Shown here: positions 1 through 64,000 of the stretch, one piece after another
How positions within the stretch are numbered: position 1 is the first letter of the stretch
How the letters are laid out: each line of letters starts with the position of its first letter
Source: a virus
Taxonomy: Duplodnaviria > Caudoviricetes
IMG/VR virus record: IMGVR_UViG_3300037454_000334
Location: 42,915 to 106,914 of that record
Reading direction: 5' to 3' (one strand)
DNA: 64,000 bases
The notes under the pieces: generated by a model
Database searches by the model: none
Told to the model about the DNA's origin: nothing
Seen by the model: only the letters and a program-made list of their open reading frames with translations
Made by a program: the position numbers and the translations under genes

Positions 1-334
1 TGGTCAGCGTGGGCTGGGTGGCCGACGTGCATGGCAGGCAGCACTGGTAGCTGACGTACTCCGTGCGTGGCTCGCAGCTTCCGCAGGGGCAATAAGTCAC
101 GGTGCCCGACACCAGGCACTCCTGACAATACATCGAGTTACCCACGTCGATGGGCTGACCTACGGCGGCTACACTGAGGCTGGCGATGACGGGGCGGGCG
201 GGGTCGCTGAGCGCCATCTTGCGGCCTCCGCATGTGTAGTGCGTCAGACCGAGCGTGTACACTCCCGCTGTCGGGGTGGACATCAGGAAGTCAGGATTGT
301 CCTGTCCGTTCCTGCAGTTACAGTTACAATTCAT
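1..334 (-). CDS. Cys-rich hypothetical protein (3' end runs off window)
   Basis: Manual translation from ATG at 334: MNCNCNCRNGQDNPDFLMST...YCQECLVSGTVTYCPCGSCEP...QCCLPC; open to the window edge; AT-rich leader. Confidence 0.7.
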   Translation of the reverse strand, partial: MNCNCNCRNGQDNPDFLMSTPTAGVYTLGLTHYTCGGRKMALSDPARPVIASLSVAAVGQPIDVGNSMYCQECLVSGTVTYCPCGSCEPRTEYVSYQCCLPCTSATQPTLT

Positions 335-403
335 AATCGTTTTGTTTTTGTGTTAATTATCTCGGGAGTCTTTGACTGCGCCACTCCCACCTTGCGCTAT
401 GTC

Positions 404-721
404 TTATTCAGCTGCATCGGGCTCCTTCGCGAACTCCTTGGGGAAGAGCTCTGGCTCAACTGTGTTGGGGTCGAAGACGGCTGCCTCGCTCGACTGGATG
501 GCCTCTATCTTCGTGGCGAGGTCTTTTACCGATCCTTGCATGGCTTCTATCTGACCTTGCATACTGGCCAATGTCTCCATGACCTTATCCAGCACCATCA
601 TGTTCGAGTATGCGTGCTGCGATGCACAATACTGACGCTGTGCGGGAATGCACTTCAGGCAGTTGCCAGGGCACTTGTACTGCGGCTGCTGGGCCTGCTG
701 GTTCTGATTTGTCTGTTCCAT
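404..721 (-). CDS. hypothetical protein with CxxxCxxC-like Cys cluster and coiled coil
   Basis: 105-aa ORF (KCPGNCLKC...YC), co-oriented in operon. Confidence 0.7.
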   Translation of the reverse strand: MEQTNQNQQAQQPQYKCPGNCLKCIPAQRQYCASQHAYSNMMVLDKVMETLASMQGQIEAMQGSVKDLATKIEAIQSSEAAVFDPNTVEPELFPKEFAKEPDAAE

Positions 722-796
722 ATTGCAAATGTTATTTCTGTTTTATTCTCAAGACTTGTCTGTCGTTCAATGACTTAGAGATCGTCTTTTCAAATC

Positions 797-1015
797 TCAT
801 TTGAAGTATTCGCAAATCCTGTTCCTTACTATCGGGTTCTTGTCCCAGTTGGCGATGGCCTTTGCCGCCTTCTCCGCCGTGACAGCGCGACCCTGACGAG
901 CATGATAGCCGATAAAAGCAACGATAGCCATACGCAGATCCTCCACTTCGCGCTCGTCGTAGGCATACACCTCGAAGCTGATGGGGAACACCTTGATTTC
1001 CTTCTTCTCATCCAT
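797..1015 (-). CDS. hypothetical protein
   Basis: 72-aa ORF, operon spacing. Confidence 0.65.
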   Translation of the reverse strand: MDEKKEIKVFPISFEVYAYDEREVEDLRMAIVAFIGYHARQGRAVTAEKAAKAIANWDKNPIVRNRICEYFK

Positions 1016-1026
1016 TTTGCCGTGAA

Positions 1027-1410
1027 TTAACTGTTACTGACTGGTTGGTTGATGGGCGGCAGGTCCACCGTCGGTGCGGGCGGCTCCGGCGTCGGGATTA
1101 CGCCGCGGTTGGCGATGACCTGCTGCACATACTGGTATGCCTGCTGAATGGACGGGCCGTTCTCCTTCAGCCAGTCCATGACGGCGTTGACTGTCTGGGC
1201 GGTGTTCTGCTGCCATGTCAGTGGCACGGGGTCCTGATCGGGCAGGTCTGGCATGTCCGATGCGAAGAAGTCGTACAGCTCCTTCGCCTCCTTCAGGTCG
1301 CCCTTGGCGCAGAAGAGGCACTGCAGCTTCAGGCTGCTCTTGCTCGTTGCTCTTAGTCCCTGGTTCACCATCTGTAACCTCCGTTTCTTCTTCCCATAGT
1401 TCCATATCAT
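1027..1410 (-). CDS. hypothetical protein with Pro-rich C-terminus
   Basis: ORF 1027..1458; likely start MIWNYG at 1410. Confidence 0.6.
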   Translation of the reverse strand: MIWNYGKKKRRLQMVNQGLRATSKSSLKLQCLFCAKGDLKEAKELYDFFASDMPDLPDQDPVPLTWQQNTAQTVNAVMDWLKENGPSIQQAYQYVQQVIANRGVIPTPEPPAPTVDLPPINQPVSNS

Positions 1411-1500
1411 ATTGCCGTGATTTGATGTTGGAAATGAGGGGCGGCATCCCTCAAGCATCCTTCACTATGCGTTACCGGTTAGCCGCCACCTCAAATCACT

Positions 1501-2055
1501 TTAGCCGTTGCAGCAGCCGCCGGGGCAAGAACAGGGCTGGGGAGCCGAGTACAGGCTGACGGGTGTCGGGTTCAGCGATGCGCGACCAGTCACGAAGTCG
1601 GAGTAGGTCTGCGTCATCACGCTGTTCACGGCGCTCAGTTCAGCAGCCTGCTGTGCAGAGAGCGTTCCCTGCTGACTGCCGCTCACGGTGTCGTTGACAG
1701 TCTGGGTGATGGTCTGGTCGCCAGCGATGCGCTCCTGACGCTCAGCAGCAAACAGGTTGGTCAACTGGTCGAGCTGACGCTGTGTGGCGCCGTTCTGCAG
1801 GGTTGCAATCTCCTTGGCGGCGAGAGCAACCTCCTTGGCCTGGTTGGCCTTGGCATTGCCGTACATACCACCGAAGAGCCATGCGCCTACGCCAACTGCC
1901 GTGCCGACAGTGCCGAGAACAAGTCCTGCAACTCCGATACCACTGGTGTGGTTCTTCTGCTGCATGTAACCGACTTTGTACTGCTCGTAAGGAGAGAGTC
2001 CCTCTTTCGAGTCCATCCCACGGAGCATCATCAAATCATTAGCATCTAAAGCCAT
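1501..2055 (-). CDS. hypothetical membrane protein with Gly-rich TM segment and Cys-rich tail
   Basis: GIGVAGLVLGTVGTAVGVGAWLFGG hydrophobic segment, coiled coil, ends CSCPGGCCNG. Confidence 0.75.
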   Translation of the reverse strand: MALDANDLMMLRGMDSKEGLSPYEQYKVGYMQQKNHTSGIGVAGLVLGTVGTAVGVGAWLFGGMYGNAKANQAKEVALAAKEIATLQNGATQRQLDQLTNLFAAERQERIAGDQTITQTVNDTVSGSQQGTLSAQQAAELSAVNSVMTQTYSDFVTGRASLNPTPVSLYSAPQPCSCPGGCCNG

Positions 2056-2193
2056 AATCTTAATGTTTTTGTGTTAGTGAAAAATTGAAGAACGGGACTT
2101 TCCCGTCCGCTTGCAAAATTCGGCAATAAACGGCCTCGGACAAAGAAAATCCACACCTCTTTAGGCTCACTTTTCAAGCCTAAGAAGCGCATA

Positions 2194-2227
2194 GTCCCAA
2201 ATCATCCGTCCGACGATGATACCTTTG
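2194..2227 (+). promoter_or_regulatory. GTCCCA-N20-TACCTTTG promoter (only + strand copy of the phage motif)
   Basis: Same hexamer, spacing and Bacteroidetes -7 element as eight minus-strand copies. Confidence 0.65.
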
Positions 2228-2318
2228 CCTACGACTCGGGTATACCGGTGCAGACAAACATTGTCAAACCCTTTAAAACATGAGGAAAGGAACGAATATG
2301 ATTACATAACAAAATAAC

Positions 2319-2358
2319 AGGGGCTTGCCTTGGTGTCAGCAAGGCTCGCCCCCTTTCA
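2319..2358 (+). terminator. probable intrinsic terminator hairpin
   Basis: GGGGC-TT-GCCTTG...CAAGGC-TC-GCCCC followed by CTTTC; short U tail. Confidence 0.45.
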
Positions 2359-2497
2359 GTCTGCGGTCTCCTTCGCTGTTATGTCCATTGGACGGCGTGT
2401 TCACAAGGAGGCACGCAGACTTTTGGTGATCGTTAACATCAGGCTTTGCAGGTCGTTTGATGCAAACGGCTGCAAAGTTAACCAAAAGTATCAATCA

Positions 2498-2737
2498 ATG
2501 GACACAATCTTCGACCATATTGAACCTTTTGAGGATTTCTTAACACTCCTCGCACGCAATAAGGTCTCTGTCGGCGACGTGAAGTATTTCCCGGCCTACC
2601 GTGAATATCTTCACAGACGCTTCGTCGACAAGGACCTGTATTACAACTGCGTCGATGAGCTGTCGGAGAAATACGGCTTGAGACCTGGCACGTTCAGGAC
2701 CAAGATCAGGCTGTTCTCGGAAGAGTTCAAAAAATAA
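2498..2737 (+). CDS. small hypothetical protein, possibly DNA-binding
   Basis: Likely start MDTIFDH within ORF 2330..2737; preceded by an A-rich leader. Confidence 0.55.
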   Translation: MDTIFDHIEPFEDFLTLLARNKVSVGDVKYFPAYREYLHRRFVDKDLYYNCVDELSEKYGLRPGTFRTKIRLFSEEFKK

Positions 2738-2954
2738 GCCCGCTGCTTAACAAAGTTTAGCAGTCAGAGAGATTTCTGCACCGGTTTTACCCGCTTTTTT
2801 GTATAAAAAATTGCTAATTGCTTGCAACTTCCGTTTTATTTGCGTATATTTGCGTCGTGGTTCTCCCTCCAAGGAGGTATTCTCTTGCGATGGCTGGTAA
2901 TTTTCAGCCTGATTTTGGAAATAATCCTGAATTTAATACAAAAAACACCGAAAA

Positions 2955-4133
2955 ATGGAATCAAAAATCCGCTACCATTTGTGCTATAACTACGGTAAGA
3001 AACTCAATGCTGACGGACGCTCTCCGGTGGCCGTCGAGGCACGTCAGGGCACCAAGAGAATATACCTGTCGACACAGGTTATGCTCTTCCCATATCAATG
3101 GAACAACGGGAAGGTCGTCAACCACCCGAATGCGTCTAAGCTGACCGTCTGGCTCTTCAGACGGATGCACGAGATTGAGGAGATCGAGCTCGACTCACTG
3201 CTCAACGACAAACCGATGCTGCTCTCTCAGCTGAAGCAGGCCGTCAGGTCCGGTTCCAAGCCGTCGGCATCCATAGAGGAGTTCGTGAATGCCGTCATCG
3301 AGCCGAGCAACCGCAGCCGCCAGACCAAGGATGCCTATCACACGCTGGCCCGCGAGACCGAGAAATACGACAAGAAGACGAAGATGAACACCATCGACCA
3401 CGACTGGATTGAGCGGTGGCGTACCACGATGCTGCAGCAGGGATTGTCGGAGAACACCGTCAAAGGACGTCTGAAGATGCTACACTGCCTGACGCAGGAG
3501 GCCATCAAGCGCGATCTCCTGAGTCAGGACCCCTTCAAATGGATTGTCATTGGCAACATGACGCCGAAGCAGGAGTTCCTGACCAAGGGCGAGCTCCGCA
3601 AGATAGAGCGGGTCCGTCTGACGGGCAAGGAGGCGAAGGTGCGCGACCTGTTCCTGCTCGGGGTATATACAGGCCTCAGATGGAGCGACCTGACCACGCT
3701 TGAGGAAGCCGACATCAGCGGCGGCATCATTCGCAAACGGATGTATAAGACGAAGCGTGACGTCACCATCCCCATCAAGACGCTCTTCTGGGGCAAGGGC
3801 CAGGAAATCGTCGACCGCTACCAGCCGATCACCAGGCTCTGCAAATGCGTAAAATGCAACTCCACCGGCAACCGGATTATTCAGGCCATCGCTGAACGCA
3901 TCGGCATCAAACAGCGCGTCCACTTCCACCTCGCCCGCAAGACATGCTCAACAATGCTCAACGCCCTCGGCCTACCGACGAACGACATCACAAGCATCCT
4001 TGGCCACGCCAAAATTGAGACCACCCAAAAATACTATATCTTCGGTAAAGAAGAATCGCTCATCAAATCTGCAAAGAAACTATTCAAACAACAAAAAGAG
4101 TCGCCTATCGAGACTGATATCGAACAAGAGTAG
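2955..4133 (+). CDS. int: tyrosine recombinase/integrase (Bacteroidetes type: Arm-binding, SAM-like and catalytic domains)
   Basis: Catalytic motifs GLRWSD (R), HFHLARKT (HxxR), LGH...TTQKY (H, Y). Confidence 0.92.
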   Translation: MESKIRYHLCYNYGKKLNADGRSPVAVEARQGTKRIYLSTQVMLFPYQWNNGKVVNHPNASKLTVWLFRRMHEIEEIELDSLLNDKPMLLSQLKQAVRSGSKPSASIEEFVNAVIEPSNRSRQTKDAYHTLARETEKYDKKTKMNTIDHDWIERWRTTMLQQGLSENTVKGRLKMLHCLTQEAIKRDLLSQDPFKWIVIGNMTPKQEFLTKGELRKIERVRLTGKEAKVRDLFLLGVYTGLRWSDLTTLEEADISGGIIRKRMYKTKRDVTIPIKTLFWGKGQEIVDRYQPITRLCKCVKCNSTGNRIIQAIAERIGIKQRVHFHLARKTCSTMLNALGLPTNDITSILGHAKIETTQKYYIFGKEESLIKSAKKLFKQQKESPIETDIEQE

Positions 4134-4155
4134 CGTGATCCAACAGACCGGAAAT

Positions 4156-4668
4156 TCAATGCACCGCATCGGCAGCAACCATGGTTATATAACAGATAGC
4201 TTCCGCCAACAGGCAGATACCGAAATTAATACGGACAAGAAAATACTTCATACTCTTACTCCTCCAACTAACGACAAGAAACAATGAAGCTGTCAGCCAC
4301 AATAGACACCACCATAAACAGGCAACGAAGACACATACCTGTGACATCAGTCCAGCGGCAAATGCCCCAACATAATGCCACCGGCGAGTCTCTGACTGGA
4401 ATAATGGCCACGCACCGACGAACACAATGCAGACCACGGTTATAAAACCCAAATAGCCACAGCCCTTTTTATCCAAAATCTCAATCATTGGGGCGGTAGT
4501 GAAAATACCCACAAACCACAGCCAAAACGTCCACAACCACCGCCAGCCGCCTTTAGGCAGCACATAAACCATTGCGGAGATGCTATCAGGAAGACCTTTC
4601 AGCTTCCAAATAGTGGCGCCCATATAGGACACCACTAAAAGGATTGAGAGTATTATTACAGTCATCAT
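4156..4668 (-). CDS. multi-pass membrane protein
   Basis: Several hydrophobic helices in 170 aa. Confidence 0.75.
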   Translation of the reverse strand: MMTVIILSILLVVSYMGATIWKLKGLPDSISAMVYVLPKGGWRWLWTFWLWFVGIFTTAPMIEILDKKGCGYLGFITVVCIVFVGAWPLFQSETRRWHYVGAFAAGLMSQVCVFVACLWWCLLWLTASLFLVVSWRSKSMKYFLVRINFGICLLAEAICYITMVAADAVH

Positions 4669-4673
4669 TGAGA

Positions 4674-5228
4674 CTACTTCTCTGCATTAGATGCCTGTGC
4701 AGGCTGAGGAAAAAGTTCCTCGTATGGCTCCCATTCGATAGAATCCTTACGAGCCCATCCGTCAGACAGCGTTTGGTTAATATAGGCAACAGCCTTGATA
4801 TAGAAGTCGTCAGCATCCTCCATTGTCTCAAAAGTATGATACACTGGCAAACCATCCTCTGTTTCACCCATCTTGAATGTAACAGGTAACGTGGCGCCAT
4901 TCTTTTGTACAGCCAGGTCATAGGCTGATTTGAAGTTAAACTGATTCTCAGTAGAGAGCCATACAGGAATAACCTCTTCAGAACCGACAGGCGACCACGT
5001 AAATCCTGAAATAATAATCTCATCAGTCTGCGCATTGATGTCACCAAAAATTGCGTCCTTTACCATCTGCAGCGTCAACTGAGAACACTGTGTCTTGGGA
5101 ATATAGATTTCATACCACTCATACAGGTTCTTTCCTGCAACCTTCTTTAGATCGTAACCGATGACGATGCGCGAATTTTCTTCGCGAACGAGCGAGAAGT
5201 CGCTCTTTTTTCCACTCATTTTGTTCAT
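4674..5228 (-). CDS. phage protein, DUF4376-like (tail-fibre-associated)
   Basis: VWLSTENQFNFKSAYDLA...LPVTFKMG motif recalled from Bacteroidales phages. Confidence 0.6.
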   Translation of the reverse strand: MNKMSGKKSDFSLVREENSRIVIGYDLKKVAGKNLYEWYEIYIPKTQCSQLTLQMVKDAIFGDINAQTDEIIISGFTWSPVGSEEVIPVWLSTENQFNFKSAYDLAVQKNGATLPVTFKMGETEDGLPVYHTFETMEDADDFYIKAVAYINQTLSDGWARKDSIEWEPYEELFPQPAQASNAEK

Positions 5229-6495
5229 AATCCTGTTGTTTTAATAAATTAATAAAATATTGATGTCGTTCTGTAATCTTTGTCATATCCTCACTGAACA
5301 CACCGAGCCGCATAAACTCTGCTCGAAAGAAAAGTTCTCGGCGAAGGCGGAAAGAAGCCGTATGAGAGAATATACCGAGATAGGAGCTGATAGTACGCAG
5401 CATCTTGTCGGCGGTAGTTTTGCCTCCTGCCAGACTGTTTGTTGGACGAGACATTGAAAGCCACTTTGGACGCAGTGACGGATGTGTCAGATAGAAGATG
5501 TTTCTTCTGATGCGCCGCAAAGTGTGATTCGATACATAAGTGCGCCATGGCTTGATAAAAGCACCGAGGAATTCTACACCATGATGTACCTCGCTGACTT
5601 CGAGTTTGCCCATGTGTAGTTCCAAACCAAGTTCCTGAAACAGGAATGATCTGATCCGAGTCACGAGCGACAACAACCACTCCTTGTTGGCACTGATGAC
5701 TACCGAATCGTCTACATAACGTCCGTAGTTCTTGCATTTCAGTACTCGCTTCATAAACTGGTCGAAGATATTGAGATAGACGTTCGAGAAAAGCTGTGAG
5801 GTCAGATTGCCAATTGGAAGCCCGAGCCCGTCCTCTGTCTTCAGCAGGCTCTTGGCAGGATCTAGATCTACCCATCCCTCCAGCGAACCGACAATAACAC
5901 AGTTCTCCTTTGGATTCAACAGTGCAATCTCCGCTGTGAGCCAACATAAAAAGTCGATGTCTAGTCTGTCTGACCATCTCTCGATAGAGTGTCTGCATAT
6001 ACGATGCATAGCCATCTTCCTGAGCGAAGCGGTTGCTATCTCCAACAATTTTTTCCTGACGATGTGCATAAAGTAACCTCGGATATCCAGGTGCATCGCA
6101 TAACAAGGACACTGCCAGTTTCTCGACTCGCGGCGCAACATATCCGTTACCCGATTTATACCATAATGAGTACCGCGTCCAGGCACACAACTGTAGGAGT
6201 CCTGAATAAATGTACGCTCGTAGAGCTCGTGCGTGTAGTTGTAATAAAGGTGATGAACGATGCGGTCGCGAAACATAGCAGCAAATATTTCGCGCTTCTT
6301 CGGATATTCCACAATAAAGCACTTCGATGGCTGAGCCACATAACGACGACTGATGAGGTCGTCGCATAATTGCTCCATGTTCGTCTTTAAGTCGGACTCC
6401 CACTTCACGACATACGACATCATACCCTTGCCACGACGTGCATCGTAGTATGCAGCAAACAAATCGCGCAGAAGTTGTTGCCTTGTAAGCGTCAT
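5119..6495 (-). CDS. DGR reverse transcriptase
   Basis: RT motifs KKREIFAA..RDRIVHH, LDIRGYF, GLPIGNLTSQLFSNVYL (DGR-type SQ), RYVDD; adjacent to the TR. Confidence 0.95.
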   Translation of the reverse strand: MTLTRQQLLRDLFAAYYDARRGKGMMSYVVKWESDLKTNMEQLCDDLISRRYVAQPSKCFIVEYPKKREIFAAMFRDRIVHHLYYNYTHELYERTFIQDSYSCVPGRGTHYGINRVTDMLRRESRNWQCPCYAMHLDIRGYFMHIVRKKLLEIATASLRKMAMHRICRHSIERWSDRLDIDFLCWLTAEIALLNPKENCVIVGSLEGWVDLDPAKSLLKTEDGLGLPIGNLTSQLFSNVYLNIFDQFMKRVLKCKNYGRYVDDSVVISANKEWLLSLVTRIRSFLFQELGLELHMGKLEVSEVHHGVEFLGAFIKPWRTYVSNHTLRRIRRNIFYLTHPSLRPKWLSMSRPTNSLAGGKTTADKMLRTISSYLGIFSHTASFRLRRELFFRAEFMRLGVFSEDMTKITERHQYFINLLKQQDYEQNEWKKERLLARSRRKFAHRHRLRSKEGCRKEPV

Positions 6496-6555
6496 CTTTC
6501 ATCACCGACATTATAAAAAATTAAGAAAGAAAAGGAGCTTGTCCAGAAAGGAGTG

Positions 6556-6737
6556 CTGAACCGCGCGGACCGAGAAGCCGTTGAACCGATTGTTGTTGTT
6601 CTGCGGGTTGACACCACCAGAGTTGAAGTTCAAGTTCCGACCATTCGTGGCGGAGTTGAGCGAAGCAGCCCAGTAGTTGCCGTTCGAGCCGCGGTTGTTC
6701 CAAGACGTGCCATTGCCGTTGCCTGAGCACGGAAAAA
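6556..6737 (-). repeat. DGR template repeat (TR)
   Basis: 182-bp ungapped match to 7626-7807; 17 mismatches, 16 at TR adenines of the coding strand; 17 AAY codons. Confidence 0.95.
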
Positions 6738-6892
6738 TGGCACAAGCGATCGTCACCTGATACGACGTTCCGAAGGGGTTGTACAAGACAAGACCATCGG
6801 AGGTCTTTGATTTTTCCTGCGGCTCGGAGCCACAAGACGGACGACCTATGAACTACGTGTCTGAACCGCATCCTTTTCTTTTCCTTATTATA

Positions 6893-7495
6893 TTAGAACA
6901 ATGCGGAGCACTGCCGTTTGAGTATTCGCAGCACTTTCAAAGCCTCATTGGGCGTAATGTCCTCTACAGGTAATGCCACTATCTGCGCTAGGATATCGCT
7001 CATACGCATCGGTTGATTCTTTGTTCCCGTCAGCGGAAGCAAATCATCCGCAGGGATGTCCTTGCCTGTCGGTTGCTTGTCATCACCTTTTATAGGAAAC
7101 TGTTTCTTCCATTCAGAGAACTGCTGTATGAGAGAATCATAACTCATCTCGCCAAGCGATGGCGGAAGTTCAATGGCAACATCAATTAAGGTGTCGCTAA
7201 CAGGCTTGAAACTAATCTGGTTATCATTGGGTATGAACTTTGCAAGCGACGTGACAGGGAAACCGACAAAGATGATGGTGCCGCTCGAAGACTTTACCTC
7301 CTTATGCACGGGCTTCAGACGATGGGAACTCGTCTGTGCTATCTGATCATCGGTAACAGCAAACTCACGACAAAGCCATGCGCTCCATTCGTAGGCTTTA
7401 TAGGTATTCCCCTCACGAAACAAATGAATAACATTCCAATGCTCTGTACCCTCACGCTGTTTCTCGACCTCAAAGATTTCCTTATATGATGCCAT
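6893..7495 (-). CDS. DGR accessory protein, MutS-N-like (MSL type)
   Basis: IHLFREGNTYKAYEWSA resembles the MutS domain I mismatch-binding motif; sits between target and TR where avd usually lies. Confidence 0.7.
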   Translation of the reverse strand: MASYKEIFEVEKQREGTEHWNVIHLFREGNTYKAYEWSAWLCREFAVTDDQIAQTSSHRLKPVHKEVKSSSGTIIFVGFPVTSLAKFIPNDNQISFKPVSDTLIDVAIELPPSLGEMSYDSLIQQFSEWKKQFPIKGDDKQPTGKDIPADDLLPLTGTKNQPMRMSDILAQIVALPVEDITPNEALKVLRILKRQCSALF

Positions 7496-7553
7496 AACAA
7501 ATTCTATTTATTGATATTTGCCTTTGAATCATCATTCCCGCTGTCTCTGCGCT

Positions 7554-7570
7554 CGCCGCTTGGAGCGGCG
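7554..7570. other. DGR target-recognition hairpin downstream of VR
   Basis: CGCCGCT-TGG-AGCGGCG perfect 7-bp stem about 50 nt after the target stop; extendable by CTCTG/CAGAG. Confidence 0.75.
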
Positions 7571-7622
7571 GCTACAGAGCCTGCGTGAACGATGATATTG
7601 GTAACTTCTTGGTGACACGTAG

Positions 7623-8801
7623 TTACTGAACCGCGCGGACCGAGAAGCCGTAGAACCGATTGCCGTTGTACTGCGGGTAGACACCACCAGAGCGGAAGAG
7701 CAAGTACCGACCATTCGTGGCGGAGTAGAGCGCAGCAGCCCAGTAGCTGCCGCGCGAGCCGCGGTTGTTCCAAGACGTGCCATCGCCGTCGCCTGAGCAC
7801 GGAAAAAAGAGTTTCTTTCCGTTAATCTTAGACTTCAAATAGATACCCACTATACTATTAACTGTCACGAGCTTGTTGGCAGTCGATGTCGGAATGGTTG
7901 TCGTACCGTCAGCCTGCAGATACTCTATGTTATTGAAAAGCTCAGCATATTCATCGGTGGTAGGCATGCGCCATGGCGCACCAAGATTGGCACGGGCGGC
8001 ATCCATAGACGGTGGAATATTACCAGTGAGAGCTGCTCCTGGTGTTGATGCGTAAGGGCCGTCGTTACTGCTTCCCCAGTCGTAGGTGAACGACGATGCG
8101 TTGGCAGGGTTATGACCTTCTGTGTTACCCCATGAGAAGAACGTACACTCATACTGGTACTCTGATGCGGCAAAACCATTTGCCTGTGTCACGTCGATAT
8201 TCTTCTTAGCCCACTTCAAGCCACTAGGCAGACCCATGTCAACCCAAAGCTCACTATCATCGTCACTCTGCTCCAGTCCGCCCATACAGATGACGTTATA
8301 GTTCGTACCGTCATAGACAAAGGTCACGGTGGTACGTGGACGAATAACACCTGGCTGTATTGCTGAACCATTGATAACAATCGGCTTTGCGCCTTGGGCA
8401 TTGATATTAAGCGTAGCTCCAGCTATGTTCACACCATTCTGGAAGAATACGCTAACGGGTACGTTCTTCAGTAGAATATAATGAGCCAGCGTAACTGTCT
8501 TCGCAGCGGTTGTAGCTGCCGTTGAACAAGAGCCGAGGCCACTTCCCGCATAAGCCATGTCGCTCGTGATGTTGTCAATCTTTGTTCCCTGTGCGGCAGT
8601 GGCGAAGTCGCTCGGCTTCTTTCCGCTGTCTGTAGGATTACCATTTCCATCCAATCCAGCGAAATTTCCACTGGTAGGATTGTTTACTTTGTCGGCCTTT
8701 CCTTGCGCGATAAGTGTGGTCTGCTGTGCCATCGTCTCCATGGCGGTGGCAATGCGCTGCTGCGTGGCGTCGAGATTAATTGGGGATGTAATTTCTGACA
8801 T
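7623..8801 (-). CDS. DGR target protein, probable receptor-binding fibre/adhesin with C-type-lectin-like C-terminus
   Basis: WVDMGLPSGLKWA...WRMPT...FFPCSG...YW...GFSVRAVQ lectin-fold signature; VR at C-terminus. Confidence 0.88.
   Translation of the reverse strand: MSEITSPINLDATQQRIATAMETMAQQTTLIAQGKADKVNNPTSGNFAGLDGNGNPTDSGKKPSDFATAAQGTKIDNITSDMAYAGSGLGSCSTAATTAAKTVTLAHYILLKNVPVSVFFQNGVNIAGATLNINAQGAKPIVINGSAIQPGVIRPRTTVTFVYDGTNYNVICMGGLEQSDDDSELWVDMGLPSGLKWAKKNIDVTQANGFAASEYQYECTFFSWGNTEGHNPANASSFTYDWGSSNDGPYASTPGAALTGNIPPSMDAARANLGAPWRMPTTDEYAELFNNIEYLQADGTTTIPTSTANKLVTVNSIVGIYLKSKINGKKLFFPCSGDGDGTSWNNRGSRGSYWAAALYSATNGRYLLFRSGGVYPQYNGNRFYGFSVRAVQ
7626..7807 (-). repeat. DGR variable repeat (VR)
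   Basis: 3' end of target gene; differs from TR almost only at TR adenines; GC-rich GTCCGCGCGG end. Confidence 0.95.
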
Positions 8802-8828
8802 AATCTTGAATATTTTAGAATGTTAATA

Positions 8829-9266
8829 CTATGTCGTAGTGTATGTCTGGCAGAGTTGTCCATTGACTACCGATAAACCATAGGCATCTACATAATCCTT
8901 CACCTTGGTTGGCACGGCTGGTGTCTTGATGTCCGATGTGGAGACTGCGCCTTCCAGTGTTGCGTTGTAGGCATTGGCCTCGGCTGTGGAGAGCGTGTCG
9001 CCGGCCTCCTTCTCTGCGCCGGTGATGGCCTCGTTATAGGCCGCAGCCTGCTCGGCGGTCAGCGGGTCGGTCGAGTTGAGTGCGCCCGTCAGCAGTGCGT
9101 TGTAGGCGTCGGCCTCCGACTGCGTGTAGTAGACGGCCTCCGACGTGTTGGGGATGCCGATCATCTCACCGGTGTATCGCTGCATGACCTTCTCGACATG
9201 CTTCATCATGCCACCAAGGGTGACGGCATCTGTCTTCTGTTCTGGTGTAATCGAGTTCTGTGACAT
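8829..9266 (-). CDS. hypothetical structural protein with internal A-x-A-YNA repeats
   Basis: 145-aa ORF; three EAxAYN-like repeats. Confidence 0.7.
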   Translation of the reverse strand: MSQNSITPEQKTDAVTLGGMMKHVEKVMQRYTGEMIGIPNTSEAVYYTQSEADAYNALLTGALNSTDPLTAEQAAAYNEAITGAEKEAGDTLSTAEANAYNATLEGAVSTSDIKTPAVPTKVKDYVDAYGLSVVNGQLCQTYTTT

Positions 9267-9291
9267 AATCCTTCTGTTTTTGTTGATACTA

Positions 9292-9325
9292 CAAAATTAA
9301 ATTCGTGCCGGATTCAAAATGGGAC
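9292..9325 (-). promoter_or_regulatory. GTCCCA-N20-TAATTTTG promoter
   Basis: Motif copy upstream of 8829-9266 and the DGR target. Confidence 0.75.
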
Positions 9326-9329
9326 AACC

Positions 9330-9488
9330 CTACTGCGACGGGGCGACGGTGAAGACAATCTCCTCGGCAGCGGCCTCACATTCGGCATCGCTGGCAACAG
9401 TCGTCGACGGGAACTCGGCCCGCATCTTCTGCCTGAACCGTTCAAGGCGGCGGACCGTTACATACTTCGTTGGGTTTGTTAGTGCCAT
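9330..9488 (-). CDS. 52-aa mini-protein (N-terminus like 9564 protein, C-terminus like 12045 protein)
   Basis: MALTNPTKYV... and ...EAAAEEIVFTVAP shared with neighbours. Confidence 0.65.
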   Translation of the reverse strand: MALTNPTKYVTVRRLERFRQKMRAEFPSTTVASDAECEAAAEEIVFTVAPSQ

Positions 9489-9563
9489 ATCTCTTTCGTT
9501 TTTTATGTGAATACTTAGTAACTCCGTGTGGAGTCGAACCACACGGAGCCGATGGGAAAGAGA

Positions 9564-10523
9564 TTAAGCGAAGATCTCGTCGATGTCGTTGTCGGAGCAC
9601 TCCAACAGGTTGTCGAGCTTCTCCTTGTCGGTAGCCAACATCAGACCGTTGGTGCCGCCTGTGCCAGAGGTAGAGGCAGACACGTTGGGAACGGTCTTCT
9701 TGTGTACGGTGATCTCACCGTTGGTGTCCTGTGTCACGCTGTCGACGAAGGTCGTGTCGTTGCCGCTGGTGGTGGCGTCGCTGTCAGCAACAGCATCCTG
9801 CTTGATCTTGTAGTCGCTGTGCTTGTGACCAGAGTCAACGGGGTTGCCGTTGGCGTCGAAGGCGGCGAAGTTGCCCTCCACGGCGTCGGCGTCGATGGTA
9901 GCCAGGTCGGTGGCTGCGATGCCGGCGTCAACGAGGTTGCCGTTAGCGTCGAGCTTGGCGATGTTGCCAGCAGTAGCAGAAGCCACCTTGTCAGCCTTTC
10001 CAGAGATATCCTGGTGGGCAACGAGAACGTCCTGAGAAAGACCGCTCTTCAGCTGGATGTTCTTCTTGGTGGCGTCGCCAGATACGTCCGTGATGGACAT
10101 CTCGCTCTTCAAGGCATAACCGCTCAGGTCATACATACCGGCGAAGATGTCATACTTGTAGACGCCAGTCGAAGGATTGGCGATGTACACGTTGGCACCT
10201 GCGGGGATGCTGTGGCCAGCGCCCTCCACGAAGTCGGCTGTCGTGGTGAAGGCATCGGAGATGTTATACATGAAACCGACATTGGCGGCTACGAGGTCGG
10301 TCGTAGGATCAAGACCTGCGAAAGCCTTCGTTCCCTTGGGGACGATGCTTGAAGGCAGGGCCTGGATCTTGCCGAGCAACTCAGCGAGAGCAGCCTCTAC
10401 GGTTTCTGCGTTAAGACCTGTGATGGCGCTGATGGCCTGGGTCTGATACTTGGCAGCCAATTTTGTTTCAAAACGCTGCAATCTCTGTACGCTAACGTAC
10501 TTTGTTGGATTTGTTAGAGCCAT
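9564..10523 (-). CDS. fibre-like structural protein
   Basis: HQDISGKADKV, two GNxAxxDANGN repeats, NGLMLATDKEKLD fibre motif. Confidence 0.75.
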   Translation of the reverse strand: MALTNPTKYVSVQRLQRFETKLAAKYQTQAISAITGLNAETVEAALAELLGKIQALPSSIVPKGTKAFAGLDPTTDLVAANVGFMYNISDAFTTTADFVEGAGHSIPAGANVYIANPSTGVYKYDIFAGMYDLSGYALKSEMSITDVSGDATKKNIQLKSGLSQDVLVAHQDISGKADKVASATAGNIAKLDANGNLVDAGIAATDLATIDADAVEGNFAAFDANGNPVDSGHKHSDYKIKQDAVADSDATTSGNDTTFVDSVTQDTNGEITVHKKTVPNVSASTSGTGGTNGLMLATDKEKLDNLLECSDNDIDEIFA

Positions 10524-10608
10524 AATGCAAAACAAATTTTAGTTAATAAATCTAGTGAACTATGCTGAGATTTCGTCTCATTCAATTTTTGTGTCGGTGG
10601 TGCGCAGA

Positions 10609-10890
10609 TTATTTAGTCTTGCGCGGTTTTCTAGGTGGCTTCTTATTAGCGGCATTGGATGGCTTTGTCTCGACACGCATGGTGACGAAGAGCTGACCAT
10701 CACCGTCCTGCATCAGCAGCTTGGTCTGGCCCGACTCCTTGCAGTAGTCAACGAAGAACTCGGTATACATCGTCATAATCTCCTCGCCGCTGATCTTGTG
10801 CTTGTCTGCACTCAGCGAGCCATCTTTCCGCTCTCGGGCGGCATAGAAGCCGTCTTCAGTTCTGAACAATTCAATTTCCTTCTGTTTCAT
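10609..10890 (-). CDS. hypothetical protein
   Basis: 93-aa ORF in operon. Confidence 0.6.
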   Translation of the reverse strand: MKQKEIELFRTEDGFYAARERKDGSLSADKHKISGEEIMTMYTEFFVDYCKESGQTKLLMQDGDGQLFVTMRVETKPSNAANKKPPRKPRKTK

Positions 10891-10904
10891 AATATCGCCT
10901 TAAT

Positions 10905-11204
10905 TTATTGTTGGTTTTTGAAGATGCTGTCGATATCGTCATCGGCGGCCTCGATGTTCGGGTCGAGGTCTTCCTGATGCACGCCGCCGTCCTTGATCTG
11001 CTCGGTATCAACGCTGTCCTTGGGGAGGACGTCGATGGTCGAGCCTTCCGGGAAGCGGATGACGAGGTGGCGCTTACCGACGATCGAGCCTACGAGCATG
11101 TTCTGCCCGTCCACCTTTTTATAGTAATAGCGCTGGTTGCCCTCCTGGATGGACTCAAGTCCCTTGAAGTCCTCGGGCAAGTAACTTGGATATTCTTTTG
11201 CCAT
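10905..11204 (-). CDS. hypothetical structural protein
   Basis: 99 aa; DSVDTEQIKDGGV motif; ends DDDIDSIF. Confidence 0.65.
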   Translation of the reverse strand: MAKEYPSYLPEDFKGLESIQEGNQRYYYKKVDGQNMLVGSIVGKRHLVIRFPEGSTIDVLPKDSVDTEQIKDGGVHQEDLDPNIEAADDDIDSIFKNQQ

Positions 11205-11219
11205 ATTATTGATCTAAAA

Positions 11220-11975
11220 CTAATCTCCTTCTTCTTCCTGCATCTCGTCGGGGAAGCCGCCGGAGCCGCCTGTGGCGGGGTTGTCGAAGATCTCGTCGAT
11301 ATCCGAGTCGTCGGCCTCATTCTCGTCCTGGATGTCCTCTATCTCGTCGATCACGGTCGTATCGTCGCTGATGCCACGCATCACGTCCATCAGCTCGGGG
11401 ATGGTGTTCACCTGCTCGTTGGGTTCCTTGCCTTCCATCAGCTTGAGGAACTCATCCCCCTTCATCTTCATCTTTACCTTTCCCATATTCTCTACGATTT
11501 CTGAAATGTCATTGCTGAACTGGATGCGGTAGCCCTCGGCGGTCAGGACGTAGTTGCCGTCACAGTCTGCAAGGTAATCCTCACCGTCGACATATACCGA
11601 CCATACCTGCTCGTACTCGACAGGGCACTGCTCCGGATGGTGCTTCTGGCGACTGGTCTCCATGCAGCCCTCACGGCAGACGAACAGCTCCTGACGGTCT
11701 GTCCACACACGGCGCTGCTTGTCGTAGTCCTCGTCCTCGTAGGCCCCGATGAAGACGGCGTAGTGCGTGCCCTCCTTGACGTTCTCCATCGCGAAGTACC
11801 ACCGTGCCTCTGAGTCGTAGAAGCAGTCGTCCTTCTTGATGCGGGCCACGACGCGGCCATACTGGTTCTTCACCACTATCTCGAAGTAGTCGCGGGCGAG
11901 GTTGAAGTCGTCCTTTGTCGTTGTGACACGGAACTTCAGGTCGTTGCCGGGGTTGCAGGCGGGTATCGTTGTCAT
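11220..11975 (-). CDS. hypothetical structural protein
   Basis: 251 aa; acidic tail with DIDEIF. Confidence 0.7.
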   Translation of the reverse strand: MTTIPACNPGNDLKFRVTTTKDDFNLARDYFEIVVKNQYGRVVARIKKDDCFYDSEARWYFAMENVKEGTHYAVFIGAYEDEDYDKQRRVWTDRQELFVCREGCMETSRQKHHPEQCPVEYEQVWSVYVDGEDYLADCDGNYVLTAEGYRIQFSNDISEIVENMGKVKMKMKGDEFLKLMEGKEPNEQVNTIPELMDVMRGISDDTTVIDEIEDIQDENEADDSDIDEIFDNPATGGSGGFPDEMQEEEGD

Positions 11976-12006
11976 ATTTATGATTTTCGATTTTTGATTT
12001 CTACTC

Positions 12007-12040
12007 CAAAGTTATGATTAGGCCGATTTCAAAATGGGAC
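12007..12040 (-). promoter_or_regulatory. GTCCCA-N20-TAACTTTG promoter
   Basis: Motif copy upstream of 11220-11975. Confidence 0.75.
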
Positions 12041-12044
12041 AACC

Positions 12045-12944
12045 TTACGACAAGGGTGCGACGGTGAAGACAATCTCCTCGGCTGCCTGCTCACAAAGCT
12101 CGTAGGAGGCGAAGGTCAACTTATCCTGTTTTTCAGCAAAAGCGTTGTAAAGCCCTCCAGACTTCACAGCGTGATCTGAGTCCTCCGTCGGCTCATCATC
12201 GAAGGCGATATGCTCCAGCACCATCTGCGCCAGGGCTTCCTTCTCAGCCTCTGTCATGCTCTCCCAGTCGAGGTCGTCGCCCTTGGCATACGGCCCCTTA
12301 GTATATTGTTCGGTCGTGATGTCGTAGGTGTACCAGTAGTTCACGTCGCCGGGATGCGCTGCCGTGCCGTCGGCTACATAGGGTGGATGTCCGTTCCAGG
12401 CCTCGCAAAGTCCTGCGGCAGTGGTGGCACGAGATGTGGCGGCGGTAGCGTCGGCCTTCAGGTCAGCCCATTCCTTCTGAACACCACTTCCCTCGCTCTG
12501 CTCGGTAGGAGCCTCGCCGAACCAGTGGTTCCAGATGTAACGCACACCCGTCGGCAGGAGGTCGCTGAACCAGTGATCCCAAAGGTAGCGTACACCCGTC
12601 TGCAGAACATCGCTGAACCAGTCGCTGAAGGTCTTCTGCACACCGCTGTTCGCGTCTGTACCGAACCATGTGTCGAAGTCCGTGCGAACCTGCTGGCCGA
12701 CTGCGACAGCCGCACGGCCACCATCGGTCATCGCCTGCCAGTAGAGGGCGCCGTAGGTCACGTCATCCGGGGCGATGCCCGATATCTCGATGGCCCTACC
12801 CTGTGCGTCGAGAGCCTTACAAACCCATGAGTCATGGGCATAGAGTACAACATGGTTCAGCGTATAGGTCGCTGTCGGTGAATAAGGGCCGCGTGGCAGC
12901 ATACCGGCCGGGCCTACATCTGATACAAATACTTGAGTTGCCAT
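12045..12944 (-). CDS. fibre-associated structural protein
   Basis: PRGPYSPTATY..N-terminal motif, internal WF repeats, DDEPTEDSDHAVKSGG motif. Confidence 0.7.
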   Translation of the reverse strand: MATQVFVSDVGPAGMLPRGPYSPTATYTLNHVVLYAHDSWVCKALDAQGRAIEISGIAPDDVTYGALYWQAMTDGGRAAVAVGQQVRTDFDTWFGTDANSGVQKTFSDWFSDVLQTGVRYLWDHWFSDLLPTGVRYIWNHWFGEAPTEQSEGSGVQKEWADLKADATAATSRATTAAGLCEAWNGHPPYVADGTAAHPGDVNYWYTYDITTEQYTKGPYAKGDDLDWESMTEAEKEALAQMVLEHIAFDDEPTEDSDHAVKSGGLYNAFAEKQDKLTFASYELCEQAAEEIVFTVAPLS

Positions 12945-12993
12945 ATCTGTTTTTATTTACGATTTACGGATTTACGATTTACCATTTACGATT

Positions 12994-14907
<1,914 letters not shown>

Positions 14908-14932
14908 AGTCTGTTGTTTTTGTTTCTGAAAG

Positions 14933-14966
14933 CAAATTTATATAAGGTTTGAAATAAAAGTGGGAC
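14933..14966 (-). promoter_or_regulatory. GTCCCA-N20-TAAATTTG promoter
   Basis: Motif copy upstream of the collagen gene. Confidence 0.75.
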
Positions 14967-15000
14967 AACCCCCTGCCGAGGGCTGCCGCCACCAGTGTGA

Positions 15001-18000
15001 TTATGTACCCATGTAGCTCCAGTACCATTTGTAGTCGTAGTACACAAGTTCTGCGCGGTCGTAGTCATCGAGAGGCACCTGTGTCTCACTCTGGTAATCG
15101 CCGTCAACGACTATTCTGTCAGAACCCTGCACCTTGATGTAGATACCGTCGTCCAGGTTCTTGACGGTGATGACCTTCCCGTTGTGCGGATTATTGGGCA
15201 GGTAGATGTCACGTGTCCCCTTTCCAGCAATCACATAGTCATCATATTCATCCAGGGTGACATTGCCGGCACTGTCGGATATCTTCCTGATGGCACGACC
15301 CGCATAGAAGGGCGTCCATCCTTCACGCTTGTGCCACCGCTCCAGCTGCACGCCGGACGAGCCGTGGATGATGCGGAAGCCGTCCTGCGAGCCTCTTGAA
15401 TAGAGGCCCTTGGTGTCGAGGATGGTGACGTTGGTCTCGCTCGAGCTCTGCGATTCCGAGCCGGAGTTGATCTTCACAAAAGCTCCGCCAACGCCGTTCG
15501 TCTGGAAGTCGTTGGCATAAACCTTGCCTGTCTTTCCGTCGACGGCGAAATTCGGGATGAAGGCGGAGGCAGAGCTCATATCGTTCGGGTTGAACCTCTG
15601 ATAGCTGGAGGAGTCGTATCCGTTCACCTTGCCGTACTGCGATATCATCCAGTCACCATTAATGATGAACGAACCAAGATAGGCCGAGTCGGCAAACGTC
15701 ACCTTCGTCATGAAATACTCGAAGACGGAGGTCATCTGCTCCCAGCCTGCTGCCGTCTGTGTGTCAGGCTCTGTCGTGTTTGCGCCAGAGGACTTGACAT
15801 TCATCCAGAAGCTCGCTCCGTGCTTGACATAATAGCCGACAGTGGTGGTGTTCTCAATGGCTACGTAAGGATTTGACCCAGGCCCGCAGTCAACACCCCA
15901 CACGCCGAGGTAGCGGTACCAGAGGCCTGTCTTGCCTTGGGATCCGGTGTCGCCTGTCAGGCGGACATACGACCAATCTGTATAGATTCCGGTTGACGGG
16001 TTGTAAGTATGGGTACGCTGCCATACGAACGGCTTGTATACCGACGGCAACGGAGCTACAGATACCCAGTCGGACTCCCGGCAGTCTGCAGGCATTGCGC
16101 CGTCCTGTGCCGTCTTGTAGGCACTGAGGGCATACTGTTTCTCCTCGTATACCCCTTGTGGGCCCTGTGGTCCTGGCACGGTACTGGCATCGCCGGGGTC
16201 GCCCTTTGACCCGTCCCTGACGACCGGTATGGTCTCACGGTCGAGAATGGCGCCGTTTTTGAACAGCGCGAGGTACACGTTATCGTCGGAGACGAGGGCC
16301 TGAAGTTGGTTGGCGGGATTCAAGGCCGACCAGTCTTTCTCTGACGAATCCGACGCCGGCATCTTGCTCGTGCTGTACCGGACGGTCACGCCAAGCGACG
16401 ACAGGTTAGCGCTGGTGGCGTCCTTGCTGTCGCTGCTGGAGCCGTCGATCTTCACCACCTTCAGCGAGAGGACCGGCGGGTTGTTGAGCGTGTTGTCATC
16501 GTTCCTCTTACACGGCAGCGCCGAGTGCGACGGCGACAGCTGGTAGAGGGCGTCCATCTTCGCCGCCGTGACGGTGAACACGGCCTTGTAAACGACGTCG
16601 TTGTATGAATAGCTGATCTCGATCTCATAGGAGTCGTTCATCGTCCTGCCTGCGAAGAATCCCCACGACAGCTTCTTCCCTTTCCCGGAAGCGGAGGCCG
16701 TGAACGTTGCCACTGGAGTCTGGCCTGTTGTGACGGGGCCTCCGGTGACGCTGATGCCTTTCCCCGTGCTCGGGTTGACGGCAGCGGCGCTGATGTCCAC
16801 CTCCTTCGACCCGTCGTACAGGCTGACGACGGTCTCCACGGTGCGCGCCAGCGTCACCTTGCCGTCGCTGCTGGTCAGGACGGAGTCCATCTCGTTCGAG
16901 ATGTCGAGCTTGGAGACGTTCTTCCCGTTCTCACCGTCCTTGATGACAGGCACCGTCTCCCGGTCGAGCAGCACGCCGGAGGAGTTGAACATGGCGATGA
17001 AGACGCTTGGGACGGAGCTGATGGCCTGATAGCTGTTGTCGGCAGGCCATGGGGATCCGCCTGATGCCGATGTCGGCATGCCGGACGTGCTGTAGCGCAC
17101 GATGACGCCCAGGTCCGTCAGCTTGTCGGCTATGGCGTCCAGCTCCTCGGTGCTCGCACCGTCGACCTTCACCACCTTCAGCGAGAGTGCCGGCGGGTCG
17201 TTGAGCGTGTTGTCTGCCTTCCTGGTGCATGGCAGCGCCGAGAGGGAGGGCGACAGCTGGTAGATGGGCTGGCCCTTCGACGGGGCGATGGTTATCACGG
17301 AAGTGTAGACCGTCCCCGTGTCTGGGTCCGGGTACCTGTAGTTGACCTTGACCTCCAGTGCGTTTTTCATGGAGAAGTTCTTGGTGATCTTGAACGTCAG
17401 CTTCAAGCCCTTCCCTTCCTGCTCTTTTGGATATGGCGTCAGGCCGCCATCTGTCCACAGCTTGTTATCCTTGAGGGTTATCTCCGTCGTTCCATCAAAC
17501 AGGCGGGCTATGGTTGTTATTATGCGTTCCTCCGTCACCAGCCCATTGGCGTCCGTCTGTACCATGTCCATCTCGTTCGACAGGTCGAGGCGGATGTTGC
17601 TGTCGCCGTAGTGGCTCCAGAGAGCCATCTTGCCCGAGTACTTCTCCCACTGGCGCTGGCCCTGGGAGGCGCCGGTCGTTGCCGGGGCAGCCTTGGTGCG
17701 CTTGGAAACCCACTCGTAGGGGTATTCGCGGCTGACGCCTGCAGGGTCGTCGGTACACTCGACGTTGCCAGAGAGCGACCCTCCGCTGGCCAGCGGCAGG
17801 TATTCGTCGTCGAGGTAGGTGCGGCCCCTGGAGTCCGTGCGGCTGTCCGCGCTGGCGACGATGGCCGGGGCGACGCTGGTCTTGGTGCGGATGTAGACGT
17901 ACTCCATGCCGTCGCCGTCCTGCCCATTCTTCCCCCACTTGCTCCATATCCTCGGAGCGGAGAAGTCGCCCCAGGTGTGGCCGCCGGTGAAGCTGCCGGC

Positions 18001-21000
18001 ACCCGTCGTGGCGGAGCTCTTGCGCTCCGACACCCATTCGAACGGGTTGGCGAGGCTGACGCCGGAGGGGTTGTCGGTCCAGCCGCTCGGAACGTAGTCG
18101 TCCACCGTCCTGTCCTGCGGGTTGGCGGGCGAGCCAGGGTTGTCTTCGGTGCTCGTCAGCTTGTAGACGTACTCCACGCCAGCGCCGTCCTCGCCCTTCG
18201 TGCCGCGAACGGCGGAGACGTGGTAGTGGTCCTCATAGGGGTAGTCCTTGCCGTTGTACCTGTAGCGCTCCGTGTCGGCGTCGTCCTTCGGCGTGGAGTA
18301 GAGCGTTCTCGTCCAGTTCCACTGGTAGGGCAGTGCCTCGCTCGGGGCGCGCTCGTACTTCTCGTCACCCCAGACCTGGACGTCGTCGAAGCCACTGGTG
18401 GGGATGACGCCGTAGGTGTTCTTGTCGTTGATGTCGGATGGCACGAGGATGCTGCTGCTGACGGGCGTCTGGCTCGATGACAGGGCGTAGAGCTCTATCA
18501 CGCCGGCGATGCCGCGCGAGGCGTCGCCGATGCAGACGGGCTTGGTGGCGTACTCGGTGCCCATGCCGTCGACCCTCTGCTCAAAGTTCCACAGGTACCT
18601 GTCGGCGCTGCCCTCCTGGAAAGCGGGCCGCGAGGTCTTCCACAGCGTGGTGTTGATGTTCGGCTTCGACGCGGTGGCTGCCGCCAGCCTCCAGTTCTCG
18701 GCGGCCGGGTCGGAGGCGTTGTACCAGCGGATGCCGCACTGGTCGTAGGTCGTGCCGCCGAAGGCCGTGGCGAAGTCGGCGCTGCTGCGCAGGCAGTAGT
18801 ACTCCTCCTGTCCGATCTGGCCGTCCTGGCCGATGCGCGAGCAGCGGTAGTTCACCAGGTCCGGCACGATCTTCGGCGTGCCGTCGTCGTTCCAGGCCTC
18901 GTACTTGACGACGGTCTTCTCCCACACGTTCCATCCCTGCATCTGGCCGACGCCGCCGTTGGCGGTGGCCGCCTCGCCGAAGGTGTTGTACCACTTCGCC
19001 TGCGTGCCGGCACGGTCCCAGCCGGAGTCGCCGGGCTTGGGGTAGGTGTCCGTCGAGGCGTTGACGACCAGCTCGGTGTTGCTCGTGGCGAGGTAGTAGG
19101 AGTCGATCTCCTCGATGCCGTCGCCGTCGATGCCCCAGCGGCTGACGCTGTACTCTCGCGTCGGCTCGCGGTCGGGGTCGTTGGGGTCGTCGTAGTATAT
19201 CGTCGTGCGCGTCCACAGGTACTTGCCCATGCTCACGCCGGTGGCGGCGATGGTGGCCTTCCAGTCCGCAGAGTCGTCCGCCGGGTGGTTCAGGCCGTCC
19301 AGCGAGGCGGCGTAGTGGATCTTGCTGTCGACGATCTCCGTACCCTTGGAAACCTCCCTGAGCCACAGGTCGTTGTCCTTGGACGGCTCGCTGTAGGTAT
19401 AGAGCCTTATCTTATAGACCGTCTGCCCGCCGACCTTTCCCGTGGCGTAGTAGTGGTCGGTGCCCGTGACGACCTCGTCGTCGGCGGTGTGGACGGAGTA
19501 GGTGAAGTTGCCCTCTCCGTACTCTATGTCCTCGACCTGCCACTGCTGGTATTCCGTGCCGTTGGCCGTCTCCCAGATGTAGTTGTCGAGGACCTGGCAG
19601 AGCCAGATGGAGCCCTTCCACGACACGCGGTCGTACCAATGGTAGCGCGTGTTCGGCGTCCACTCGCTCCTCTCCAGGGGGACGGGGAACTCATAGCCGG
19701 AATCGTCGAGGAGCTTGAATGCCTTCGAGCGGACGAGGAACTGCTCGGGGGACATCTCCCAGACTAGGCAGTTCTCGAACGAGAAGGTGTGGATGCCACG
19801 GTAGCCCTTGATAGCGGGCGGGTGGTTATCTGAGCCGGAGGTATAGAGACTGACGACATTCATGCGCGACTCGTCCGTGCGGTTTCCGATACATACAATG
19901 GTGTCGCCGGCCACGGGGATGCCGCTGCCGCCGTCGCGGAACGAGCGCTTCTCGTTGTCGGTGTAGGCGTGCCGGCGTCCCTGCGAGTCGGTGTAGTTCC
20001 ATCCCTCGTAGGGCAGGTCGACAAAGTCGTATGCGTGCCCGTCCTCAAGCTTCTCCGAGCCAACATTAGTCACCAGTCTCCAGTAGTAGGCGGTCTCAAA
20101 CGGACCCTCGATTGTTGTGTAGTCCGGCATTGGGGTGGCTGGGTCATCATTAAAGTGGTCCTCTTTCCAGTTGTAAGTGTTCTTACGCTTGTTCTGCGAG
20201 GAAATAGCCTTGTTGAAGGTCTGGCACCTGGGCTGGTCGCCGACCTTCCACCAGTTGCGTGTGGCGGTGGTGCCGTTGTCGGCGAGAAGGTAACATCGGA
20301 AGTGGTGCACGCGGCTCCACTCGTCGTCGGACAGCTGTCGGCGGATGCGTTTGCGGGCAGCGTAGTTGAACACGCGCCCAAGGAAGGCGAAGCGCTTCAG
20401 CAGGAACGGCACCTTCATCACGGTGTAGCCAAGCGCCTCGTCGTTCTCGTCCATGTACTCCACGCGGTAGATGACGGAGCCTGCGGGCGAGTAGTGGTTG
20501 TTGCCGCCCACAAAGGTCTCCTCACGAATCTCCAGTTCCATGAAGGTGGCCTTCTTGCGCACCTTCAGGAAGTCGATTTCGAGCTCCGAGCCGCCCTCGC
20601 CGTTGTCGTTGGTCAGACGGAAGCCCGAGCCGTCGAGCAGACCGCTCTGGTAGTTATGCGAGCGCAGGTCGTCGATGTAGCCTTTGATGGCATCGAGCGT
20701 ACCCGTCACGTTCAGGTTGTGGATGGTCGCCTGTGCGGCCTCCAGGAAATTGAACACGGCATGGTTGATGGTCTTGATGAAGTCGACCGTCCCGTCGGCC
20801 AGCAGCTTCCACCACGTGCCGTCGCCACCGGCATCGTAGGCCTCGTCGGAGTTCAGGCGGCCCGTGTCGATAGGTTCCTCCCACTCACGGAAGGTATAGC
20901 CACTCTCGACGATATGGCCCGAGATGATGCCCTGCAGCCACACATAGTAATAATCCTCGTTGCCCACCTGCTCGCCGGCCTCGTTCATGCCGTAGATGTC

Positions 21001-21300
21001 GAGTTCCTCGTCAGGGAAGCTGACGATGGCCTCGGTGCCCACCTCCTCGCTGCGGGGGATGGCCACACAGACGTACTTGTGCGTCTCCGTCGGGAAATAG
21101 GTCGGCGAGATACGCAGCGGCCAGTGGCGGTAGTTGTGGCCCGCGTCGTACTCCAGCCCTTCGACACCCTTCACATAGCATAGTATCTGTGCGCCTGCGG
21201 CGACACTGGCCTGGATATGGTCTGCATCGCCCATCGCATTGAGCTGGATGCTCAGCGCCCGTGGCGAAATCCAATAGTTGTCGGTCGTTATCTTGGTCAT
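15001..21300 (-). CDS. large tail/host-specificity-like protein (2099 aa) with duplicated modules
   Basis: SELEIDFLKVRKKATFMELEI motif of Bacteroidales tail proteins; duplicated LDxSNEMD...YQLSPS and GxDGxGxEYVY...EWVS modules. Confidence 0.8.
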   Translation of the reverse strand: MTKITTDNYWISPRALSIQLNAMGDADHIQASVAAGAQILCYVKGVEGLEYDAGHNYRHWPLRISPTYFPTETHKYVCVAIPRSEEVGTEAIVSFPDEELDIYGMNEAGEQVGNEDYYYVWLQGIISGHIVESGYTFREWEEPIDTGRLNSDEAYDAGGDGTWWKLLADGTVDFIKTINHAVFNFLEAAQATIHNLNVTGTLDAIKGYIDDLRSHNYQSGLLDGSGFRLTNDNGEGGSELEIDFLKVRKKATFMELEIREETFVGGNNHYSPAGSVIYRVEYMDENDEALGYTVMKVPFLLKRFAFLGRVFNYAARKRIRRQLSDDEWSRVHHFRCYLLADNGTTATRNWWKVGDQPRCQTFNKAISSQNKRKNTYNWKEDHFNDDPATPMPDYTTIEGPFETAYYWRLVTNVGSEKLEDGHAYDFVDLPYEGWNYTDSQGRRHAYTDNEKRSFRDGGSGIPVAGDTIVCIGNRTDESRMNVVSLYTSGSDNHPPAIKGYRGIHTFSFENCLVWEMSPEQFLVRSKAFKLLDDSGYEFPVPLERSEWTPNTRYHWYDRVSWKGSIWLCQVLDNYIWETANGTEYQQWQVEDIEYGEGNFTYSVHTADDEVVTGTDHYYATGKVGGQTVYKIRLYTYSEPSKDNDLWLREVSKGTEIVDSKIHYAASLDGLNHPADDSADWKATIAATGVSMGKYLWTRTTIYYDDPNDPDREPTREYSVSRWGIDGDGIEEIDSYYLATSNTELVVNASTDTYPKPGDSGWDRAGTQAKWYNTFGEAATANGGVGQMQGWNVWEKTVVKYEAWNDDGTPKIVPDLVNYRCSRIGQDGQIGQEEYYCLRSSADFATAFGGTTYDQCGIRWYNASDPAAENWRLAAATASKPNINTTLWKTSRPAFQEGSADRYLWNFEQRVDGMGTEYATKPVCIGDASRGIAGVIELYALSSSQTPVSSSILVPSDINDKNTYGVIPTSGFDDVQVWGDEKYERAPSEALPYQWNWTRTLYSTPKDDADTERYRYNGKDYPYEDHYHVSAVRGTKGEDGAGVEYVYKLTSTEDNPGSPANPQDRTVDDYVPSGWTDNPSGVSLANPFEWVSERKSSATTGAGSFTGGHTWGDFSAPRIWSKWGKNGQDGDGMEYVYIRTKTSVAPAIVASADSRTDSRGRTYLDDEYLPLASGGSLSGNVECTDDPAGVSREYPYEWVSKRTKAAPATTGASQGQRQWEKYSGKMALWSHYGDSNIRLDLSNEMDMVQTDANGLVTEERIITTIARLFDGTTEITLKDNKLWTDGGLTPYPKEQEGKGLKLTFKITKNFSMKNALEVKVNYRYPDPDTGTVYTSVITIAPSKGQPIYQLSPSLSALPCTRKADNTLNDPPALSLKVVKVDGASTEELDAIADKLTDLGVIVRYSTSGMPTSASGGSPWPADNSYQAISSVPSVFIAMFNSSGVLLDRETVPVIKDGENGKNVSKLDISNEMDSVLTSSDGKVTLARTVETVVSLYDGSKEVDISAAAVNPSTGKGISVTGGPVTTGQTPVATFTASASGKGKKLSWGFFAGRTMNDSYEIEISYSYNDVVYKAVFTVTAAKMDALYQLSPSHSALPCKRNDDNTLNNPPVLSLKVVKIDGSSSDSKDATSANLSSLGVTVRYSTSKMPASDSSEKDWSALNPANQLQALVSDDNVYLALFKNGAILDRETIPVVRDGSKGDPGDASTVPGPQGPQGVYEEKQYALSAYKTAQDGAMPADCRESDWVSVAPLPSVYKPFVWQRTHTYNPSTGIYTDWSYVRLTGDTGSQGKTGLWYRYLGVWGVDCGPGSNPYVAIENTTTVGYYVKHGASFWMNVKSSGANTTEPDTQTAAGWEQMTSVFEYFMTKVTFADSAYLGSFIINGDWMISQYGKVNGYDSSSYQRFNPNDMSSASAFIPNFAVDGKTGKVYANDFQTNGVGGAFVKINSGSESQSSSETNVTILDTKGLYSRGSQDGFRIIHGSSGVQLERWHKREGWTPFYAGRAIRKISDSAGNVTLDEYDDYVIAGKGTRDIYLPNNPHNGKVITVKNLDDGIYIKVQGSDRIVVDGDYQSETQVPLDDYDRAELVYYDYKWYWSYMGT

Positions 21301-21312
21301 CGGAATTGTGTT

Positions 21313-22326
21313 TTATGAGTTGAACGGGTTGCCCGTGATATCGAGACGCACGGAGAAGGTGACGGTCAGCGCATCGTCCTTGGCTCGGTCTATGCCCGCG
21401 ACGGTATCTTCGGGGATGATGTGGCACTGTATCCACAGGCCGTCAATCTTGATCCACGCCGTCTCTGCCATCAGCGCCTCGTGGAGCCACCACTGCTGCC
21501 AGGCTCGGTCGAGCGGTTGGGTCGTGAACTTCCACGTCTCGCGGTCGTTCCTCTTGCGTGACACGCCACGCGATGAATAAAGGAAGGACTGCTGACGGGC
21601 GATGACGTACTCGTGGACGTCGTACTTCGTCTCCGAAGACGGCAGCGAGTGTACTATCGCCGACTCCAGACAGCCGTAGCGGTTGACAAAGCGGAACTCA
21701 TAGACGTCCGGCGTATCTGCAGGCAGACAGTAGACCGACGGGTTGGTGATGGTCGACGGCGTGGTGCCCGAGAGCGTGTACTGACGGATGGTGAAGGGCG
21801 GCTGTGTGCCCTCGGGACGCAGGTAGACCATCCCCGCAAGGGCGATCTCCGGCGTCGCACTGGGTTTGCACGTGCCACGGTACCTGATGTCCGACGGATT
21901 CGACACCATCCTCTCGCGGTCGCTGAGCGTGCCGGGATAGACCGTACCGCCGTCGTGGGTGGCGATGTGGGTGTTGTGCTCGTCGTAGGTCTCCCCGCCA
22001 ATCATATACTCATCCCAGGCACGAAGGGTGTAGGGGATGTACAGCGGGTTGAGCAGCGGCTCGGGCTCGTACTGATAGCCGTCGAGCACCGAGCGCAAGG
22101 CCGACGATATGTCGATGAGCGCCTCCTCGCCGCTCTCGACGGGCTGAGACATCGGGACGACAGTGCTTCTGAGCTCGCCAGACGACGAGGTACGCAGCGA
22201 GGCCGTCACTTCGAGCACGACGCGGTGGAACACGCAGATGCCGTTGGGGGCGTCGGCCTGCACCGAGTAGAGTATCGGGTTGCCGACGTGGTAGGAGCCT
22301 GAGTAGTATTTGATGATCTGTGCCAT
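21313..22326 (-). CDS. probable tail/baseplate protein
   Basis: 337 aa; FRFVNRYGCLES motif; tail operon context. Confidence 0.65.
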   Translation of the reverse strand: MAQIIKYYSGSYHVGNPILYSVQADAPNGICVFHRVVLEVTASLRTSSSGELRSTVVPMSQPVESGEEALIDISSALRSVLDGYQYEPEPLLNPLYIPYTLRAWDEYMIGGETYDEHNTHIATHDGGTVYPGTLSDRERMVSNPSDIRYRGTCKPSATPEIALAGMVYLRPEGTQPPFTIRQYTLSGTTPSTITNPSVYCLPADTPDVYEFRFVNRYGCLESAIVHSLPSSETKYDVHEYVIARQQSFLYSSRGVSRKRNDRETWKFTTQPLDRAWQQWWLHEALMAETAWIKIDGLWIQCHIIPEDTVAGIDRAKDDALTVTFSVRLDITGNPFNS

Positions 22327-22333
22327 ATTCTAT

Positions 22334-22386
22334 AGGGGTTAGGGGTGAGGGGTTAGGGGTTAGAGTGAGGGGTCAGGGGTTAGAGT
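22334..22386 (+). repeat. G-rich heptamer tandem repeat (AGGGGTN)n
   Basis: Six GGGG tracts between two tail genes. Confidence 0.85.
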
Positions 22387-25001
22387 GCGAAGAAGTCGAT
22401 GGTCACTTCGCCGACGCCCTCGGCCACGGTCAGGTCGTAGTTCATCTTGTCGATGTAACCAATCTTGTCGCCGATGTGGAAGCGCTGGTGCCAGTGGTTC
22501 GGGATGTCAGCCAGCTGCGACACCTCCATCAGACAGTGGATGCGGAACTTCTTGCGGTGGAGCAGGAAGTATATGAACTCCGAGAGGAACGTGTCGGCCA
22601 GACCGCGCATGCGGACACTGCGGTCGGCCACACAGAGCGGCTCGTCTGCCCAGTCGGGCTGCTTGTATGACCGTATCATCAGCGAGAAGCGCTCACCGCT
22701 GCCGATGCCCTCCTCCTCACCATTATAGTCGAAGGTGTTGCCGAACTGGTCCATCGTGTCCGATGCCATCGCGTAGTTGCCGGCGATGGTGCGCCAGCGG
22801 GCATTGCCGAAGAAGTCGTAGTTGAAGTCGTAGTGCTGTATCTGCGCGTCGCTGCCGCCGCCGCGCATGATGCCGATGGCCAGTCCCCAGTCGTAGCTCT
22901 GCAAGGGCGAGTTGCCGTCCTCGGTCTGCGTGGGGTCGTAACTTTCTATCAGCTGCAACACCTCGGTGACATACACCTCGACGGTCTCGGTATACAGCGG
23001 GTGGTTGATCTTCTGCGTGACGAACTCATGCTCCATATCCTCGTCGACGTAGGCGGCGAGCACGGGCTGTGTCGACCCGCGGTTGATCTCGGCATAGGCG
23101 TTGACATCATTCCACGACATCGGCTGGAAGTCGGACACCATCTCCTTGATGAAGTCCTCGTTCTCCTTCGAGCAGTCGCCCTCCTCGATGCCCTTGAACT
23201 GTCCCACCTGGAACAGGCGGTGCTCGGAAGCGTTGCCCGTGGTCGACTCCTTCGATATCTTCCATCGGTAGCTGTTGCCCGTCAGACGATCTATGTAGAC
23301 GGTCAGGTTCTCCGTGCGGCGGTCCTTCACGATGTTGATATAGCCCTCGCCGACCTGCGTGCGGCTCTCGGGATAGTCGATATAGTCGAAGTCTGTGTCG
23401 TAGTCACGCTTGCCGGTACGGACATTGCGGCTCTGCTCCGTGCCGTCACTCTCAGCCGAATACTTCACACGGACACCCGTTATCTTCTCCGACAGCTTGT
23501 TCATCGACAGCACCTGGCATGGCAGGTCAATCGCCTCGGCCTGCGAACGGAACACCGAGCGCAGCAGGTAGGCCGTCACCTTGCGGTGCTCATAGTCGTA
23601 GTGGAAGCGGATGCCGAACGAGTTCTCCAGCGACGAAATGATGGTCGAGACGGATGCATCGGGGAAGTTCTCGTTCGTAGCGTACATCGTCGACACCCTG
23701 GCCTTCATCGTGGCACTCTTGATCCAGCCGTTACACCATATCTTGGAGGCGTGTATCATCGCCGAGCCCTCGGGCACATCGTCGGTGGTGAACGTCCGTC
23801 CGGCAAAGGGGCCGGTCTTCACGGTGTATTCCTCGGGCGTACTCTCCTCGGGCGGCTCTATCTGCAACTGTCCGCCGCAGCCTCGGTCCTTCAGCCACTG
23901 GTTGATGGCCGCCACCGACTCCAGGTGGGCATCCTGCTCAGTCACCTCCGTCTCATATTTGCAATGAGTCGTAAAGAACGCGAGTCGTCGTAGATCTTCT
24001 ATCTCCATCAGCGCACTCTTGTCGAAGGTCAGACCCAGGTAATGGAACAGACAGTCCAGGAAATAAAGCACGTAGAAACAGATGCCAGACTGCGGACGAT
24101 GGGCGTCGAGCACCCAGTAGGGACCGTAGTCCTCGTTGTGCGAGTAGTCCTCGTCGGCACTCATAATCTCATCGGTCGTCTCGCCGATGGTACCCACCTT
24201 CGTGAACGGCAGGTCCTCCACGGGAATGTCGTCGCAGGCCTTCGACTCGTCGAGCCCGTGGTGGGTATAACAGACGCGGGCATTACAATACTGCCAGCCG
24301 CTGCCGTAGGGCTCCGACACGTTGATGTAGCTTTGTATCACCTTGGGGACGTTCACCGTGATGCCCTCGGGGTAGGCCTTCACGCCACCCGTCTGGTACG
24401 ATATCTTACCGTCCTTGTTGTAGCCCGCACCAGGCACGGCCTTGCCAGGATACGAGAAACCGAGGGCCTGCGGGTCGAAGGTCATTGTCGGCTCGATGTC
24501 GTACTCCTCATGCACTGGGAAAGGCAAGCCACCGGACGGGTTGGCACTGATGGTCGTGTCGATAGTCATCTTGATCTTCGACTCCACCTGCGTGATCTTC
24601 TCGCCGATGGGGATGCGCTCATTATTATATAAAGGAATGTCGCGGCACTCCAGGTCGCCTATCAGGTCACTCAGCGTCTGTGTGCTCTGGTCGATGTTGA
24701 AGGCGAACGAATCCACGAGCTCCTCGTCCTCCTGTATCGAGAGTACGCCACTGCGCAGCGGCATGCCCTCGGCACGTATCAGTGCGGGCAGGTGCTCCAG
24801 CGATATGGGTCGCAGGTCGCTCTGTGCGTCGTCGACGTTCTGGAAGATGTGGCGGTTGCCATCCATCGGTGCCGTTACCGGATCGGAATGCATGGCGATG
24901 GTGTCGTTGAAGAGCGGGTTGCTCTCCTCGATGCTCATCGAGAAGTCCCCTGGCAGCACCAACGGCTTCTTATTAATTTCAATATCAATATGACTGTTCA
25001 T
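22380..25001 (-). CDS. probable tail protein (873 aa)
   Basis: Long ORF; L.LP.DFS.SIEE.NPLF N-terminus recalled from Bacteroidales tail proteins. Confidence 0.7.
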   Translation of the reverse strand: MNSHIDIEINKKPLVLPGDFSMSIEESNPLFNDTIAMHSDPVTAPMDGNRHIFQNVDDAQSDLRPISLEHLPALIRAEGMPLRSGVLSIQEDEELVDSFAFNIDQSTQTLSDLIGDLECRDIPLYNNERIPIGEKITQVESKIKMTIDTTISANPSGGLPFPVHEEYDIEPTMTFDPQALGFSYPGKAVPGAGYNKDGKISYQTGGVKAYPEGITVNVPKVIQSYINVSEPYGSGWQYCNARVCYTHHGLDESKACDDIPVEDLPFTKVGTIGETTDEIMSADEDYSHNEDYGPYWVLDAHRPQSGICFYVLYFLDCLFHYLGLTFDKSALMEIEDLRRLAFFTTHCKYETEVTEQDAHLESVAAINQWLKDRGCGGQLQIEPPEESTPEEYTVKTGPFAGRTFTTDDVPEGSAMIHASKIWCNGWIKSATMKARVSTMYATNENFPDASVSTIISSLENSFGIRFHYDYEHRKVTAYLLRSVFRSQAEAIDLPCQVLSMNKLSEKITGVRVKYSAESDGTEQSRNVRTGKRDYDTDFDYIDYPESRTQVGEGYINIVKDRRTENLTVYIDRLTGNSYRWKISKESTTGNASEHRLFQVGQFKGIEEGDCSKENEDFIKEMVSDFQPMSWNDVNAYAEINRGSTQPVLAAYVDEDMEHEFVTQKINHPLYTETVEVYVTEVLQLIESYDPTQTEDGNSPLQSYDWGLAIGIMRGGGSDAQIQHYDFNYDFFGNARWRTIAGNYAMASDTMDQFGNTFDYNGEEEGIGSGERFSLMIRSYKQPDWADEPLCVADRSVRMRGLADTFLSEFIYFLLHRKKFRIHCLMEVSQLADIPNHWHQRFHIGDKIGYIDKMNYDLTVAEGVGEVTIDFFAL

Positions 25002-25023
25002 ACTTTGTCGTTTTATCTATCGA

Positions 25024-25057
25024 CAAAGTTAAATTCGGCTTAAACCAAAAGTGGGAC
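25024..25057 (-). promoter_or_regulatory. GTCCCA-N20-TAACTTTG promoter
   Basis: Motif copy upstream of the tail operon. Confidence 0.75.
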
Positions 25058-25065
25058 ATAGACAC

Positions 25066-25096
25066 AAAAATCCCCACCAACATTGGCGGGGATTCC
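25066..25096 (-). terminator. intrinsic terminator
   Basis: AATCCCC(G)CCAA/TTGG(T)GGGGATT hairpin followed by a T run on the minus strand. Confidence 0.6.
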
Positions 25097-25116
25097 TGTG
25101 TCCTGAAGCAGGGGAC

Positions 25117-25293
25117 TTACTCCTCCGGCTTCACCAGCATGTTACAAATCTCAATGATGGCGGCACCGGCGGCAACGATGGCCGAGTTGATGACCGTTGC
25201 GTTCTCGGGACTTGTGTAAGTCACGATGGCGACACCTGCCGTCTGCAGGGCGCCGACGATTCCTGATACCAGGGCAAACACTTTCTTGCTCAT
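25117..25293 (-). CDS. 58-aa two-TM membrane protein, holin candidate
   Basis: Manual translation MSKKVFALVSGIVGALQTAGVAIVTYTSPENATVINSAIVAAGAAIIEICNMLVKPEE. Confidence 0.55.
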   Translation of the reverse strand: MSKKVFALVSGIVGALQTAGVAIVTYTSPENATVINSAIVAAGAAIIEICNMLVKPEE

Positions 25294-25351
25294 AACCTTT
25301 TTGTATTAAACATTAAACATCGAATGCGCCTATACGCATTGCTTACAGATG

Positions 25352-25384
25352 CAAAGATAAGCCATAGAAATTCCATTTTGGGAC
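25352..25384 (-). promoter_or_regulatory. GTCCCA-N19-TATCTTTG promoter
   Basis: Motif copy upstream of the holin candidate. Confidence 0.65.
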
Positions 25385-25386
25385 TT

Positions 25387-25959
25387 TTAGAACGGCAGAT
25401 CATCTTGCTCCTGTTGCGGTGGGAACGGCTGGCCTTCCTGCGGGTTCCATCCTCGGGCTCCCTGCGCCGGTGCTGCATTGGCGGGTGCTGCGGTCTGACC
25501 ATTTCCGCTCTGCTTCTGATGGCAGTACATCGAACCGAGGCGACAGCGCACGGCATCGTACATGGCGTTCTTGAGGTCAGTGTTGTGCTCGGGGTTTTCA
25601 AGGTCTGCGCCAGTCCACTCGGGGTGCTCGGCAACCAGTCGCTTACGGGCGGCTTCGAGTGCCCGCTGACGGAACTCGGGTGAGAACGACACTTCCATCT
25701 GGTGACTTGGCGGCATGTAGCCCGTCATGTCGTCGCCACTCTGCTCTTTGCGTCGTATGCAGGCCTGACGGAAGCTGTCGTTGGTCTCGGACATATATAC
25801 ACGGGCATTGGCGTACTTACCGTCCTGCGACAGCTGAATATCGTTGAACGGGATGGGGATGCAGACCCAGGCCATCTGCGGGCGCTGCTGGTCGAGGTTG
25901 GTAAACACTTGGGCTCCCTTGAAGCCCATCAGATTCATTGTTCCACTGAAATTTGCCAT
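25387..25959 (-). CDS. possible single-stranded DNA-binding protein
   Basis: Flexible linker ending in the acidic tip DDLPF typical of SSB C-termini. Confidence 0.5.
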   Translation of the reverse strand: MANFSGTMNLMGFKGAQVFTNLDQQRPQMAWVCIPIPFNDIQLSQDGKYANARVYMSETNDSFRQACIRRKEQSGDDMTGYMPPSHQMEVSFSPEFRQRALEAARKRLVAEHPEWTGADLENPEHNTDLKNAMYDAVRCRLGSMYCHQKQSGNGQTAAPANAAPAQGARGWNPQEGQPFPPQQEQDDLPF

Positions 25960-26007
25960 TTTGATTAAGTTTTAATTGTTTATACTATTGTTTTATTATG
26001 ATTGTTG

Positions 26008-26343
26008 CTACCGCTTTCTGCGAGCCTGCCTCTGCACCAGACGCTTGGCCTTTTTCTTCTTGGCGTAGTCCTTTGGGAAGGTGTGTGGTGTGCCGTGACC
26101 TTTGCCAAAGCTGCCGTTAAAGGAAGTAGGCTGCTTCTCAAAAATGATTTCAGGCATCTTCAGCATTTCGTGGTTTCTGACGACGCTCCAATTAAGCGTT
26201 TCCTTTTCCTTGTCATCGACAGGAACAAGGACGCATTTTAACTCTTCCTCTAACCCGCGAATGAGGTTTGGAGACATCATTTCATAATGCGCTTTGAGAA
26301 CATACACCTTTGTCGGTTCATGAAGTTCTTCTGTTTTATCCAT
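26008..26343 (-). CDS. hypothetical protein
   Basis: 111-aa ORF in operon. Confidence 0.55.
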   Translation of the reverse strand: MDKTEELHEPTKVYVLKAHYEMMSPNLIRGLEEELKCVLVPVDDKEKETLNWSVVRNHEMLKMPEIIFEKQPTSFNGSFGKGHGTPHTFPKDYAKKKKAKRLVQRQARRKR

Positions 26344-26346
26344 TAC

Positions 26347-26547
26347 TTAGTCGCTGTTTTCGATTTCTTCCAATTGTTTGACGGCCCGGCGGATTCCTTT
26401 GCTCACTTCGTCCACCATTTCAAGTAGCGCCTTATAATCTTCAAGTTTCAGATTGCTGTACGGCTCGCCTTTTCGCTTGCACTCCCAATAAGGCAAATCG
26501 CACATGTCTGCCTTAATCGTAATTTCATAGTCTCGTTTGAATGCCAT
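26347..26547 (-). CDS. hypothetical protein
   Basis: 66-aa ORF in operon. Confidence 0.55.
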   Translation of the reverse strand: MAFKRDYEITIKADMCDLPYWECKRKGEPYSNLKLEDYKALLEMVDEVSKGIRRAVKQLEEIENSD

Positions 26548-26580
26548 ATCGCTATATAATTAAAATGTTTCTTGTCGTTT

Positions 26581-26710
26581 GAAAAAAGCGGGGCGCGGAA
26601 TGGCGCTACCCATCTCTCGGCATTTCCCTGAGTGTCAGCCGTCGCGTTCTCGCTGACGATGGTAAGGTGGGAAATGGTTGTCCGTTGCGGTCATACCGCA
26701 CGCCCCGCTA
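26581..26710 (-). ncRNA. candidate structured RNA/terminator element
   Basis: Closing stem AGCGGGGCG/CGCCCCGCT, three internal stems, U6 tail. Confidence 0.45.
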
Positions 26711-26713
26711 TGG

Positions 26714-27190
26714 TTACTTCTTTGGATCGACCAGCACCCAGTCGTCGCTGAGCATATCGGTCTGCGATGCCAGCCAGCCATTGACGATGGAGCCGTCGGC
26801 GGCTTTCATACAGATGTACTGGGTAAAGAATCGCTCGCCCGACTCGTTGGGATGGGCCTTAACCCACTCCTTGAAGTTGTAGGGCAGCGACTTCACGGTT
26901 TCGGTGATAAAGTCGTCCTTCAGCGAGTCGAATGGTCGCATGAAGAGGAACATGCCCTTGCCGTTCCATCCCTGACGAGCCACGAGGAAGCCGTGCTTCA
27001 GCGAACCGATAGCCTGGCCAAAGGTTCCAGTCTCGCCTTCCTGCAGCTGCTCCATCGACTGTGCGCCTGCCACGAAGCACGTCTCCATGTCGCCACGTGT
27101 AAACTTGCCGTCAAAGTCGGCGTTCTCACTCTTTTTCTGTGTCTCTACGGCCTGAATGTACTTCTCGGCCATTACGTCTGAATTTTGCAT
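26714..27190 (-). CDS. DUF2829 / Thoeris anti-defence Tad2-like protein
   Basis: TFGQAI..LK.G..VAR.GWNGKGMF and GWLASQTDMLSDDW motifs. Confidence 0.8.
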   Translation of the reverse strand: MQNSDVMAEKYIQAVETQKKSENADFDGKFTRGDMETCFVAGAQSMEQLQEGETGTFGQAIGSLKHGFLVARQGWNGKGMFLFMRPFDSLKDDFITETVKSLPYNFKEWVKAHPNESGERFFTQYICMKAADGSIVNGWLASQTDMLSDDWVLVDPKK

Positions 27191-27219
27191 GATTACGAAT
27201 GTTTTGAATGTTATTATTG

Positions 27220-27444
27220 TTATCTGTATATCAGTTTTCTTTTCTGTTTGAGTTGCTTGCCGCAGTAGGCGCAGTAGGTAATGGTATAAAGTTCCCTAAC
27301 GCCTGTGCGATATCGTTTCTTCGCTCGCCCTTTGTTTGTAGTGCGGTACTTATGCACGAACGAAAAATGTTCCTGCACTGGTTTATGAAAGCCGAGCTTG
27401 CATTTCAGATTATCTAATATACTATTTATTGTCGTCTGCGACAT
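27220..27444 (-). CDS. small basic hypothetical protein (CxxC)
   Basis: 74 aa; CKLGFH...CAYCG. Confidence 0.55.
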   Translation of the reverse strand: MSQTTINSILDNLKCKLGFHKPVQEHFSFVHKYRTTNKGRAKKRYRTGVRELYTITYCAYCGKQLKQKRKLIYR

Positions 27445-27530
27445 AGCTATTACTTTTTAATTGATACTTATGAATTTCCAAATTGATACTTATGAATTTT
27501 AAATTGATACTTATCGCCTTAAAAACGTTA

Positions 27531-27564
27531 CAAAACTAATTCCTTTAAATCATCCTTTTGGGAC
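27531..27564 (-). promoter_or_regulatory. GTCCCA-N20-TAGTTTTG promoter
   Basis: Motif copy overlapping the end of 27550-27780, upstream of the Tad2-like block. Confidence 0.55.
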
Positions 27565-27780
27565 ATTAATCACGTCTAAATCCTTTTCGCACCAGATACA
27601 TCTGTCATTCGTGTCGTCCATCAGCACAGTCGCGACATCACCGTGACTGCGGCTGAATGCCCGTTCAACCACTACTCCCGTCCTACCTATATGCAGGGGA
27701 ATCTTCAACGACCGGCATACCATGATGTCGTACTCCGACATCCTGGCCACCTTCACTCTATCGCCTATTTCCATAATCAT
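27550..27780 (-). CDS. hypothetical protein (SH3/KOW-like)
   Basis: IGDRVKV...IGRTGVV motif. Confidence 0.5.
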   Translation of the reverse strand: MIMEIGDRVKVARMSEYDIMVCRSLKIPLHIGRTGVVVERAFSRSHGDVATVLMDDTNDRCIWCEKDLDVINVPKG

Positions 27781-27983
27781 TTTGTTTTTAGTCTGAAAAT
27801 ATGTTGTTATACTTTATATTCATCCAGATATGCCTTGCACTTGAAGCCCTTGCGCGTCAAAGATTGACAGCTCGCACGTCAAAGAGCAGAACCTTGCGCG
27901 TCAAATTCGTGGCTTAAATAGTGCTAATATCGTACTTGCACTCAAAACCTTTGACGGGGCGTCACACTTCTTGCTCTTTCATA

Positions 27984-28322
27984 TTACTTCCCTCCATCGT
28001 CTATAAAGTCGTTACACTTGCCTTGCAGTCCGATCCTTACCTTGTCGCCAACCTTCCGTGCTCCGTGCTCGTCCAGTTCCACGTTGTCGCTGTCGCAGTC
28101 GAACATATACGGGCCTACCGTGTAGTCGTACCAAATATCGGTGCAGTGCTCGCAGAAGAAACAGCTACGTGGGTGAGCCATCACCGAGTAGTATTCGCAG
28201 GCATACTCTCTCGTCCGTTCCTCGGGCTTCATCACCTCGTCCAAACTATCAAGTATCTGCAATGATGCAAATCGTTCCTTGCTCATAGTGCAAACGTCGT
28301 ATGAAATTGTTTCTTGATCCAC
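27984..28322 (-). CDS. Cys-containing hypothetical protein
   Basis: CFFCEHC motif. Confidence 0.55.
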   Translation of the reverse strand: MDQETISYDVCTMSKERFASLQILDSLDEVMKPEERTREYACEYYSVMAHPRSCFFCEHCTDIWYDYTVGPYMFDCDSDNVELDEHGARKVGDKVRIGLQGKCNDFIDDGGK

Positions 28323-28573
28323 TCCCTCGGCATCGCGTCGATAACGATGGCCACAGTCTTAATGCCAGGCAGTACTTGAGTTATAGACTCATAGCCATGA
28401 TACCTTTCCCAATAAGGGTCTGGCTCAAACTCCATATCAAAACTGATGTTCTCGGGCTGCATCTGTTGACATAGGCGCAATTTCTTATCCGTCCTGAACA
28501 TTACCGGCGCATCGTCGGGCAGCATCTTGCACTGCTCGCTGTTCAATAGGTCTATTAAATCTTTCTTTGTCAT
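28283..28573 (-). CDS. hypothetical protein
   Basis: 96-aa ORF in operon. Confidence 0.55.
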   Translation of the reverse strand: MTKKDLIDLLNSEQCKMLPDDAPVMFRTDKKLRLCQQMQPENISFDMEFEPDPYWERYHGYESITQVLPGIKTVAIVIDAMPREWIKKQFHTTFAL

Positions 28574-28601
28574 AATCCGTTAAATCCGTTTAATCCGTTG
28601 T

Positions 28602-29081
28602 TCATACCTTCCTGACCTTGATTAGTTCGGGATTGTCGTAGCGGTTGCCGACAATGGTACAGTGCTGTTCTTCCTCGCAGAGACACCACAGCGGGAAGCC
28701 GCCGTAGATGCGCGGGTTGCACGGCTCGACGCTGGCGTAGAACATGCCGCTGCGGAATACGACCACGTACAGCTTCTGGTCTTTATCCCATCGCACGATG
28801 TCACCCTCGTAGATGTCGCGCCCCGTCTTGTCCTGCAAGCCGCTGAACTGCCCGATGGTCTCTTCCATCACCGCCACCGAGTAAGGCCATCCGTCGCGGG
28901 TCATCGCCACGATGCTGGGCTGGTCAACTATTTTGTGACCCTTGCGCCACTTGTCGGCACCAGGCACGTTGAGCATCCTCGTGTCGGGTGTGCCAAACAC
29001 AAAACCGTCCGTTGTCGGCACATCGTCCGACTCAAAGAAATAAGCCTTGTCGGGCTTCGCTCTGAATTTGATTTCTCTCAT
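28602..29081 (-). CDS. YopX family protein
   Basis: MREIKFRA...GQFSGLQDKTGRDIYEGDIV...VGNRYDNPEL. Confidence 0.9.
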   Translation of the reverse strand: MREIKFRAKPDKAYFFESDDVPTTDGFVFGTPDTRMLNVPGADKWRKGHKIVDQPSIVAMTRDGWPYSVAVMEETIGQFSGLQDKTGRDIYEGDIVRWDKDQKLYVVVFRSGMFYASVEPCNPRIYGGFPLWCLCEEEQHCTIVGNRYDNPELIKVRKV

Positions 29082-29086
29082 AATCG

Positions 29087-29380
29087 TTAGTCCTTTTCGT
29101 TATATGATTCCAGATTCGTCAGTCTGCGCTTCAAGTCCTCGACCTCGGAGGCATAGATGCCCGTGAGCGCTTCGATGAGTTTGTCCGTGTGCCCTGCCGG
29201 CACTTGGAAATACTGCACGCCGACCTGCTTCCCGTCACGCTTGCGGAGGTCGAAGGCGACGTGCGCTATCGGTGTCGCATTGGCCGTCCTGACCTCGTTC
29301 AGTCGGTCTATCTCCTTCATAAAGTAGATGATGGCCTCACGCAGATGCCTCGCCGTCGGGTATAATTCTGCTTTCGTCAT
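29087..29380 (-). CDS. hypothetical protein
   Basis: 97-aa ORF in operon. Confidence 0.6.
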   Translation of the reverse strand: MTKAELYPTARHLREAIIYFMKEIDRLNEVRTANATPIAHVAFDLRKRDGKQVGVQYFQVPAGHTDKLIEALTGIYASEVEDLKRRLTNLESYNEKD

Positions 29381-29392
29381 ATCGCCTTGCTT

Positions 29393-29947
29393 TTAGTCCC
29401 ACTCGCTCTGGTCGAAGTCTTTCAGAAAGCGGAAGTTATACTTGATAATGTTCTCGGCCAGCGTCCGAATGTTCTCTGGCTGCTGCGGACATGGGGCCTT
29501 ACTGATAGTGTGCTCCCGCATGTCGTGAACCAGCTTGCGACGGATGGTACCGTCCTCATTCACGCAGTCGATACGCCACGCCATCTTGCGCTGTCGGCTG
29601 GTGCAGTACCATTCGCCGGCACAGTCACCCTGCGGCGATAGGCGATGCAGCACCTCGTCCATTGTGTACGGTTCCTTGTCGAAATCGCGCTCTTCCTGCT
29701 TTGGCGGCTTTGGCATCGGGATGTGCGGCGGTATAATCACCGAACCCATATACTCCTGTGCCTTGTCAATCTTCCACTCGTCGATGCCGAGCGACTTCAT
29801 CGCCTCGCGCATCCTCCAAGTCAGATGTGCCGTCACGCGGCAATAGAGCCATTCGTGTCGGCTCAATCCCCATAGTGCGCCAAATCCTGCGCCAAGGGCA
29901 AACGCCAATATTATGCCAATAATCATCGGGATAGTGTAATCTGTCAT
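29393..29947 (-). CDS. hypothetical protein with N-terminal TM
   Basis: Hydrophobic N-terminus. Confidence 0.6.
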   Translation of the reverse strand: MTDYTIPMIIGIILAFALGAGFGALWGLSRHEWLYCRVTAHLTWRMREAMKSLGIDEWKIDKAQEYMGSVIIPPHIPMPKPPKQEERDFDKEPYTMDEVLHRLSPQGDCAGEWYCTSRQRKMAWRIDCVNEDGTIRRKLVHDMREHTISKAPCPQQPENIRTLAENIIKYNFRFLKDFDQSEWD

Positions 29948-29952
29948 ATCTC

Positions 29953-30891
29953 CTAATAGTTTAATTCGTTAAATTCGTTGTCCTTAAAATACTCGCGGCA
30001 CTTGAAGCCCTTGCGGGGTTCGTAGTCGAGAAAGTCCATCGTCTTGAACAGCCAGGCGCGGTTGGCCCAGCGGGCGATGTCGAGTTCATACTGCGAGGGC
30101 TGGCGCTGGTTCTGATAGTCGCGGTAAGGCTGCACGAATGGCAGTATGCCGAGGCGCTTCAATGTGCGCAGTCGGTGCAGATCCTGTTCGCGGGTGCTGT
30201 TGAATCCTACCAGCACGTAGCACGCTATCTTCGACGGTCGGATGTACTTGGTCATTGCCTGCAGCCGCTCTGTCAGGTCTATCTGCGGCAGGTCCCACGC
30301 GATATGGATGTAGCCCTTCATCCGAATGCTGTTCAGTGCCGCTGCCTGCTCTTCGTCCATAATGCGGATATCGACACCATGGAACTTCACGGGCAGCCGC
30401 TGTGCTTTGAGGTCTTCTATCGCCCACCGCCATTCGGGATTGGCGAAGAAGTTGTTGTCGAGCACCTCTATCCACTCGGCTCGCGGGTTCCACGCCATCG
30501 GCTCTACGGGGTGAATGGCACCCTCCTTGTCGTGAACCAGACAGAACGGACAGTGACGGATGCAGCCGCGCGAGTAGAACTGCACCGAGAAGGGATGCTG
30601 AGGATAAAGGTCGTAAGCCAGTCCGCAATAGCGGTCGACAGCCTCGGGCAGACGGCTTTTGATATCGTAGCCAGTACCCCCCCCTAAAAACTCGCTGGCG
30701 TGATATTCCAGACGGTTATAGTCTTGAGTAAACGTGAACACCTTCGAGGCATAGATGCGGTCGTAGCATCCGAACAGCGGCATGGCCCATTCAGCCGTGT
30801 CGCCCTGCTCGCGGTGCCACGATGCCAGTTTCATCAGCGCCACGTTCGGGAAGTTGTGCCCGTCAACGTCTATCAGTCCGATATTCATCAC
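29953..30891 (-). CDS. radical SAM protein (phage type)
   Basis: SRGCIRHCPFC = CxxxCxxC; FPNVALMK N-terminus; LDNNF. Confidence 0.88.
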   Translation of the reverse strand: MMNIGLIDVDGHNFPNVALMKLASWHREQGDTAEWAMPLFGCYDRIYASKVFTFTQDYNRLEYHASEFLGGGTGYDIKSRLPEAVDRYCGLAYDLYPQHPFSVQFYSRGCIRHCPFCLVHDKEGAIHPVEPMAWNPRAEWIEVLDNNFFANPEWRWAIEDLKAQRLPVKFHGVDIRIMDEEQAAALNSIRMKGYIHIAWDLPQIDLTERLQAMTKYIRPSKIACYVLVGFNSTREQDLHRLRTLKRLGILPFVQPYRDYQNQRQPSQYELDIARWANRAWLFKTMDFLDYEPRKGFKCREYFKDNEFNELNY

Positions 30892-30911
30892 TATTCACTA
30901 TTCACTAATCA

Positions 30912-32029
30912 CTATTCACTAAACTTCAACTCCAGCTGGAGGAACTTCTCGGCGTACCATCGCTTGTATGACTTGCCGCTGATCCACCATTCAAAGATGT
31001 TCTCGGCTATCTGGTGTTCCTGCTCCTCAGTCAAGCCGTCAGACGAGGAGCTGCCCGAAAACCCGAGCCACCATTGCGGGTCTGGATGTGCGATGTACCC
31101 CCCCAGTTCCGACGGTGATGGGTCTCCAGTCGGCGCCAATACCGTACCACAGGGTTGGAATTGGTAAGACCTCTTTGAGATACCCCCCCCCCTCGTCGGA
31201 TGTTGATGATGGCCTTGATCCATCCACGCTTCACATGCGGCCAGCGGTTCATCTCCTTCAGCTTCTGACGATAGCTGCTCATAGGACAGCAGATACAGCC
31301 GATACGGGTATAGCCTTCGTCGTAGAGCGAACAGTGGGGCACGCGGCAGACGCGGTTCAGGAACTCCCACACGTCACGCTCGGTCCAGTGGATGATGGGC
31401 GAAATGAGCAGACTCTCCTTGCCGCTGATGCAGCCGACGGTGCGCTCGCCTGTGGCATTGGTGATGTTGACACCCTTGGGCGGTCGTCCCCGTCGCGGCT
31501 TGCTCAGCTTCTCCTCGCGGTACTGCTCGAAGCCTTCAAGGGTGCCGCTGAACTTACGGCTCGATATCTCCACCTCGTTGCGCTTCGCCCGTCGGGTGCT
31601 CTCCTGATGACGGATGCCTATCAGCGTCACCTTGCCCGCACCGGAATTCTCCTTATATTCGTTGCAGCACCAGCGCACCCGCTGGGTGGGTAGCAGACTT
31701 TTCTCCACTGCTATCTGGTAGATGCTCGCCTTGGGCTTGATGAGCTGCACCTCGGGGTAGTGCTGCTTCACGAATCGGATCACCTCGGGCGGGTCTACGC
31801 TCGTCAGGTTCATGTGCCCCTCGTATCGTACACCCGCCAACTGGGCAATATGCAGCAGGGCCTGAGAGTCTTTTCCTCCGCTGAAAGCAAGGTAATACCC
31901 CCCCCTACTGTCGTAAGCAAGAGCCAGACGCTCGGCTTTCTGCAGCAGACGGACGCTGTACTCCATCTTCTTCCGCAGCCCCAAACTGGCCCGTGCCAAC
32001 GCTTCGTCTAATGTCAGTTCAATATTCAT
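30912..32029 (-). pseudogene. PAPS reductase-family protein, frameshifted at a G10 tract (31183-31192)
   Basis: AFSGGKDS, RWCC, GIRxxES..R, RIGCICCP; the family-like C-terminus (IFEWWISGKSY..WY) lies in the frame of ORF 30912..31370. Confidence 0.75.
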
Positions 32030-32044
32030 TTTAATGTTTAATGT

Positions 32045-32377
32045 TTAATCTTTAATCTGCAACGGGTGATTGCTCTGCCTTGCCGACCATTCCAGATTGG
32101 TGTAGTGGTTATTCTCCCTATCCCCGTCCTTGTGAAGCACGTAGGGCAGGTTGTCGGGGTTCGGCACGAATGCCTCGGCCACAAGTCGGTGAACCTTGAA
32201 GGTCTTGCCCTGCAGGCGAACACGCCGGTAGCCCTTGCCGTTGTAGGTGGCTATCTGATGCCAGGAAGAAGGATCGCTCTTCGGATCGGTAGTGCTCCAT
32301 ACCAAGCCATCCATACCTATATAGTAATATGTTTTCCCTTTCTGATAGAAAAACAAACATTCATAACATTCTCTCAT
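32045..32377 (-). CDS. HNH endonuclease (HNH_3/NUMOD4-like)
   Basis: VHRLVAEAFVPNP...VLHKDGDRENNHYTNLEW. Confidence 0.85.
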   Translation of the reverse strand: MRECYECLFFYQKGKTYYYIGMDGLVWSTTDPKSDPSSWHQIATYNGKGYRRVRLQGKTFKVHRLVAEAFVPNPDNLPYVLHKDGDRENNHYTNLEWSARQSNHPLQIKD

Positions 32378-32389
32378 AACAATTAATTT

Positions 32390-33166
32390 TTAAAACAACG
32401 TAGGCTGTCGCCTTATCTTGTCAATGCGCTGCTGAGCAATGGCGAAGTATTCGGGGTTGGTCTCGAAACCAATAAAGTGCCTTTTCTCCATCAATGCGGC
32501 CACGGCGGTCGTACCCGAACCGATGGTAGCGTCGAGAATTACCCCCCCCGTATTGCTGTAGGTCAGCACCAGATAGCGCAGCAGGTCAACGGGCTTCTGA
32601 GTGGGATGGGACTGATCCTCATTACAATGCACGGCCTGCTTGACGATGATGGAACGTGGATGCTTCTTATCCTTATACGTCGGATTAATGCGACCAACCT
32701 TGCCATAGCAGGAATTCTTCTCCTTGTGATTGCCGTGCCCCTGAGTATGGTTCCGTTCTCGACCATTCAGCGCCTCCATCTGAGGATTATACGTGCCGAG
32801 TTTGCGATAGAAAACACAGATATCCTCGTGGTTACGTAAAGGCATTCTGTTCGCATTCAAAAAGCCCGTCGCCCTCACCTTATCCCAAATCAGATTGTAC
32901 CGCCATATTTTTGGCTGGCTCATCATCAGTTTCGCCGTGAACATACCAGAACCAAAGAGTACAATGGGTGCATCAGGCTTGGTCACTCTCAGGAACTGCT
33001 CCCACATCGGCTCCAGCGGGATGATGCTGTCCCACTGCCCGCCCTCGCTCTGTTCGTTCAGCACGCCGTAGGGCAGGTCGGTGATGATAGCATCCACCAT
33101 CCCGTCGGGTATGCGCTGCATCCCCACCAGGCAGTCTTCATTGTATATCTTGTCGAGTTCAATCAT
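32390..33166 (-). CDS. DNA methyltransferase (N6-A/N4-C, beta class)
   Basis: DLPY catalytic motif, HPTQKP, ILDATIGSGTT SAM motif. Confidence 0.9.
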   Translation of the reverse strand: MIELDKIYNEDCLVGMQRIPDGMVDAIITDLPYGVLNEQSEGGQWDSIIPLEPMWEQFLRVTKPDAPIVLFGSGMFTAKLMMSQPKIWRYNLIWDKVRATGFLNANRMPLRNHEDICVFYRKLGTYNPQMEALNGRERNHTQGHGNHKEKNSCYGKVGRINPTYKDKKHPRSIIVKQAVHCNEDQSHPTQKPVDLLRYLVLTYSNTGGVILDATIGSGTTAVAALMEKRHFIGFETNPEYFAIAQQRIDKIRRQPTLF

Positions 33167-33531
33167 TTTTCAATCCCTAAGATGTCGTGATAAAAGTCCA
33201 GGGCCTTGCGGGTGGCGATGGATGCCTGGTGCTGTTCGTGTCGACGCTGGGCCTCAATTTGATACAGGCGATGGCGCTCACGTTTTTCAGCCTTTGCTTC
33301 GCGTCGTGCCTTCTCGTTCATATAGATGGTATTGCGCAGGTCGTTGTCGTCGATGATCTCGTTCAGCAGCTTCGTATTGTGCTTCATGAGATAGTCCTTG
33401 ATGACGTTCTGTGCCAGCCAGCTTTGATGCTCCATCAGGGCTTTAAGCAGCTGTTCGCCATCCACACGTAGAATGTGGCGATTCTGGTCGTCCATACCAA
33501 CCACGTCGTTTATCTTCAAGTGTAACTCCAT
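33163..33531 (-). CDS. hypothetical protein
   Basis: 122-aa ORF, coupled to the MTase gene. Confidence 0.6.
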   Translation of the reverse strand: MELHLKINDVVGMDDQNRHILRVDGEQLLKALMEHQSWLAQNVIKDYLMKHNTKLLNEIIDDNDLRNTIYMNEKARREAKAEKRERHRLYQIEAQRRHEQHQASIATRKALDFYHDILGIEK

Positions 33532-33534
33532 AGT

Positions 33535-33867
33535 TTACCCCCCCATGTCGTCGGTCTTGAAGTCGCGCAGTCTCTCGCCGGTCACTCCGGCCTGTTCCTT
33601 AATCTCATTCATCAGTTCGGCAATCTTTGCGCCTCTTACAATGCGGCTCGTGGTGTCTTTATACGTCTTGGACAGAGCCTTACGCACCTCATTGGCCTCG
33701 AATTCGTCACCGATGGTGATACAGTCGGCCAGACGGCTACGCAGTGTCGGCATCCGTTTACGTTGGTTCCAACTTGCCTTCTGACCGATGCGGTCTTTCA
33801 GCACGCCAAGAGCGGTGACTACGGTCAGCACCTGCTCGTCAGTTAATGTGATAGTTATTCCTTGCAT
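33535..33867 (-). CDS. hypothetical protein
   Basis: 110-aa ORF in operon. Confidence 0.55.
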   Translation of the reverse strand: MQGITITLTDEQVLTVVTALGVLKDRIGQKASWNQRKRMPTLRSRLADCITIGDEFEANEVRKALSKTYKDTTSRIVRGAKIAELMNEIKEQAGVTGERLRDFKTDDMGG

Positions 33868-33897
33868 ATTTTCTCAGTCTATAAGTTGATGATGTCT

Positions 33898-34557
33898 CTA
33901 AAAATCCAGTTGCAGCTGATGGATGGTATGGCCTTGGGGTGTGCGGGTGATGTTCAGGCACTCACGGTCGAAACGCTCGCAGCCGTCAGCGTAGTAGTCG
34001 GGGTCAATCTCGCATCCCACGTAGTCGTAGCCCAGCTTGTAAGCAGCGATGCGCGATGACTGGCTTCCCATCATCGGGTCGAAGATTACCCCCCCCGCAG
34101 GGGCGAACTGCTGCAACAGGAAGGCATACAGTTCAACGGGTTTCTGCGTGGGGTGTATCTTGTCACCGGTGCGGTTGTCGAAGCGGAACATCTTCGACGG
34201 ACTGCTGAACGACGTCCAGGCATATTCGGCCTGTGAGAAGTTCGGCCAGGGCTGCATCTTATCCCAACAGACGAAGCAGCGCGTCGGAGGCAGCAGGAAG
34301 TAGTTGCCACCCCAGATGACCTGGTTCTCACTGACACGACGCAGCTCGTCGAAGAACGCCTGTGCGGGGGCCGTATCCCAACGGTCTATCTTGCCGTTGT
34401 TGAACACCCTGCCCCGCAGCTTGCCAGCACCACCCGTGGCACCCCCTGCGTCACGAATGCCGTAGGGCGGGTCGGCGATGGCAAGCGCAAAGGCGTTGTC
34501 GGGCAACGAGCGCATCAGCTCCATGCAGTCCATGTTATATGTCTCGCTCCTTGCCAT
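33898..34557 (-). CDS. DNA methyltransferase (N6-A/N4-C)
   Basis: DPPY, WGGNYF, HPTQKP, IFDPMMGSQSS. Confidence 0.9.
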   Translation of the reverse strand: MARSETYNMDCMELMRSLPDNAFALAIADPPYGIRDAGGATGGAGKLRGRVFNNGKIDRWDTAPAQAFFDELRRVSENQVIWGGNYFLLPPTRCFVCWDKMQPWPNFSQAEYAWTSFSSPSKMFRFDNRTGDKIHPTQKPVELYAFLLQQFAPAGGVIFDPMMGSQSSRIAAYKLGYDYVGCEIDPDYYADGCERFDRECLNITRTPQGHTIHQLQLDF

Positions 34558-34560
34558 ATA

Positions 34561-35844
34561 TTACTCATTTACCAGCATCGGCATGGCCAGCAGGGTGAGG
34601 GTCGACTTGACGTCCTCCTCCTTGATGAGTGCGGCATGTGACGGGTCGCCAAGCAACAGGTGGAGGTTCTCGGTGGCGACACAGCCGAGCAGACCGGCGA
34701 TGGTCGACATCTTGAAGCCGTAGATCTCACCCTCGGGCAACGTGGTATCTCCGGCATTCTGGATAGAAACGCGCTCGTTGCCGCTACGCGAGAAGTCGTA
34801 GTCGGCAGCGTCAATCCTGAGTTCACTGCCCTGACGCACCATCGTGATCATGCCCGATGACTCACTGGCGAAGAGACCGACACGCTTGATGGCACCAGCC
34901 AGCGCACCGACGTTCATCGTGACAATCTTCTCGTTCTTCTTGGGGATGACACTCTCGTAGTTGGGATAGTTACCCTCCATCAACCGGCTGACGAGCACCA
35001 CACCCTCGCGGCGCCACTCGATGCGCTGGGTGTCGGCGGTGACGTTCACCTGGTCGGCATCGGCGAAGATGTCGCAGATGGTAGGCAGCACGGCCTTCGG
35101 AACAATGAGCTTCGCAGAACCGTCGACGGGGAAGCTATGGTAGCCGAGCCATCCTGCACCCATATCGAACTGACGACGATAGAGCGTATGACCGTCGGAG
35201 GCGACGAGCACCATACGGTCGAGCCATACGTCGAGACACTCGGTATTCATCACCGGACGCAATTCGTCGTTGGCACAGCAGATGCGGGCCTGCTTGATAT
35301 AGGGCATCAGCTGAGGACCACGAACGGTGAAGCTGCAGACGGGCGTAGCGGCAGACATGCCCTGCTCGCCGGACTGTACGCCCTCCATCGTGACGACCTT
35401 CGCCATCGGCGGGAACTCAAGTGCCGCGTCGCAGGGGAAGGTGAACTCACCGATGCCGTAGTCGACACGCATCTGAATCTGCTCGCCACTCGTCTCGAAC
35501 GACACACGGAGCATGTAGCCACCACGGGGCACGGCACTGATAGCCTCCTTCAAACGACGGAAGGGGATGCAGACGGCAGTGAAGCGGTCCTTGCTGTCGT
35601 CCTCATGGATCTGCGCCCAGGGCTGCATGGTCGTCTCATCGTCGACAGTCACGGGGTGGATGCAGTCCATCTTCAGCCACGACTCGGTGTCACTGCCCAT
35701 GAGCCACACCATGTCGCGGTCGTTTTCGTAGCCAATCATGATGTCCTGGATGATCGGCAGTGCCGACTTGCTGGGGATGATGTTTGAAAACTGTCCGAGC
35801 GCCTTCTGGAAGGCCGCCGGCTCAAAAGTAAACATTGCTTTCAT
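34561..35844 (-). CDS. dnaN: DNA polymerase III beta clamp homolog
   Basis: PSKSALPII, ELRPVMN, VASDGHTL, GNYPNYESVIP, LLAMPM. Confidence 0.88.
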   Translation of the reverse strand: MKAMFTFEPAAFQKALGQFSNIIPSKSALPIIQDIMIGYENDRDMVWLMGSDTESWLKMDCIHPVTVDDETTMQPWAQIHEDDSKDRFTAVCIPFRRLKEAISAVPRGGYMLRVSFETSGEQIQMRVDYGIGEFTFPCDAALEFPPMAKVVTMEGVQSGEQGMSAATPVCSFTVRGPQLMPYIKQARICCANDELRPVMNTECLDVWLDRMVLVASDGHTLYRRQFDMGAGWLGYHSFPVDGSAKLIVPKAVLPTICDIFADADQVNVTADTQRIEWRREGVVLVSRLMEGNYPNYESVIPKKNEKIVTMNVGALAGAIKRVGLFASESSGMITMVRQGSELRIDAADYDFSRSGNERVSIQNAGDTTLPEGEIYGFKMSTIAGLLGCVATENLHLLLGDPSHAALIKEEDVKSTLTLLAMPMLVNE

Positions 35845-36087
35845 AATTCTGATGGTTTTAAAAATAAACTCTTGTTATTTTGTCCTTATGTCTAAAATTA
35901 TTTGTTTCTTTTGTCTAAATCTCTCATCTGTGGATGGTCGAGGGCGACGCGCTCGAACTTCTTACCCTCGACACAGTGGCTGATGACCGAGGGTGACGAG
36001 CGCTTCTCGGCAGGAGCCACGAGGAAACGAGCGTTGTGCAGGCACTGGCCTCGGTTGGGACAGTGTATGCCCCGGCAAAGGATCTTC

Positions 36088-36291
36088 TTACTGCTCATGA
36101 TGCACCTCCTCTCTAAGAATATATTCGGGGTACTTCGTCTCCAAATGCTCCTTCACCTGGTAGAACCAGCGGCGGGGGAGCAACGGCGAGGCGACAATCA
36201 TCTGATAGAAGTCGGCCATCGCCTCGGCAGGCATCCGCATCAGGAAGTCGCCCTCCGGCGTGCGGTCTATGAAAATCTTGTCGTTTGCCAT
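36088..36291 (-). CDS. hypothetical protein
   Basis: 67-aa ORF in operon. Confidence 0.5.
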   Translation of the reverse strand: MANDKIFIDRTPEGDFLMRMPAEAMADFYQMIVASPLLPRRWFYQVKEHLETKYPEYILREEVHHEQ

Positions 36292-36297
36292 AAGCCC

Positions 36298-36501
36298 CTA
36301 ATCCTCTAAGTCCATGACACTCTGACGCAGGCCCTCGTCGCCGTCCTTCAGGGGAATACCCTTCGCCTTGAGCGCCTGGCGCACGTCGTCCTTCGTACAG
36401 CCGCAGAGCTTCATAATGTTACACACCTGCCACCCGTTCACCCAGCAACGCAGGATGCGAGATCTCAAATCACTCGAAATTTTTGGTTTTGAATACTGCA
36501 T
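36298..36501 (-). CDS. small HTH-like protein
   Basis: GWQVCNIMKLCGCTKDDVRQAL helix-turn-helix pattern. Confidence 0.5.
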   Translation of the reverse strand: MQYSKPKISSDLRSRILRCWVNGWQVCNIMKLCGCTKDDVRQALKAKGIPLKDGDEGLRQSVMDLED

Positions 36502-36549
36502 AATCTCTAATTTTGAATTTGTTAAACTTATGTTCTTTTGTTCTTTTGT

Positions 36550-37317
36550 CTAAATCATCATCCGCAAATCATCGCCCTCGAAGTAGACGCGGACCGTGTT
36601 GCCCACAAGGCGGCTGAATGTGCGCTGGTCGTAGCGGGCGGGAAGTATCTGTCCGTAGGTCGGACTGTCAGGGTCGTCATCCCTACCGCCAAAGAGCTGT
36701 ATCTGTGTCAGGTTCGTCGAGCATATCAGCAGCTTGTCGCGGTCGTTACAGAGGTCTACGAGCTCGGCGAAGTAGTTGTGCGTCTCACCCCAGACCTTCG
36801 CAATCGGCTCGGTGCCCACATCGTCGACACATACTATCTTACAGCGCTCTATCTCCGACCAGCGGCTCTTCAGCTCCTTCGCCAGGAAGTAGTTGTAGAC
36901 GGGATGGCCCATATTGCCGTCACGGAAGCGAACGTTGATGACCTCCTTGAACAGCACCGAGAGGACGTCACGGGTGATGATGGTCTTACCGCGCCCGCAG
37001 TCGCCGATACACATCAGACCCTTGCCCTGATTGTTAGAGAGCCAGTCGACGACACCCTCGTACTCCGGCAGCCACTGGGCCTGCGGACCGATGGCGTAAG
37101 CCAGGCCACGCGCCAGCAGCTCGTCGGCGTTAGGCAGCGTCCAGCGGATCTTCGTATCACCCTTGAAGGTACCGTCGTGCTGGTACTTGCGGATGACGTC
37201 GGCCATCAGACGGGTGCGGTCACGCTTCGCCTTCTGGGCCTCTGTCTCGGCACGCTTGCGCTCGTTCTCCTCGGCGGCCTCACGCAACAGCCTCTCCTGC
37301 TCGGGTGATAAATCCAT
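36550..37317 (-). CDS. P-loop ATPase, DnaC/IstB-like helicase loader
   Basis: Walker A GDCGRGKT, Walker B VCVDDVG, STNL, GDDLR. Confidence 0.85.
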   Translation of the reverse strand: MDLSPEQERLLREAAEENERKRAETEAQKAKRDRTRLMADVIRKYQHDGTFKGDTKIRWTLPNADELLARGLAYAIGPQAQWLPEYEGVVDWLSNNQGKGLMCIGDCGRGKTIITRDVLSVLFKEVINVRFRDGNMGHPVYNYFLAKELKSRWSEIERCKIVCVDDVGTEPIAKVWGETHNYFAELVDLCNDRDKLLICSTNLTQIQLFGGRDDDPDSPTYGQILPARYDQRTFSRLVGNTVRVYFEGDDLRMMI

Positions 37318-37341
37318 ATCCTATATACGTGTATACGTGTA

Positions 37342-38493
37342 TTACCACTTATTCTTATACTTACCCTTCGACGGCTTCGTGGCGGGTGTCGGGTCGCCTG
37401 GCTTCGGACTGGTAAGGGGAGTGACAGTCTGTCCCCCACCCTGACGCTGCGCCACGGGACGGTCGCCATGTTCCTTACGGTAGGTCTCAAACGTCCTGAG
37501 CCTCGCCCGCCAGTCGCGGATGGGCTTGCCGTCCTTCAGTGTCCACCCTGACTGCTCGCAAGCGTCAAGGAATCCCTCCGCCGTGACATACACGAACGGC
37601 TTGCCCTGCTGTGCCCGTTCGTCCATATAGGCCTGAATGTCCTCCAGTGTGGGTGGATTATCGGCAACAGAATTCTTCTTTTTGCCGTTTTTGGGCTCGC
37701 TGACGGGTTTTTGTGCGTCAGGTGTGGAATTTATCGTCTCTGGAGATTTCTCACGCTTAGAGGGGTCTTTTCCGCCCGCAGGGTTATTTCCATCCGTTTT
37801 TTCATTTTTGCACGGCTTTTGCATCTGATTCGCATCCGGCGCGTCGCCCCCTACAACCCCTTTATTACCCTTATCCATATTATTATTACTCATATTCTCA
37901 ACGCTCAAAGTGCGCGTAGCGTGCGCGTGAGAAACATGTACTTTTCTATGCACTTTTTCCGTACCTTTTTCGGTACTTTTTTCTGCACCATTATTTGCAC
38001 CTTTATTTTCATTAAAATCATCGTCGCCTCTAAGGGCCATCGAGCCGCTTGCGGGATCGTCGAGAATGGTACCAACTGGGTCTCCGTCGTTATCAATGTC
38101 AGGCAACTCAAAACCATTATCTTTATACATGCGCGGCTGTACCAGCATGTCACCTTCAACCGTTATGATTCCATAGCGGTAGAGTTCCTGCAGACCACCC
38201 AGAATAGTAGCCGTCTTCCAAGGCAAATCGTTCTTCGACAGCATCTTCGCAAAATACTGCAAACGTGCCTGTTTATCGGGTGTTGCGAGGCATTGTTGGG
38301 TGCAACTTCGCTTCCATGTCGGGTGCGGATCCCAGTCGCGCAGACGGTAGGCACCAGGCATCGGCGGTTCGTTCAGTCGGCACAGCAGGAACAGGTAGAC
38401 TCCAGCTGCCGATTCGGAGAGCGCTCGGCACCTCGGCGATGAGAGAATATCACGGGTGAACAGCTGGATGTAGGGGTTACGTTTTCGTCCCAT
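37342..38493 (-). CDS. phage replication initiator (O-like)
   Basis: N-terminal winged-helix-like LSESAAGVYLFLL; C-terminal PPTLEDI...GW...DWRARLRTFE; upstream of the loader. Confidence 0.75.
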   Translation of the reverse strand: MGRKRNPYIQLFTRDILSSPRCRALSESAAGVYLFLLCRLNEPPMPGAYRLRDWDPHPTWKRSCTQQCLATPDKQARLQYFAKMLSKNDLPWKTATILGGLQELYRYGIITVEGDMLVQPRMYKDNGFELPDIDNDGDPVGTILDDPASGSMALRGDDDFNENKGANNGAEKSTEKGTEKVHRKVHVSHAHATRTLSVENMSNNNMDKGNKGVVGGDAPDANQMQKPCKNEKTDGNNPAGGKDPSKREKSPETINSTPDAQKPVSEPKNGKKKNSVADNPPTLEDIQAYMDERAQQGKPFVYVTAEGFLDACEQSGWTLKDGKPIRDWRARLRTFETYRKEHGDRPVAQRQGGGQTVTPLTSPKPGDPTPATKPSKGKYKNKW

Positions 38494-38580
38494 AATCTAT
38501 ATCGTTTTAATCGTTTTCAGTCTTACGGAAGTGTGTCAAATCCCGTGCAGAATCCTGTGCAAAAATCGCGATAGGTTCGC

Positions 38581-38640
38581 ACATAGTTTGATACATAACT
38601 ACGCACATAGTCTGATATATAGTTTGATACATAGTTTGCA
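38581..38640. repeat. 12-bp direct repeats (ACATAGTTTGAT-like)
   Basis: Four near-identical units immediately upstream of the initiator gene. Confidence 0.7.
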
Positions 38641-38778
38641 TCAAACTACATGCTTCACTACGCATCGTTTTCAGCGCAAAACTTGTGCATTTTACCGTGC
38701 AGTTTTGCGGATAACATGCAAAATCAGGGTAATTACAACCGTTATTATATATATAAAGGTGTACCATAAATACAGTGT

Positions 38779-39966
38779 TTATATCCGGTTCTTCTTCTTG
38801 TTCAGCTCGATCTTCTTCTTGTCGTCGTCGCTGATATGCTCAAGAAACGAGTGCTCGAACTGCAGGCCGTAGGCAGGCTTCGACATACCCTTCTTGATGA
38901 AGCGCGTATGCTGGCGTCGCATGGACTCCCGAAGCCTCGGGTCGATGATGACCGGGAAATTGTACTGCACGAAGAAGCGCTCGACACTCTCGTTCTGCTT
39001 ACGCTTGAAACCCTGTGAACGGGCGATGCGCTGGTCCTGATAGAACCACTGGGTATACTCATAGCAGAAGCGGTCGGTCAGCATGGCGGCGAACTTATAC
39101 GCCGCGTCGTGCGACATCGAGTAGCAGGCGTTCGTGCGGTAGGTACGCTTGCCTATCCACACCTCACGCGGCATCTCGATGCAGATATAGTCGGAGGCGT
39201 TGTGGCGGTCCGACTTCTTCACACCCGTCAGCGTGGCGGTCTCGCTGCTGTCAGGCCACTTGGTCTGGTCACGGTTCATGATGAGCATACTCCCGTCGGG
39301 GCACTTGCCCTTCAGGATGTTGTTCCACGCATGCTGCGAGTAGCACATACAAGTCTGGTTCTGCTCGGGGATGTTACGCAGCGTGTTGATCATCATCTGG
39401 TATTCATGGTCGAAGTCGGCGAACTTCACCGGCTCCCACTCCGTCAGCTGATGCTCCTCATCCCTGCCGCGCAGCCAGCAGGCCACGTACCAGGGTATCT
39501 TCAGATAGATATTTGCCATAGGTTCTTGGTTTTCTTCTTCTCTTTTCTCTATATCGTTCAATGCCAGATGCCGCTCGTGACCCGTCAGGTTCAGGATATC
39601 GTCGACAGTGTAGCGCTCGATGCGGCTGACGTGGACATGCTGGCGAAGCCACCGCTCGATGACCAGCGCCAGCGAGTCGGCCGACGCCATCCTGGTGTCA
39701 TAACCCTTGAAGACACAGCCGATGCGGTCCCACACCACACCCAGCCTGTAACGCGGCGGGTGCTGTTCAGTCAGATAGAAGTCACTCATCACGCCTGCCT
39801 TCGACAGATAGGTGAACAGCTGCTCCAGGAGCTCCGGGTCAGCCCCTGCGAAGATGATGGTCATCTCACCGACATCCTCCTGCCAGTCCTCCGCGAAGGC
39901 GATGTTGCGTGCAGGGTGAGCCGGAAAGTCTCCCTTGTGTCTTGTGTGATGCAGATACGGCATCAA
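38779..39966 (-). CDS. hypothetical protein
   Basis: 395-aa ORF with phage codon bias. Confidence 0.7.
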   Translation of the reverse strand: MMPYLHHTRHKGDFPAHPARNIAFAEDWQEDVGEMTIIFAGADPELLEQLFTYLSKAGVMSDFYLTEQHPPRYRLGVVWDRIGCVFKGYDTRMASADSLALVIERWLRQHVHVSRIERYTVDDILNLTGHERHLALNDIEKREEENQEPMANIYLKIPWYVACWLRGRDEEHQLTEWEPVKFADFDHEYQMMINTLRNIPEQNQTCMCYSQHAWNNILKGKCPDGSMLIMNRDQTKWPDSSETATLTGVKKSDRHNASDYICIEMPREVWIGKRTYRTNACYSMSHDAAYKFAAMLTDRFCYEYTQWFYQDQRIARSQGFKRKQNESVERFFVQYNFPVIIDPRLRESMRRQHTRFIKKGMSKPAYGLQFEHSFLEHISDDDKKKIELNKKKNRI

Positions 39967-40136
39967 TCGTTGATTCTGATGTTCGCTAAAGGTCCCGTCT
40001 GTCTACCACTCGAAACCGAATGGCCGCCAGCCGACGGGCTCTGGCACTTCTCCCCTGAGAGGCTTCAGCTCCCCGACGTCCATGTCCGGCATATCCGTCT
40101 TGGAGAACTCAATCTTGAAAGGCTCCTCGTCGACTA

Positions 40137-40694
40137 TCATCCCTGACGGTTGTCAGTGAAATACTCGACGACACTCTGTATGCCGGCACTCTCCCACTCC
40201 TTCCAGTCGTCGACCGAGAAGCGCTTCGAAACCGTGACATACGACTTCATACCACGGTCGGCCATGAACGCGCCGAACCGCTGGCGGTAGGCTATCTCAC
40301 CGAGGAACCGCCAGAAGTCGCCTGGCTCATTCAGGTTGAACGAGTGCTCCTCGAACGACTGACCCTCGGCAGGCTTGGGCGGTATGCGGTAGAAATGGCG
40401 GAACACAGGAATGGCACCCTCGCTGTCGATTACCTTCTCACCCGTCTGCCGAACCTCGATGAAGATCTTCTCCTCGGTCAGCAGCCAGTTGATGAAGGCA
40501 ATCTTCAGGGCCGAGATACCGTCAATCTCCCACTGAACGAACCCGTCCTGGAAGAAACGCTTGTAAGCGAAGTTCTCGCTGGAACCGAACTTCTGCATCA
40601 CCTGGTAGAGCTCCTTCTTCTCGTCGGCAGACATGTCTGAAACCGCCAGAATCCCCTGTGGAATTAAGATTTTCTTAAATATTTCCTTTGTCAT
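40137..40694 (-). CDS. hypothetical protein (first gene of leftward operon)
   Basis: Likely start MTKEIF; divergent from 40808. Confidence 0.65.
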   Translation of the reverse strand: MTKEIFKKILIPQGILAVSDMSADEKKELYQVMQKFGSSENFAYKRFFQDGFVQWEIDGISALKIAFINWLLTEEKIFIEVRQTGEKVIDSEGAIPVFRHFYRIPPKPAEGQSFEEHSFNLNEPGDFWRFLGEIAYRQRFGAFMADRGMKSYVTVSKRFSVDDWKEWESAGIQSVVEYFTDNRQG

Positions 40695-40807
40695 CTCACA
40701 TATAATTTGTAAATTTGGGGGCAAAAATAAGAAATTTATTTCTAATTTGTATCATTACGATAATATCATTTTGATAATTTATATGTTTTTAAGATTTACG
40801 TGTATTT

Positions 40808-41362
40808 ATGGACTATCACTACAAGAAAGAATTCTTCCGGGACTGGTACGCCCGGAACAAAGGGAAAATCACAAAGAAGGAGATTCTTCAGGTCATCAGG
40901 ACCACGAGTGCCAACAACCTGCAGATATGGATGCTGGAAAAGGAGCCCGCTCCGATGAAGGACGGACAGACCGACACCGGCGACCGCGACTGGCTGCCGC
41001 TGCGCTGCATACTCAGGCTGTGCTCACACTACGACCTGAAACTGTCGGACTTCATCGAGGGTGCCGAGGACATCAAACCGAAGCCACGCAAGAAGGCGCA
41101 GGAAAACGCGGAGATAACCGAACTGCAGCTGAAACTGGCGGCGGCGAAACAGGAACTCGCAGAGGCCAAACTAGACTACGAGCGCGAGATCAACGCCATC
41201 CATGCCAAGTACTGCGAGCGCGAGGACAACATCCGCAAGGGCTACGACGAGACCATCCAGAAACTGATCAGCCGTGTGCCAGAACAGCAACAAAAGGAAT
41301 GGCCGCACATGACGGTCAACGACGACGCCATATACGGCCAGACAGACGGAAAAAAGGGCTGA
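40808..41362 (+). CDS. probable HTH regulator with coiled-coil tail
   Basis: LPLRCILRLCSHYDLKLSDFI XRE-like ending; divergent arrangement. Confidence 0.6.
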   Translation: MDYHYKKEFFRDWYARNKGKITKKEILQVIRTTSANNLQIWMLEKEPAPMKDGQTDTGDRDWLPLRCILRLCSHYDLKLSDFIEGAEDIKPKPRKKAQENAEITELQLKLAAAKQELAEAKLDYEREINAIHAKYCEREDNIRKGYDETIQKLISRVPEQQQKEWPHMTVNDDAIYGQTDGKKG

Positions 41363-41397
41363 TAGACTGGCTTGAAAAGAAGGAACCCAACTGACGC

Positions 41398-42174
41398 TCA
41401 GTTAGCCGCCCGCTTCTCTTCGCGCTCGGCCAGCGACTGGTTCATGCGGTACTGCTGCGGGGTAATCTCCTCCATACCCTTCGCACGGCACGGATAGACA
41501 CAGCCGATGTAATAGGTCGTCGAGCGCAGGAAGAACGTCGGTGTCGATTCCGATAGCCTGCCCTCCGGCAGTTCGGCACCGAGGATACGGTACAGCTGCT
41601 GCACGGTCATCACCGGCAGCTTTAATCGCTTCTGCTCGGCGATGATGGCCCGTCGCTGCTTACGAGAGGCCTGTATCGGTCGTCCCTGCGGGTCGGTCTG
41701 CTCACCGACGGGACGGAACGAGATCTTCGGCATCACGACCTTCTTCACAGTCTGGCCATCCTCCGTCGGCACACTGATCTCCTGAATCTTGTCACGCAGA
41801 TAGATAGTGTCCCACGAGTCCTTCATCTGATACTCACGGCTGGGTATCTCCACCGACTCGCGCACCGCCTCACAGGAAGGGACATAATACTGGTCGCCGT
41901 CCAATACCATGAACTTGCGCCATAGTTTCTCGTCGACTTTCTCCCCTTTGGCAAACGCCACGCAGGCCACGCCTCCCGCAAAGAACTGCGGATTGGAATA
42001 GAAATACTTCGCGCCGAACTTCTTACAGTAGTCGTCGGCTGCCTCCTCGCATTTCTGACAAGCGTGCCAGAAGCGGGTAATCGCCTTCCCCGTGGCTGAT
42101 TCCGCTGCCACACGGTAATAATGGCGCACATCCTGACCCTGCACCTCGGCCTTCTTCGTTGTTGATGGTTTCAT
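41398..42174 (-). CDS. hypothetical protein
   Basis: 258-aa ORF. Confidence 0.7.
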   Translation of the reverse strand: MKPSTTKKAEVQGQDVRHYYRVAAESATGKAITRFWHACQKCEEAADDYCKKFGAKYFYSNPQFFAGGVACVAFAKGEKVDEKLWRKFMVLDGDQYYVPSCEAVRESVEIPSREYQMKDSWDTIYLRDKIQEISVPTEDGQTVKKVVMPKISFRPVGEQTDPQGRPIQASRKQRRAIIAEQKRLKLPVMTVQQLYRILGAELPEGRLSESTPTFFLRSTTYYIGCVYPCRAKGMEEITPQQYRMNQSLAEREEKRAAN

Positions 42175-42209
42175 AAAGTGATTGACGATTTATTTCAATT
42201 TTAAATATA

Positions 42210-42896
42210 TTATGTTCTTATGTTCTTATGTCTAAAATATAAGAACGTGCCTGCTGCGATGGCGATGCCAACAAGGATGCCACGGAGCCACGCCCACGTC
42301 TTCTGCCACCAGGTCGGACCACCGTCCATGTTCGTCTGCTTCGTCTGGTCGAACTGCTGCGATAGTGAATCCCACAGGTGCGCCTCCATCTGCGTCAATC
42401 GGTCACTCCAGGTCGAATCCATCTGTGAGAGCGTCTTGTGCAGCTCGTTCTGCCAGCGCTCCTCGGTCTGCTGCCAGCGCTGCTGCTCCTGCTTCGATAT
42501 CTCACGCTGAGTCGTGCGCTGTTCCTGGCGCATCTCACGACCAAGACTATCCACCCACGTCGTAATCGTCTCGGTGGTTGTCTCCTTCTGATGCTCCTGA
42601 GCTGCAAACTCCTGCATCGCCGCCCACACCGAGGCAGTCACGATGGAGTCGAGATCCACACTGGTCTGCTGATGGTGCCCGTCGTGCTTGGCCTCCGACG
42701 CCAGCGTGTCGGCATTCACCACATGCGTCTGATGCTCGTGGGTCTCCTTGTGCGACGCACAGCTACACGTTGATACCAGGAAGATCATGACAAACACCCA
42801 GAATCCGACGATTCCGATAAACGTGCCGACGGTCGGCCACTCTATCTGACAGTTCGACCATCTGTCCTTGAAGGTTTTCAATAATGACTGTTTCAT
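42210..42896 (-). CDS. membrane protein, spanin candidate
   Basis: Hydrophobic N-segment ending S-C-A, coiled coil, C-terminal TM helix. Confidence 0.55.
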   Translation of the reverse strand: MKQSLLKTFKDRWSNCQIEWPTVGTFIGIVGFWVFVMIFLVSTCSCASHKETHEHQTHVVNADTLASEAKHDGHHQQTSVDLDSIVTASVWAAMQEFAAQEHQKETTTETITTWVDSLGREMRQEQRTTQREISKQEQQRWQQTEERWQNELHKTLSQMDSTWSDRLTQMEAHLWDSLSQQFDQTKQTNMDGGPTWWQKTWAWLRGILVGIAIAAGTFLYFRHKNIRT

Positions 42897-42923
42897 AACT
42901 TTGAATTGAATTGATTTCAACGA

Positions 42924-42957
42924 CAAAGTTAAATCTTAACGAAATAAAAAATGGGAC
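42924..42957 (-). promoter_or_regulatory. GTCCCA-N20-TAACTTTG promoter
   Basis: Motif copy upstream of the spanin candidate. Confidence 0.75.
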
Positions 42958-43011
42958 GATTTCCGAACCTGTCAGAAATCATCCCATCCGATAAGGGGTA
43001 AATCTATGTAA

Positions 43012-44508
43012 CTATTCAATAATGTCTTTCACAATCGCCGGAGCCAGCTTCGGTAAATCAAGCAATTGGCGTGCCTTCTCATAGACGGGTTCCATAGTCT
43101 TCCCCGACCAAAACCGGGCGTCCTCCTTGTTGATAGTTACATAAAATTGCCCGTTGCGCAGACCATTGTATCTCGCCCGCTGTAACAGTGACCTGACAGG
43201 CCTAGTGGTGTCCGATACCAGCTGCTGCCATTTGTCGGATGCCTCACCGGGGATATAGTCGGGCTCGTCCCTCACAAACAAGTCCTCCGACTGCTGCTCA
43301 GGCTGCCGGATGGCACCACGCTTACGCTCTACATCCCTGATATAATTCTCCATTATCGTCGTGGCATAAGCTACCACATTGTCAGGCTGCTTACGCTCCA
43401 CAGCGTCACGGATATCATGGAAGCAATAACTCATGAATTCGTCCAGCTCCTCGTCCTGAATCCTCGCAACCAGTTCACGCAGGTCGTAAGCCCTGAAATC
43501 CCTGCACCAGTCGCACATCGTCCTCACCCACAGGTGGCGCTGCCTACTGATACGCTTCTCCGCATCATGCTCAAGAGCCAGCCGTTTCTTGATGATGGTA
43601 AACTGAATATGACTCGGATTGCCGCGCTTCCTGCCATTCTCATAGAGCGGCTCATACTCAAAGGTGATGTCAATCTGGTCATTGTCCGAAAACGTGTCAA
43701 GCTCCAGTTTCGCAGGGTCAAGGATCTGCGACTGCACCTTGTTCCATTTACGGAAGGGGTTCTCCCACTTCGTCAGCGCCTCCAGCCGCTCGTTGGCCTC
43801 CTTCTGCGTAATCTCCTTGTTCTTCAGCTGCTCGTTGATCTTGTTCAGACGGTCGGCACGGGCAGTCTCGTCGTCGATACCCAGGAACTTACAGAAGTCC
43901 TTATAGTCCACCTTCTTGTGGCCCGCATCTTTGAACGATGCGAGGAAGGTGTAGATACGCGGTGTGCGCACCTTCTTCGATATCTGCGTGATTCTCGACA
44001 GATATTCCGTGTAACCCTTGTCCATCGACAGGAAGTCACGGATATTCTCATTGAGCATCACCACCTTCACCTTACCCGTCCGTCGGCTGTTGCCCATCGG
44101 CAGTTCCAGTCGGGCGAACAGCGGTGCCACCACGTAGTTCATCTTGTCCTTGTAGGCCTTCGGAAAACCGATGCGCTTGTTGGCCAGGTCCCTCAGCGCC
44201 TCTTCCAGATAGTCGTAGTGCTCAGGGATGATACCGAACTTCTTCGGCGATATCTCGATGGTCGTCGAGTCGCCCATCATCTCCGCATCAGAGAACAGAC
44301 TGGGAAACTGCTTACCGTCCTCCTTATCGTTGATTGAGCGCAGTATCTTGTCCTGCATCTCGTCGAGTACACCAGCCAGGATACGCTGCTGCAGTAACGA
44401 GAAGTCACCGCTGATCTGTGAATAGACCACCGGGTTGTAAAGCCACTCCTTCGGCAACAGACCAGTCTCCTGCTGCTCCTGTTCCTCGTTCTTCTTTTTC
44501 TTCGCCAT
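43012..44508 (-). CDS. plasmid-type replication initiator (Rep_3/RepB-like)
   Basis: DFSLLQQRIL, YTEY......SKKVRTPRIY, ILDPAKLEL, ITFEYE...IQFTI motifs; flanked by iterons. Confidence 0.8.
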   Translation of the reverse strand: MAKKKKNEEQEQQETGLLPKEWLYNPVVYSQISGDFSLLQQRILAGVLDEMQDKILRSINDKEDGKQFPSLFSDAEMMGDSTTIEISPKKFGIIPEHYDYLEEALRDLANKRIGFPKAYKDKMNYVVAPLFARLELPMGNSRRTGKVKVVMLNENIRDFLSMDKGYTEYLSRITQISKKVRTPRIYTFLASFKDAGHKKVDYKDFCKFLGIDDETARADRLNKINEQLKNKEITQKEANERLEALTKWENPFRKWNKVQSQILDPAKLELDTFSDNDQIDITFEYEPLYENGRKRGNPSHIQFTIIKKRLALEHDAEKRISRQRHLWVRTMCDWCRDFRAYDLRELVARIQDEELDEFMSYCFHDIRDAVERKQPDNVVAYATTIMENYIRDVERKRGAIRQPEQQSEDLFVRDEPDYIPGEASDKWQQLVSDTTRPVRSLLQRARYNGLRNGQFYVTINKEDARFWSGKTMEPVYEKARQLLDLPKLAPAIVKDIIE

Positions 44509-44525
44509 ATACCTTTATATATATA

Positions 44526-44976
44526 GTTACATACTTTTACCCCTCACCTCAGACGTGATAGTTACACGTTTTTACCCCTTGGTGCTGGAGTCTGACAGTT
44601 ACATGTTTTTACCCCTCATACGAAAATATCCATAGATTGTATCCGACAGTTACCGGGTTTCGCCCATATAGTTACGGTTACAGCCCGAACAGTTACATGA
44701 AATTGCCCCTTCCCATAACGTGAAAGCCCTCTGATGATGCGGGTTTCAGCCCGATTGGCCACACCCGTTAATTCTCTTAATAAAGAAAAGCTCTCTAAAA
44801 GACGATAGACTACCTTATATAAATTAAAGGAGTCATGTCGTCTAAGGGGTAAATCTATGTAACTAACGGGTTTCATCGTCGCACTTATGAGGGGTAAATC
44901 CATGTAACAATACCTTTTCGTAGGTTAACCAGTTTATAGTTATGGCGACCTACGCTAAGGGGTAAATCTCTGTAAC
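44526..44976. repeat. 19-bp iteron array (GTTACAnnnnTTTACCCCT), putative plasmid origin
   Basis: Forward copies at 44526, 44561, 44598, 44692; inverted copies at 44845, 44890, 44958; extra copy at 42994. Confidence 0.85.
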
Positions 44977-45287
44977 TATTTCTTGATTTCAATCTTCCCC
45001 TCCTGCACATCAAGCCAGAGTCCGATGGCCTGCACCACCATATCCTTCATCGTCTGTCGGCTTGTGGCACTGATCACCTTCAGCCTCACGTGCTGCGATG
45101 ACGGAATCGGGATATTGATGTTCTGCGTCGGCTCCTGATACACCGACTGCTGTTCTGCATGCGCACCTGACCCCTTTGTGTCCGCAATTTCCTTAAAGCC
45201 CTGTTCAATCTTCTGCTCCGTGTCCTTGACCAGCGTCTCCTGCAACTCTGCCAGGTTCCACTTATTGCCTTTCTTCTTCTCTGCCAT
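44976..45287 (-). CDS. ParB/ParG-like ribbon-helix-helix partition protein
   Basis: INIPIPSSQHVRLKVISA...TMKDMVVQAI RHH pattern directly downstream of parA. Confidence 0.65.
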   Translation of the reverse strand: MAEKKKGNKWNLAELQETLVKDTEQKIEQGFKEIADTKGSGAHAEQQSVYQEPTQNINIPIPSSQHVRLKVISATSRQTMKDMVVQAIGLWLDVQEGKIEIKK

Positions 45288-45338
45288 AACAAAAATATTT
45301 TTATTAGTTTACTATTTTTCTACTTTAATAGTTCCAAA

Positions 45339-46142
45339 TCAGAATAGTTCCTTGCAAAGCGCTTCATAGGCATTGGCCGCTGGCGACCATTGCTTATACT
45401 CATAGATATCCTGCTTCTTTGTCTGCGCTTCATTCACCTTCACGCTACGAGGGATCATCGTTTCACAGACATTATCCCCATACGCCTGGTGCAGATACTC
45501 CACAAACGACTTCACGATGTTCGGACGAGAGTCCACCATCACAGGCAGCAGACCTCGCAGTTCGAGCTGCGGGTTTAGTTCTCGCTTAACCCGTTCCATT
45601 TCCACAATAATCGGTGCCAGTCCTGATACGCTCAGTCCCTCCATCTGGACAGGAATCAACAATCCACTCGCCACCGCCATCGCATTATAGGTACACATCG
45701 AGAGGGCAGGCGGACAGTCTATCAACACATAATCGAACCAATCGGGAATTGTAGTGATACCTTCGCCCGAGCAATCCTCCACCTCACCAAGCACTAATTT
45801 CCGAAGCACCATATAAGGCTGCATCTGTGCCATCAGTTTCGGCTCGATCTTCTGTAAGGCAGGTGACGACGGCACGAAATAGATACCACGGTCACTCTTA
45901 TAGATTGGCAGCCTACCCTGCTCCGATGCCAGTGCATCCGTCACCGTCGGACTGTCACCATACGACGCACCAAAGCCCATCAGCTTCGACAGGTCGCCTT
46001 GTGGGTCTATATCCATCACGAGTATGCGCCAGTCCTTGCGGTAGCGCTTCATCGCTGCAGCCAGGCTCTGTACGGTGGTGGTCTTCCCTACTCCACCTTT
46101 GTTGTTGACAACGGCCAACACTTCTTTCAGTCTTGTTTCCAT
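45339..46142 (-). CDS. parA: ParA family partition ATPase
   Basis: NNKGGVGKTTT, DIDPQG, DYVLIDCPP. Confidence 0.93.
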   Translation of the reverse strand: METRLKEVLAVVNNKGGVGKTTTVQSLAAAMKRYRKDWRILVMDIDPQGDLSKLMGFGASYGDSPTVTDALASEQGRLPIYKSDRGIYFVPSSPALQKIEPKLMAQMQPYMVLRKLVLGEVEDCSGEGITTIPDWFDYVLIDCPPALSMCTYNAMAVASGLLIPVQMEGLSVSGLAPIIVEMERVKRELNPQLELRGLLPVMVDSRPNIVKSFVEYLHQAYGDNVCETMIPRSVKVNEAQTKKQDIYEYKQWSPAANAYEALCKELF

Positions 46143-46418
46143 ATTCTTTTGAAGTCAATTAATGTCGTCACGTAAAAACGCTACAAAGATAATACAAATT
46201 ATAAATATATATCTAATTATCTAACTATTTTATTTATTTCTCTAACATCATTTAACTATTTAGCTTCCTATATATCTTCCTATATATCTTCTTAGATAAC
46301 TATTTATCTATCTACTTATCTAACTATCTATATACCTTATATAATATATATAACTTAAATAACATTGATAACTAACTATTTATATAACTATTTTATTAAT
46401 AAAACTACAAAACTATTT

Positions 46419-47345
46419 TCATCCCTTCAGCAATCCTCCGGCCAGAAGGCCGAAGACAGCAGGACCAAGCAGACCGAAGTAATATATCATCACCAGTGTA
46501 ATGGCTGCAGCACCGACGGCAGCGATGATCTTCTTACGCTGCTCCTCACGCTCAACTTCCTCCGCCTCGCGGGCCTCACGCTCCATACGCTCCTCATAAG
46601 CCCTTAACCGAGCCTCACGCTTAGCCTCGCGCTCAGCCATGCGACGACGACGACACTCAGCATTCTTCTCAAGTTCCGATGGGGTAGGGGCCAGAGGCGT
46701 GCCGCTGTGGTAGGCCGCCGTAGCATTTATTTCGGTCACGCCCTGGTCGCCCTTAGCCGCATCTGTCGTAGCCCTTTCGTCGTCGGTGTCAAACAGCGAC
46801 AGTTCCTGCGGCTCGTGTGCCTCCATAGTACCATCAGAATCATCAGATTTAAGTTTCTCATCATCTATCTTGGGGAGATTAGATCCTTCATCAGCGACGG
46901 GCTCCGTAACGGGCGACGAGCTCTCCAGAAGGTGCAAATCCTTCGGGAATAGCGCAATCCAACCGCCATCCTCCAGACGAGTAATCTTTGTGCTCGGACA
47001 CTTCTCAGGCAGCACATCACCCATGCGCAGACCGCTACGCCAGTAGTCACCAGCCATAAGCCATACCTTGACGGCTGCAGGCCGACTGGCACCACCATTG
47101 TTCGGATAGATCTTAATATCACCATGCACAGGCATCGACAGCGTGGCCATCCACACCTTGCGCAGCGCCTCGCGGCTCTCCTCAAACTCAGTGCCTGCAA
47201 ACTCCTGATACACGTCCTCTATCAGCTGATCCACGTTCAGCGGATGACGCTCAGCCCAGTCCGATGTCATGCGGTCAATCATGAATACCTTGCCAGTTCC
47301 AGGAACTCGATGTTCAATGTTCGTTGTGAAGTCAAATTGTCTCAT
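46419..47345 (-). CDS. hypothetical protein with C-terminal TM anchor
   Basis: 308 aa; charged coil then hydrophobic tail. Confidence 0.65.
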   Translation of the reverse strand: MRQFDFTTNIEHRVPGTGKVFMIDRMTSDWAERHPLNVDQLIEDVYQEFAGTEFEESREALRKVWMATLSMPVHGDIKIYPNNGGASRPAAVKVWLMAGDYWRSGLRMGDVLPEKCPSTKITRLEDGGWIALFPKDLHLLESSSPVTEPVADEGSNLPKIDDEKLKSDDSDGTMEAHEPQELSLFDTDDERATTDAAKGDQGVTEINATAAYHSGTPLAPTPSELEKNAECRRRRMAEREAKREARLRAYEERMEREAREAEEVEREEQRKKIIAAVGAAAITLVMIYYFGLLGPAVFGLLAGGLLKG

Positions 47346-47584
47346 ATTCCTTATTAATTATATTATTTATGGTGCAAAGATACAATATATATCTTGTATT
47401 ACCAAATATTTATGAAGAAAAATACAATATATAGTTTAAATTTAACTATGATTTAACAAATACAAACTATATATTTACAGAAATTAAGAAAAACAATATA
47501 TATATTTAATTATTGCCAAAAGATTTGGAACTTTTAGATATTATGCTTATCTTTGCAGCCCATTTCTTACAAAAAATATATAGT

Positions 47585-47833
47585 ATGAACATCAAGGCAG
47601 TAATCAGCAGGAAAGGATTCACGATGCAGCAGGTGGCCGATAAACTCGGTATCTCGCAGCAGGCTGTGAGTCAGGCGGTCAATGGCAATCCATCACTCTC
47701 CCGTCTGAAAGATATTGCCGACGCTATTGGTGTGACGGTCTCGGAACTTGTAGCCGACGACGAACAGTCCACGCACACGATACGATGTCCACACTGCGGC
47801 CATGAGATTGAAATAACCATTGATTTGAAATAA
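47585..47833 (+). CDS. XRE-family HTH regulator with CPHCG tail
   Basis: TMQQVADKLGISQQAVSQAVNGNPSL; likely start MNIKAV. Confidence 0.88.
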   Translation: MNIKAVISRKGFTMQQVADKLGISQQAVSQAVNGNPSLSRLKDIADAIGVTVSELVADDEQSTHTIRCPHCGHEIEITIDLK

Positions 47834-48153
47834 GACTAACACCCAAAGATTCGCAGCAATGCGAGTTAATAAATCAAGTGAACTTTTGAGTTAGTGAAAG
47901 CAGAGACGAAACCGTTTTCGGTCTATGCCGAGCGTGAAAAAAGTCAGCGAAGCTAACTTATGAAACCATTCCCGTGATGCGTGAGCACCGACCGGGCAAG
48001 ACTAAAAGGAGCGAGGGGGCCATCACGGCTGCCTCGCTCTTGGATTCTAGTTAAATCAGAATTAAATAAATAAATTTTAGAGAAAATATTCGTTATTTAC
48101 TCGTGGCCGCCGCCACACATAAAGAAAACAATATTATTGTGACATTATTACAT

Positions 48154-48762
48154 TTAGAGTTCACGATTCAGAATCCGGCCGATGCAAGCCTGGTCGTAGT
48201 GGTCGATGACCGCCTTCATCTTCAGTTTCGCTATCACCGGGTCGATCGCCTGCAGCAGAACATCCTTGTCACTGCCCAGCCAAGCCGCGTAAAGCGATAA
48301 CGAGAAATCAGCCTGCGACAACATCGCACCCTGAATGACGAGCGACAACGACACAAAAGTGCCTGACCCCTTTGTGTCCTTTGTGTCGCAGCCGATGATA
48401 GCCAGCTGCGCGTCGAGCACCAGCGGATCCACTGCATAGTGAACACGGTCGAGATACCCATTGAGTTCACTCTCCACCAACTCCTTCTGACTGCGCTGCG
48501 TCAGCAGCAGCAGCGCCTGCGTCCATCCACGACGGAAGTAGTAGGCCAGTGTGCGCAACATCATCACGTCCACCTCTGGTACCGTCAGCACAATCACATG
48601 CTCATCACCAGCCAGACGACTCACCGCGCCAAGCAGCTTCTCCAGAGTCACATCACCGTTCGTCTGAAAGAAGCAGAAGCCACCCTTCGCCTCCTTCATC
48701 ACCTTCGGCAGGTCTTTATCAACACAACATGGAGCTATATACATTGAATTTTCAATTTTCAA
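48154..48762 (-). CDS. hypothetical protein
   Basis: 202-aa ORF downstream of the amidase. Confidence 0.65.
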   Translation of the reverse strand: MKIENSMYIAPCCVDKDLPKVMKEAKGGFCFFQTNGDVTLEKLLGAVSRLAGDEHVIVLTVPEVDVMMLRTLAYYFRRGWTQALLLLTQRSQKELVESELNGYLDRVHYAVDPLVLDAQLAIIGCDTKDTKGSGTFVSLSLVIQGAMLSQADFSLSLYAAWLGSDKDVLLQAIDPVIAKLKMKAVIDHYDQACIGRILNREL

Positions 48763-48764
48763 TA

Positions 48765-49508
48765 TTAAACGTTTCTATACGCGAACTTGGCATCGAATGA
48801 GGGACATTCTTTTACCCACTCATCAGGCGAGATAACCCCGTCGTGGTTCTTGTCGGGAGAAAAGTCACGGTGCCCCTGAATCTTCGCCTTCGGATAGAGC
48901 TTCCGCAAATCCATCAGCAGCGACAGCAGACTGGCCTTCTGAGCATCCGTGCGAGTATCTTTCGCTTTCAGCATGGAATAAGGCACACTAGGCCGGCTTT
49001 CCAGACCACCGACATACGAGATGCCGATACTGTTCGAGTTATACCCACTGACATGCGCACCGCTGATGTCCACGTCGCGCCCGATATTCACCGTGCCATC
49101 ACGATAGATGATATAGTGATAACCACAATCGCTCCAACCCTGCGCCTTGTGCTGCCTGCGGATGTCCTCCACCGTCATGTCGCGCCCCTCCTGAGTAGCC
49201 GTACAATGGATGACGATATAGTCAATCCTGCGCTTGCTTCGCTTCAGGCGGATGGTCTTCCCGCCGTAAGAACTGACCACCGAGTCCAACGACACAGAAG
49301 TGCCTGACCCCTTTGTGTCAATTCCCATCGCCAGCAGCGTCTTCGGCCCCGCGATACCATCAGCCGTCAGGCCATGCTCCTTTTGGTAGTTCTTCACCGC
49401 CTCAGTCGTCAGCTTACCCCATATACCATCAGGATAGCACCCGACCGCCTTCTGAATCAGGGTCACTACCGCCCCCTTCGATCCTTCCTTATAAGTTATC
49501 ACTCCCAT
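48765..49508 (-). CDS. endolysin: N-acetylmuramoyl-L-alanine amidase with N-terminal peptidoglycan-binding domain
   Basis: DGIWG..T..AVK.YQ..HGL.ADGIAGPKT; IHCTAT, GYHY, GHRD, KECPSF. Confidence 0.93.
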   Translation of the reverse strand: MGVITYKEGSKGAVVTLIQKAVGCYPDGIWGKLTTEAVKNYQKEHGLTADGIAGPKTLLAMGIDTKGSGTSVSLDSVVSSYGGKTIRLKRSKRRIDYIVIHCTATQEGRDMTVEDIRRQHKAQGWSDCGYHYIIYRDGTVNIGRDVDISGAHVSGYNSNSIGISYVGGLESRPSVPYSMLKAKDTRTDAQKASLLSLLMDLRKLYPKAKIQGHRDFSPDKNHDGVISPDEWVKECPSFDAKFAYRNV

Positions 49509-49567
49509 AGTCTTGTTGGTTTAAATATATATTTGAAATCCGTGAAATCCGTGTCATCCGTGATCCC

Positions 49568-51133
49568 TTAACTCTTCGCCGCTCTGCAAATCGCTGACAT
49601 CGCCGAGCCGACCAGACGACCCTGCAACACATCGCTCGTCCAGTGGTAGCGCGACACGCTTCTGTTTAGCGAGAAACTGTTCGCCGCTTTCAGGATCTTA
49701 TCAGACCTGTACGGGTACGCCTCCATCAGCATCATTGCTGCGCACGTGATACCGCCGCTATGGCCACTCGGGTAAGAGTTCGCAAAGAGATTCCGCTTCT
49801 GCATCTCCTCATACTGTTCGGGCGACGAACACTCCTGCGGCTTCACCCAAACACCATTCTCGTCGTAGTAACCCGTCGGGCACCCGTCGCCGTCCTCAAT
49901 CACGAAGTTCGCCAAGGCATTCTCGCGGTCGTCCGTCTGCGAATGTTTCGTAGCCTCCTGCGTCCACGAGCACCCAGGGCGCAACCTTCCATACTCGATA
50001 GGCCCATACGCCGAGTTTGCATGCTGCAGGATACCACGCGCATTACTGCCAGCCGTCTTCGCCCATGCCACCGACTGAGCCAGCTCACACTCAGGGTCAA
50101 TCCTCATATCAATCGTCTCCTGACCGAACACCGCATGGAAATCATACAACCCACCGACATCGCGACGGTCATCGCCATACAGATGGTGCTCATCCCACTC
50201 CTTGTCAGCCACTGCCTGCACCGCCAGCTGCCCCGGCAGATTCGAGCGCGACACAATCACCTCGTGGATCTTCATGTCCATCGCCAGACAACCGTTCGAT
50301 ACCTTCTCGTCGGTGAACGTCCCTCGCAGCTGACTGCGGTCCTGATAGCCCGGCGCATACGGCCCAGGAGCCGACACCATAAACCGTCTGAAGTCGATAT
50401 AGAACCCATCGTCAGCCACATTGTAACGACTCTCCTGGTCAACGATGTCCTCCAGCGTCCGGTCGTACCCCTTGCCGCCAACCTCGCTGCGCATCCTCTC
50501 GATGTCAGGCTTAGCCACGCCGTGCATCACCGCCAGCAGCGAGCCGCCAATCAGTCGCGCCACCGTCGGGTCACTCCTAAACTCATAGCCGAAGATATCA
50601 CTCTCAGCCGAATAGCCGCCCGCCGAGTAGCCGATAGGCATCAGCTCGTTACGCTTCAGCGAACAAAGCTCGCTCAGGTGCAGCGCACACACCCAGCCCA
50701 CCAACGTACTGAACGCAGCGTCCTCGTCGCGCCGACCCTGATAGATGTCCGTAATCGTCGGGAACAGCTCAGGCCGGTAGAGTAGGGGAAGACCCCAACC
50801 CGACTCGCCCTTGTAGAACTGCCGCCAAGCCTCAGTCGCCACCTTCACCAGATAGTCGAACGTCATGCTCTGCTCCGATACGTTGATCACCGGATTAAAC
50901 CTCGTCAGCACCTCGTCGACCACCTCCGACGCCTTCGTCTCAGCAGGGTCAACCTCCGGCTCAGTCTTGGGCTCAGTCACGGGGTCTGGCATTTCTGCTG
51001 CCTCCTCTTTGGGCTCAGCTTTGGGGTCTGACCCCTTTGTGCCCTTCTTCACCTTCGTCCAAACGAACGCCCCGATTCCGACCACCCCCGCGATGGCGAT
51101 CATCGTCAATACAATTTCCAAATCATTCATCAT
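49568..51133 (-). CDS. membrane-anchored PAP2/class A acid phosphatase-like protein
   Basis: RLRP, SYPSGHS, RSVSRYHWTSDV catalytic motifs; N-terminal TM. Confidence 0.8.
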   Translation of the reverse strand: MMNDLEIVLTMIAIAGVVGIGAFVWTKVKKGTKGSDPKAEPKEEAAEMPDPVTEPKTEPEVDPAETKASEVVDEVLTRFNPVINVSEQSMTFDYLVKVATEAWRQFYKGESGWGLPLLYRPELFPTITDIYQGRRDEDAAFSTLVGWVCALHLSELCSLKRNELMPIGYSAGGYSAESDIFGYEFRSDPTVARLIGGSLLAVMHGVAKPDIERMRSEVGGKGYDRTLEDIVDQESRYNVADDGFYIDFRRFMVSAPGPYAPGYQDRSQLRGTFTDEKVSNGCLAMDMKIHEVIVSRSNLPGQLAVQAVADKEWDEHHLYGDDRRDVGGLYDFHAVFGQETIDMRIDPECELAQSVAWAKTAGSNARGILQHANSAYGPIEYGRLRPGCSWTQEATKHSQTDDRENALANFVIEDGDGCPTGYYDENGVWVKPQECSSPEQYEEMQKRNLFANSYPSGHSGGITCAAMMLMEAYPYRSDKILKAANSFSLNRSVSRYHWTSDVLQGRLVGSAMSAICRAAKS

Positions 51134-51147
51134 GTTATTTACGATTT

Positions 51148-51471
51148 TTAATGAGTTACGATTCTTACGCCGTCAATCTCCATAATCAGATAATCCCTCA
51201 CTCTGCGGATCTGTTTCGACTCGACATATTGGATCATCCTTTGCTTGATTTCCGGATAGACCTTCAGGCAGGTGCAGAAGCCCTCCTCCATCTGGCCCTT
51301 ACCCGTAATGTATTTGATATGGAATGGCACACGGCTGACACCCTTCCCGTCCTTCCCGCCAGGTGGATTATAACCACGAGTCGTGACACCAGTCTTCGGA
51401 TCTCGCCACTCGAACTTCTCCGTGAGGTCTCTCACCTCCACCCAGCTTCTTGTTGGTTTCATCTTTGGCAT
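51148..51471 (-). CDS. hypothetical protein
   Basis: Likely start MPKMKP. Confidence 0.6.
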   Translation of the reverse strand: MPKMKPTRSWVEVRDLTEKFEWRDPKTGVTTRGYNPPGGKDGKGVSRVPFHIKYITGKGQMEEGFCTCLKVYPEIKQRMIQYVESKQIRRVRDYLIMEIDGVRIVTH

Positions 51472-51495
51472 AACTTGATTTTGTTTTCTTGATGA

Positions 51496-51565
51496 CAAGG
51501 ACGGTGCAAGTCGAATGCAGACGAAAGCTCGCTTTCAGTATGCTGAGACGCAGCCCGTACTCGCG
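51496..51565. repeat. about 70-bp dispersed repeat, copy 1
   Basis: Aligns with 52702-52769. Confidence 0.75.
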
Positions 51566-51581
51566 CTAAATCTATTTAGCG

Positions 51582-51615
51582 CAAAGATACGGATTTATGT
51601 TTTTCATTTTGGGAC
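51582..51615 (-). promoter_or_regulatory. GTCCCA-N20-TATCTTTG promoter
   Basis: Motif copy upstream of the phosphatase/endolysin operon. Confidence 0.75.
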
Positions 51616-51695
51616 TAAAAATAAAAAAAGATTGCCGATCCTCTCGGACAGGCAACCCTCAATAACAATTTAATTCTATAAAGATATTCATCCAC

Positions 51696-52667
51696 TCACT
51701 CGTCCGATTTGGGACTGAATTTCCATTCGGCCATTCTGCCAATCTCGTCAGAGAACGTCACGCAGTCGTTGTCAACAGTCAGCAGGCCCTCGCCCACGGC
51801 CCTGACAATCACCTCGTCGGCTCTCTCCTGCGCAGTCTTTCCTCCAAAAGGCAGAGCATCCGATGCCACGCTGTAAATCGTTTCAATCGTCACCCGATTA
51901 CATCCAGCCTGCACACGCAGCCTGTAAACATCCTCTATACATTTCGTCCCGTGCTCAATCATGTGTGTGGCCATCATCTCCGCACACATCGCCAATTCCA
52001 GGATCTGATACTCGTAGTATTCATCCCTGACCACTATTGTAGGCCACTCCACGCCCAACTCCCGCCAGTCGCGCATCTGACGCGCCAAGTCCACGACAGG
52101 CTCAGTCGTAGCACCATTGTCGAGCTGTACGAACATGGCAATCCCCTCGTTGATCTCCAGATAATACTCATCCCACGTCCTGTAGCCGTTGTTCTCGTGG
52201 CGATGCTCTATGCGGGCCTTCATATCCTTGAACTCCCCGTCAGCATTACCCTTTGCTATTTCGTCAGCCAACGTGTCGTACTTTAACCCTGTTGAGTCGA
52301 AATAAGCGAAGATGTCTTTCGGGTCGTGGCCATTGTCACCAGAATGATAATCTATCCCGCGCATGATGTTGATGGCCTTCAGTCCAACCTGGTCGCCCTC
52401 GAACCCAAGCGGAAGGATATCACTCTCCATGATGTCGTGATACCCTACGAAGGCATGGTCGGAATCGAGCATCCACCTCTTATCAGGGTTGCGGAACACC
52501 GGCACATGATCGTAACTTACCTTGCCCTCCTTCTCGTCATCCTGATAGATGTTGATGATGTTGCCTATCAGCTGCCCAGCCTGCAGGAACGGACCTTCAC
52601 TCACGTATGTAAAAACCTCAAAAGGCTTCTCCGCCTTGATAAAATGACTTTTGACTAATCGTTTCAT
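51696..52667 (-). CDS. hypothetical protein
   Basis: 323-aa ORF. Confidence 0.7.
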   Translation of the reverse strand: MKRLVKSHFIKAEKPFEVFTYVSEGPFLQAGQLIGNIINIYQDDEKEGKVSYDHVPVFRNPDKRWMLDSDHAFVGYHDIMESDILPLGFEGDQVGLKAINIMRGIDYHSGDNGHDPKDIFAYFDSTGLKYDTLADEIAKGNADGEFKDMKARIEHRHENNGYRTWDEYYLEINEGIAMFVQLDNGATTEPVVDLARQMRDWRELGVEWPTIVVRDEYYEYQILELAMCAEMMATHMIEHGTKCIEDVYRLRVQAGCNRVTIETIYSVASDALPFGGKTAQERADEVIVRAVGEGLLTVDNDCVTFSDEIGRMAEWKFSPKSDE

Positions 52668-52701
52668 AATCTTATTGAATTAAACTATTAATATTCTGGT
52701 G

Positions 52702-52769
52702 CAAGGACGGTGCAAACCGAGTGCAGAATCAAGCTCGCTTGTTATGCCGAGGTGCCGCCCGTTCTCGCG
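52702..52769. repeat. about 70-bp dispersed repeat, copy 2
   Basis: Aligns with 51496-51565. Confidence 0.75.
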
Positions 52770-52971
52770 GTGTGGTTCTCAACCACGGTGCAAATTTACA
52801 AAATAAATCCGTGAAATCCGTGCAATCCGTGTGAAAAAAATTCTGTGATATTTTAAAGTGATTATAAACAGGGTGTATAAAGAGCCGATTAAGCGAGTAC
52901 AAAGCCGAATCGTATTCGGGCTATGTCGAGCGTGAGGCTCTTCGACGGTAGTCAATATATATAAAGGTGAC

Positions 52972-53268
52972 TTAGTTCTCGGCTACCCAGGCGTCGAGGA
53001 TGGCGCCCGTGTTGCGGTCGGTCTGAGTGACGAATGTCGGGTACTTGTCGAAGAGCCAGTGCCACACGTCGCAGACGATTGCGCCGTCTTCCGTACCCGT
53101 CAGGATGGTTTGCCACAAAAGTACGTCCTTCATCAGTCCCGAAAGCAGCGTCATGCGCAGATCGCGCACGGCTGTAATAATGCCGTATATGTTGGTCTGC
53201 TCTCTTAGTATTGGGTTCTGCACCTTGTAGCGCAAATCAGCTATCTCGCTGTAAGTCTTCTTTGCCAT
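52972..53268 (-). CDS. hypothetical protein
   Basis: 98-aa ORF. Confidence 0.55.
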   Translation of the reverse strand: MAKKTYSEIADLRYKVQNPILREQTNIYGIITAVRDLRMTLLSGLMKDVLLWQTILTGTEDGAIVCDVWHWLFDKYPTFVTQTDRNTGAILDAWVAEN

Positions 53269-53314
53269 AATCTTATCTGAATTAAATTGTTAATAATATG
53301 TTCTTATGTTCTTA

Positions 53315-53563
53315 CTACCGAATGGACGCAAGAAATTCGATACTATGGCTCTGCATGATGACAAGCGGGGACATATTCAGAGCCTTGCCAATTTTCAAGG
53401 CCATTCGATCCGTGATATTCTTAGAGCCATTCAGCAGCTTATACAAGTTCATAGGATGGTAGTCAATAGCCTTTGCCAGTTCCTCTACGTCCATGCCCCG
53501 ATATTTCATCACGGCCTCTATCAGTCGTCCCGTCGTCAGGGGCTTTATTTCCTTTGTCGCCAT
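53315..53563 (-). CDS. HigA-like HTH protein
   Basis: ELAKAIDYHPMNLYKLLNGSKNITDRMALKIGKALNMSP. Confidence 0.75.
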   Translation of the reverse strand: MATKEIKPLTTGRLIEAVMKYRGMDVEELAKAIDYHPMNLYKLLNGSKNITDRMALKIGKALNMSPLVIMQSHSIEFLASIR

Positions 53564-53807
53564 AATCTTGTGATTTTAGATGTTCGCTATAATATATATA
53601 AAGGTGTCACGGCCTACTGATATGCAGGGATAGTGAAATCATAAGTGAATACCACGTAGGCCAACGCCAACACCATTAACCAGATAATGATACTTGCAGC
53701 CGTCGGGTGACGGTCCAGCCAAGATGCAAACGGTACGACGTAGCGTAGCTCGTTGCTGTAATCGTTTGAAATGTTCTTTGCCATAATTCCTTAATTTTAG
53801 ATGATTA

Positions 53808-54023
53808 CTATAACGAAGGATCTTCGATAAACTGATTGATAGTCTGGAACACGGCGTAAACGCGATGCTTGGCGCGTTCTACGGCCTCGCGGGCCTCCGT
53901 GTCCGTCACCAGGGCTGCAGCCTGATTGTAGCGTTCCATTTCGTGCAGCAGCGCGTCGCTGAGGATATTAACAACCTCATTTGTCAGCGTGCCCGTGATT
54001 TTCTGATTTTCTATCTTAACCAT
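53808..54023 (-). CDS. hypothetical protein
   Basis: 71-aa ORF. Confidence 0.55.
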   Translation of the reverse strand: MVKIENQKITGTLTNEVVNILSDALLHEMERYNQAAALVTDTEAREAVERAKHRVYAVFQTINQFIEDPSL

Positions 54024-54235
54024 AACTATACTGAATTAAAATTGTTAAACTTAAATTTCCTCAAATATATATTGTTGCTATAAAGCACTGTTTTTTTCTT
54101 CTTAGAAATCAGCGGCACCGTCACGGGAGGCTGATATGATAGATTAATAACTTAAAGATATGTACTTTGTACTTTGTGGCCCGCCGGGGCACCGATCCCC
54201 AGATAGGTCTATAATTCCTGACGGGCCTACCGATA

Positions 54236-54979
54236 TTACTTAAAACCGTACTTATGGGCTATTTCGCCGTTGCCATACCAGGCATCCTCAAAGCTGATAT
54301 TCAGATAGCCCTGATAGATACGGCTGGATCCACGGCGCGCTTTCAGGATGATAGGATTACCGTCTTTGTCCGTTACCTTATTCGGCGCGCCGTTTTCATC
54401 CCAGCACGACCCGTTGGGGCTACCAGCCGTTGCAACCACGGCGCAAAGCATGCCGTCAATAGGTGTACTTTGATAGCCGTTGTAGCCGTTGACAAACGCG
54501 GCGTAGCCGTAGAACGGCGCGCCGTTCAGATAAAGGTGTACCACGGCATCCGACGTGCCGTCGCTGAGCTTTTCTTCAGGTAGTGGCGCCGTTTCATCCC
54601 ACAATCCGTTCCACGGCATTTCTTCTGGGCGCTTGTCGCCACACGTCACGATGTTATGTCGGAACGGCAAAAGCAAATCATTATTGCCAAAGCTGTTAGC
54701 CGTAGAACACAGATAATAGTAACCGTCGCGGCACAGCACGTACACCAGCACGGACACGGTTTTCCTGAATATGGATGCACCAGACCAAATGCCCCACTTC
54801 TTTTCTTGCATTTCATCCTCAGTGCCCCAGTTATCAAACGTCACGACACGGTAAAACTTATTATTCACGTTCAGGATATAGCAAAAGTTATAACCAGGCT
54901 GATTTTTGCCGTTCCTATTTTCGTATCTTACAACGTCTTTGCTTTTGCTCAGATCCGTTATTTCAAAATTCTTCTTCAT
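54236..54979 (-). CDS. hypothetical early protein
   Basis: 247-aa ORF with AT-rich leader. Confidence 0.65.
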   Translation of the reverse strand: MKKNFEITDLSKSKDVVRYENRNGKNQPGYNFCYILNVNNKFYRVVTFDNWGTEDEMQEKKWGIWSGASIFRKTVSVLVYVLCRDGYYYLCSTANSFGNNDLLLPFRHNIVTCGDKRPEEMPWNGLWDETAPLPEEKLSDGTSDAVVHLYLNGAPFYGYAAFVNGYNGYQSTPIDGMLCAVVATAGSPNGSCWDENGAPNKVTDKDGNPIILKARRGSSRIYQGYLNISFEDAWYGNGEIAHKYGFK

Positions 54980-55037
54980 AATCGTAAATGCTTTATTCGT
55001 TAATTCCCTAATTCTAATTTCTCACTATAACGTATAG

Positions 55038-55508
55038 TTACTTTCTGTTTCCAGCCACGTCGCCGTATGTCTTAAACAGCTCATAACTGTTATCCGTTGG
55101 TGACGTTAGGTAACATACCACGGCGTAGCCCTGGGCCACGTATGCTGCAGCAGCCGTGTCGGCATCCTCAGCCGTTAGGTAGTGTTCCTTATCCCAGCTT
55201 TTCTTATCTTTCCAAAGGATGAAATGATAGCGCCCGTATTGCCACTTTCCGTCGCGGAATATAAAGCGCTTGTCGCGCTTGTCAATCCACTTATAGGCGC
55301 TTTTGATACAATCATCCAGCGTGCAGCCGTATTGGCTGTTATACGTGCCGTCGTAGCCGACGGCGTAGCTTTCGCGGAAATTCTTATCGTAGATGAAGAT
55401 GCAGAAATCGCCCTGATCGGTTTTCTTGTCGCGGAAACGTACTGATAGCCCGTGTTCCTTTGCGTATGCTTTCAGCGCGTCGATACTGATAACTATATTC
55501 GTTTTCAT
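55038..55508 (-). CDS. hypothetical early protein
   Basis: 156 aa; conserved leader repeat upstream. Confidence 0.65.
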   Translation of the reverse strand: MKTNIVISIDALKAYAKEHGLSVRFRDKKTDQGDFCIFIYDKNFRESYAVGYDGTYNSQYGCTLDDCIKSAYKWIDKRDKRFIFRDGKWQYGRYHFILWKDKKSWDKEHYLTAEDADTAAAAYVAQGYAVVCYLTSPTDNSYELFKTYGDVAGNRK

Positions 55509-55575
55509 AATTCCTCAATTTTAAAATGTTTCTATAAAGTGTTACTTTCCTCTTTGTTGGGGCTGGGGCTGAAAG

Positions 55576-55932
55576 TTATGCAGCCCAGCGCAATTCCTTT
55601 AATTGGTTTTCAATCAGCACGGCCAAACGTTTTTCTTCATCCGTGAAATAGCTCAGCCAATCCAGACGCGTTTCCCAATCCACAATACCGGTCAATTTGT
55701 CCGTAAAGCTATCATTTCCACCCAGCATCCTGAACAGTTTTTCAGGATTAACGTTCGCGTGGCTATCAGCCGTCACTATCATAACGGGCACGCCCGAAAA
55801 ATTACCGTGGTTATCGTAATCTTTGCGGCGGGCTATAAACAGCGTGCCGTCGCTGTTACGGTACAATACGTCGTAATTGCTATCAACGCCACAAACACAA
55901 GCGCTGTTTACTTTGATAATCGTTGTTTCCAT
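55576..55932 (-). CDS. hypothetical early protein
   Basis: 118 aa; conserved leader repeat upstream. Confidence 0.65.
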   Translation of the reverse strand: METTIIKVNSACVCGVDSNYDVLYRNSDGTLFIARRKDYDNHGNFSGVPVMIVTADSHANVNPEKLFRMLGGNDSFTDKLTGIVDWETRLDWLSYFTDEEKRLAVLIENQLKELRWAA

Positions 55933-55996
55933 AATTCCTCAGTTTTTAATCGTTGCTATAATGTTATTGTTTCCCTATCTTTCCGGGCTGGGGCTG

Positions 55997-56248
55997 TTAG
56001 GCCCAGCGCAAATGTTCGCCCAGATTTGTTTCTTTCAGTACCCACGAAAACCGATCTTGCAGCTGGGCGCGTTCCGTTATCGTGTCGCCGAAATACTGAT
56101 AGTGTGCCACGGCGCGGGCTATCTTCTTATTCTTTGCCATAGCGTATGCAATAGCGTTTGGCGTGTCTATCGTGGTGCCCAGAACGTTTCCACGGGCATC
56201 ATGCAGCGTGCATGTAATTGCAGCGTTAACGCAACCAATTTTCTTCAT
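55997..56248 (-). CDS. hypothetical early protein
   Basis: 83-aa ORF. Confidence 0.6.
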   Translation of the reverse strand: MKKIGCVNAAITCTLHDARGNVLGTTIDTPNAIAYAMAKNKKIARAVAHYQYFGDTITERAQLQDRFSWVLKETNLGEHLRWA

Positions 56249-56309
56249 ATCTATTCAGGATTAAATTGTTAATACTATACTATCTTAATTTCTCAGCACG
56301 TCTATAACG

Positions 56310-56819
56310 TTATTGCTGGGGCTGGGCGTAATAACTTGTGTGACGGCACGGATCCCAGCTATATTCCTGAACGAAATGCACGCTGCATAATCCGTCGCGC
56401 AAACTTTCAATTTTGGCCGTGCATAGAATTCCAGCCGTTCCCGTTATCAATTCGCGGACACGTTTCTTTGCATCCTCAAACGTGGCAAAATACGGCATCC
56501 TGAACACGTCTAACAGTACTTTGCTTTCATATCCCGTCGCGTCGTTATCCACAATCTGAACGGTTAAGAAGAAATTGCTTTTATCCTGGGCATCCTCAGA
56601 AACGCCGATTTCTTGTATCTGATATTCAACAACTGTTTCGCCGTAATGCTGGGCGAAATTGATGAAACACGTGGCGTAATACTTTGCCGTTTCCTCAGTA
56701 CGGAATAGATAGGCCAAATTGATATCTTTTGTTTCGCGGGGCATCCCGGTTGACAAATTTGTATTTTCGTAATATACGGTATTGTTTCCGTCGATACGAT
56801 AAAGAATATACTTTTTCAT
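56310..56819 (-). CDS. hypothetical early protein
   Basis: 169 aa; conserved leader repeat upstream. Confidence 0.65.
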   Translation of the reverse strand: MKKYILYRIDGNNTVYYENTNLSTGMPRETKDINLAYLFRTEETAKYYATCFINFAQHYGETVVEYQIQEIGVSEDAQDKSNFFLTVQIVDNDATGYESKVLLDVFRMPYFATFEDAKKRVRELITGTAGILCTAKIESLRDGLCSVHFVQEYSWDPCRHTSYYAQPQQ

Positions 56820-56860
56820 AATTCCTCAGTTTTAAAATGTTTCTATAATATGTATATGGA

Positions 56861-57178
56861 TTAAAACACGTCGCTAACTTTCAGGCCACACACAAGCTGC
56901 ATGTTAGCAATACGTTCGTTAAGGTATTCCATATTTTCGCCCCAGCTGTTTTCATAATCCAGCATAAGCGCGTTAAGCTCAGTATCATCCGCTAAACAGT
57001 TATCCCGATTGTGGCCGTATTCGCCACGGGCTAACATTTTGACTAAATTCATCCGATCGTCGTCGCCCCAGATATAATAGACCACGGCATCCACGGCATA
57101 CGGATAACGCTGGGCGTCGCCGTTCTTTCTTGTAGCTGCATAAAAATCAGCAGCCGTATTGATATTCTTAATTTTCAT
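56861..57178 (-). CDS. hypothetical early protein
   Basis: 105 aa; conserved leader repeat upstream. Confidence 0.65.
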   Translation of the reverse strand: MKIKNINTAADFYAATRKNGDAQRYPYAVDAVVYYIWGDDDRMNLVKMLARGEYGHNRDNCLADDTELNALMLDYENSWGENMEYLNERIANMQLVCGLKVSDVF

Positions 57179-57236
57179 AATTCCTCAGTTTTTAATCGTT
57201 GCTATAATATATATAAAGGTATATGTGGGCTGGGCG

Positions 57237-57443
57237 TTAATCCAGAATAGTATCAGGCCAAATGCAAGCTATAACGATCCAACGATACCAACGGCCGTTT
57301 TCAAAGTGGTTATCTTTCCAGGCATCCCAAACGCTGCAATCAAAATAGCATTTGTACTGTTTCTTTAATTCAGCACGTTTAGCGGCGGCGGCGGCGCGCG
57401 CGTCGTCTAAATTTTCGTAGTACTTTTCAAAAATCGTTTCCAT
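57237..57443 (-). CDS. hypothetical early protein
   Basis: 68-aa ORF. Confidence 0.55.
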   Translation of the reverse strand: METIFEKYYENLDDARAAAAAKRAELKKQYKCYFDCSVWDAWKDNHFENGRWYRWIVIACIWPDTILD

Positions 57444-57501
57444 AATCTTTAAATTTTAATCTGTTAATACTATATTTCTGTTTCTCTAAATTCCTCAGTT
57501 T

Positions 57502-57873
57502 TCAAACGTTCCTATAATAGACGTTTATTTCCGTTTCCGGGCTGTTATGCAGCACGGCGGCGCGTATTTCATCCAGCAGATCCGCGTCGCTGGGCGTTAA
57601 TACGATATTCGTTATAACAGCGGCGCCCGTGCCCGTGGCTAATTCTATATCTGAATATTGTACCGGGCAAATTTCGTAAATCAGCGGCGCGGCAATTTCT
57701 GTTAATTCATCATCCAGGCATCCAGAATTCAGCCCGTCGACAAAAGTTTTTTGCTGGGCGGCGGCTGTTTCTGTATGAAACGTTTCATCGATCGTAATTT
57801 CAAAGAAATAATACATACTACCACAAACGCGGCGCGTTTCTTTGTCGAAATAGGAAAAATCAACGGTAAACAT
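57502..57873 (-). CDS. acidic hypothetical early protein
   Basis: 123-aa ORF. Confidence 0.6.
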   Translation of the reverse strand: MFTVDFSYFDKETRRVCGSMYYFFEITIDETFHTETAAAQQKTFVDGLNSGCLDDELTEIAAPLIYEICPVQYSDIELATGTGAAVITNIVLTPSDADLLDEIRAAVLHNSPETEINVYYRNV

Positions 57874-57950
57874 AATCTTAATTTTTTAGATAGTCTATAA
57901 CGTGTAATACTGTTTTCTAATTCGCAAAAGCGCTTAATTTCTCAGATAGT

Positions 57951-60900
57951 CTATAACATAAGGATCAGCAGCAGCGCGGCGGGCACGGCGGGGCATCCAG
58001 GAACGGCCACGGATGAAACGGGCACGGCTGGGGCTGGGCTGTTTGCAGCGGGCACACTATCAGCGGGCACACTATCAGCGGGCGCGCCGTTTGTTTCTGT
58101 TTCTTCATCCTCAGCAGCGGGCGCGGCTGTTTCTTCATCCTCAGCAGCGGGCGCGGCATCCTGAACGGCTGGGGCATCCTCAGCGGGCGCGGCTGTTATG
58201 CTATCAGCGGCCACGGATGCAACGGCGGGCACACTATCAGCGGGCGCGGCTGTTTCCAGGAACGGCACACTATCAGCAGCAGCGATAAACGGCACACTAT
58301 CAGCGGGCACACTATCAGCGGGCGCGGGCAAAGATACGGCCACGGCTGGGGCTAAATTATCAGGATTAACACGGCGGGCACGTTTGCGGGCGTTTCTGGG
58401 CTGTTTCTTTGCCACGGCGGGCAAACTATCAGCGGCCACGGCGGGCGCCGTTTCTGGGCTGTTTCTGAGCTCAGCAGCGGGCACACTATCAGCGGGCGCG
58501 GCTGGGGCTGTTTCTTCATCCAAAATAAAAGCGGGCGCGGGCTGGGCATCCTGAACGGCCACGGATGCAATAAAACGCGGCGCGGCTGTTATCAGCAGCA
58601 GCGACAAAAGCGCGGCGGCAAAACTGAAAACACGGCGGGCACGGCGCGAAAATTCAGCGGCTAAATAAAAAGCGGCCACGGCTGGGGCATCCTCAGCGGC
58701 AAACGGCGCGGGCGTTTCTTCATCCAGGAACGGCACACTATCAGCAGCGGGCGCGCCGTTTGTTTCATCCTCAGCAGCGGGCGCGGCTGTTTCCCAAATT
58801 TCCGGCATTATTGCAAAGATCGACGCAAACGGCGCGGGCTGGGCTGTTTCATCCTCAGCGGGCACACTATCAGCAACGGGCAAAGATACGGCCACGGCTG
58901 GGGCTGTTTCTTCATCCTGAACGGCGGCCACGGCTGCAAACAGCGGGCACGTTTGGCGCGGGAATTCAGCGGGCGCGGCGCTGGGGCTGGGCACGGCTAA
59001 AAGATCCTTTGTTTCCCCGGCCACGAATAACGAATTAATTACTATTTCATCCGCTAACAGTTTGGAAAAATAAACGTTTTCCAATTTGCCACACTGATAA
59101 ACGGCATACCAAACAGAAACAGCGGAAACGGGCACGGGCAAAGATACGGCGGGCGCGGCTGTTTCTTCATCCTGAACGGCTGGGGCTGTTTCCAGCTCAG
59201 CAGCGGGCAAAGATACGGCGGGCACGTTTGCGGCTGTTTCTGGGGCATCCTCAGCGGCCACGGGATCAGCAGCGGGCGCGGCATCCTGAACGGGCGCGGC
59301 TAAATTAAATATATCTTTATTCTGAACGGCTAAAATATTTAATACTTTGCCAATTTCGGCGGCTGGGCAAACGTCAAACAAACTTTTCCCGCCGGGCTGA
59401 ATATCCAGCTTATAATAAAACTTTGTTATTAATTTGGCACGTTTGCGGCTGTTTGGATAAATATATAATTCCTTTGTTTTATATCCTTTGTTTGTTGCAT
59501 CCAGAATAATAACAAATAAATTATTATCGTGTTTATGTATCATTATTAAACCGGGCAAAATAGAATTATAAGTATATACATTATTTTGTATTTTCATTTG
59601 CGCGGCCACGGCTGGGGAATAATTTGCAAGATCCTGAACGGCTGGGGAAACGCCCCAGATTTTCAGCCTATCAGCGGGCACGAATTCAGCGGCGGGCGCT
59701 GTTTCTTCTTCATCCTGAACGGCTGGGGCTGTTTCCAGCTCAGCAGCGGCGCGGGCTGTTTCTTCATCCGAAAAAGCGGCGGCAAAAGCGGCGCGCGCTT
59801 TTTCTTCTTCATCCAGATTTAAGTTATTAAAATATTCCGGCATTTCATCCGCAAAAGCGGCGGCGGCATCCTCAAAAGCTGGGCGCGTTTCATCCTCAGC
59901 GGCCACGGCCACGGCTGGGGCTGTTTCTTCTTCATCCTGAACGGCGGGCACGGGCTGGGCATCCTCAGCAGCGGGCGCGGCTGTTAATTCATCCAGGCGG
60001 GCGCGCTGATCCTCAGCAAACAAATTTATATCATTAAATGAAACGGCGGCGCGCGGCAAACTGTTTTCCCAGCTATCAGCAGCGGGCGCGGCTGTTTCTT
60101 CATCCTGAACGGATGCAACGGCGGCGGCGCTGTTTGCGGAATTCAGCGCGGGAAATTTGCAAATATCTAATATTTCCACGTTTGCGGCTGGGCTGTTAAA
60201 AAAGTTATCATGATACGGCGTTTTATCAATTTGCACGGGCATTAAAAGCGCGAAATAATTTGCAGCCGTAAAAATAACGGGCTGTTTCTCAGATATAAGA
60301 TACATTTTATCAGCAGCGGCCACGGCGTCTAAATCTTTGCCGTTAATAGCAATAATAAACGAAAACGGCACGGGCTGGGATAACTTTATTTTTGTTACTT
60401 TTTCCTGATCGGCTGTTTTTGGATCCTTTGCATTTTCCTTATAAGCAATAATTTCAATTTCTGGGGCTACCTTTGCAGCGCGCAAAATTACTACATTATT
60501 AACGGTATTTGAAAATTTTGCAGCGGCTAAAATAGCTTTTTTCAGCGCGTTAAAATCTTTGCCCAGAATTAACGCGGCATCCTCAGAAACGGCGGGCAAA
60601 ACTTTTTCCCAGCTGGGAAACGGGTAACAGTTATAAAGCTGTTTGGAATTCGTGCCGTTTGCGGCTGTTTCATTTCCACGAATTTTTATATTTCCTTTGC
60701 CCGTTTTAAATAACGTTGCATCCAGGCAAAAACGGCGCGTTTTATTTGGATCTAAAAGCGCTGTTAATTCTTCATCCAGATTAATAAACATATCAGGAAC
60801 GGCGGCGGCTGTTAATACGTGGCCGTTTGTTGCAACGACGGCACGGCGCGCGGCATCCACACAAATATATTTGCAGCTATCAGCGGCGGCGCTTTTAGCC

Positions 60901-61268
60901 GGGGCCACGGCGTTAAAAATAGATTTGGAAACGGCGGGCACGTCAAAAGCAACGGCCACGGGCGCGGCATCCGCTTTTCTTATAAACTTTTTACGGCGGG
61001 CGCTGGGAATTCCCCAGGCCGTTTCAATTTCGGCACAAATATAAAAAGCTGATCCAGCGGGAAACGTACATCTGTAGCCGTCGAATTCGACGCTAAAAAT
61101 ATTATCTATTTCATTATTAAAAAAACTATCTTTATAGAAATATTTATTAAGCATGTTTTTACTTAATTCCTTTGCCGTATATTCCCCGGCCGGGCATTTC
61201 GTATTATTAAAAACGTGCTCAGCAGCGGCAAAAATTCCGTTATATATTATAAGATCCTTTGTTTCCAT
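57951..61268 (-). CDS. beta-clamp-like N-terminal region fused to a long Ala/Pro/Asp/Glu low-complexity region (1105 aa)
   Basis: VVATNGHVL, FPSWEKVLP, INGKDL, ALLMPV echo DnaN motifs; the rest is built of AVQDEETAAPA/PADSV repeats. Confidence 0.6.
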   Translation of the reverse strand: METKDLIIYNGIFAAAEHVFNNTKCPAGEYTAKELSKNMLNKYFYKDSFFNNEIDNIFSVEFDGYRCTFPAGSAFYICAEIETAWGIPSARRKKFIRKADAAPVAVAFDVPAVSKSIFNAVAPAKSAAADSCKYICVDAARRAVVATNGHVLTAAAVPDMFINLDEELTALLDPNKTRRFCLDATLFKTGKGNIKIRGNETAANGTNSKQLYNCYPFPSWEKVLPAVSEDAALILGKDFNALKKAILAAAKFSNTVNNVVILRAAKVAPEIEIIAYKENAKDPKTADQEKVTKIKLSQPVPFSFIIAINGKDLDAVAAADKMYLISEKQPVIFTAANYFALLMPVQIDKTPYHDNFFNSPAANVEILDICKFPALNSANSAAAVASVQDEETAAPAADSWENSLPRAAVSFNDINLFAEDQRARLDELTAAPAAEDAQPVPAVQDEEETAPAVAVAAEDETRPAFEDAAAAFADEMPEYFNNLNLDEEEKARAAFAAAFSDEETARAAAELETAPAVQDEEETAPAAEFVPADRLKIWGVSPAVQDLANYSPAVAAQMKIQNNVYTYNSILPGLIMIHKHDNNLFVIILDATNKGYKTKELYIYPNSRKRAKLITKFYYKLDIQPGGKSLFDVCPAAEIGKVLNILAVQNKDIFNLAAPVQDAAPAADPVAAEDAPETAANVPAVSLPAAELETAPAVQDEETAAPAVSLPVPVSAVSVWYAVYQCGKLENVYFSKLLADEIVINSLFVAGETKDLLAVPSPSAAPAEFPRQTCPLFAAVAAVQDEETAPAVAVSLPVADSVPAEDETAQPAPFASIFAIMPEIWETAAPAAEDETNGAPAADSVPFLDEETPAPFAAEDAPAVAAFYLAAEFSRRARRVFSFAAALLSLLLITAAPRFIASVAVQDAQPAPAFILDEETAPAAPADSVPAAELRNSPETAPAVAADSLPAVAKKQPRNARKRARRVNPDNLAPAVAVSLPAPADSVPADSVPFIAAADSVPFLETAAPADSVPAVASVAADSITAAPAEDAPAVQDAAPAAEDEETAAPAAEDEETETNGAPADSVPADSVPAANSPAPAVPVSSVAVPGCPAVPAALLLILML

Positions 61269-61372
61269 ATCTTTATTATTTTAAACTGTTATTAATCTGT
61301 TATTTCTTCATCCTCAGCAGCGGCCACGGCTGGGGCATCCTGAACGGGCCCCAGCTGGGCGCGGGCTGTTTG

Positions 61373-61759
61373 TTATTCGTCGTCGTCGTCGTTTTCTTCT
61401 TCTTCATCCGTTTCTATTTCATCCAATACCGTGTTAATAGCTGATCCCAGCAAATAACAACGAATTGTAACGTCACAATATTCGGCGCCACGTTCCAGGG
61501 CATCCGCGCCGTTGCATCCGAATTCGTTCAGGGCCTCAGATAAAAGATCCATATTGTGACACAAATATTCCTCAGCGCGCCACGTGTTAAAAGTATAGGA
61601 TCCGCTTGCATTTCCAGTGACACTATCAGAAACAAACAAAGTATCATTTAATTCGTTTTCCACGTCGTCACGATTATTTGTCGTAACTTTAATTTCGTTT
61701 TCGTTAATATATTCGCGCACGTCGTCGCAAACAGCCTCAAAATAATTATACTTTTCCAT
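61373..61759 (-). CDS. highly acidic protein, Ocr-like DNA-mimic candidate
   Basis: 35 D/E versus 7 K/R in 128 aa; tail LDEIETDEEEENDDDDE. Confidence 0.6.
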   Translation of the reverse strand: MEKYNYFEAVCDDVREYINENEIKVTTNNRDDVENELNDTLFVSDSVTGNASGSYTFNTWRAEEYLCHNMDLLSEALNEFGCNGADALERGAEYCDVTIRCYLLGSAINTVLDEIETDEEEENDDDDE

Positions 61760-61840
61760 AATTCAAAATTTTTAAATTGTTATTAATCTGTTATTTGTTA
61801 TTTCTTCATCCAGGAACGGCGCGGGCGCCGTCGCTGTTAT

Positions 61841-61987
61841 TCAGGCGTTTTTAATTGAAACGTTTGAAACGTTGCAACCGTTAATAATAAATTCGTTAAT
61901 AATCTGGGCGGGCTGATCCGTAAATATTTCAGCAGTGCCGAAATTTGCGCCCAGGCAAACAGTTAAAAGAAATAATTTCGTTTTCAT
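61841..61987 (-). CDS. 48-aa hypothetical protein
   Basis: Manual translation MKTKLFLLTVCLGANFGTAEIF...; leader similar to neighbours. Confidence 0.4.
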   Translation of the reverse strand: MKTKLFLLTVCLGANFGTAEIFTDQPAQIINEFIINGCNVSNVSIKNA

Positions 61988-62007
61988 ATCTTTATTATAT
62001 TAAATTG

Positions 62008-62238
62008 TTATTTGTTTATTTCTTCATCCCAGATAATTAAAGCGGGAACGGATAACAGCCCGGCGGGCACGGATGCAAGAATAAAAATATGCATATAACC
62101 GGCAAAAGTGCCGTTATGCCACAAAAGTGCTGTTTTAGGTACATTAACGCCCCAGCTGAAAAAAGCGGCGTAAATTCCAACGGCTGCAAAAACTATCAGC
62201 AGCAGCGCGCAAACGGCAAAAAATTTTCTTTTATTCAT
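62008..62238 (-). CDS. small two-TM membrane protein
   Basis: 76 aa with two hydrophobic helices; first gene after the promoter. Confidence 0.6.
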   Translation of the reverse strand: MNKRKFFAVCALLLIVFAAVGIYAAFFSWGVNVPKTALLWHNGTFAGYMHIFILASVPAGLLSVPALIIWDEEINK

Positions 62239-62271
62239 ACCTTATTATTTTAAATTGTTATTAATCTGCTG

Positions 62272-62279
62272 CAAAGATA
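62272..62279 (-). promoter_or_regulatory. Bacteroidetes sigma -7 element (TATCTTTG) of the early leftward operon
   Basis: TAnnTTTG about 35 nt upstream of the 62238 start; no GTCCCA. Confidence 0.6.
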
Positions 62280-62742
62280 GATTATATTTTCCAAATAAAC
62301 GAATAAAATCTATTTTTTGAAACAATAATTAACGTTAAAACCTATCTTTTAACGCTTTTTTGCACGAAATAATCTATTTTTCATGAAAAAGCGAAAAATA
62401 AAATCTATTATTTGGCAAACGGCGGGCACGTTTGCCACGGCTGTAAATTGTTTCCCTATTATATATAAAAGGTATGCAAACGGCGCGGCTGTTTCTTCAT
62501 CCTGAACGGCTGGGGCTGTTTCATGAAACGCCACGGATGAAACAGCGGGCACGAATTTAGGAACGGCCACGGGCACGGCTGGGGCTGGGCTGGGATCCCC
62601 AGCGGGCACCCGGCACGGGCATATTGATACTAAGCACAGCAACCGACGCACGCCAGGCGAGGTCAGTGTGGCGGCGCTGGCCTTTGGCATATTGCCTCGC
62701 ATTTCTCAGATTTTGGCCTCGGAAAAATGACCATACACGGGC

Positions 62743-62785
62743 TGTAACTTGCTTATATACACTATGTGAATATCAGCAAGTTACA
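62743..62785. repeat. 43-bp near-perfect palindrome
   Basis: TGTAACTTGCTTATATACAC-TAT-GTGAATATCAGCAAGTTACA; 20-bp arms, 2 mismatches. Confidence 0.85.
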
Positions 62786-63127
62786 ATATGGGCACCGGAG
62801 GGTGTCTCTCGGCTCAAATATCGACATTAGTTAAAATATAGCAATTATTTATTTATTTTCATAGGGTATCGCTGAGTGATTTGTTAATTCATTAACATTG
62901 CATTTTAACAGATGCTTTTCAGCATCTTGCCAATGCCAGCTCAACCTTGAAAATAGATCAAGTCATTTCAAATCGTCTGATTTTAGTGAAAAGATAGGAT
63001 ATTTTCTGCGAAAAGCCAATAATTTTGGCTAAAATAGGTTAAAATAACCAATTTTTGTGCTTTTTTCTTGCATTTTCGACAAAATAAACCTACTTTTGCA
63101 TCATAAAATCTATTTAATTGAGAAAAT

Positions 63128-63496
63128 ATGGATATTTTATCAGTCATAAGAAGTCACGGTCATACGACCTACACACTCGCTAAAGAGATGGGTATTAAGC
63201 AGTCATCGCTCAGCAACATCCTGAACGGCAATCCTACTATCAAGACCTTGCGCCAGGTTGCTGAGAAGATTCCCTGCTCAGTCGTTGAATTCTTTATCGA
63301 CGAGTTGCCAGAGGACTTCAATTTGTCGGCTTTCCGTCCGTCATCCGGTGCAGATGCAACCGACAATCAGCCTCAGATGGAGTCAGACGTCGCCCCGGGC
63401 GTGTTCGTCTGTCCTCACTGCGGCGCAGGCGTGTCATTCAATACATTTGTAGTTAAAGAACCAACGGATAAGGAGGTAACTCATGAGCAAGTCTAG
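63128..63496 (+). CDS. XRE-family HTH regulator with CPHCG motif
   Basis: TLAKEMGIKQSSLSNILNGNPTIKTLRQVA. Confidence 0.88.
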   Translation: MDILSVIRSHGHTTYTLAKEMGIKQSSLSNILNGNPTIKTLRQVAEKIPCSVVEFFIDELPEDFNLSAFRPSSGADATDNQPQMESDVAPGVFVCPHCGAGVSFNTFVVKEPTDKEVTHEQV

Positions 63497-63638
63497 ACGA
63501 TATATGATATGTGGCGGCGTGTGCCTGGCGATGGCCGGGAGTATTGCGATTCTCGGCATCGCTGGGCCTTTGGTCGTGTCGCTCGTGCTCGAATTGCTCG
63601 CAAAGCATTACGAAAAGAAACGATTAAAGACGGTATGA
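63483..63638 (+). CDS. 51-aa membrane peptide
   Basis: Manual translation MSKSRRYMICGGVCLAMAGSIAILGIAGPLVV...; overlaps both neighbours. Confidence 0.45.
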   Translation: MSKSRRYMICGGVCLAMAGSIAILGIAGPLVVSLVLELLAKHYEKKRLKTV

Positions 63639-63847
63639 GCAATGCTTTCGACGATTTCAAGGCGTGGTACGACTCGATGCAGTCGCCGGAGCGTCGGCAG
63701 GAGACGGAGGCTGGTCAGGCCGAGGTGCGCCGGAACATCGGCGAGGCGGCTCGCATCATCAGCGACCTGCGCCACGGGCGCATCAGCCACGACGAAGCGG
63801 TCAGGCGGGCAAAGAAATTGCAAGACAACGGAAGTTTAACCCTATAA
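63635..63847 (+). CDS. hypothetical protein
   Basis: Likely start MSNAFDD. Confidence 0.55.
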   Translation: MSNAFDDFKAWYDSMQSPERRQETEAGQAEVRRNIGEAARIISDLRHGRISHDEAVRRAKKLQDNGSLTL

Positions 63848-63860
63848 AATTTTTGGCGAT

Positions 63861-64000
63861 ATGAAAAGATTATTTATTTTGGCTGTTGCGGCACTGATGG
63901 TGCTGGCGGCAGGAGCGCAGAAGGTCTATGGCGACAGGCCAGGATGGTCGGTCTATACGACTGAGGACGAATATTCGGGTAAGAAGTCGTACAGTCTGCG
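63861..64000 (+). CDS. secreted protein (partial)
   Basis: Signal peptide MKRLFILAVAALMVLAAGAQ; runs off window. Confidence 0.6.
   Translation, partial: MKRLFILAVAALMVLAAGAQKVYGDRPGWSVYTTEDEYSGKKSYSL

Follow-up and report, generated by a model that had tools for sequence, protein, structure and literature searches.

A predicted promoter class with a host-type -7 element and a phage-specific upstream box in a family of Prevotella phages

The window analysed here is a stretch of 64,000 nucleotides from a virus of the class Caudoviricetes (IMG/VR record IMGVR_UViG_3300037454_000334). It belongs to a contig of 106,914 bp, called G000 below, that is ~65% complete by CheckV. The window contains a composite motif, in which GTCCCA is followed after 19 or 20 nucleotides by TAnnTTTG. 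The second part is the -7 element of promoters read by the primary sigma factor of Bacteroidota; it spans -12 to -5 and has a TTTG at -33 as its partner (consensus and numbering according to PMC6847099). The copies of the motif, the genes associated with them, two comparator promoters and one further gene discussed below are the following.

2194..2227 (+): GTCCCA-N20-TACCTTTG, the sole plus-strand copy, 103 nt upstream of ORF 2330-2737
2955-4133: tyrosine integrase (Phage_integrase match), preceded by ORF 2330-2737
7623-8801: DGR target gene (TR/VR alignment), after the 145-aa gene 8829-9266
9292..9325 (-): GTCCCA-N20-TAATTTTG, 26 nt before the 145-aa gene (8829-9266)
12007..12040 (-): GTCCCA-N20-TAACTTTG, 32 nt before an acidic 251-aa gene (11220-11975)
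14933..14966 (-): GTCCCA-N20-TAAATTTG, 26 nt before a tail-fibre gene (12994-14907; PHROG tail fibre match, 4.9e-54)
22380-25001: core 873-aa gene, then 337-aa and 2099-aa genes, downstream of site 25024..25057
25024..25057 (-): GTCCCA-N20-TAACTTTG, right after a strong terminator hairpin and 23 nt before the core 873-aa gene
25352..25384 (-): GTCCCA-N19-TATCTTTG, before 58-aa ORF 25117-25293 with two hydrophobic segments
27531..27564 (-): GTCCCA-N20-TAGTTTTG, before a basic 74-aa Zn-ribbon-like gene (27220-27444); leader with three tandem ~22-nt repeats
25387-27444: operon behind site 27531..27564, with the Zn-ribbon-like gene 27220-27444, a Tad2-like gene 26714-27190, small genes and an SSB-like gene 25387-25959
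38779..39966 (-): orphan core protein, conserved part 38779-39519; candidate reader of the box, with positional support
42924..42957 (-): GTCCCA-N20-TAACTTTG, before a two-TM protein gene 42210-42893 and a 258-aa core gene 41398-42174; the box falls in the 3' arm of the Rep terminator hairpin
47375..47382 (-): comparator, -7 box of a canonical host-type promoter TTTG-N20-TATCTTTG, before an early/maintenance operon and divergent from the HTH_3 gene 47513-47833(+)
48154-51498: lysis-type operon, with 116-aa core protein 51148-51498, PAP2 protein 49568-51133, amidase 48765-49508 and 202-aa core protein 48154-48762
51582..51615 (-): GTCCCA-N20-TATCTTTG, after a terminator and before the lysis-type operon
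62272..62279 (-): comparator, -7 box of the promoter of an 8.5-kb early operon, without GTCC box

A motif scan of the window recovered exactly the nine sites listed by the first-pass annotation, eight with a spacer of 20 nt and one, at 25352-25384, with 19 nt. Dinucleotide shuffling of the window gave 0.01 expected sites (100 shuffles, maximum 1). Taken by itself, GTCCCA shows no enrichment (22 found, 28 expected), so that the enrichment is confined to its combination with the -7 box; TAnnTTTG itself is about two-fold enriched (50 versus 24). The whole contig holds eleven sites, two of them to the left of the window:

genome 35340-35373 (-): extra site, spacer N20
genome 39703-39734 (-): extra site, spacer N18

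All eleven are intergenic, within a non-coding share of ~9.5% of the contig. They have the orientation of the following gene, lie 23-103 nt from its start and carry an exact TAnnTTTG; allowing one mismatch in the -7 box produced no further convincing intergenic site in the contig. Several are located directly 3' of terminator hairpins. The set is not fully independent: the end of the upstream gene is duplicated over ~40 nt between sites 9292 and 12007, which also share part of the spacer. Around the plus-strand copy, a search of 2237-2793 with default settings recovered no inverted repeat.

Comparison of related phages revised the core of the motif. The family-wide element is wTGTC[C/A]-N22-TAnnTTTG; its conserved core reads TGTCC, with GTCAC as the form of one lineage, and the GTCCCA originally taken as the core is the flavour of G000 and its closest relative. 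In 80 related loci, 101 of the 763 unique TAnnTTTG sites have a GTCC starting precisely 26 nt ahead of the TA, and no other offset has more than nine. Among eight whole genomes, seven hold 7-9 sites when the spacer is fixed at 22 and as many as 12 when 21 is allowed as well (shuffles, at most 0.23). The eighth, G007, has eight sites with unchanged spacing, every one of them with GTCAC. Box flavour is concerted within a lineage: GTCCCA is found in 23 of 24 sites of G000 and G015, GTCCCTACC in G025 and GTCAC[G/A] in G007, G026 and G028. Such lineage-specific flavours could also follow different host species. The box is asymmetric and has no dyad, and it keeps one fixed offset to the -7 element in more than 100 diverged sites. 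In the relatives compared, a site precedes the orthologous membrane-protein gene; the exception is G015, where the site is 790 nt upstream and the membrane-protein ortholog is not among the four nearest genes. Sites also recur ahead of the head module and several giant structural genes, with spacers that are unalignable. A pattern scan of IMG/VR returned at least 43 stretches of this phage family among the 80 stretches listed, the rest having single, chance-like matches. A tblastn search with the 873-aa core protein gave no match among GenBank phages.

The first-pass annotation regarded the motif as specific to the phage. In the isolate Prevotella sp. MGM1, seven of the 12 matches lie on a 90-kb phage contig and five in the remaining ~2.9 Mb, where the reversed-pattern control gives four. 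Five MAGs repeat this picture, with the motif confined to the phage contig and the rest of the genome close to the control. Phage specificity is thereby borne out. Because the chromosomes of these six hosts show no excess of the composite motif, they contain no host regulon of this architecture. Canonical promoters are present in the phages too, with TTTG peaking at N19/20 before TAnnTTTG, and early and maintenance genes have promoters of this type. The claim that the host -7 element is kept holds, since it is exact in all sites and paired with TTTG-N19/20 at other promoters. GTCC-class sites lack the -33 TTTG; the corresponding position reads CA+N, and GTCC ends 22 nt upstream. The promoters predicted at 47375 and 62272 indeed have no GTCCCA, and the former shows the canonical TTTG-N20. 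Taken together, the sites look like a distinct phage-specific promoter class, in which the host -7 element is kept and the -33 element is replaced.

We infer promoter activity and timing of the sites from sequence. As originally proposed, the class serves a late regulon, and head, tail, fibre, DGR-target and lysis operons do follow the sites. The class also includes non-late members: the Zn-ribbon/Tad2-like/SSB-like operon, the membrane-protein operon beside Rep and the plus-strand site before the integrase-adjacent ORF. A simple late switch is therefore too narrow, and a delayed (middle and late) regulon describes the class better. Most non-early operons of this ~100-kb Prevotella phage family appear to carry the predicted promoter.

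Probably, a phage-encoded adaptor redirects host polymerase with its primary sigma factor at these hybrid promoters, the box being read by a protein made early. In such a mechanism TAnnTTTG (-12 to -5) would still be read by host RNA polymerase with the primary sigma factor. The place of the missing -33 TTTG would be taken by the asymmetric box, which spans roughly -40 to -33 (family form wTGTCC, here GTCCCA plus an A/T run), at a rigid spacing to the -7 element of 22 (+/-1) nt after GTCC. The reader of the box is most likely phage-encoded and expressed from early promoters of the canonical kind. It would either assume or substitute for the contact between sigma region 4 and the -33 element, and in this way activate the delayed regulon, from head, tail and fibre genes to the DGR target, lysis and some of the middle functions.

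Other readings of the same sites differ in what recognises the box. A phage sigma factor too divergent for Pfam could read both elements, GTCC as -35 and a TAnnTTTG-like sequence as -10. Rigid spacing and a short asymmetric box are typical of direct sigma recognition, and many core proteins are orphans without family match. Against this, six-frame searches of seven phage genomes (G000, the MGM1 phage contig and five complete relatives) gave no Sigma70_r2 (PF04542) match at E<=1. In five genomes, Sigma70_r4 (PF04545, PF08281) matched only generic Cro/CI-type HTHs below the cut-off. Exact recognition of the very unusual host -7 element should moreover preserve a host-like region 2, detectable by such a search. 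A regulator, even a sigma factor, could be encoded in the missing part of G000, but the five complete relatives are also without one. We therefore consider a divergent phage sigma unlikely. The first-pass annotation spoke of a phage activator or a modified sigma. At Pfam sensitivity a recognisable phage sigma is ruled out, which leaves an adaptor acting on host sigma as the only possible meaning of modified sigma; the searches singled out no activator. A host protein might instead read the box, be it an alternative sigma or an activator that infection or stress induces. The hosts encode many ECF-type sigmas (15 Sigma70_r2 matches in MGM1), and box flavours vary between phage lineages with perhaps different hosts. 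The six host genomes without composite-motif excess speak against it, and ECF promoters are not known to use a TAnnTTTG -7 element; this reading appears to us very unlikely.

It is also rather improbable that the box is a repressor operator, with promoters intrinsically active through a strong -7 element and silenced by a maintenance repressor in a plasmid-prophage state. The family does look temperate or plasmid-like (Rep3, ParA, RHH, integrase and CI-like HTH proteins), and core HTH_3 or Zn-ribbon proteins occur in eight of eight genomes. Repressor operators, however, are usually palindromic and flexible in position, contrary to this short, dyad-free box at its single offset; the missing canonical -33 element predicts promoters weak when unaided; and the HTH_3 genes are divergently paired with early operons, not with GTCC-class sites. 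Finally, the motif might play no part in transcription, having arisen incidentally from the duplication of intergenic cassettes or from remnants of terminators. The duplicated flanks of 9292 and 12007 and the box at 42957, which belongs to a terminator stem, fit such an origin. At other sites, however, spacers and flanks are unrelated, the motif persists where orthologous intergenic regions have fully diverged, and it stands at a constant distance from a bona fide promoter element. We give this explanation almost no weight.

For the phage-encoded adaptor, known families offered no direct candidate. Mor, Ogr/Delta and the MotA C-terminal domain were not found in five phage genomes, and PF09158 (MotCF) had no credible match in the five genomes, a test of homology only; an analogous protein may still be encoded, and the genomes are rich in small orphan proteins. 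Most genes, every regulator candidate among them, matched no family in PHROGs or Pfam. Profiles of two core proteins, run against PDB sequences, gave either nothing or spurious matches, and the ESM Atlas was uninformative. Four activator candidates had been named earlier, at 38779, 40137, 40808 and 36298; the first gained positional support and the other three did not. In 76 of 79 related loci, gene 38779-39966 immediately precedes the packaging/head operon; its own transcription seems to be driven by a -7 box at 40722-40729 that has no GTCC. The model of its conserved part (pLDDT 79.7) has C-terminal helices weakly resembling winged-helix domains (Z <=4.9), and it has no PDB or BFVD match. 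Distant homologues show weak HTH matches in extra fused segments outside the shared domain, which are only a hint of a DNA-related role. The 76 boxes linked to loci of this protein family are too uniform to reveal covariation of protein and box flavour. The universal 116-aa core protein (51148-51498) has a confident model, a small SH3/Sm-like barrel. Its resemblance to WYL domains is set aside, the best Foldseek E being 0.08 and the best VIA Z 6.7 (WYL), within tool noise. Neither of these two folded candidates has a significant structural match.

A more specific reading is that the family possesses a system resembling sigma appropriation in Bacteroidota, in which the adaptor, possibly the ~245-aa orphan core protein homologous to 38779-39966, retargets polymerase from the -33 TTTG to TGTCC at ~-38 and controls nearly the whole post-early programme of these ~100-kb phage-plasmids, with the box specificity swapped in at least one lineage (GTCCC to GTCAC). 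In this complete form we offer it tentatively, as a serious possibility somewhat short of an even chance.

To our knowledge, temporal transcription control is essentially unexplored for Bacteroidota phages that use host polymerase, and a full-text literature search found no prior description of such a promoter class. The class is clean and conserved, limited to this phage family as far as sampled and absent from host chromosomes. It comes with a natural specificity variant, GTCAC, and a cultured carrier, Prevotella sp. MGM1, and the reader protein is experimentally tractable because the list of candidate genes is short. The motif provides a practical means to call delayed and late operons in very abundant, almost unannotated gut and rumen phages. 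It is also a possible source of orthogonal, phage-inducible promoter parts for Prevotella/Bacteroides genetics.

Compared with canonical Bacteroidota primary-sigma promoters, the phage sites have the identical -7 element and A-rich leaders without Shine-Dalgarno sequence. They differ in lacking the -33 TTTG at N19-20, in carrying TGTCC ~3-6 nt farther upstream and in a composite motif that host chromosomes do not use. The closest parallel in architecture is with T4 middle promoters, where a MotA box is combined with the sigma-70 -10 element and MotA/AsiA carry out sigma appropriation. Both retain a host -10-type element and have, where the -35-type element would be, an asymmetric phage box at a near-fixed distance; in both, early genes have fully host-type promoters and the phage class turns on post-early genes, a timing that is inferred here. 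The two differ in host phylum, here Bacteroidota with its atypical primary sigma factor and -33/-7 architecture, and in the box, a MotA box at -30 in T4 and TGTCC at ~-38 here. The five phage genomes searched gave no match to the MotA C-terminal domain, and the phages of this family are temperate or plasmid-like, not T4-like.

Mycobacterial PafBC, an activator placed between sigma region 4 and a -26 element ("sigma adaptation"), shares the concept that an activator provides fixed-position recognition on the upstream side of an ordinary -10 element. In mycobacteria this activator is a DNA-damage regulator of the host; a phage factor is proposed here. A link to PafBC through the 116-aa core protein is not counted as evidence, its WYL resemblance being non-significant (Z 6.3-6.7). 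Temperate phages often encode their late activators (Mu Mor/C, P2 Ogr/P4 Delta, RinA/ArpU-type) just upstream of the packaging/head operon. These activators bind dyad sites upstream of -35, or are sigma-like, whereas the box described here is asymmetric and overlaps the -35-equivalent position; in its place on the genome, gene 38779-39966 occupies just such an activator-gene position.

All nine GTCCCA-N19/20-TAnnTTTG sites claimed by the first-pass annotation were recovered exactly where it had placed them, eight on the minus strand (9292-9325, 12007-12040, 14933-14966, 25024-25057, 25352-25384, 27531-27564, 42924-42957 and 51582-51615) and one on the plus strand (2194-2227). The spacer is N20 in eight of them and N19 in one. 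Dinucleotide shuffles of the window yield 0.01 such sites on average. GTCCCA by itself is not enriched in the window (22 observed, 28 expected) and TAnnTTTG is about two-fold over expectation (50 versus 24); the outstanding feature is how the two are coupled. The window makes up the right-hand 64 kb of a 106,914-bp IMG/VR phage contig (CheckV completeness about 65%), whose left part holds two extra sites, at genome positions 35340-35373 and 39703-39734, the latter with N18. All 11 sites of the contig lie in non-coding DNA, which makes up about 9.5% of it, and every one is oriented to the next gene, with 23-103 nt from the end of the -7 box to the start codon. GTCCCA is present at 11 of the 28 intergenic TAnnTTTG boxes of the contig, and no further credible site appeared there when one -7 mismatch was allowed. 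The 9292 and 12007 sites have a duplicated gene end in common and are thus not fully independent. These paralogous gene ends (9326-9375 and 12041-12090, minus strand) share about 30 nt, and gene end and promoter were duplicated as one unit. Intrinsic-terminator-like hairpins immediately precede several sites, forming terminator-promoter modules. In the terminator-like hairpin after Rep (42949-42989, minus strand), the GTCCCA box lies inside the 3' arm, so that terminator and promoter box overlap.

Bacteroidota promoters follow the consensus -33 TTTG / -7 TAnnTTTG, with the -7 element spanning T-12 to G-5 (PMC6847099). The canonical class is seen at intergenic -7 boxes lacking a GTC[C/A] box, where TTTG peaks clearly 19-20 nt ahead of TA across the eight phage genomes. 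At GTCC-class sites the box stands a few bases 5' of the canonical element, GTCC covering about -38 to -35 and GTCCCA extending to -33. The end of the box occupies the canonical TTTG position; the box thus takes the place of the -33 element and leaves the -7 element intact. The exact TAnnTTTG of the class agrees with the earlier claim that the host -7 element is kept.

The 873-aa protein encoded just 3' of the 25024 site was used as query for relatives and retrieved 80 related IMG/VR loci (42-59% identity, contigs mostly 50-130 kb). Among 763 distinct TAnnTTTG boxes in these loci, GTCC begins exactly 26 nt ahead of TA in 101, and at any other offset in at most 9. The weighted matrix of the box reads w-T-G-T-C-C-(C), with three further, weaker positions. 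Seven whole relatives were compared: the phage contig of the isolate Prevotella sp. MGM1, G015, G008, G005, G010, G020 and G007. The studied contig (G000) and six of the seven carry 7-9 sites each at spacer 22 and up to 12 at 21-22, shuffles giving at most 0.23. The exception, G007, has no GTCC sites; it carries eight TTGTCAC[G/A] boxes at identical spacing, and its close relatives in two MAGs (G026:C68 and G028:C182) likewise have TTGTCAC[G/A] at all eight or nine sites. TTGTCAC[G/A] in place of TTGTCCC appears to be a natural specificity variant of one sub-lineage. Flavours of the box are concerted within lineages: GTCCCA followed by an A/T run in G000 and G015 (23 of 24 sites), TTGTCCC in MGM1 and G008, ATGTCC[G/T] in G005 and G010, and GTCCCTACC in a further relative, G025. 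Between the elements the sequence has diverged among relatives, although site positions are kept. Several giant structural genes have recurrent sites ahead of them, as do the head module and the 492-aa gene. In the compared relatives a site also stands ahead of the gene orthologous to the membrane-protein gene 42210-42893; in G015 the distance upstream is 790 nt, and the four nearest genes do not include the ortholog.

The phage family is assigned to Prevotella and Prevotellaceae, and the GTCC class is phage-specific, not a host promoter type. Isolate MGM1 contains 12 GTCC-N22-TAnnTTTG matches, of which the 90-kb phage contig accounts for seven, all with the same strand orientation; the remaining ~2.9 Mb has 5, versus 4 for a reversed-pattern control. 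With a looser GTC[A/C] pattern, five MAGs show 7-10 sites per phage contig, and their other contigs equal the control. Among the matches listed in an IMG/VR pattern scan, 43 stretches belong to the phage family and 37 are single, chance-like occurrences elsewhere.

Genes behind GTCC-class sites
Left of the window: head module (590/418/179-aa genes) and 492-aa gene
873/337/2099-aa block
Tail fibre (PHROG match)
251-aa acidic protein
145-aa gene, then DGR target (TR/VR pair with 17 mismatches, 16 of 17 at TR adenines)
58-aa ORF with two hydrophobic segments
Lysis-type operon: 116-aa protein, PAP2 protein, amidase, 202-aa protein
27531 operon: 74-aa Zn-ribbon-like protein, Tad2-like protein, SSB-like protein ending in DDLPF
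Membrane-protein and 258-aa operon adjoining Rep
ORF next to the integrase (plus-strand site)

Genes behind canonical or other -7 promoters
8.5-kb early operon (62272)
ParA, RHH protein, Rep3
Two HTH_3/Zn-ribbon genes, divergent from early operons
Left-arm helicase and accessory arrays

The late regulon proposed earlier fits the head, tail fibre, DGR-target and lysis genes of the class; the SSB/Tad2-like and membrane-protein operons belong to the class too. Since Tad2/SSB-like, Rep-side and integrase-side genes belong to the class, "delayed" (middle plus late) would describe it better than "late".

Further features of these and the maintenance regions are:
26714-27190, minus: Tad2-like ORF of the 27531 operon, Thoeris anti-defence domain PF11195 (3.9e-21)
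27459-27513, minus: leader of the 74-aa gene behind the 27531 promoter, three tandem ATAAGTATCAATT copies with a period of ~21-22 nt, which could be an operator or iteron-like element
25387-25959, minus: core 190-aa SSB-like protein with Gln/Pro/Gly-rich linker, its C-terminus a DDLPF tail resembling that of bacterial SSB, probably the phage SSB; in MGM1 phage its gene adjoins the sliding clamp gene
34561-35844, minus: phage-encoded DnaN-type sliding clamp, core in 8/8 genomes
2100-3000: with default settings, no inverted repeat (2237-2793) recovered around the ORF upstream of the integrase; the search gave short internal inverted repeats only
2955-4133: tyrosine integrase
43012-46142, minus: plasmid-type maintenance genes, namely Rep3 initiator (43012-44508), RHH (44976-45287) and ParA (45339-46142)
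47513-47833 and 63128-63496, plus: HTH_3 paralogues ending in a CPHCG zinc-ribbon-like tail, each divergent from an early operon

The HTH_3/zinc-ribbon-like family is core in 8/8 genomes, and both paralogues are likely immunity or maintenance repressors. In MGM1 the 90-kb relative forms a contig of its own (related entry G001:C204), pointing to members of this family living as phage-plasmids.

As for the reader of the box, the first-pass annotation had offered a phage activator or a modified sigma. Sigma70_r2 gave no match in a six-frame Pfam search of G000, five complete relatives and the MGM1 phage contig; for Sigma70_r4 there were generic HTH matches only, below cut-off, and searches of five genomes gave no Mor/C, Ogr/Delta or MotA C-terminal domain. 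A phage sigma reading the unusual -7 of the host should keep a detectable region 2. As none was detected in these seven genomes, the sigma half of the proposal loses ground and we favour host primary-sigma holoenzyme with a phage adaptor that would supply box recognition. The short asymmetric box, rigid spacing, concerted lineage flavours and absence from host chromosomes all fit an adaptor, though none is proof of one. A T4-like link from clamp to late transcription was considered as a possibility; no DNA polymerase was recognised alongside the phage clamp.

Candidates for the adaptor come from about 22 core clusters with a G000 member in the eight-genome comparison. The 116-aa basic orphan (51148-51498), found in 16/16 complete relatives searched, is confidently modelled as a small SH3/Sm-like barrel, with no significant structural match. 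The orphan 38779-39966, whose conserved part comprises 246 aa (38779-39519), belongs to a family of 111 clusters at 50% identity, and its gene lies 625-770 nt upstream of the head-module GTCC promoter in 76 of 79 related loci. In the window it stands behind a non-GTCC -7 box (40722-40729); in G008 and G010 the homologue ends a primase-ThyX operon without GTCC promoters. In its predicted model an orphan alpha/beta domain is joined by C-terminal helices with many conserved arginines, which only weakly resemble a winged helix, and some distant homologues carry fused extra HTH segments. We regard this product as a reasonable first candidate for the box reader, if a doubtful one.

The logic of the GTCC class would match that of T4 middle promoters, and a looser likeness may be drawn to the "sigma adaptation" by mycobacterial PafBC. 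For the families tested by homology (MotA C-terminal domain, Mor, Ogr, sigma), no member was found in the phage genomes searched. Our literature search turned up no earlier account of phage-specific promoters forming a class in Bacteroidota phages dependent on the host polymerase. In principle the class is nothing unfamiliar; what is new is its element, sigma type, host phylum and phage family.

What the first reader, a model, noticed from the sequence alone, without database searches (positions are those of the whole stretch)
54130..62657. 8.5-kb 'stealth' block purged of specific short words on both strands
Seen by manual reading: between GGAG at 54126 and CGAG at 62658, GAG/CTC occurs essentially only as TGAG/CTCA, with two exceptions (intergenic CTCT at 55550 and 57484). 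About 200 VGAG/CTCB tetramers would be expected at uniform composition, and they are abundant in the rest of the window. The bias is stronger in the right half: in 57961-58980 I see no GGT, ACC, GTC, AGT, GTG or GTA on +, and every GT is GTT. It affects more than ten unrelated ORFs and the intergenic DNA on both strands, so it is a DNA-level constraint rather than codon preference. It ends abruptly at about 62.65 kb, with genes transcribed away from that edge. Inference: the first-injected region has been stripped of recognition sites for host sequence-specific defences (type I/IIG/III RM, BREX or a DNA-modifying toxin) while anti-defence genes are expressed. This resembles the T7/T5 leader idea at k-mer scale, and the missing words would be a negative image of host defences.
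Basis: partly seen in the sequence, partly recalled or inferred. Interest (0 to 1): 0.92.

Follow-up and report, generated by a model that had tools for sequence, protein, structure and literature searches.

The report
Word-purged early operon of a phage
An 8.5-kb early operon of a probable Prevotella-family phage has almost completely lost a fixed set of short DNA words on both strands; related phages keep it that way, most likely so that sequence-reading nucleases cannot see this DNA before its products are made.

Summary
Window 54130-62657 holds 0 VGAG and 2 CTCB, against about 219 expected from the rest of the window. It is the only such stretch in the 107-kb phage contig. Synonymous-codon shuffles that keep the block's own codon usage still predict 37 VGAG and 32 CTCB in its genes, and none is seen. 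Intergenic DNA is purged too. A dozen other tetramer pairs are 5- to 30-fold depleted, and surviving GAG words lie almost entirely in one orientation.

The same purge occurs in six other contigs, including lineages only 37-50% identical in a shared protein domain. Two more distant lineages lack it, as do 80 control phage loci. Near relatives show about five-fold fewer new forbidden words than random substitutions would create. This is therefore a maintained DNA-level constraint, not codon bias, an artefact or shared ancestry.

The block is the early operon beside a divergent Cro/CI-type regulator gene and encodes several very acidic proteins. The best reading (about 45%) is evasion of short-motif nucleases, host Type I/IIG/III-like, during the first minutes of infection. 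First injection is not shown. The block does not avoid GATC although the rest of the genome does. A phage-encoded reader remains a serious rival.

The parts
54130..62657 (.). Word-purged ('stealth') block. There is no VGAG on either strand apart from two conserved AGAGG ribosome-binding sites. Other strongly depleted pairs are GGTC/GACC, GGAC/GTCC, GACT/AGTC, CACC/GGTG, ACCC/GGGT, CCAT/ATGG, AGGG/CCCT, CTAG, CATG and TCGA.
62480..62657 (-). GC-rich segment at the upstream edge of the block, built from the same DNA units as the low-complexity tail of the large gene. The ORF called here (62349-62702) is probably not a gene. Relatives carry longer arrays here; G001 has a tandem repeat of about 190 nt.
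62240..62479 (-). AT-rich, promoter-like zone with three copies of AATAGATT(T/A)T (+ strand starts at 62305, 62369 and 62400). The transcription start is not mapped.
62008..62238 (-). First gene of the operon, 76 aa, hydrophobic. It is conserved in L008 (97%) and L011 (44%).
61841..61987 (-). 48-aa ORF with a signal-peptide-like N-terminus, conserved in L008, L010, L011 and L014.
61373..61759 (-). 128-aa very acidic protein (35 D+E against 7 K+R, pI 4.1), all-helical in the model. It belongs to a very large family with no Pfam model (at least 7995 clusters).
60114..61268 (-). N-terminal 385-aa domain of the 1105-aa protein, possibly sliding-clamp-like. It has 98 cluster representatives at E<=0.001, many with long tails.
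57951..60113 (-). 720-aa Ala/Pro/Glu/Asp-rich acidic low-complexity tail (111 D+E against 41 K+R), written in a few repeated GC-rich DNA units.
57502..57873 (-). 123-aa acidic protein (pI 4.1) that follows the large gene in the window, L008, L011, L013 and L014 (65-88% identity).
54236..57443 (-). Seven small early genes with no Pfam, PHROG or NCBIfam match: 57237-57443, 56861-57178, 56310-56819, 55997-56248, 55576-55932, 55038-55508 and 54236-54979. All show a normal coding base composition by codon position.
55511..57505 (-). Five copies of the leader motif AAAA(C/T)TGAGGAA, four followed by TTATG (+ strand starts at 55511, 55935, 56822, 57181 and 57491). The ribosome-binding site is written as TGAGG here, whereas the rest of the genome uses GGAGGACTGA (14 copies, none in the block).
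55550..55553 (-). One of the two exceptions: AGAG within AAAGAGGAAA upstream of gene 55038-55508. It is conserved in L008, so it is a retained ribosome-binding site.
57484..57487 (-). The second exception: AGAG upstream of gene 57237-57443, also conserved in L008.
54186..54200 (-). It is a candidate end of the immediate-early transcript. Similar leader motifs continue downstream.
   Evidence: read from the sequence; it is not in the terminator scan
62743..62785 (.). Palindrome with 20-nt arms just outside the block, in the gap before the divergent regulator gene. It could be an operator or a recombination site.
   Evidence: (I10)
63128..63496 (+). Cro/CI-type HTH_3 regulator gene, divergent from the block. 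An HTH gene occupies the same relative position in L010, L011, L021 and two further contigs of relatives.

Best explanation
The block is the immediate-early operon of a temperate phage, or phage-plasmid, from a clade that probably infects Prevotellaceae. Natural selection keeps its DNA free of a fixed set of 3-4-base words on both strands. The asymmetric GAG-type words it still needs, for ribosome-binding sites and Glu codons, are kept in one orientation only. The most likely purpose is invisibility to sequence-specific nucleases that act before the operon's products exist. Candidates are host Type I enzymes, whose specificity modules each read about 3-4 bases such as GAG and can be reshuffled, and Type IIG and Type III enzymes, which need inversely oriented sites. 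The operon then supplies anti-defence or take-over proteins, several of them strongly acidic, and the rest of the genome no longer needs to hide. Shown here: the purge, its independence from codon usage, its restriction to one operon, its conservation and ongoing maintenance, and the orientation bias.
For: (1) The constraint acts on DNA and on both strands. Sense VGAG is 0 against 37 expected and sense CTCB 0 against 32 under synonymous shuffles, and intergenic DNA is purged as well. Most depleted words are depleted together with their reverse complements.
(2) Retained asymmetric words are nearly all in one orientation. Sense to antisense counts are TGAG 39:2, GAGG 28:0, GAAG 30:2 and GGATG 61:9, against 2-3:1 (1.3:1 for GGATG) in 29 kb of neighbouring same-strand genes. 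From my own knowledge, single-orientation sites are how T7 escapes EcoP15I.
(3) The purge is maintained. The orthologous 1155-nt domain holds 0-2 forbidden words in seven in-clade contigs (37-50% protein identity between lineages), against about 23 expected on recoding. Two out-of-clade lineages hold 45 and 27, as expected. Window and L008 differ by 301 substitutions that, placed at random, would create 20.6 +/- 4.2 forbidden words (minimum 7 in 2000 trials). Four new ones are seen.
(4) The effect depends on position. Cassettes found only in relatives (L003 726-1466, L008 2956-3885) are also purged. Flanks are normal in G000, G001, L008, L010 and L011.
(5) Context fits. The operon starts beside a divergent HTH_3 gene. 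Its products include proteins of pI 4.1: the 128-aa protein, the 123-aa protein and the 720-aa tail. T7 Ocr aligns over 102 of its 106 residues, but only at Z 4.2.
(6) Precedent exists. Only motifs in the first-injected region decide Type I sensitivity in Autographiviridae (PMC12455610). In T5, EcoRI sites and CRISPR targets count only in the FST region (bioRxiv 10.1101/866236).
(7) Two Prevotella intermedia strains carry three specificities with a GAG half-site (GAGN6TGG, GAGN6TTA, GAGN4TAC) and a rearranging hsdS locus. They also carry Type IIG motifs GGNYAG and GGYGAB (PMC5608340). In the block these two score 0 and 7, against 26 and 48 expected from the rest of the genome. A portal-sized protein is 64% identical to one on a contig binned in a Prevotellaceae MAG.
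Against: The block does not avoid GATC (26 observed, about 30 expected), although the rest of the genome does (192 against 375-462). GGATG, an active Type IIS site in both P. intermedia strains, is enriched (70 against 25). The same missing words persist across deep divergence within the clade, whereas host restriction repertoires usually turn over fast. No evidence places the block at a virion end or shows staged DNA entry, and G001's contig end is a repeat-induced assembly break. The phage is temperate, and an induced prophage would not need stealth. Complete loss of many 4-mers is far stronger than known restriction avoidance. No block protein has a demonstrated anti-restriction fold.
Confidence: 0.45

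Rival explanations
1. Self-immunity. An early, clade-specific phage function, such as a short-motif nuclease or nickase used to destroy host or competitor DNA, reads these words. The operon that makes it must lack them, while the rest of the genome is absent or protected at that time. This is the 'A1 is a restriction enzyme' model proposed for T5.
For: The same word list is stable across lineages whose synonymous sites are presumably saturated at 37-50% protein identity, and it is absent from out-of-clade relatives of the same operon. That is what a co-inherited phage gene predicts. The block's words differ from those avoided by the rest of the genome, namely GATC and CCGG. The invariant core of the block is the repeat array plus the large gene, and its downstream extent varies from 0.1 to 3.8 kb. 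The same logic has been proposed for T5 (bioRxiv 10.1101/866236).
Against: No nuclease domain was found in any block protein. The other 98 kb of the phage carries about 2500 sites and would need staged entry or modification. G001 has the block but no N6_N4 methyltransferase in its 75 kb, although that record is only about 76% complete.
Confidence: 0.2
2. RNA-level constraint. The immediate-early mRNA avoids cleavage sites of host or phage endoribonucleases, as with T4 RegB at GGAG, and avoids spurious internal translation starts.
For: Some signals are specific to the sense strand. Out-of-frame ATG is the most depleted trinucleotide under shuffling (z -9.8), sense CTC and the dinucleotide TC are nearly absent (TC rho 0.48), and GAG survives only on the sense strand. 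In L013, L014 and G001 the sense CTC-free zone runs 2-3 kb beyond the VGAG-free zone, which suggests a second, strand-specific layer. The block may end at a hairpin.
Against: The antisense strand is purged even more thoroughly: 2 GAG in 8.5 kb. Most words are lost together with their complements. The purge covers 180-700 nt of GC-rich repeats upstream of the promoter-like zone in the window, L010, L011 and G001. GAGG, the core of the ribosome-binding site, is enriched inside genes.
Confidence: 0.1
3. No reader at all. On this view the restricted vocabulary is a by-product of regional mutation bias, gene conversion among the GC-rich units, descent from a few repeats, or import of a foreign module with its own composition.
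For: The block differs in composition (GC 0.46 against 0.53, GC3 0.49 against 0.68) and is full of repeated units. Weak and strong bases are segregated into runs: 4-mers with no W/S switch are 2.07 times expected and those with three switches 0.47 times. L011 is a mosaic with the window.
Against: The purge holds outside the repeats and in a conserved globular domain after divergence to 37-50% identity. Divergence between window and L008 is the same inside and outside the block, 93-96%, so there is no hypermutation. Specific contexts are spared, such as T before GAG and ribosome-binding sites. No donor genome with this bias was found.
Confidence: 0.08
4. A cis-acting nucleoprotein function. On this view the repeat array and word-poor DNA are a loading and sliding track, or a coating zone, for a DNA-binding protein such as the clamp-like protein with its acidic brush. 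The missing words would be sites that stop or unload it.
For: The block always starts at a GC-rich repeat array. The same units recur inside the large gene. The extent downstream of the large gene is variable, as if it decayed with distance.
Against: The idea is purely inferential. No DNA-binding activity or clamp fold has been demonstrated (hhalign probability 3.9%). Nothing links the particular missing words to such a protein.
Confidence: 0.07

Closest known systems
First-step-transfer (FST) region of phage T5
   Same: A block of about 8-10 kb (5-8% of the genome) holding pre-early genes, rich in complex repeats and subject to HNH insertions. Restriction sites and CRISPR targets matter only inside it, and its own freedom from sites has been proposed as protection from the phage's host-degrading function (bioRxiv 10.1101/866236).
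   Different: T5 is virulent, the FST lies in a terminal repeat, and two-step entry is demonstrated. Here the phage is temperate, the ends are unknown and entry is untested. In T5 the evidence concerns single 6-bp sites, not wholesale loss of many 3-4-mers.
Leading, first-injected region of T7-like phages (Autographiviridae) and Type I restriction
   Same: Only motifs in the early-entering region determine sensitivity. That region is variable and encodes anti-defence genes such as Ocr (PMC12455610).
   Different: Those cases involve one bipartite Type I motif that is present or absent. Here about a dozen tetramer pairs are purged over 8.5 kb and the list is conserved across a clade.
Single-orientation sites as escape from Type III restriction (T7 and EcoP15I; from my own knowledge)
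   Same: Asymmetric words that remain lie almost entirely on one strand (TGAG 39:2, GAGG 28:0).
   Different: In T7 this is a genome-wide property for one hexamer. Here it is local, concerns 4-5-mers, and part of the bias could come from purine loading of the coding strand.
Genome-wide palindrome or restriction-site avoidance in phages
   Same: Selection removes short words that nucleases read. The rest of this genome shows the classic form, with GATC, CCGG and CTAG depleted.
   Different: The block's purge is regional, mostly of non-palindromic words, close to absolute, and does not include GATC.
Leading regions of conjugative plasmids
   Same: The first DNA to act is enriched in anti-defence genes (PMC11541004).
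   Different: A survey of 1751 plasmids found no consistent motif depletion there, only codon adaptation (PMC13478746). Here depletion is extreme and codon usage does not explain it.
SyngenicDNA (engineered 'stealth' DNA)
   Same: Synonymous recoding removes every restriction target so that the DNA is invisible to the host (PMC6561282).
   Different: That is a laboratory design aimed at one strain's known motifs. This would be a natural, evolved counterpart with an unknown target list.

Membership tests
Early or leading-region restriction-site avoidance (T5 FST, T7-like) | Recognition words are absent from one early region but present in the rest of the genome | tested here: met
   0 VGAG and 2 CTCB in 8.5 kb, against 2511 in the whole contig. 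It is the only such gap.
Early or leading-region restriction-site avoidance (T5 FST, T7-like) | The region enters the cell first (staged or transcription-driven DNA entry, located at a virion end) | not testable with these tools
   Contigs G000 and G001 both end near the block, but G001 breaks inside a tandem repeat.
Early or leading-region restriction-site avoidance (T5 FST, T7-like) | The region encodes anti-restriction or take-over functions that are expressed first | tested here: inconclusive
   The operon lies next to a divergent HTH_3 gene and three of its products have pI 4.1. No family match was found, and Ocr aligns only at Z 4.2.
Early or leading-region restriction-site avoidance (T5 FST, T7-like) | The missing words equal the recognition sequences of the host's nucleases | tested here: inconclusive
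   The host is unknown beyond a Prevotellaceae hint. P. intermedia motifs with GAG half-sites, GGNYAG and GGYGAB are absent or rare in the block, but GGATG and GATC are not (PMC5608340).
Codon-usage or translational adaptation of an early region | Word frequencies follow from amino-acid and codon composition | tested here: not met
   Synonymous shuffles give a minimum of 25 VGAG and 21 CTCB against 0 and 0 observed. The noncoding DNA is purged as well.
Genome-wide palindromic restriction-site avoidance | Depletion of palindromic 4-6-mers across the genome | tested here: not met
   In the block GATC, GCGC, CGCG, AATT and TTAA are not depleted, and the purge is local and mainly of asymmetric words. 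The rest of the genome does show GATC, CCGG and CTAG avoidance.
Type III / Type ISP evasion by site orientation | The remaining asymmetric sites all lie in one orientation | tested here: met
   TGAG 39:2, GAGG 28:0, GAAG 30:2 and GGATG 61:9, against 2-3:1 (1.3:1 for GGATG) in neighbouring same-strand genes.
T7 Ocr-like DNA mimic (the 128-aa protein 61373-61759) | Small, highly acidic helical protein with the Ocr fold that binds Type I enzymes | tested here: inconclusive
   35 acidic against 7 basic residues. The model is all-helical, pLDDT 79. Foldseek found nothing in the PDB. VIA-align puts 1s7z at rank 9, Z 4.2, rmsd 4.2, 102 residues aligned, which is within the noise range for helical proteins.
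Sliding-clamp (DnaN-like) fold for the N-domain of the 1105-aa protein | Detectable profile or structural similarity to beta clamps | tested here: inconclusive
   hhalign against the phage's own clamp gives E 0.011 and probability 3.9%, with motif-level resemblance. No PDB sequence hit, no Pfam hit, and the structure was not predicted.

The most novel reading that the evidence does not exclude
A clade of Bacteroidota phages carries a naturally evolved 'stealth cassette': an early operon written in a reduced DNA vocabulary. It defeats combinatorial, reshuffling restriction specificities (Type I specificity modules and Type IIG cores) by purging the 3-4-base half-sites themselves and keeping unavoidable words in a single orientation. 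If so, the list of missing words is a direct readout of the pooled nuclease specificities the clade faces, or of a new phage-encoded short-motif nuclease. It would also imply T5-like staged genome entry in a temperate phage-plasmid.
Probability: 0.3. Interest if true: 0.9.

Novelty: new variant of a known kind. Interest (0 to 1): 0.8.

Why it matters
Restriction avoidance in phages is usually a weak, genome-wide statistical bias, and positional effects have been shown only for single motifs in T5 and T7-like phages. Here an entire operon is nearly free of about a dozen tetramer pairs. The effect has sharp edges, is conserved across deep divergence and is visibly maintained by selection. Either way, a sliding-window measure of vocabulary size offers a simple new way to find early or leading regions in metagenomic phage contigs.

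Tried and rejected
- **Codon or amino-acid bias:** rejected by synonymous shuffles, with and without the low-complexity tail.
- **One codon per amino acid, or synthetic recoding:** rejected, because codon usage in the block is diverse.
- **Non-coding ORF artefacts:** rejected. Block ORFs have a normal base composition by codon position and homologues at 35-88% identity.
- **Assembly or sequencing artefact:** rejected, because the purge recurs in independent JGI, ENA, Logan and NCBI assemblies.
- **Hypermutation:** rejected, because divergence from L008 is 93-96% both inside and outside the block.
- **Link to the phage's N6_N4 methyltransferases:** weakened, because G001 has the block but no such gene in its 75 kb.
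- **CRISPR PAM avoidance:** considered. The four Type I-E PAM complements are depleted on the sense strand, but AAG and AGG are not, TTT and TTC are not avoided, and I-E systems are not typical of Bacteroidota (these PAM and taxon points are from my own knowledge). Not pursued.
- **Avoidance of Rho loading sites (YC dinucleotides):** sense TC is low but CC is enriched. Rejected.
- **DNA curvature:** no 10-11-nt AA/TT periodicity.
- **Known RNA families:** none found.
- **Searches that found nothing useful:**
  - megablast against phage records
  - the leader motif in viral contigs, which gave only chance hits
  - loci related to the neighbouring 323-aa gene
  - the genome-contig scan with the clamp domain
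  - a broad alignment that was too diverse to search with
  - P0022 in viral contigs
  - the literature on TreK
- **Fold searches:** ESM Atlas look-ups of two block proteins gave no usable lead. Foldseek searches of the 128-aa model against PDB and BFVD gave no significant match.

Full report
**What is there.** The window is the last 64 kb of a 106,914-base IMG/VR virus contig (G000, linear, CheckV completeness 65%). On the + strand of 54130-62657 there are 2 GAG, both TGAG, and 41 CTC (39 CTCA and 2 CTCT at 55550 and 57484). The density in the rest of the window predicts about 79 VGAG and 140 CTCB. Across the whole contig there are 2511 such words. The three longest gaps between them (5174, 1934 and 1424 nt) are adjacent and form this block, and the next longest gap is 368 nt. 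GGAGG/CCTCC occurs 208 times outside the block and never inside.

**It is not codon bias.** All thirteen ORFs are on the minus strand and use a varied codon set, including 28 GAG codons, each preceded by a T. Shuffling synonymous codons among the block's genes, which keeps its already skewed usage, gives 36.6 +/- 3.9 VGAG and 32.4 +/- 4.6 CTCB, against 0 and 0 observed. The 905 nt of intergenic DNA hold only the two exceptions. The result stands when the repetitive tail of the large gene is left out. The ORFs do look like genes. They have G-rich first and A-rich second codon positions and homologues at 35-88% identity.

**The purge is wider than GAG.**
- Relative to the rest of the window, GGTC/GACC, GGAC/GTCC, GACT/AGTC, CACC/GGTG, ACCC/GGGT, CCAT/ATGG and AGGG/CCCT fall to 0.03-0.16 of expectation. 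Sense CTTC also falls to 0.05.
- CTAG is absent, though it is rare in the whole genome. CATG and TCGA are each 8 against 33 expected.
- The block uses 797 of 1024 pentamers and 2013 hexamers, against about 1000 and 3100 in every other 8.5-kb window.
- Weak and strong bases are segregated. Tetramers with no W/S switch are 2.07 times expected and those with three switches 0.47 times, while in the rest of the genome all classes are near 1.
- Surviving asymmetric words sit on one strand: TGAG 39:2, GAGG 28:0, GAAG 30:2 and GGATG 61:9, against 2-3:1 (1.3:1 for GGATG) in neighbouring same-strand genes.
- Across six blocks, 126 of 141 sense GAG follow a T and 72 lie in CTGAGGA.
- Ribosome-binding sites are written as TGAGGAA here, but as GGAGGACTGA in the accessory arrays elsewhere (14 copies).

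**Relatives.**
- L008, a 12-kb metagenome contig, is 94-96% identical. It carries the block at 1835-10160 with normal flanks and six exceptions, two of which are the same conserved ribosome-binding-site AGAGs.
- L010, L012, L013 and L014 share the 385-aa N-terminal domain of the large protein at only 37-50% identity, and all have the purge. So does L011, but L011 is a mosaic with the window in its distal genes and is not fully independent.
- L014 lies in G001, a 75-kb related phage whose only purged stretch is at its right end.
- Pooled over 36 kb of blocks, GGAG occurs once against 140 expected. CTCC, CTCG and CTCT occur four times each, and the other missing words are the same in every lineage.
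- In the orthologous 1155-nt domain the in-clade contigs hold 0-2 forbidden words, against about 23 on recoding with the phage's general codon usage. The out-of-clade homologues L015 and L021 (28-30% identity, GC 0.62) hold 45 and 27, as expected.
- Eighty IMG/VR loci that carry homologues of the block's 128-aa gene show no VGAG-free run above 850 nt and no dip in vocabulary.
- Cassettes present only in relatives at this locus are also purged.

**Selection is still acting.** Window and L008 differ by 301 substitutions over 6.5 kb of aligned block. Placing the same substitution types at random creates 20.6 +/- 4.2 forbidden words, with a minimum of 7 in 2000 trials. Four new ones are present in L008 and none in the window. 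Divergence is the same inside and outside the block, so this is filtering of new mutations rather than hypermutation.

**Anatomy.**
- The upstream edge (62657) lies in a GC-rich segment made of the same DNA units as the large gene's low-complexity tail. Next comes an AT-rich zone with three AATAGATT(T/A)T repeats, and then the first gene.
- Beyond the edge are a palindrome with 20-nt arms and a divergent HTH_3 gene.
- An HTH gene divergent from the operon recurs in relatives. Some of them have HNH or DUF723 genes, rich in forbidden words, inserted between it and the block.
- G001's contig ends inside a tandem repeat of about 190 nt from this array, which explains the contig break.
- The downstream edge (54130) follows a GGGG-N7-CCCC hairpin, and similar leader motifs continue beyond it.
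- The block's extent past the large gene varies: about 0.1 kb in L010, 0.7-1.5 kb in L013 and L014, and 3.8 kb in the window, L008 and L011.
- In L013, L014 and G001 the sense CTC-free zone runs 2-3 kb further than the VGAG-free zone.
- The products include a 128-aa protein with 35 acidic and 7 basic residues, from a family of at least 7995 clusters with no Pfam model. There is also an acidic 123-aa protein and a 720-aa acidic tail on a possibly clamp-like domain.
- No block protein matched Pfam, PHROGs or NCBIfam. The 128-aa model (pLDDT 79) aligns to T7 Ocr over 102 residues, but at Z 4.2, which is not significant.

**The phage.** It carries an integrase, a DGR-type reverse transcriptase, tail fibres, a sliding clamp, a Rep_3 initiator with ParA, two N6_N4 methyltransferases, a PAPS-reductase-like gene, an amidase and NAMPT. 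A portal-sized protein is 64% identical to one on a contig binned in a Prevotellaceae MAG.

**Interpretation.** The data establish a DNA-level, position-dependent, selected avoidance of short words. They do not identify what reads those words. The host-nuclease model has five points in its favour:
- the depletion is symmetric between strands
- the retained words are in a single orientation
- the location is the early operon
- the operon's products are acidic
- there are experimental precedents (PMC12455610; bioRxiv 10.1101/866236)

Short words also make sense for this model if the targets are Type I half-sites or Type IIG cores. Two Prevotella intermedia strains carry three GAG-half-site specificities, a rearranging hsdS locus, and the motifs GGNYAG and GGYGAB (PMC5608340). 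These two are nearly absent from the block.

Four points count against it. GATC is not avoided in the block although it is halved elsewhere. GGATG is enriched. The word list is stable over deep divergence. First entry is unproven. A phage-encoded reader, as proposed for T5's A1, fits the stability and the clade restriction, but it has no candidate gene. RNA-level selection probably adds a sense-specific layer (ATG, CTC, TC), but it cannot explain the antisense strand or the purged upstream array.

**Verdict.** The concept is known from T5 and T7-like phages. Its scale, the short length of the words, the orientation rule and the conservation across a clade are new.

Noticed in passing
window 62480-62657 and 57951-60113; G001 (L020) last 470 nt: The same GC-rich DNA units, such as CACTATCAGCGGGCAC and TCATCCTCAGCAGCGGGCGCGGC on the + strand, occur in frame in the 720-aa tail of the large gene and in non-coding arrays upstream of the operon's promoter zone. 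In G001 the array is a tandem repeat of about 190 nt. This suggests a DNA-level role (binding sites, an injection-stop-like or Chi-like element) as well as, or instead of, a protein role.
   Followed up: partly
window 61373-61759 (-): The 128-aa very acidic helical protein belongs to a very large family with no Pfam model: at least 7995 clusters at 90% identity, and 474 hits in IMG/VR, mostly in GC 0.37 phages of 50-95 kb. It carries an invariant TGNxSGSY...W.AEE motif.
   Followed up: partly
whole contig G000 outside the block: The rest of the genome shows classic palindrome avoidance: GATC 192 against 375-462 expected, CCGG 194 against 404-480, CTAG 17 against 107-375. The block keeps GATC at the expected level.
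   Followed up: yes
L015 (4.2-kb contig, out-of-clade homologue): This distant homologue of the large gene has a different skewed vocabulary. TAG, GGA/TCC, CCA and GGG are 0.07-0.24 of expectation and CTCC and CTCT are absent, while GAG and CGAG are 2-4 times enriched. No flanks were available, so it cannot be told whether this is a regional property or just the low-complexity tail.
   Followed up: partly
L013 4500-7738; L014 5500-8000; G001 67.5-69.9 kb: Downstream of the VGAG-free zone, sense VGAG returns at 4-10 per 500 nt but sense CTC stays near zero for another 2-3 kb. This looks like a second, strand-specific constraint with a different extent.
   Followed up: no
G000:C1:3118-4659 (-): A 513-aa nicotinamide phosphoribosyltransferase gene (phrog_448, E 3e-200). 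From my own knowledge, enzymes of this kind are phage counter-measures against NAD-depleting defences.
   Followed up: no
G000:C1:22613-23441 (+): A third N6_N4 DNA methyltransferase match is interrupted by one in-frame TAG and continues in a second piece.
   Followed up: no
window 54236-62238, block genes: Third codon positions in the block are balanced (GC3 0.49, A3 0.21), against GC3 0.68 and A3 0.10 in neighbouring genes. As a result, the usual 3-nt periodicity of AA/TT is missing in the block.
   Followed up: partly
L011 9581-12319 against 6870-8024: L011 is a mosaic. Its distal block genes are 88-97% identical to the window's at the protein level, but its clamp-like domain is only 48% identical. 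Recombination therefore shuffles cassettes within the purged zone.
   Followed up: partly
L011 2208-4661; L008 221-1612; GCA_016648615.1 contig (no DNA held): In some relatives, genes rich in forbidden words are inserted between the HTH gene and the start of the block. These are an HNH gene, a DUF723 gene and a 463-aa protein with weak zinc-finger/DUF2726 matches. The arrangement recalls the HNH insertion between repeat regions in the T5 FST.
   Followed up: no

Follow-up and report, generated by a model that had tools for sequence, protein, structure and literature searches.

The open reading frame at positions 57951–61268 of the 64,000-nt phage sequence analysed here (the window) is a real gene, P0001. 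The N-terminal head of its product is homologous to the DnaN β-clamp but highly diverged from it; it is separate from the ordinary DnaN that the same phage encodes at 34561–35844. As a reading of the whole protein, we hold it to be rather probable that this head is followed by an acidic tail of conserved islands, the linkers between which have been multiplied and homogenised as DNA cassettes. The gene is an early one, located in an immunity-proximal operon, whereas DnaN belongs to the replication module; the phage is temperate or a phage-plasmid, and its host is probably a member of Bacteroidota. The family has previously remained unannotated, and its architecture, in which a basic clamp-like head is carried on a very long acidic tether bearing segments of membrane type and is expressed from the operon that comes first after the immunity switch, is one not described before. 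The features discussed below are listed in table 1.

Table 1. Features of the P0001 gene and of the DNA upstream of it (positions in the window).
Feature	Positions	Strand	Basis or remark
Whole gene P0001, 1105 aa	57951–61268	−	clamp-fold head and repeat-built acidic tail
DnaN-like three-domain head, residues 1–347	60228–61268	−	AF2, Foldseek, VIA, family profile, hhalign
Post-clamp motif, C-x-F-P-x-L type, residues 365–375	60144–60176	−	conserved; alignment
Module M1, residues ~555–656	59301–59606	−	AT-rich unique DNA; few relatives only (P0004, P0005, P0006)
Module M2, residues 707–759	58992–59150	−	most widely conserved tail module
Aromatic motif, FASIFAIMPEIW type, residues 813–825	58794–58832	−	conserved; alignment
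Amphipathic Arg-rich helix, then hydrophobic helix, residues 865–905	58554–58676	−	candidate membrane segment, family-wide
Basic patch, KRKRARR type, residues 954–967	58368–58409	−	conserved; alignment
Hydrophobic C-terminal end, residues 1089–1105	57954–58004	−	candidate tail anchor
GC-rich spacer stem-loop after gene 61373–61759	61303–61372	−	linker words and inverted copy
GC-rich spacer stem-loop after 47-aa gene 61844–61987	61800–61843	−	fold z −2.4
Candidate early promoter: −7 box TATCTTTG (62272–62279) and leader motif TAACAATTTAA	62250–62279	−	sequence
Word-rich GC tract between divergent HTH gene and early promoter	62420–62720	−	similar to the tail gene's 3′ end

The DnaN-like character of the N-terminus, proposed in the first-pass annotation from sequence motifs, is borne out by the family profile (E 1e-8 for the head against PDB), by hhalign against the phage's own DnaN (98.4%) and by the predicted fold. 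A clamp fold was predicted by AF2 with a pLDDT of 93 for residues 1–347, the residues up to 370 being modelled at ~90, and Foldseek matched the head to clamp structures with E 1e-13. The closest correspondence is between residues 97–347 and domains II and III of DnaN (VIA Z 19.4; 222 aa, rmsd 2.8 Å), while looser VIA alignments extend over residues 3–347 of the head and 1–366 of DnaN (255–274 aa, rmsd 5–6 Å), domain I being shortened and only loosely matched. The head thus has three tandem clamp domains (β-α-β-β-β duplications) in one chain. No curated model recognised it: searches with Pfam (E ≤ 1), NCBIfam (E ≤ 0.01) and PHROG gave no match to the head, with PF00712, PF02767, PF02768 and TIGR00663 all silent, and no domain was found in P0001 as a whole with Pfam, PHROG or PADLOC. 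The window's other DnaN does match models of the PF00712/PF02767/PF02768/TIGR00663 type. Homology of the head can be seen solely with the family profile.

Compared with DnaN proper (Escherichia coli 6fvl, Elizabethkingia 8dt6 and the phage copy), the head has a similar fold, most clearly in domains II and III (Z ~19), and shares with it the junction motif YPNW-x-x-V-x-P and a terminal MP, its final LLMP being aligned with the DnaN C-terminus. DnaN forms a head-to-tail homodimeric ring around DNA and has, between domains II and III, a hydrophobic pocket for partner binding that a C-terminal segment of M-P-M type closes. DnaN is a stand-alone protein of ~370 aa, whereas P0001 is a fusion with a 750-aa tail. 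Again unlike DnaN, and judging from sequence and predicted fold, its head has a short domain I and is basic (pI 8.6), and it is continued by an acidic tail (pI 4.1) containing hydrophobic segments. Such a basic clamp-like head may bind DNA or the partners of clamps.

The tail, rich in Ala and Pro, is indeed largely disordered, as the first-pass annotation had supposed: of 406 tail residues modelled with AF2, 280 score a pLDDT below 50, and the model otherwise shows a single folded module plus a long helix. The folded module, M2, is predicted to form a small β-β-α-β structure (pLDDT ~90); a search of PDB folds with the tail model, M2 included, returned nothing at E ≤ 0.001, and an Atlas feature search with M1 gave no usable match. 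The islands M2, aromatic motif, helices, basic patch and hydrophobic C-terminal end occur in this fixed order in both near and distant members of the family. Residues 865–905, a helix in the AF2 model, reach a 19-residue Kyte–Doolittle average of 2.0, and the C-terminal end an average of 2.24, its hydrophobic character being kept in the alignment. These candidate segments suggest that the tail probably anchors the protein in the membrane; it would then tether the head there, making P0001 a membrane-tethered clamp-like binder of DNA or of partner proteins. A further recurrent element is the peptide ADS[VIL], of which 28 of 75 members have 5–20 copies in each tail (~0.1 expected); its form ADSVP(F/A) is internal to the tail, with 9–20 repeats.

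The clamp-like domain is common to ~99 clusters at 50% identity, all of them metagenomic. Neither deposited phages nor PLSDB plasmids yielded any match (megablast, tblastn), and a search of genome contigs and viral contigs for related loci recovered no relatives. All long family members examined possess a tail, and in 26 long relatives the frame is open across tails of ~260–1040 aa; some distant members are stand-alone clamp-like proteins. The tail is broken in two members, by a stop codon inside a word in L011 (TAG for GAG, a single G-to-T change) and by a frameshift in L012. These two cases, together with the stand-alone members, suggest that tail-less forms may be tolerated; a programmed stop recurring at the head/tail junction can be dismissed, the two lesions being of different kinds. 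One member only carries a MutS-I domain, and some relatives, but not the phage studied here, adjoin LPD1/LPD5 and ArdC-N/MPTase proteins.

At the DNA level the tail is written in a tiny vocabulary of one orientation, as had been noticed at first reading. All words lie on the + strand, antisense to the gene: TTCTTCATCC has 18 copies and no reverse complement, GGCACACTATCAGC nine exact copies and 11 with one mismatch (0.02 expected), and CATCCTGAACGG 14 copies (0.30 expected). The single orientation follows automatically from their being in-frame coding repeats. The repetition goes beyond that of the peptide, as 64% of tail bases fall in repeated 12-mers where 300 permutations of the synonymous codons give 24 ± 3%, and a given peptide word is always written with the same mixed Ala codons. 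The view that the tail consists largely of a few words therefore holds for ~64% of its DNA; the remainder is unique sequence that encodes the conserved modules. The words are spaced irregularly and confined to one 5-kb locus, there being no other copies in the 106.9-kb genome except short sub-words expected by chance, namely TTCTTCATCC at 55633 and single reverse-strand copies of two 9–10-mers; at 55633, 60768 and 61400, TTCTTCATCC corresponds to D-E-E codons in other contexts. Antisense terminator-like sites number 21 (11 ± 4 expected; 17 of the 21 on the + strand), a count inflated by the repeated words.

The vocabulary likely results from duplication and gene conversion of linker cassettes, that is, from ordinary repeat recombination. 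The disordered spacers would consist of in-frame cassettes of 15–46 bp, which slippage, unequal recombination and gene conversion would multiply, delete and homogenise; the vocabulary would be so small because the spacers are assembled from copied cassettes. Selection would act on the open frame, on composition and on the repeated ADS[VIL] peptide, and not on the DNA words themselves. In the part colinear with the close relative L007, 12 of 12 indels are multiples of three. As to whether relatives keep the frame or only the words, the frame is open in the tails of 26 of them, and distant ones preserve the architecture while using other words and codons altogether. Codon identity in shared tail words reaches 0.92–0.93 with L007 and L009, compared with 0.61–0.65 in the heads, yet L006, the relative with the closest head, shows only 0.70 in the tail and no excess. 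On this sequence comparison the history of the tail is mosaic; the cross-lineage identity of 0.92 could also reflect a constraint at the DNA level.

Copies of the words outside the frame, reported earlier at 61303–61370, 61800–61830 and 62480–62620, were confirmed. The first spacer shares a 45-nt match with the ORF (E 2e-6), contains an inverted repeat at 61329/61348 and has a predicted RNA fold of −32.1 kcal/mol (z −3.1); the second has an inverted repeat at 61811/61825, and 82 nt are identical in L007. Spacers of four lineages fold into comparable hairpins, with z between −2.0 and −4.4, and hairpins, in which a word is paired with its inverted copy, are found in non-coding copies only. The stem-loops lie just downstream of the stops of the three small genes that precede P0001. 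A motif of the CCGTTCAGGATG type has a fixed place in the spacers ahead of the leader TAACAATTTAA, which recurs at 62000, 61772 and 61281, so that one copy precedes each of the first four genes. The element TATCTTTG we take to be a −7 box, from the Bacteroidota consensus TAnnTTTG. Further upstream, positions 62349–62702 form an open frame of 117 aa in this phage only, the frame being broken in relatives; the word tract there persists in four lineages even though no frame is conserved, a persistence that neutral gene conversion accounts for only weakly. Upstream DNA and tail have most 11-mers in common when both come from a single genome, the sharing being strongly biased to the same strand, and in each genome the spacer stem-loops and the upstream tract may be trading sequence with the linkers. 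In the window, translation continued beyond the stop codon into either spacer would give a typical linker peptide with DEEI at its end; relatives lack this in-frame reading, and stop-codon readthrough of the small upstream genes was rejected on that ground. An Rfam search over 54–64 kb gave one match, at chance level.

To the first-pass annotation the repeats had seemed selected as DNA, perhaps as decoy or loading sites, and one may more generally ask whether the words function as sites in DNA or RNA (protein-binding iterons, Chi-like or recombination joints, RNA-processing or regulator sites) and can be read as linker only by coincidence, much as the lambda origin lies inside gene O. The occurrence of words in the non-coding DNA of four lineages, the genome-specific and strand-biased sharing between upstream DNA and tail, the fixed position of the CCGTTCAGGATG-type motif and the codon identity of 0.92 across lineages whose heads are only 46–49% identical would all fit such sites. 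We nevertheless judge this unlikely, since distant relatives have the same architecture in unrelated words, spacing is irregular, the words are missing from the rest of the genome, the orientation bias comes with the coding frame and L006 lacks the excess of codon identity; the idea of decoy or loading sites is further weakened by the non-coding copies being hairpins. A doubtful but slightly less remote proposal is that linker words and spacer hairpins form one recombination joint system for swapping cassettes between phages, the short words being selected because they permit such swaps; the spacers would serve exchange from gene to gene, and the disordered linkers exchange within the protein. 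A related thought, that the giant ORF arose by fusion of small early genes via the GC-rich spacers, or conversely that the small genes split off from it, with the spacers serving as linkers already to hand, draws on the in-frame reading of the spacers, on the similar sizes of tail modules and small early genes, and on the gene preceding the big ORF being swapped among relatives while the spacers stay. It is quite improbable: the in-frame reading is lost in L006, L007 and L008, the tail islands keep their order even in deeply diverged members, and neither a local search nor one across 5.8 billion proteins uncovered a free-standing homologue of any tail module, the apparently shorter matches being fragments at contig ends. 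Likewise, none of the small proteins encoded nearby matched a family tail in BLAST.

Two other accounts we consider highly improbable. The notion of filler built from defence-safe words, extended to a 'stealth' early block as a whole, could appeal to the scarcity of TCGA (8 versus ~48) and CATG (8 versus ~27 per 8.5 kb) at 54130–62657 relative to the rest of the genome. Yet the block has more, not fewer, 6-bp palindromes than the remaining genome leads one to expect (148 versus 71), which rules out general palindrome avoidance; CGCG, GCGC, AATT and TTAA are enriched, and the TCGA count equals the local Markov expectation. Nor does the tail look like filler, given that it encodes peptide islands persisting across deep divergence, along with the 26 open tails and the strictly in-frame indels relative to L007. 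A collapsed or chimeric repeat posing as an ORF, or a decaying pseudogene, might be suspected from the weakness of short-read assemblies at repeats and from the stop or frameshift in two relatives; but the frame stays open for 3.3 kb and runs through unique, AT-rich modules, assemblies made independently from other samples yield colinear tails that differ by in-frame indels only, and open tails exist in more than 26 relatives, so the mis-assembly once feared finds no support.

Two known kinds of element were also excluded. The locus is not a DGR target, in which a variable repeat is paired with a template repeat close to the reverse transcriptase, as an RT is present at 5119–6495 but the words occur nowhere outside 57951–62620. 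It is not an integron-type cassette array either, the stems being GAAC...GTTC or unrelated words and not RYYYAAC...GTTRRRY. An integron has its IntI next to the array; here the only tyrosine recombinase lies 55 kb from the hairpins that follow the first small ORFs.

Repeats that are read as protein and also occur in non-coding DNA are known from the in-frame Rickettsia palindromic elements and from the Gly-rich recombination motifs of T4-type gp38, and Ala/Pro linkers from pyruvate dehydrogenase E2. P0001 resembles these in having repeats in coding and non-coding DNA, low-complexity linkers between small domains and repeats that serve as substrates for the reshuffling of modules, but differs in that its words are restricted to one 5-kb locus, are co-oriented and form hairpins in non-coding copies alone. 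The membrane-anchored early DNA-organising protein p16.7 of phi29 may offer a functional analogy, combining an early DNA-related domain with a membrane segment; it has no sequence or fold relation to P0001, whose DNA binding and membrane insertion are putative. The polyvalent proteins of phages and conjugative elements, with MutS-I listed among the domains of those from Bacteroidetes, come to mind as well (Iyer et al. 2017, PMC5512222), although that paper makes no mention of clamp or DnaN domains. P0001 is likewise large, multi-modular and encoded in an early/leading region, and one relative has MutS-I; but polyvalent proteins contain 2–15 conflict-related globular domains, often with a processing peptidase, neither of which is found in P0001, and they are strings of globular domains, whereas the P0001 tail is mostly disordered spacer.

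The DnaN fold is thus joined by a fairly widespread unannotated family (~100 metagenomic clusters at 50% identity). Its locus offers a clean natural case in which disordered linkers have evolved through the cutting and pasting of DNA words, and exemplifies the leakage of linker words into adjacent regulatory DNA. Were the joint system real, the tail would be a protein-level cassette array, with the spacers doubling as homology sites. Should the head really be loaded onto DNA, or capture the partners of clamps, P0001 would represent a new phage route to the anchoring of DNA or to the hijacking of the replication hub.

No library model matches the 1105-aa product (P0001) of the large early ORF, and its head (residues 1-347) falls outside the curated DnaN families. 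The evidence pointing to a clamp fold comes from four lines: a 44-sequence profile matches beta clamps in the PDB across DnaN domains II and III (E 1e-8); the same profile aligns with the phage's own DnaN at 98.4% probability; the AlphaFold2 model of the head reaches pLDDT 93; and the Foldseek matches of the head are sliding clamps only (E 1e-13), with residues 97-347 superposed by VIA-align over 222 residues (Z 19.4, rmsd 2.8 A), whole-length alignments being looser. The clamp-like N-terminus proposed in the first-pass annotation thus stands, and the objection that no clamp fold is present fails. The head is basic (pI 8.6) and terminates in LLMP at the position equivalent to the DnaN end. The family comprises 99 clusters at 50% identity in an exhaustive HMMER search, and a word-index search returned 26 long relatives.

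The tail, as had been anticipated, is acidic and disordered: its pI is 4.1, and Ala and Pro make up 34% of it. AlphaFold2 modelling of residues 700-1105 places 280 of the 406 residues below pLDDT 50 and shows one small beta-beta-alpha-beta module predicted with confidence (M2), along with a helix of 35 residues and a short one at the terminus. The family alignment reveals islands in a fixed order, namely a post-clamp C-x-F-P motif, variable modules, M2, an aromatic P-[FW]-A-S...P-E-I motif, an Arg-rich amphipathic helix continuing into a hydrophobic helix, a KRKRARR-type patch, ADSVP repeats and a hydrophobic end. These are kept in members whose heads are just 27-34% identical, despite quite different spacer peptides, which argues that the tail is translated and under constraint and is not the filler that had been suggested. 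Two metagenome proteins, P0119 and P0120, have near-identical tails except that one has lost the stretch with the aromatic motif and amphipathic helix, the breakpoints of this deletion falling within linker words. In a distant relative (L011:446-2761) head and tail form one frame interrupted by a single TAG, which stands in place of GAG within a repeated word (ADSI-E-TPA), and in contig L012 the tail carries on in another frame past a frameshift. Both breaks reflect either error or a truncation that is tolerated.

The ORF and its words are as originally described, the words being far above chance and on the + strand throughout. In the whole genome they are confined to 57951-62620, the exceptions being a handful of chance matches to the shortest sub-words. 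Of the tail bases, 64% fall within 12-mers present more than once in the tail, compared with 24 +/- 3% (maximum 31%) in 300 permutations of synonymous codons holding protein and codon usage constant, and each peptide word has one fixed codon series, with Ala codons differing by position; it follows that the tail repeats were copied as DNA. Compared with the relative in contig L007, the 3' 900 bp show 85% identity, and each of the 12 indels in the colinear stretch has a length divisible by three. Tail words common to both sequences have a codon identity of 0.92-0.93 in comparison with L007 and L009 (heads 46-49% identical, head codon identity 0.61-0.65) but just 0.70 with L006, although the latter has the closest head, so head and tail have separate histories. 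Other words are used in L008 and L010, and ADS[VIL], present in 5-20 copies per tail in the near clade against about 0.1 expected, suggests a repeated short peptide motif. All these features fit in-frame cassettes that would be reshaped by slippage, unequal recombination and gene conversion, and would also be exchanged between phages. The word GCTGCTGATA does double duty, reading as A-A-D-S in linkers and, in a second frame, as L-L-I in hydrophobic segments (58554-58625, the hydrophobic helix; 57954-57990, the C-terminal end; 62190-62210, in the 76-aa membrane protein encoded at 62008-62238); the hydrophobic segments may derive from linker words shifted in frame. An unrelated 14-bp word, CTGACCCCTTTGTG, has four exact + strand copies (45167, 48363, 49304 and 51028; 0.29 expected), so word reuse is not unique to this locus.

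The word copies reported outside the ORF are likewise real. In both spacers that lie between the small genes and the large ORF, the stop codon gives way directly to a GC-rich element; next come an A-rich run and the leader TAACAATTTAA, ahead of the following ATG. The GC-rich elements fold as stem-loops in 8/8 cases tested (window, L006, L007 and L008; z -2.0 to -4.4), each stem consisting of a linker word and an inverted copy of the same word; comparable GC hairpins were not found within the linker regions of the big ORF. Of 21 terminator-like sites in 57000-63500 (a short GC stem, then TTTCTTCATCC), 17 are on the + strand, antisense to the gene and within linker words, a count probably inflated by the repeats.

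Several other readings were considered and rejected. Programmed readthrough might be suspected because both spacers in the window can be read in frame beyond the stop as linker-like peptide; this reading is absent in relatives, and we treat it as a coincidence or a recent event. The single TAG in L011 and the frameshift in L012 do not amount to a recurrent programmed stop. Mis-assembly is unlikely, judged from independent metagenome contigs in which the gene order recurs and the tails are colinear with in-frame indels. The idea of defence-safe words fails, as 6-bp palindromes overall are not avoided but twice as frequent in 54130-62657 as elsewhere in the genome. A DGR target is at odds with the confinement of the words, and an integron-like attC array was also dismissed. 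Per equal length, 54130-62657 has far fewer TCGA (8 vs ~48) and CATG (8 vs ~27) sites than the remaining genome.

Coordinates of the clamp-head gene and associated features in the window
Feature	Position	Strand	Remark
DnaN-like processivity factor	34561-35844		phage's own ordinary DnaN
1105-aa ORF	57951-61268	-	after three small genes; more small genes downstream
First three small genes of early operon	62008-62238, 61844-61987, 61373-61759	-	
Putative operator word AATAGATTTTAT	62303-62314, 62398-62409, 63103-63114	-	three exact copies; 0.16 expected
Word-rich tract	62420-62720		5' of candidate early promoter, between AATAGATTTTAT copies
Divergent HTH gene	63128-63496	+	adjoins start of minus-strand early operon

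The AATAGATTTTAT copies, candidate operator sites, flank the region from the HTH gene to the candidate early promoter. The word-rich tract is similar to the 3' end of the tail gene; its counterparts in L006, L007 and L008 are word-rich in several frames, with no ORF conserved across the three. Upstream DNA and tails have most 11-mers in common when both come from the same genome, with a strong same-strand bias (L006 tail, 153 with its own upstream DNA vs 42-117 with that of other loci; L008 tail, 110 vs 63-115), which implies either continuing exchange of sequence or a sequence-specific factor common to both. A palindrome (62743-62785; 20-nt arms, 90% complementary, 3-nt gap) occupies the gene-free gap 5' of the tract.

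The window spans positions 42915-106914 of an IMG/VR virus record 106.9 kb long, and the genome also encodes tail-fibre genes, a DGR-type reverse transcriptase and an integrase. The early-operon gene order is found again in L006, L007 and L008. HU-HIG and DUF4248, families typical of Bacteroidota, are among the neighbours in relatives, and the TATCTTTG box 5' of the first early gene matches the Bacteroidota -7 consensus, from which we infer a Bacteroidota host. The product of the 47-aa ORF 61844-61987 begins like a signal peptide and contains a Cys, and is possibly a small lipoprotein; the ORF, together with its 3' hairpin, is almost base-identical in L007 (82 nt identical).

Clamp domains are not mentioned in the survey of polyvalent proteins (Iyer et al. 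2017, PMC5512222), and our literature search found nothing on a clamp-head protein with such a tail. Relatives in L015:1-1141 and L009:4892-8920 lie near ArdC-N/MPTase-PolyVal, PcfK and LPD1/LPD5 proteins, hallmark genes of anti-defence 'leading' regions. Given the basic clamp-fold head, the long acidic tether, the two hydrophobic segments, the early-operon position, a relative with a MutS-I DNA-binding domain immediately after the head, and the polyvalent-protein genes adjoining relatives, we propose that P0001 may bind DNA or clamp partners as a clamp-like protein tethered to the membrane, a role that it would play early in infection or in maintaining a plasmid-prophage.
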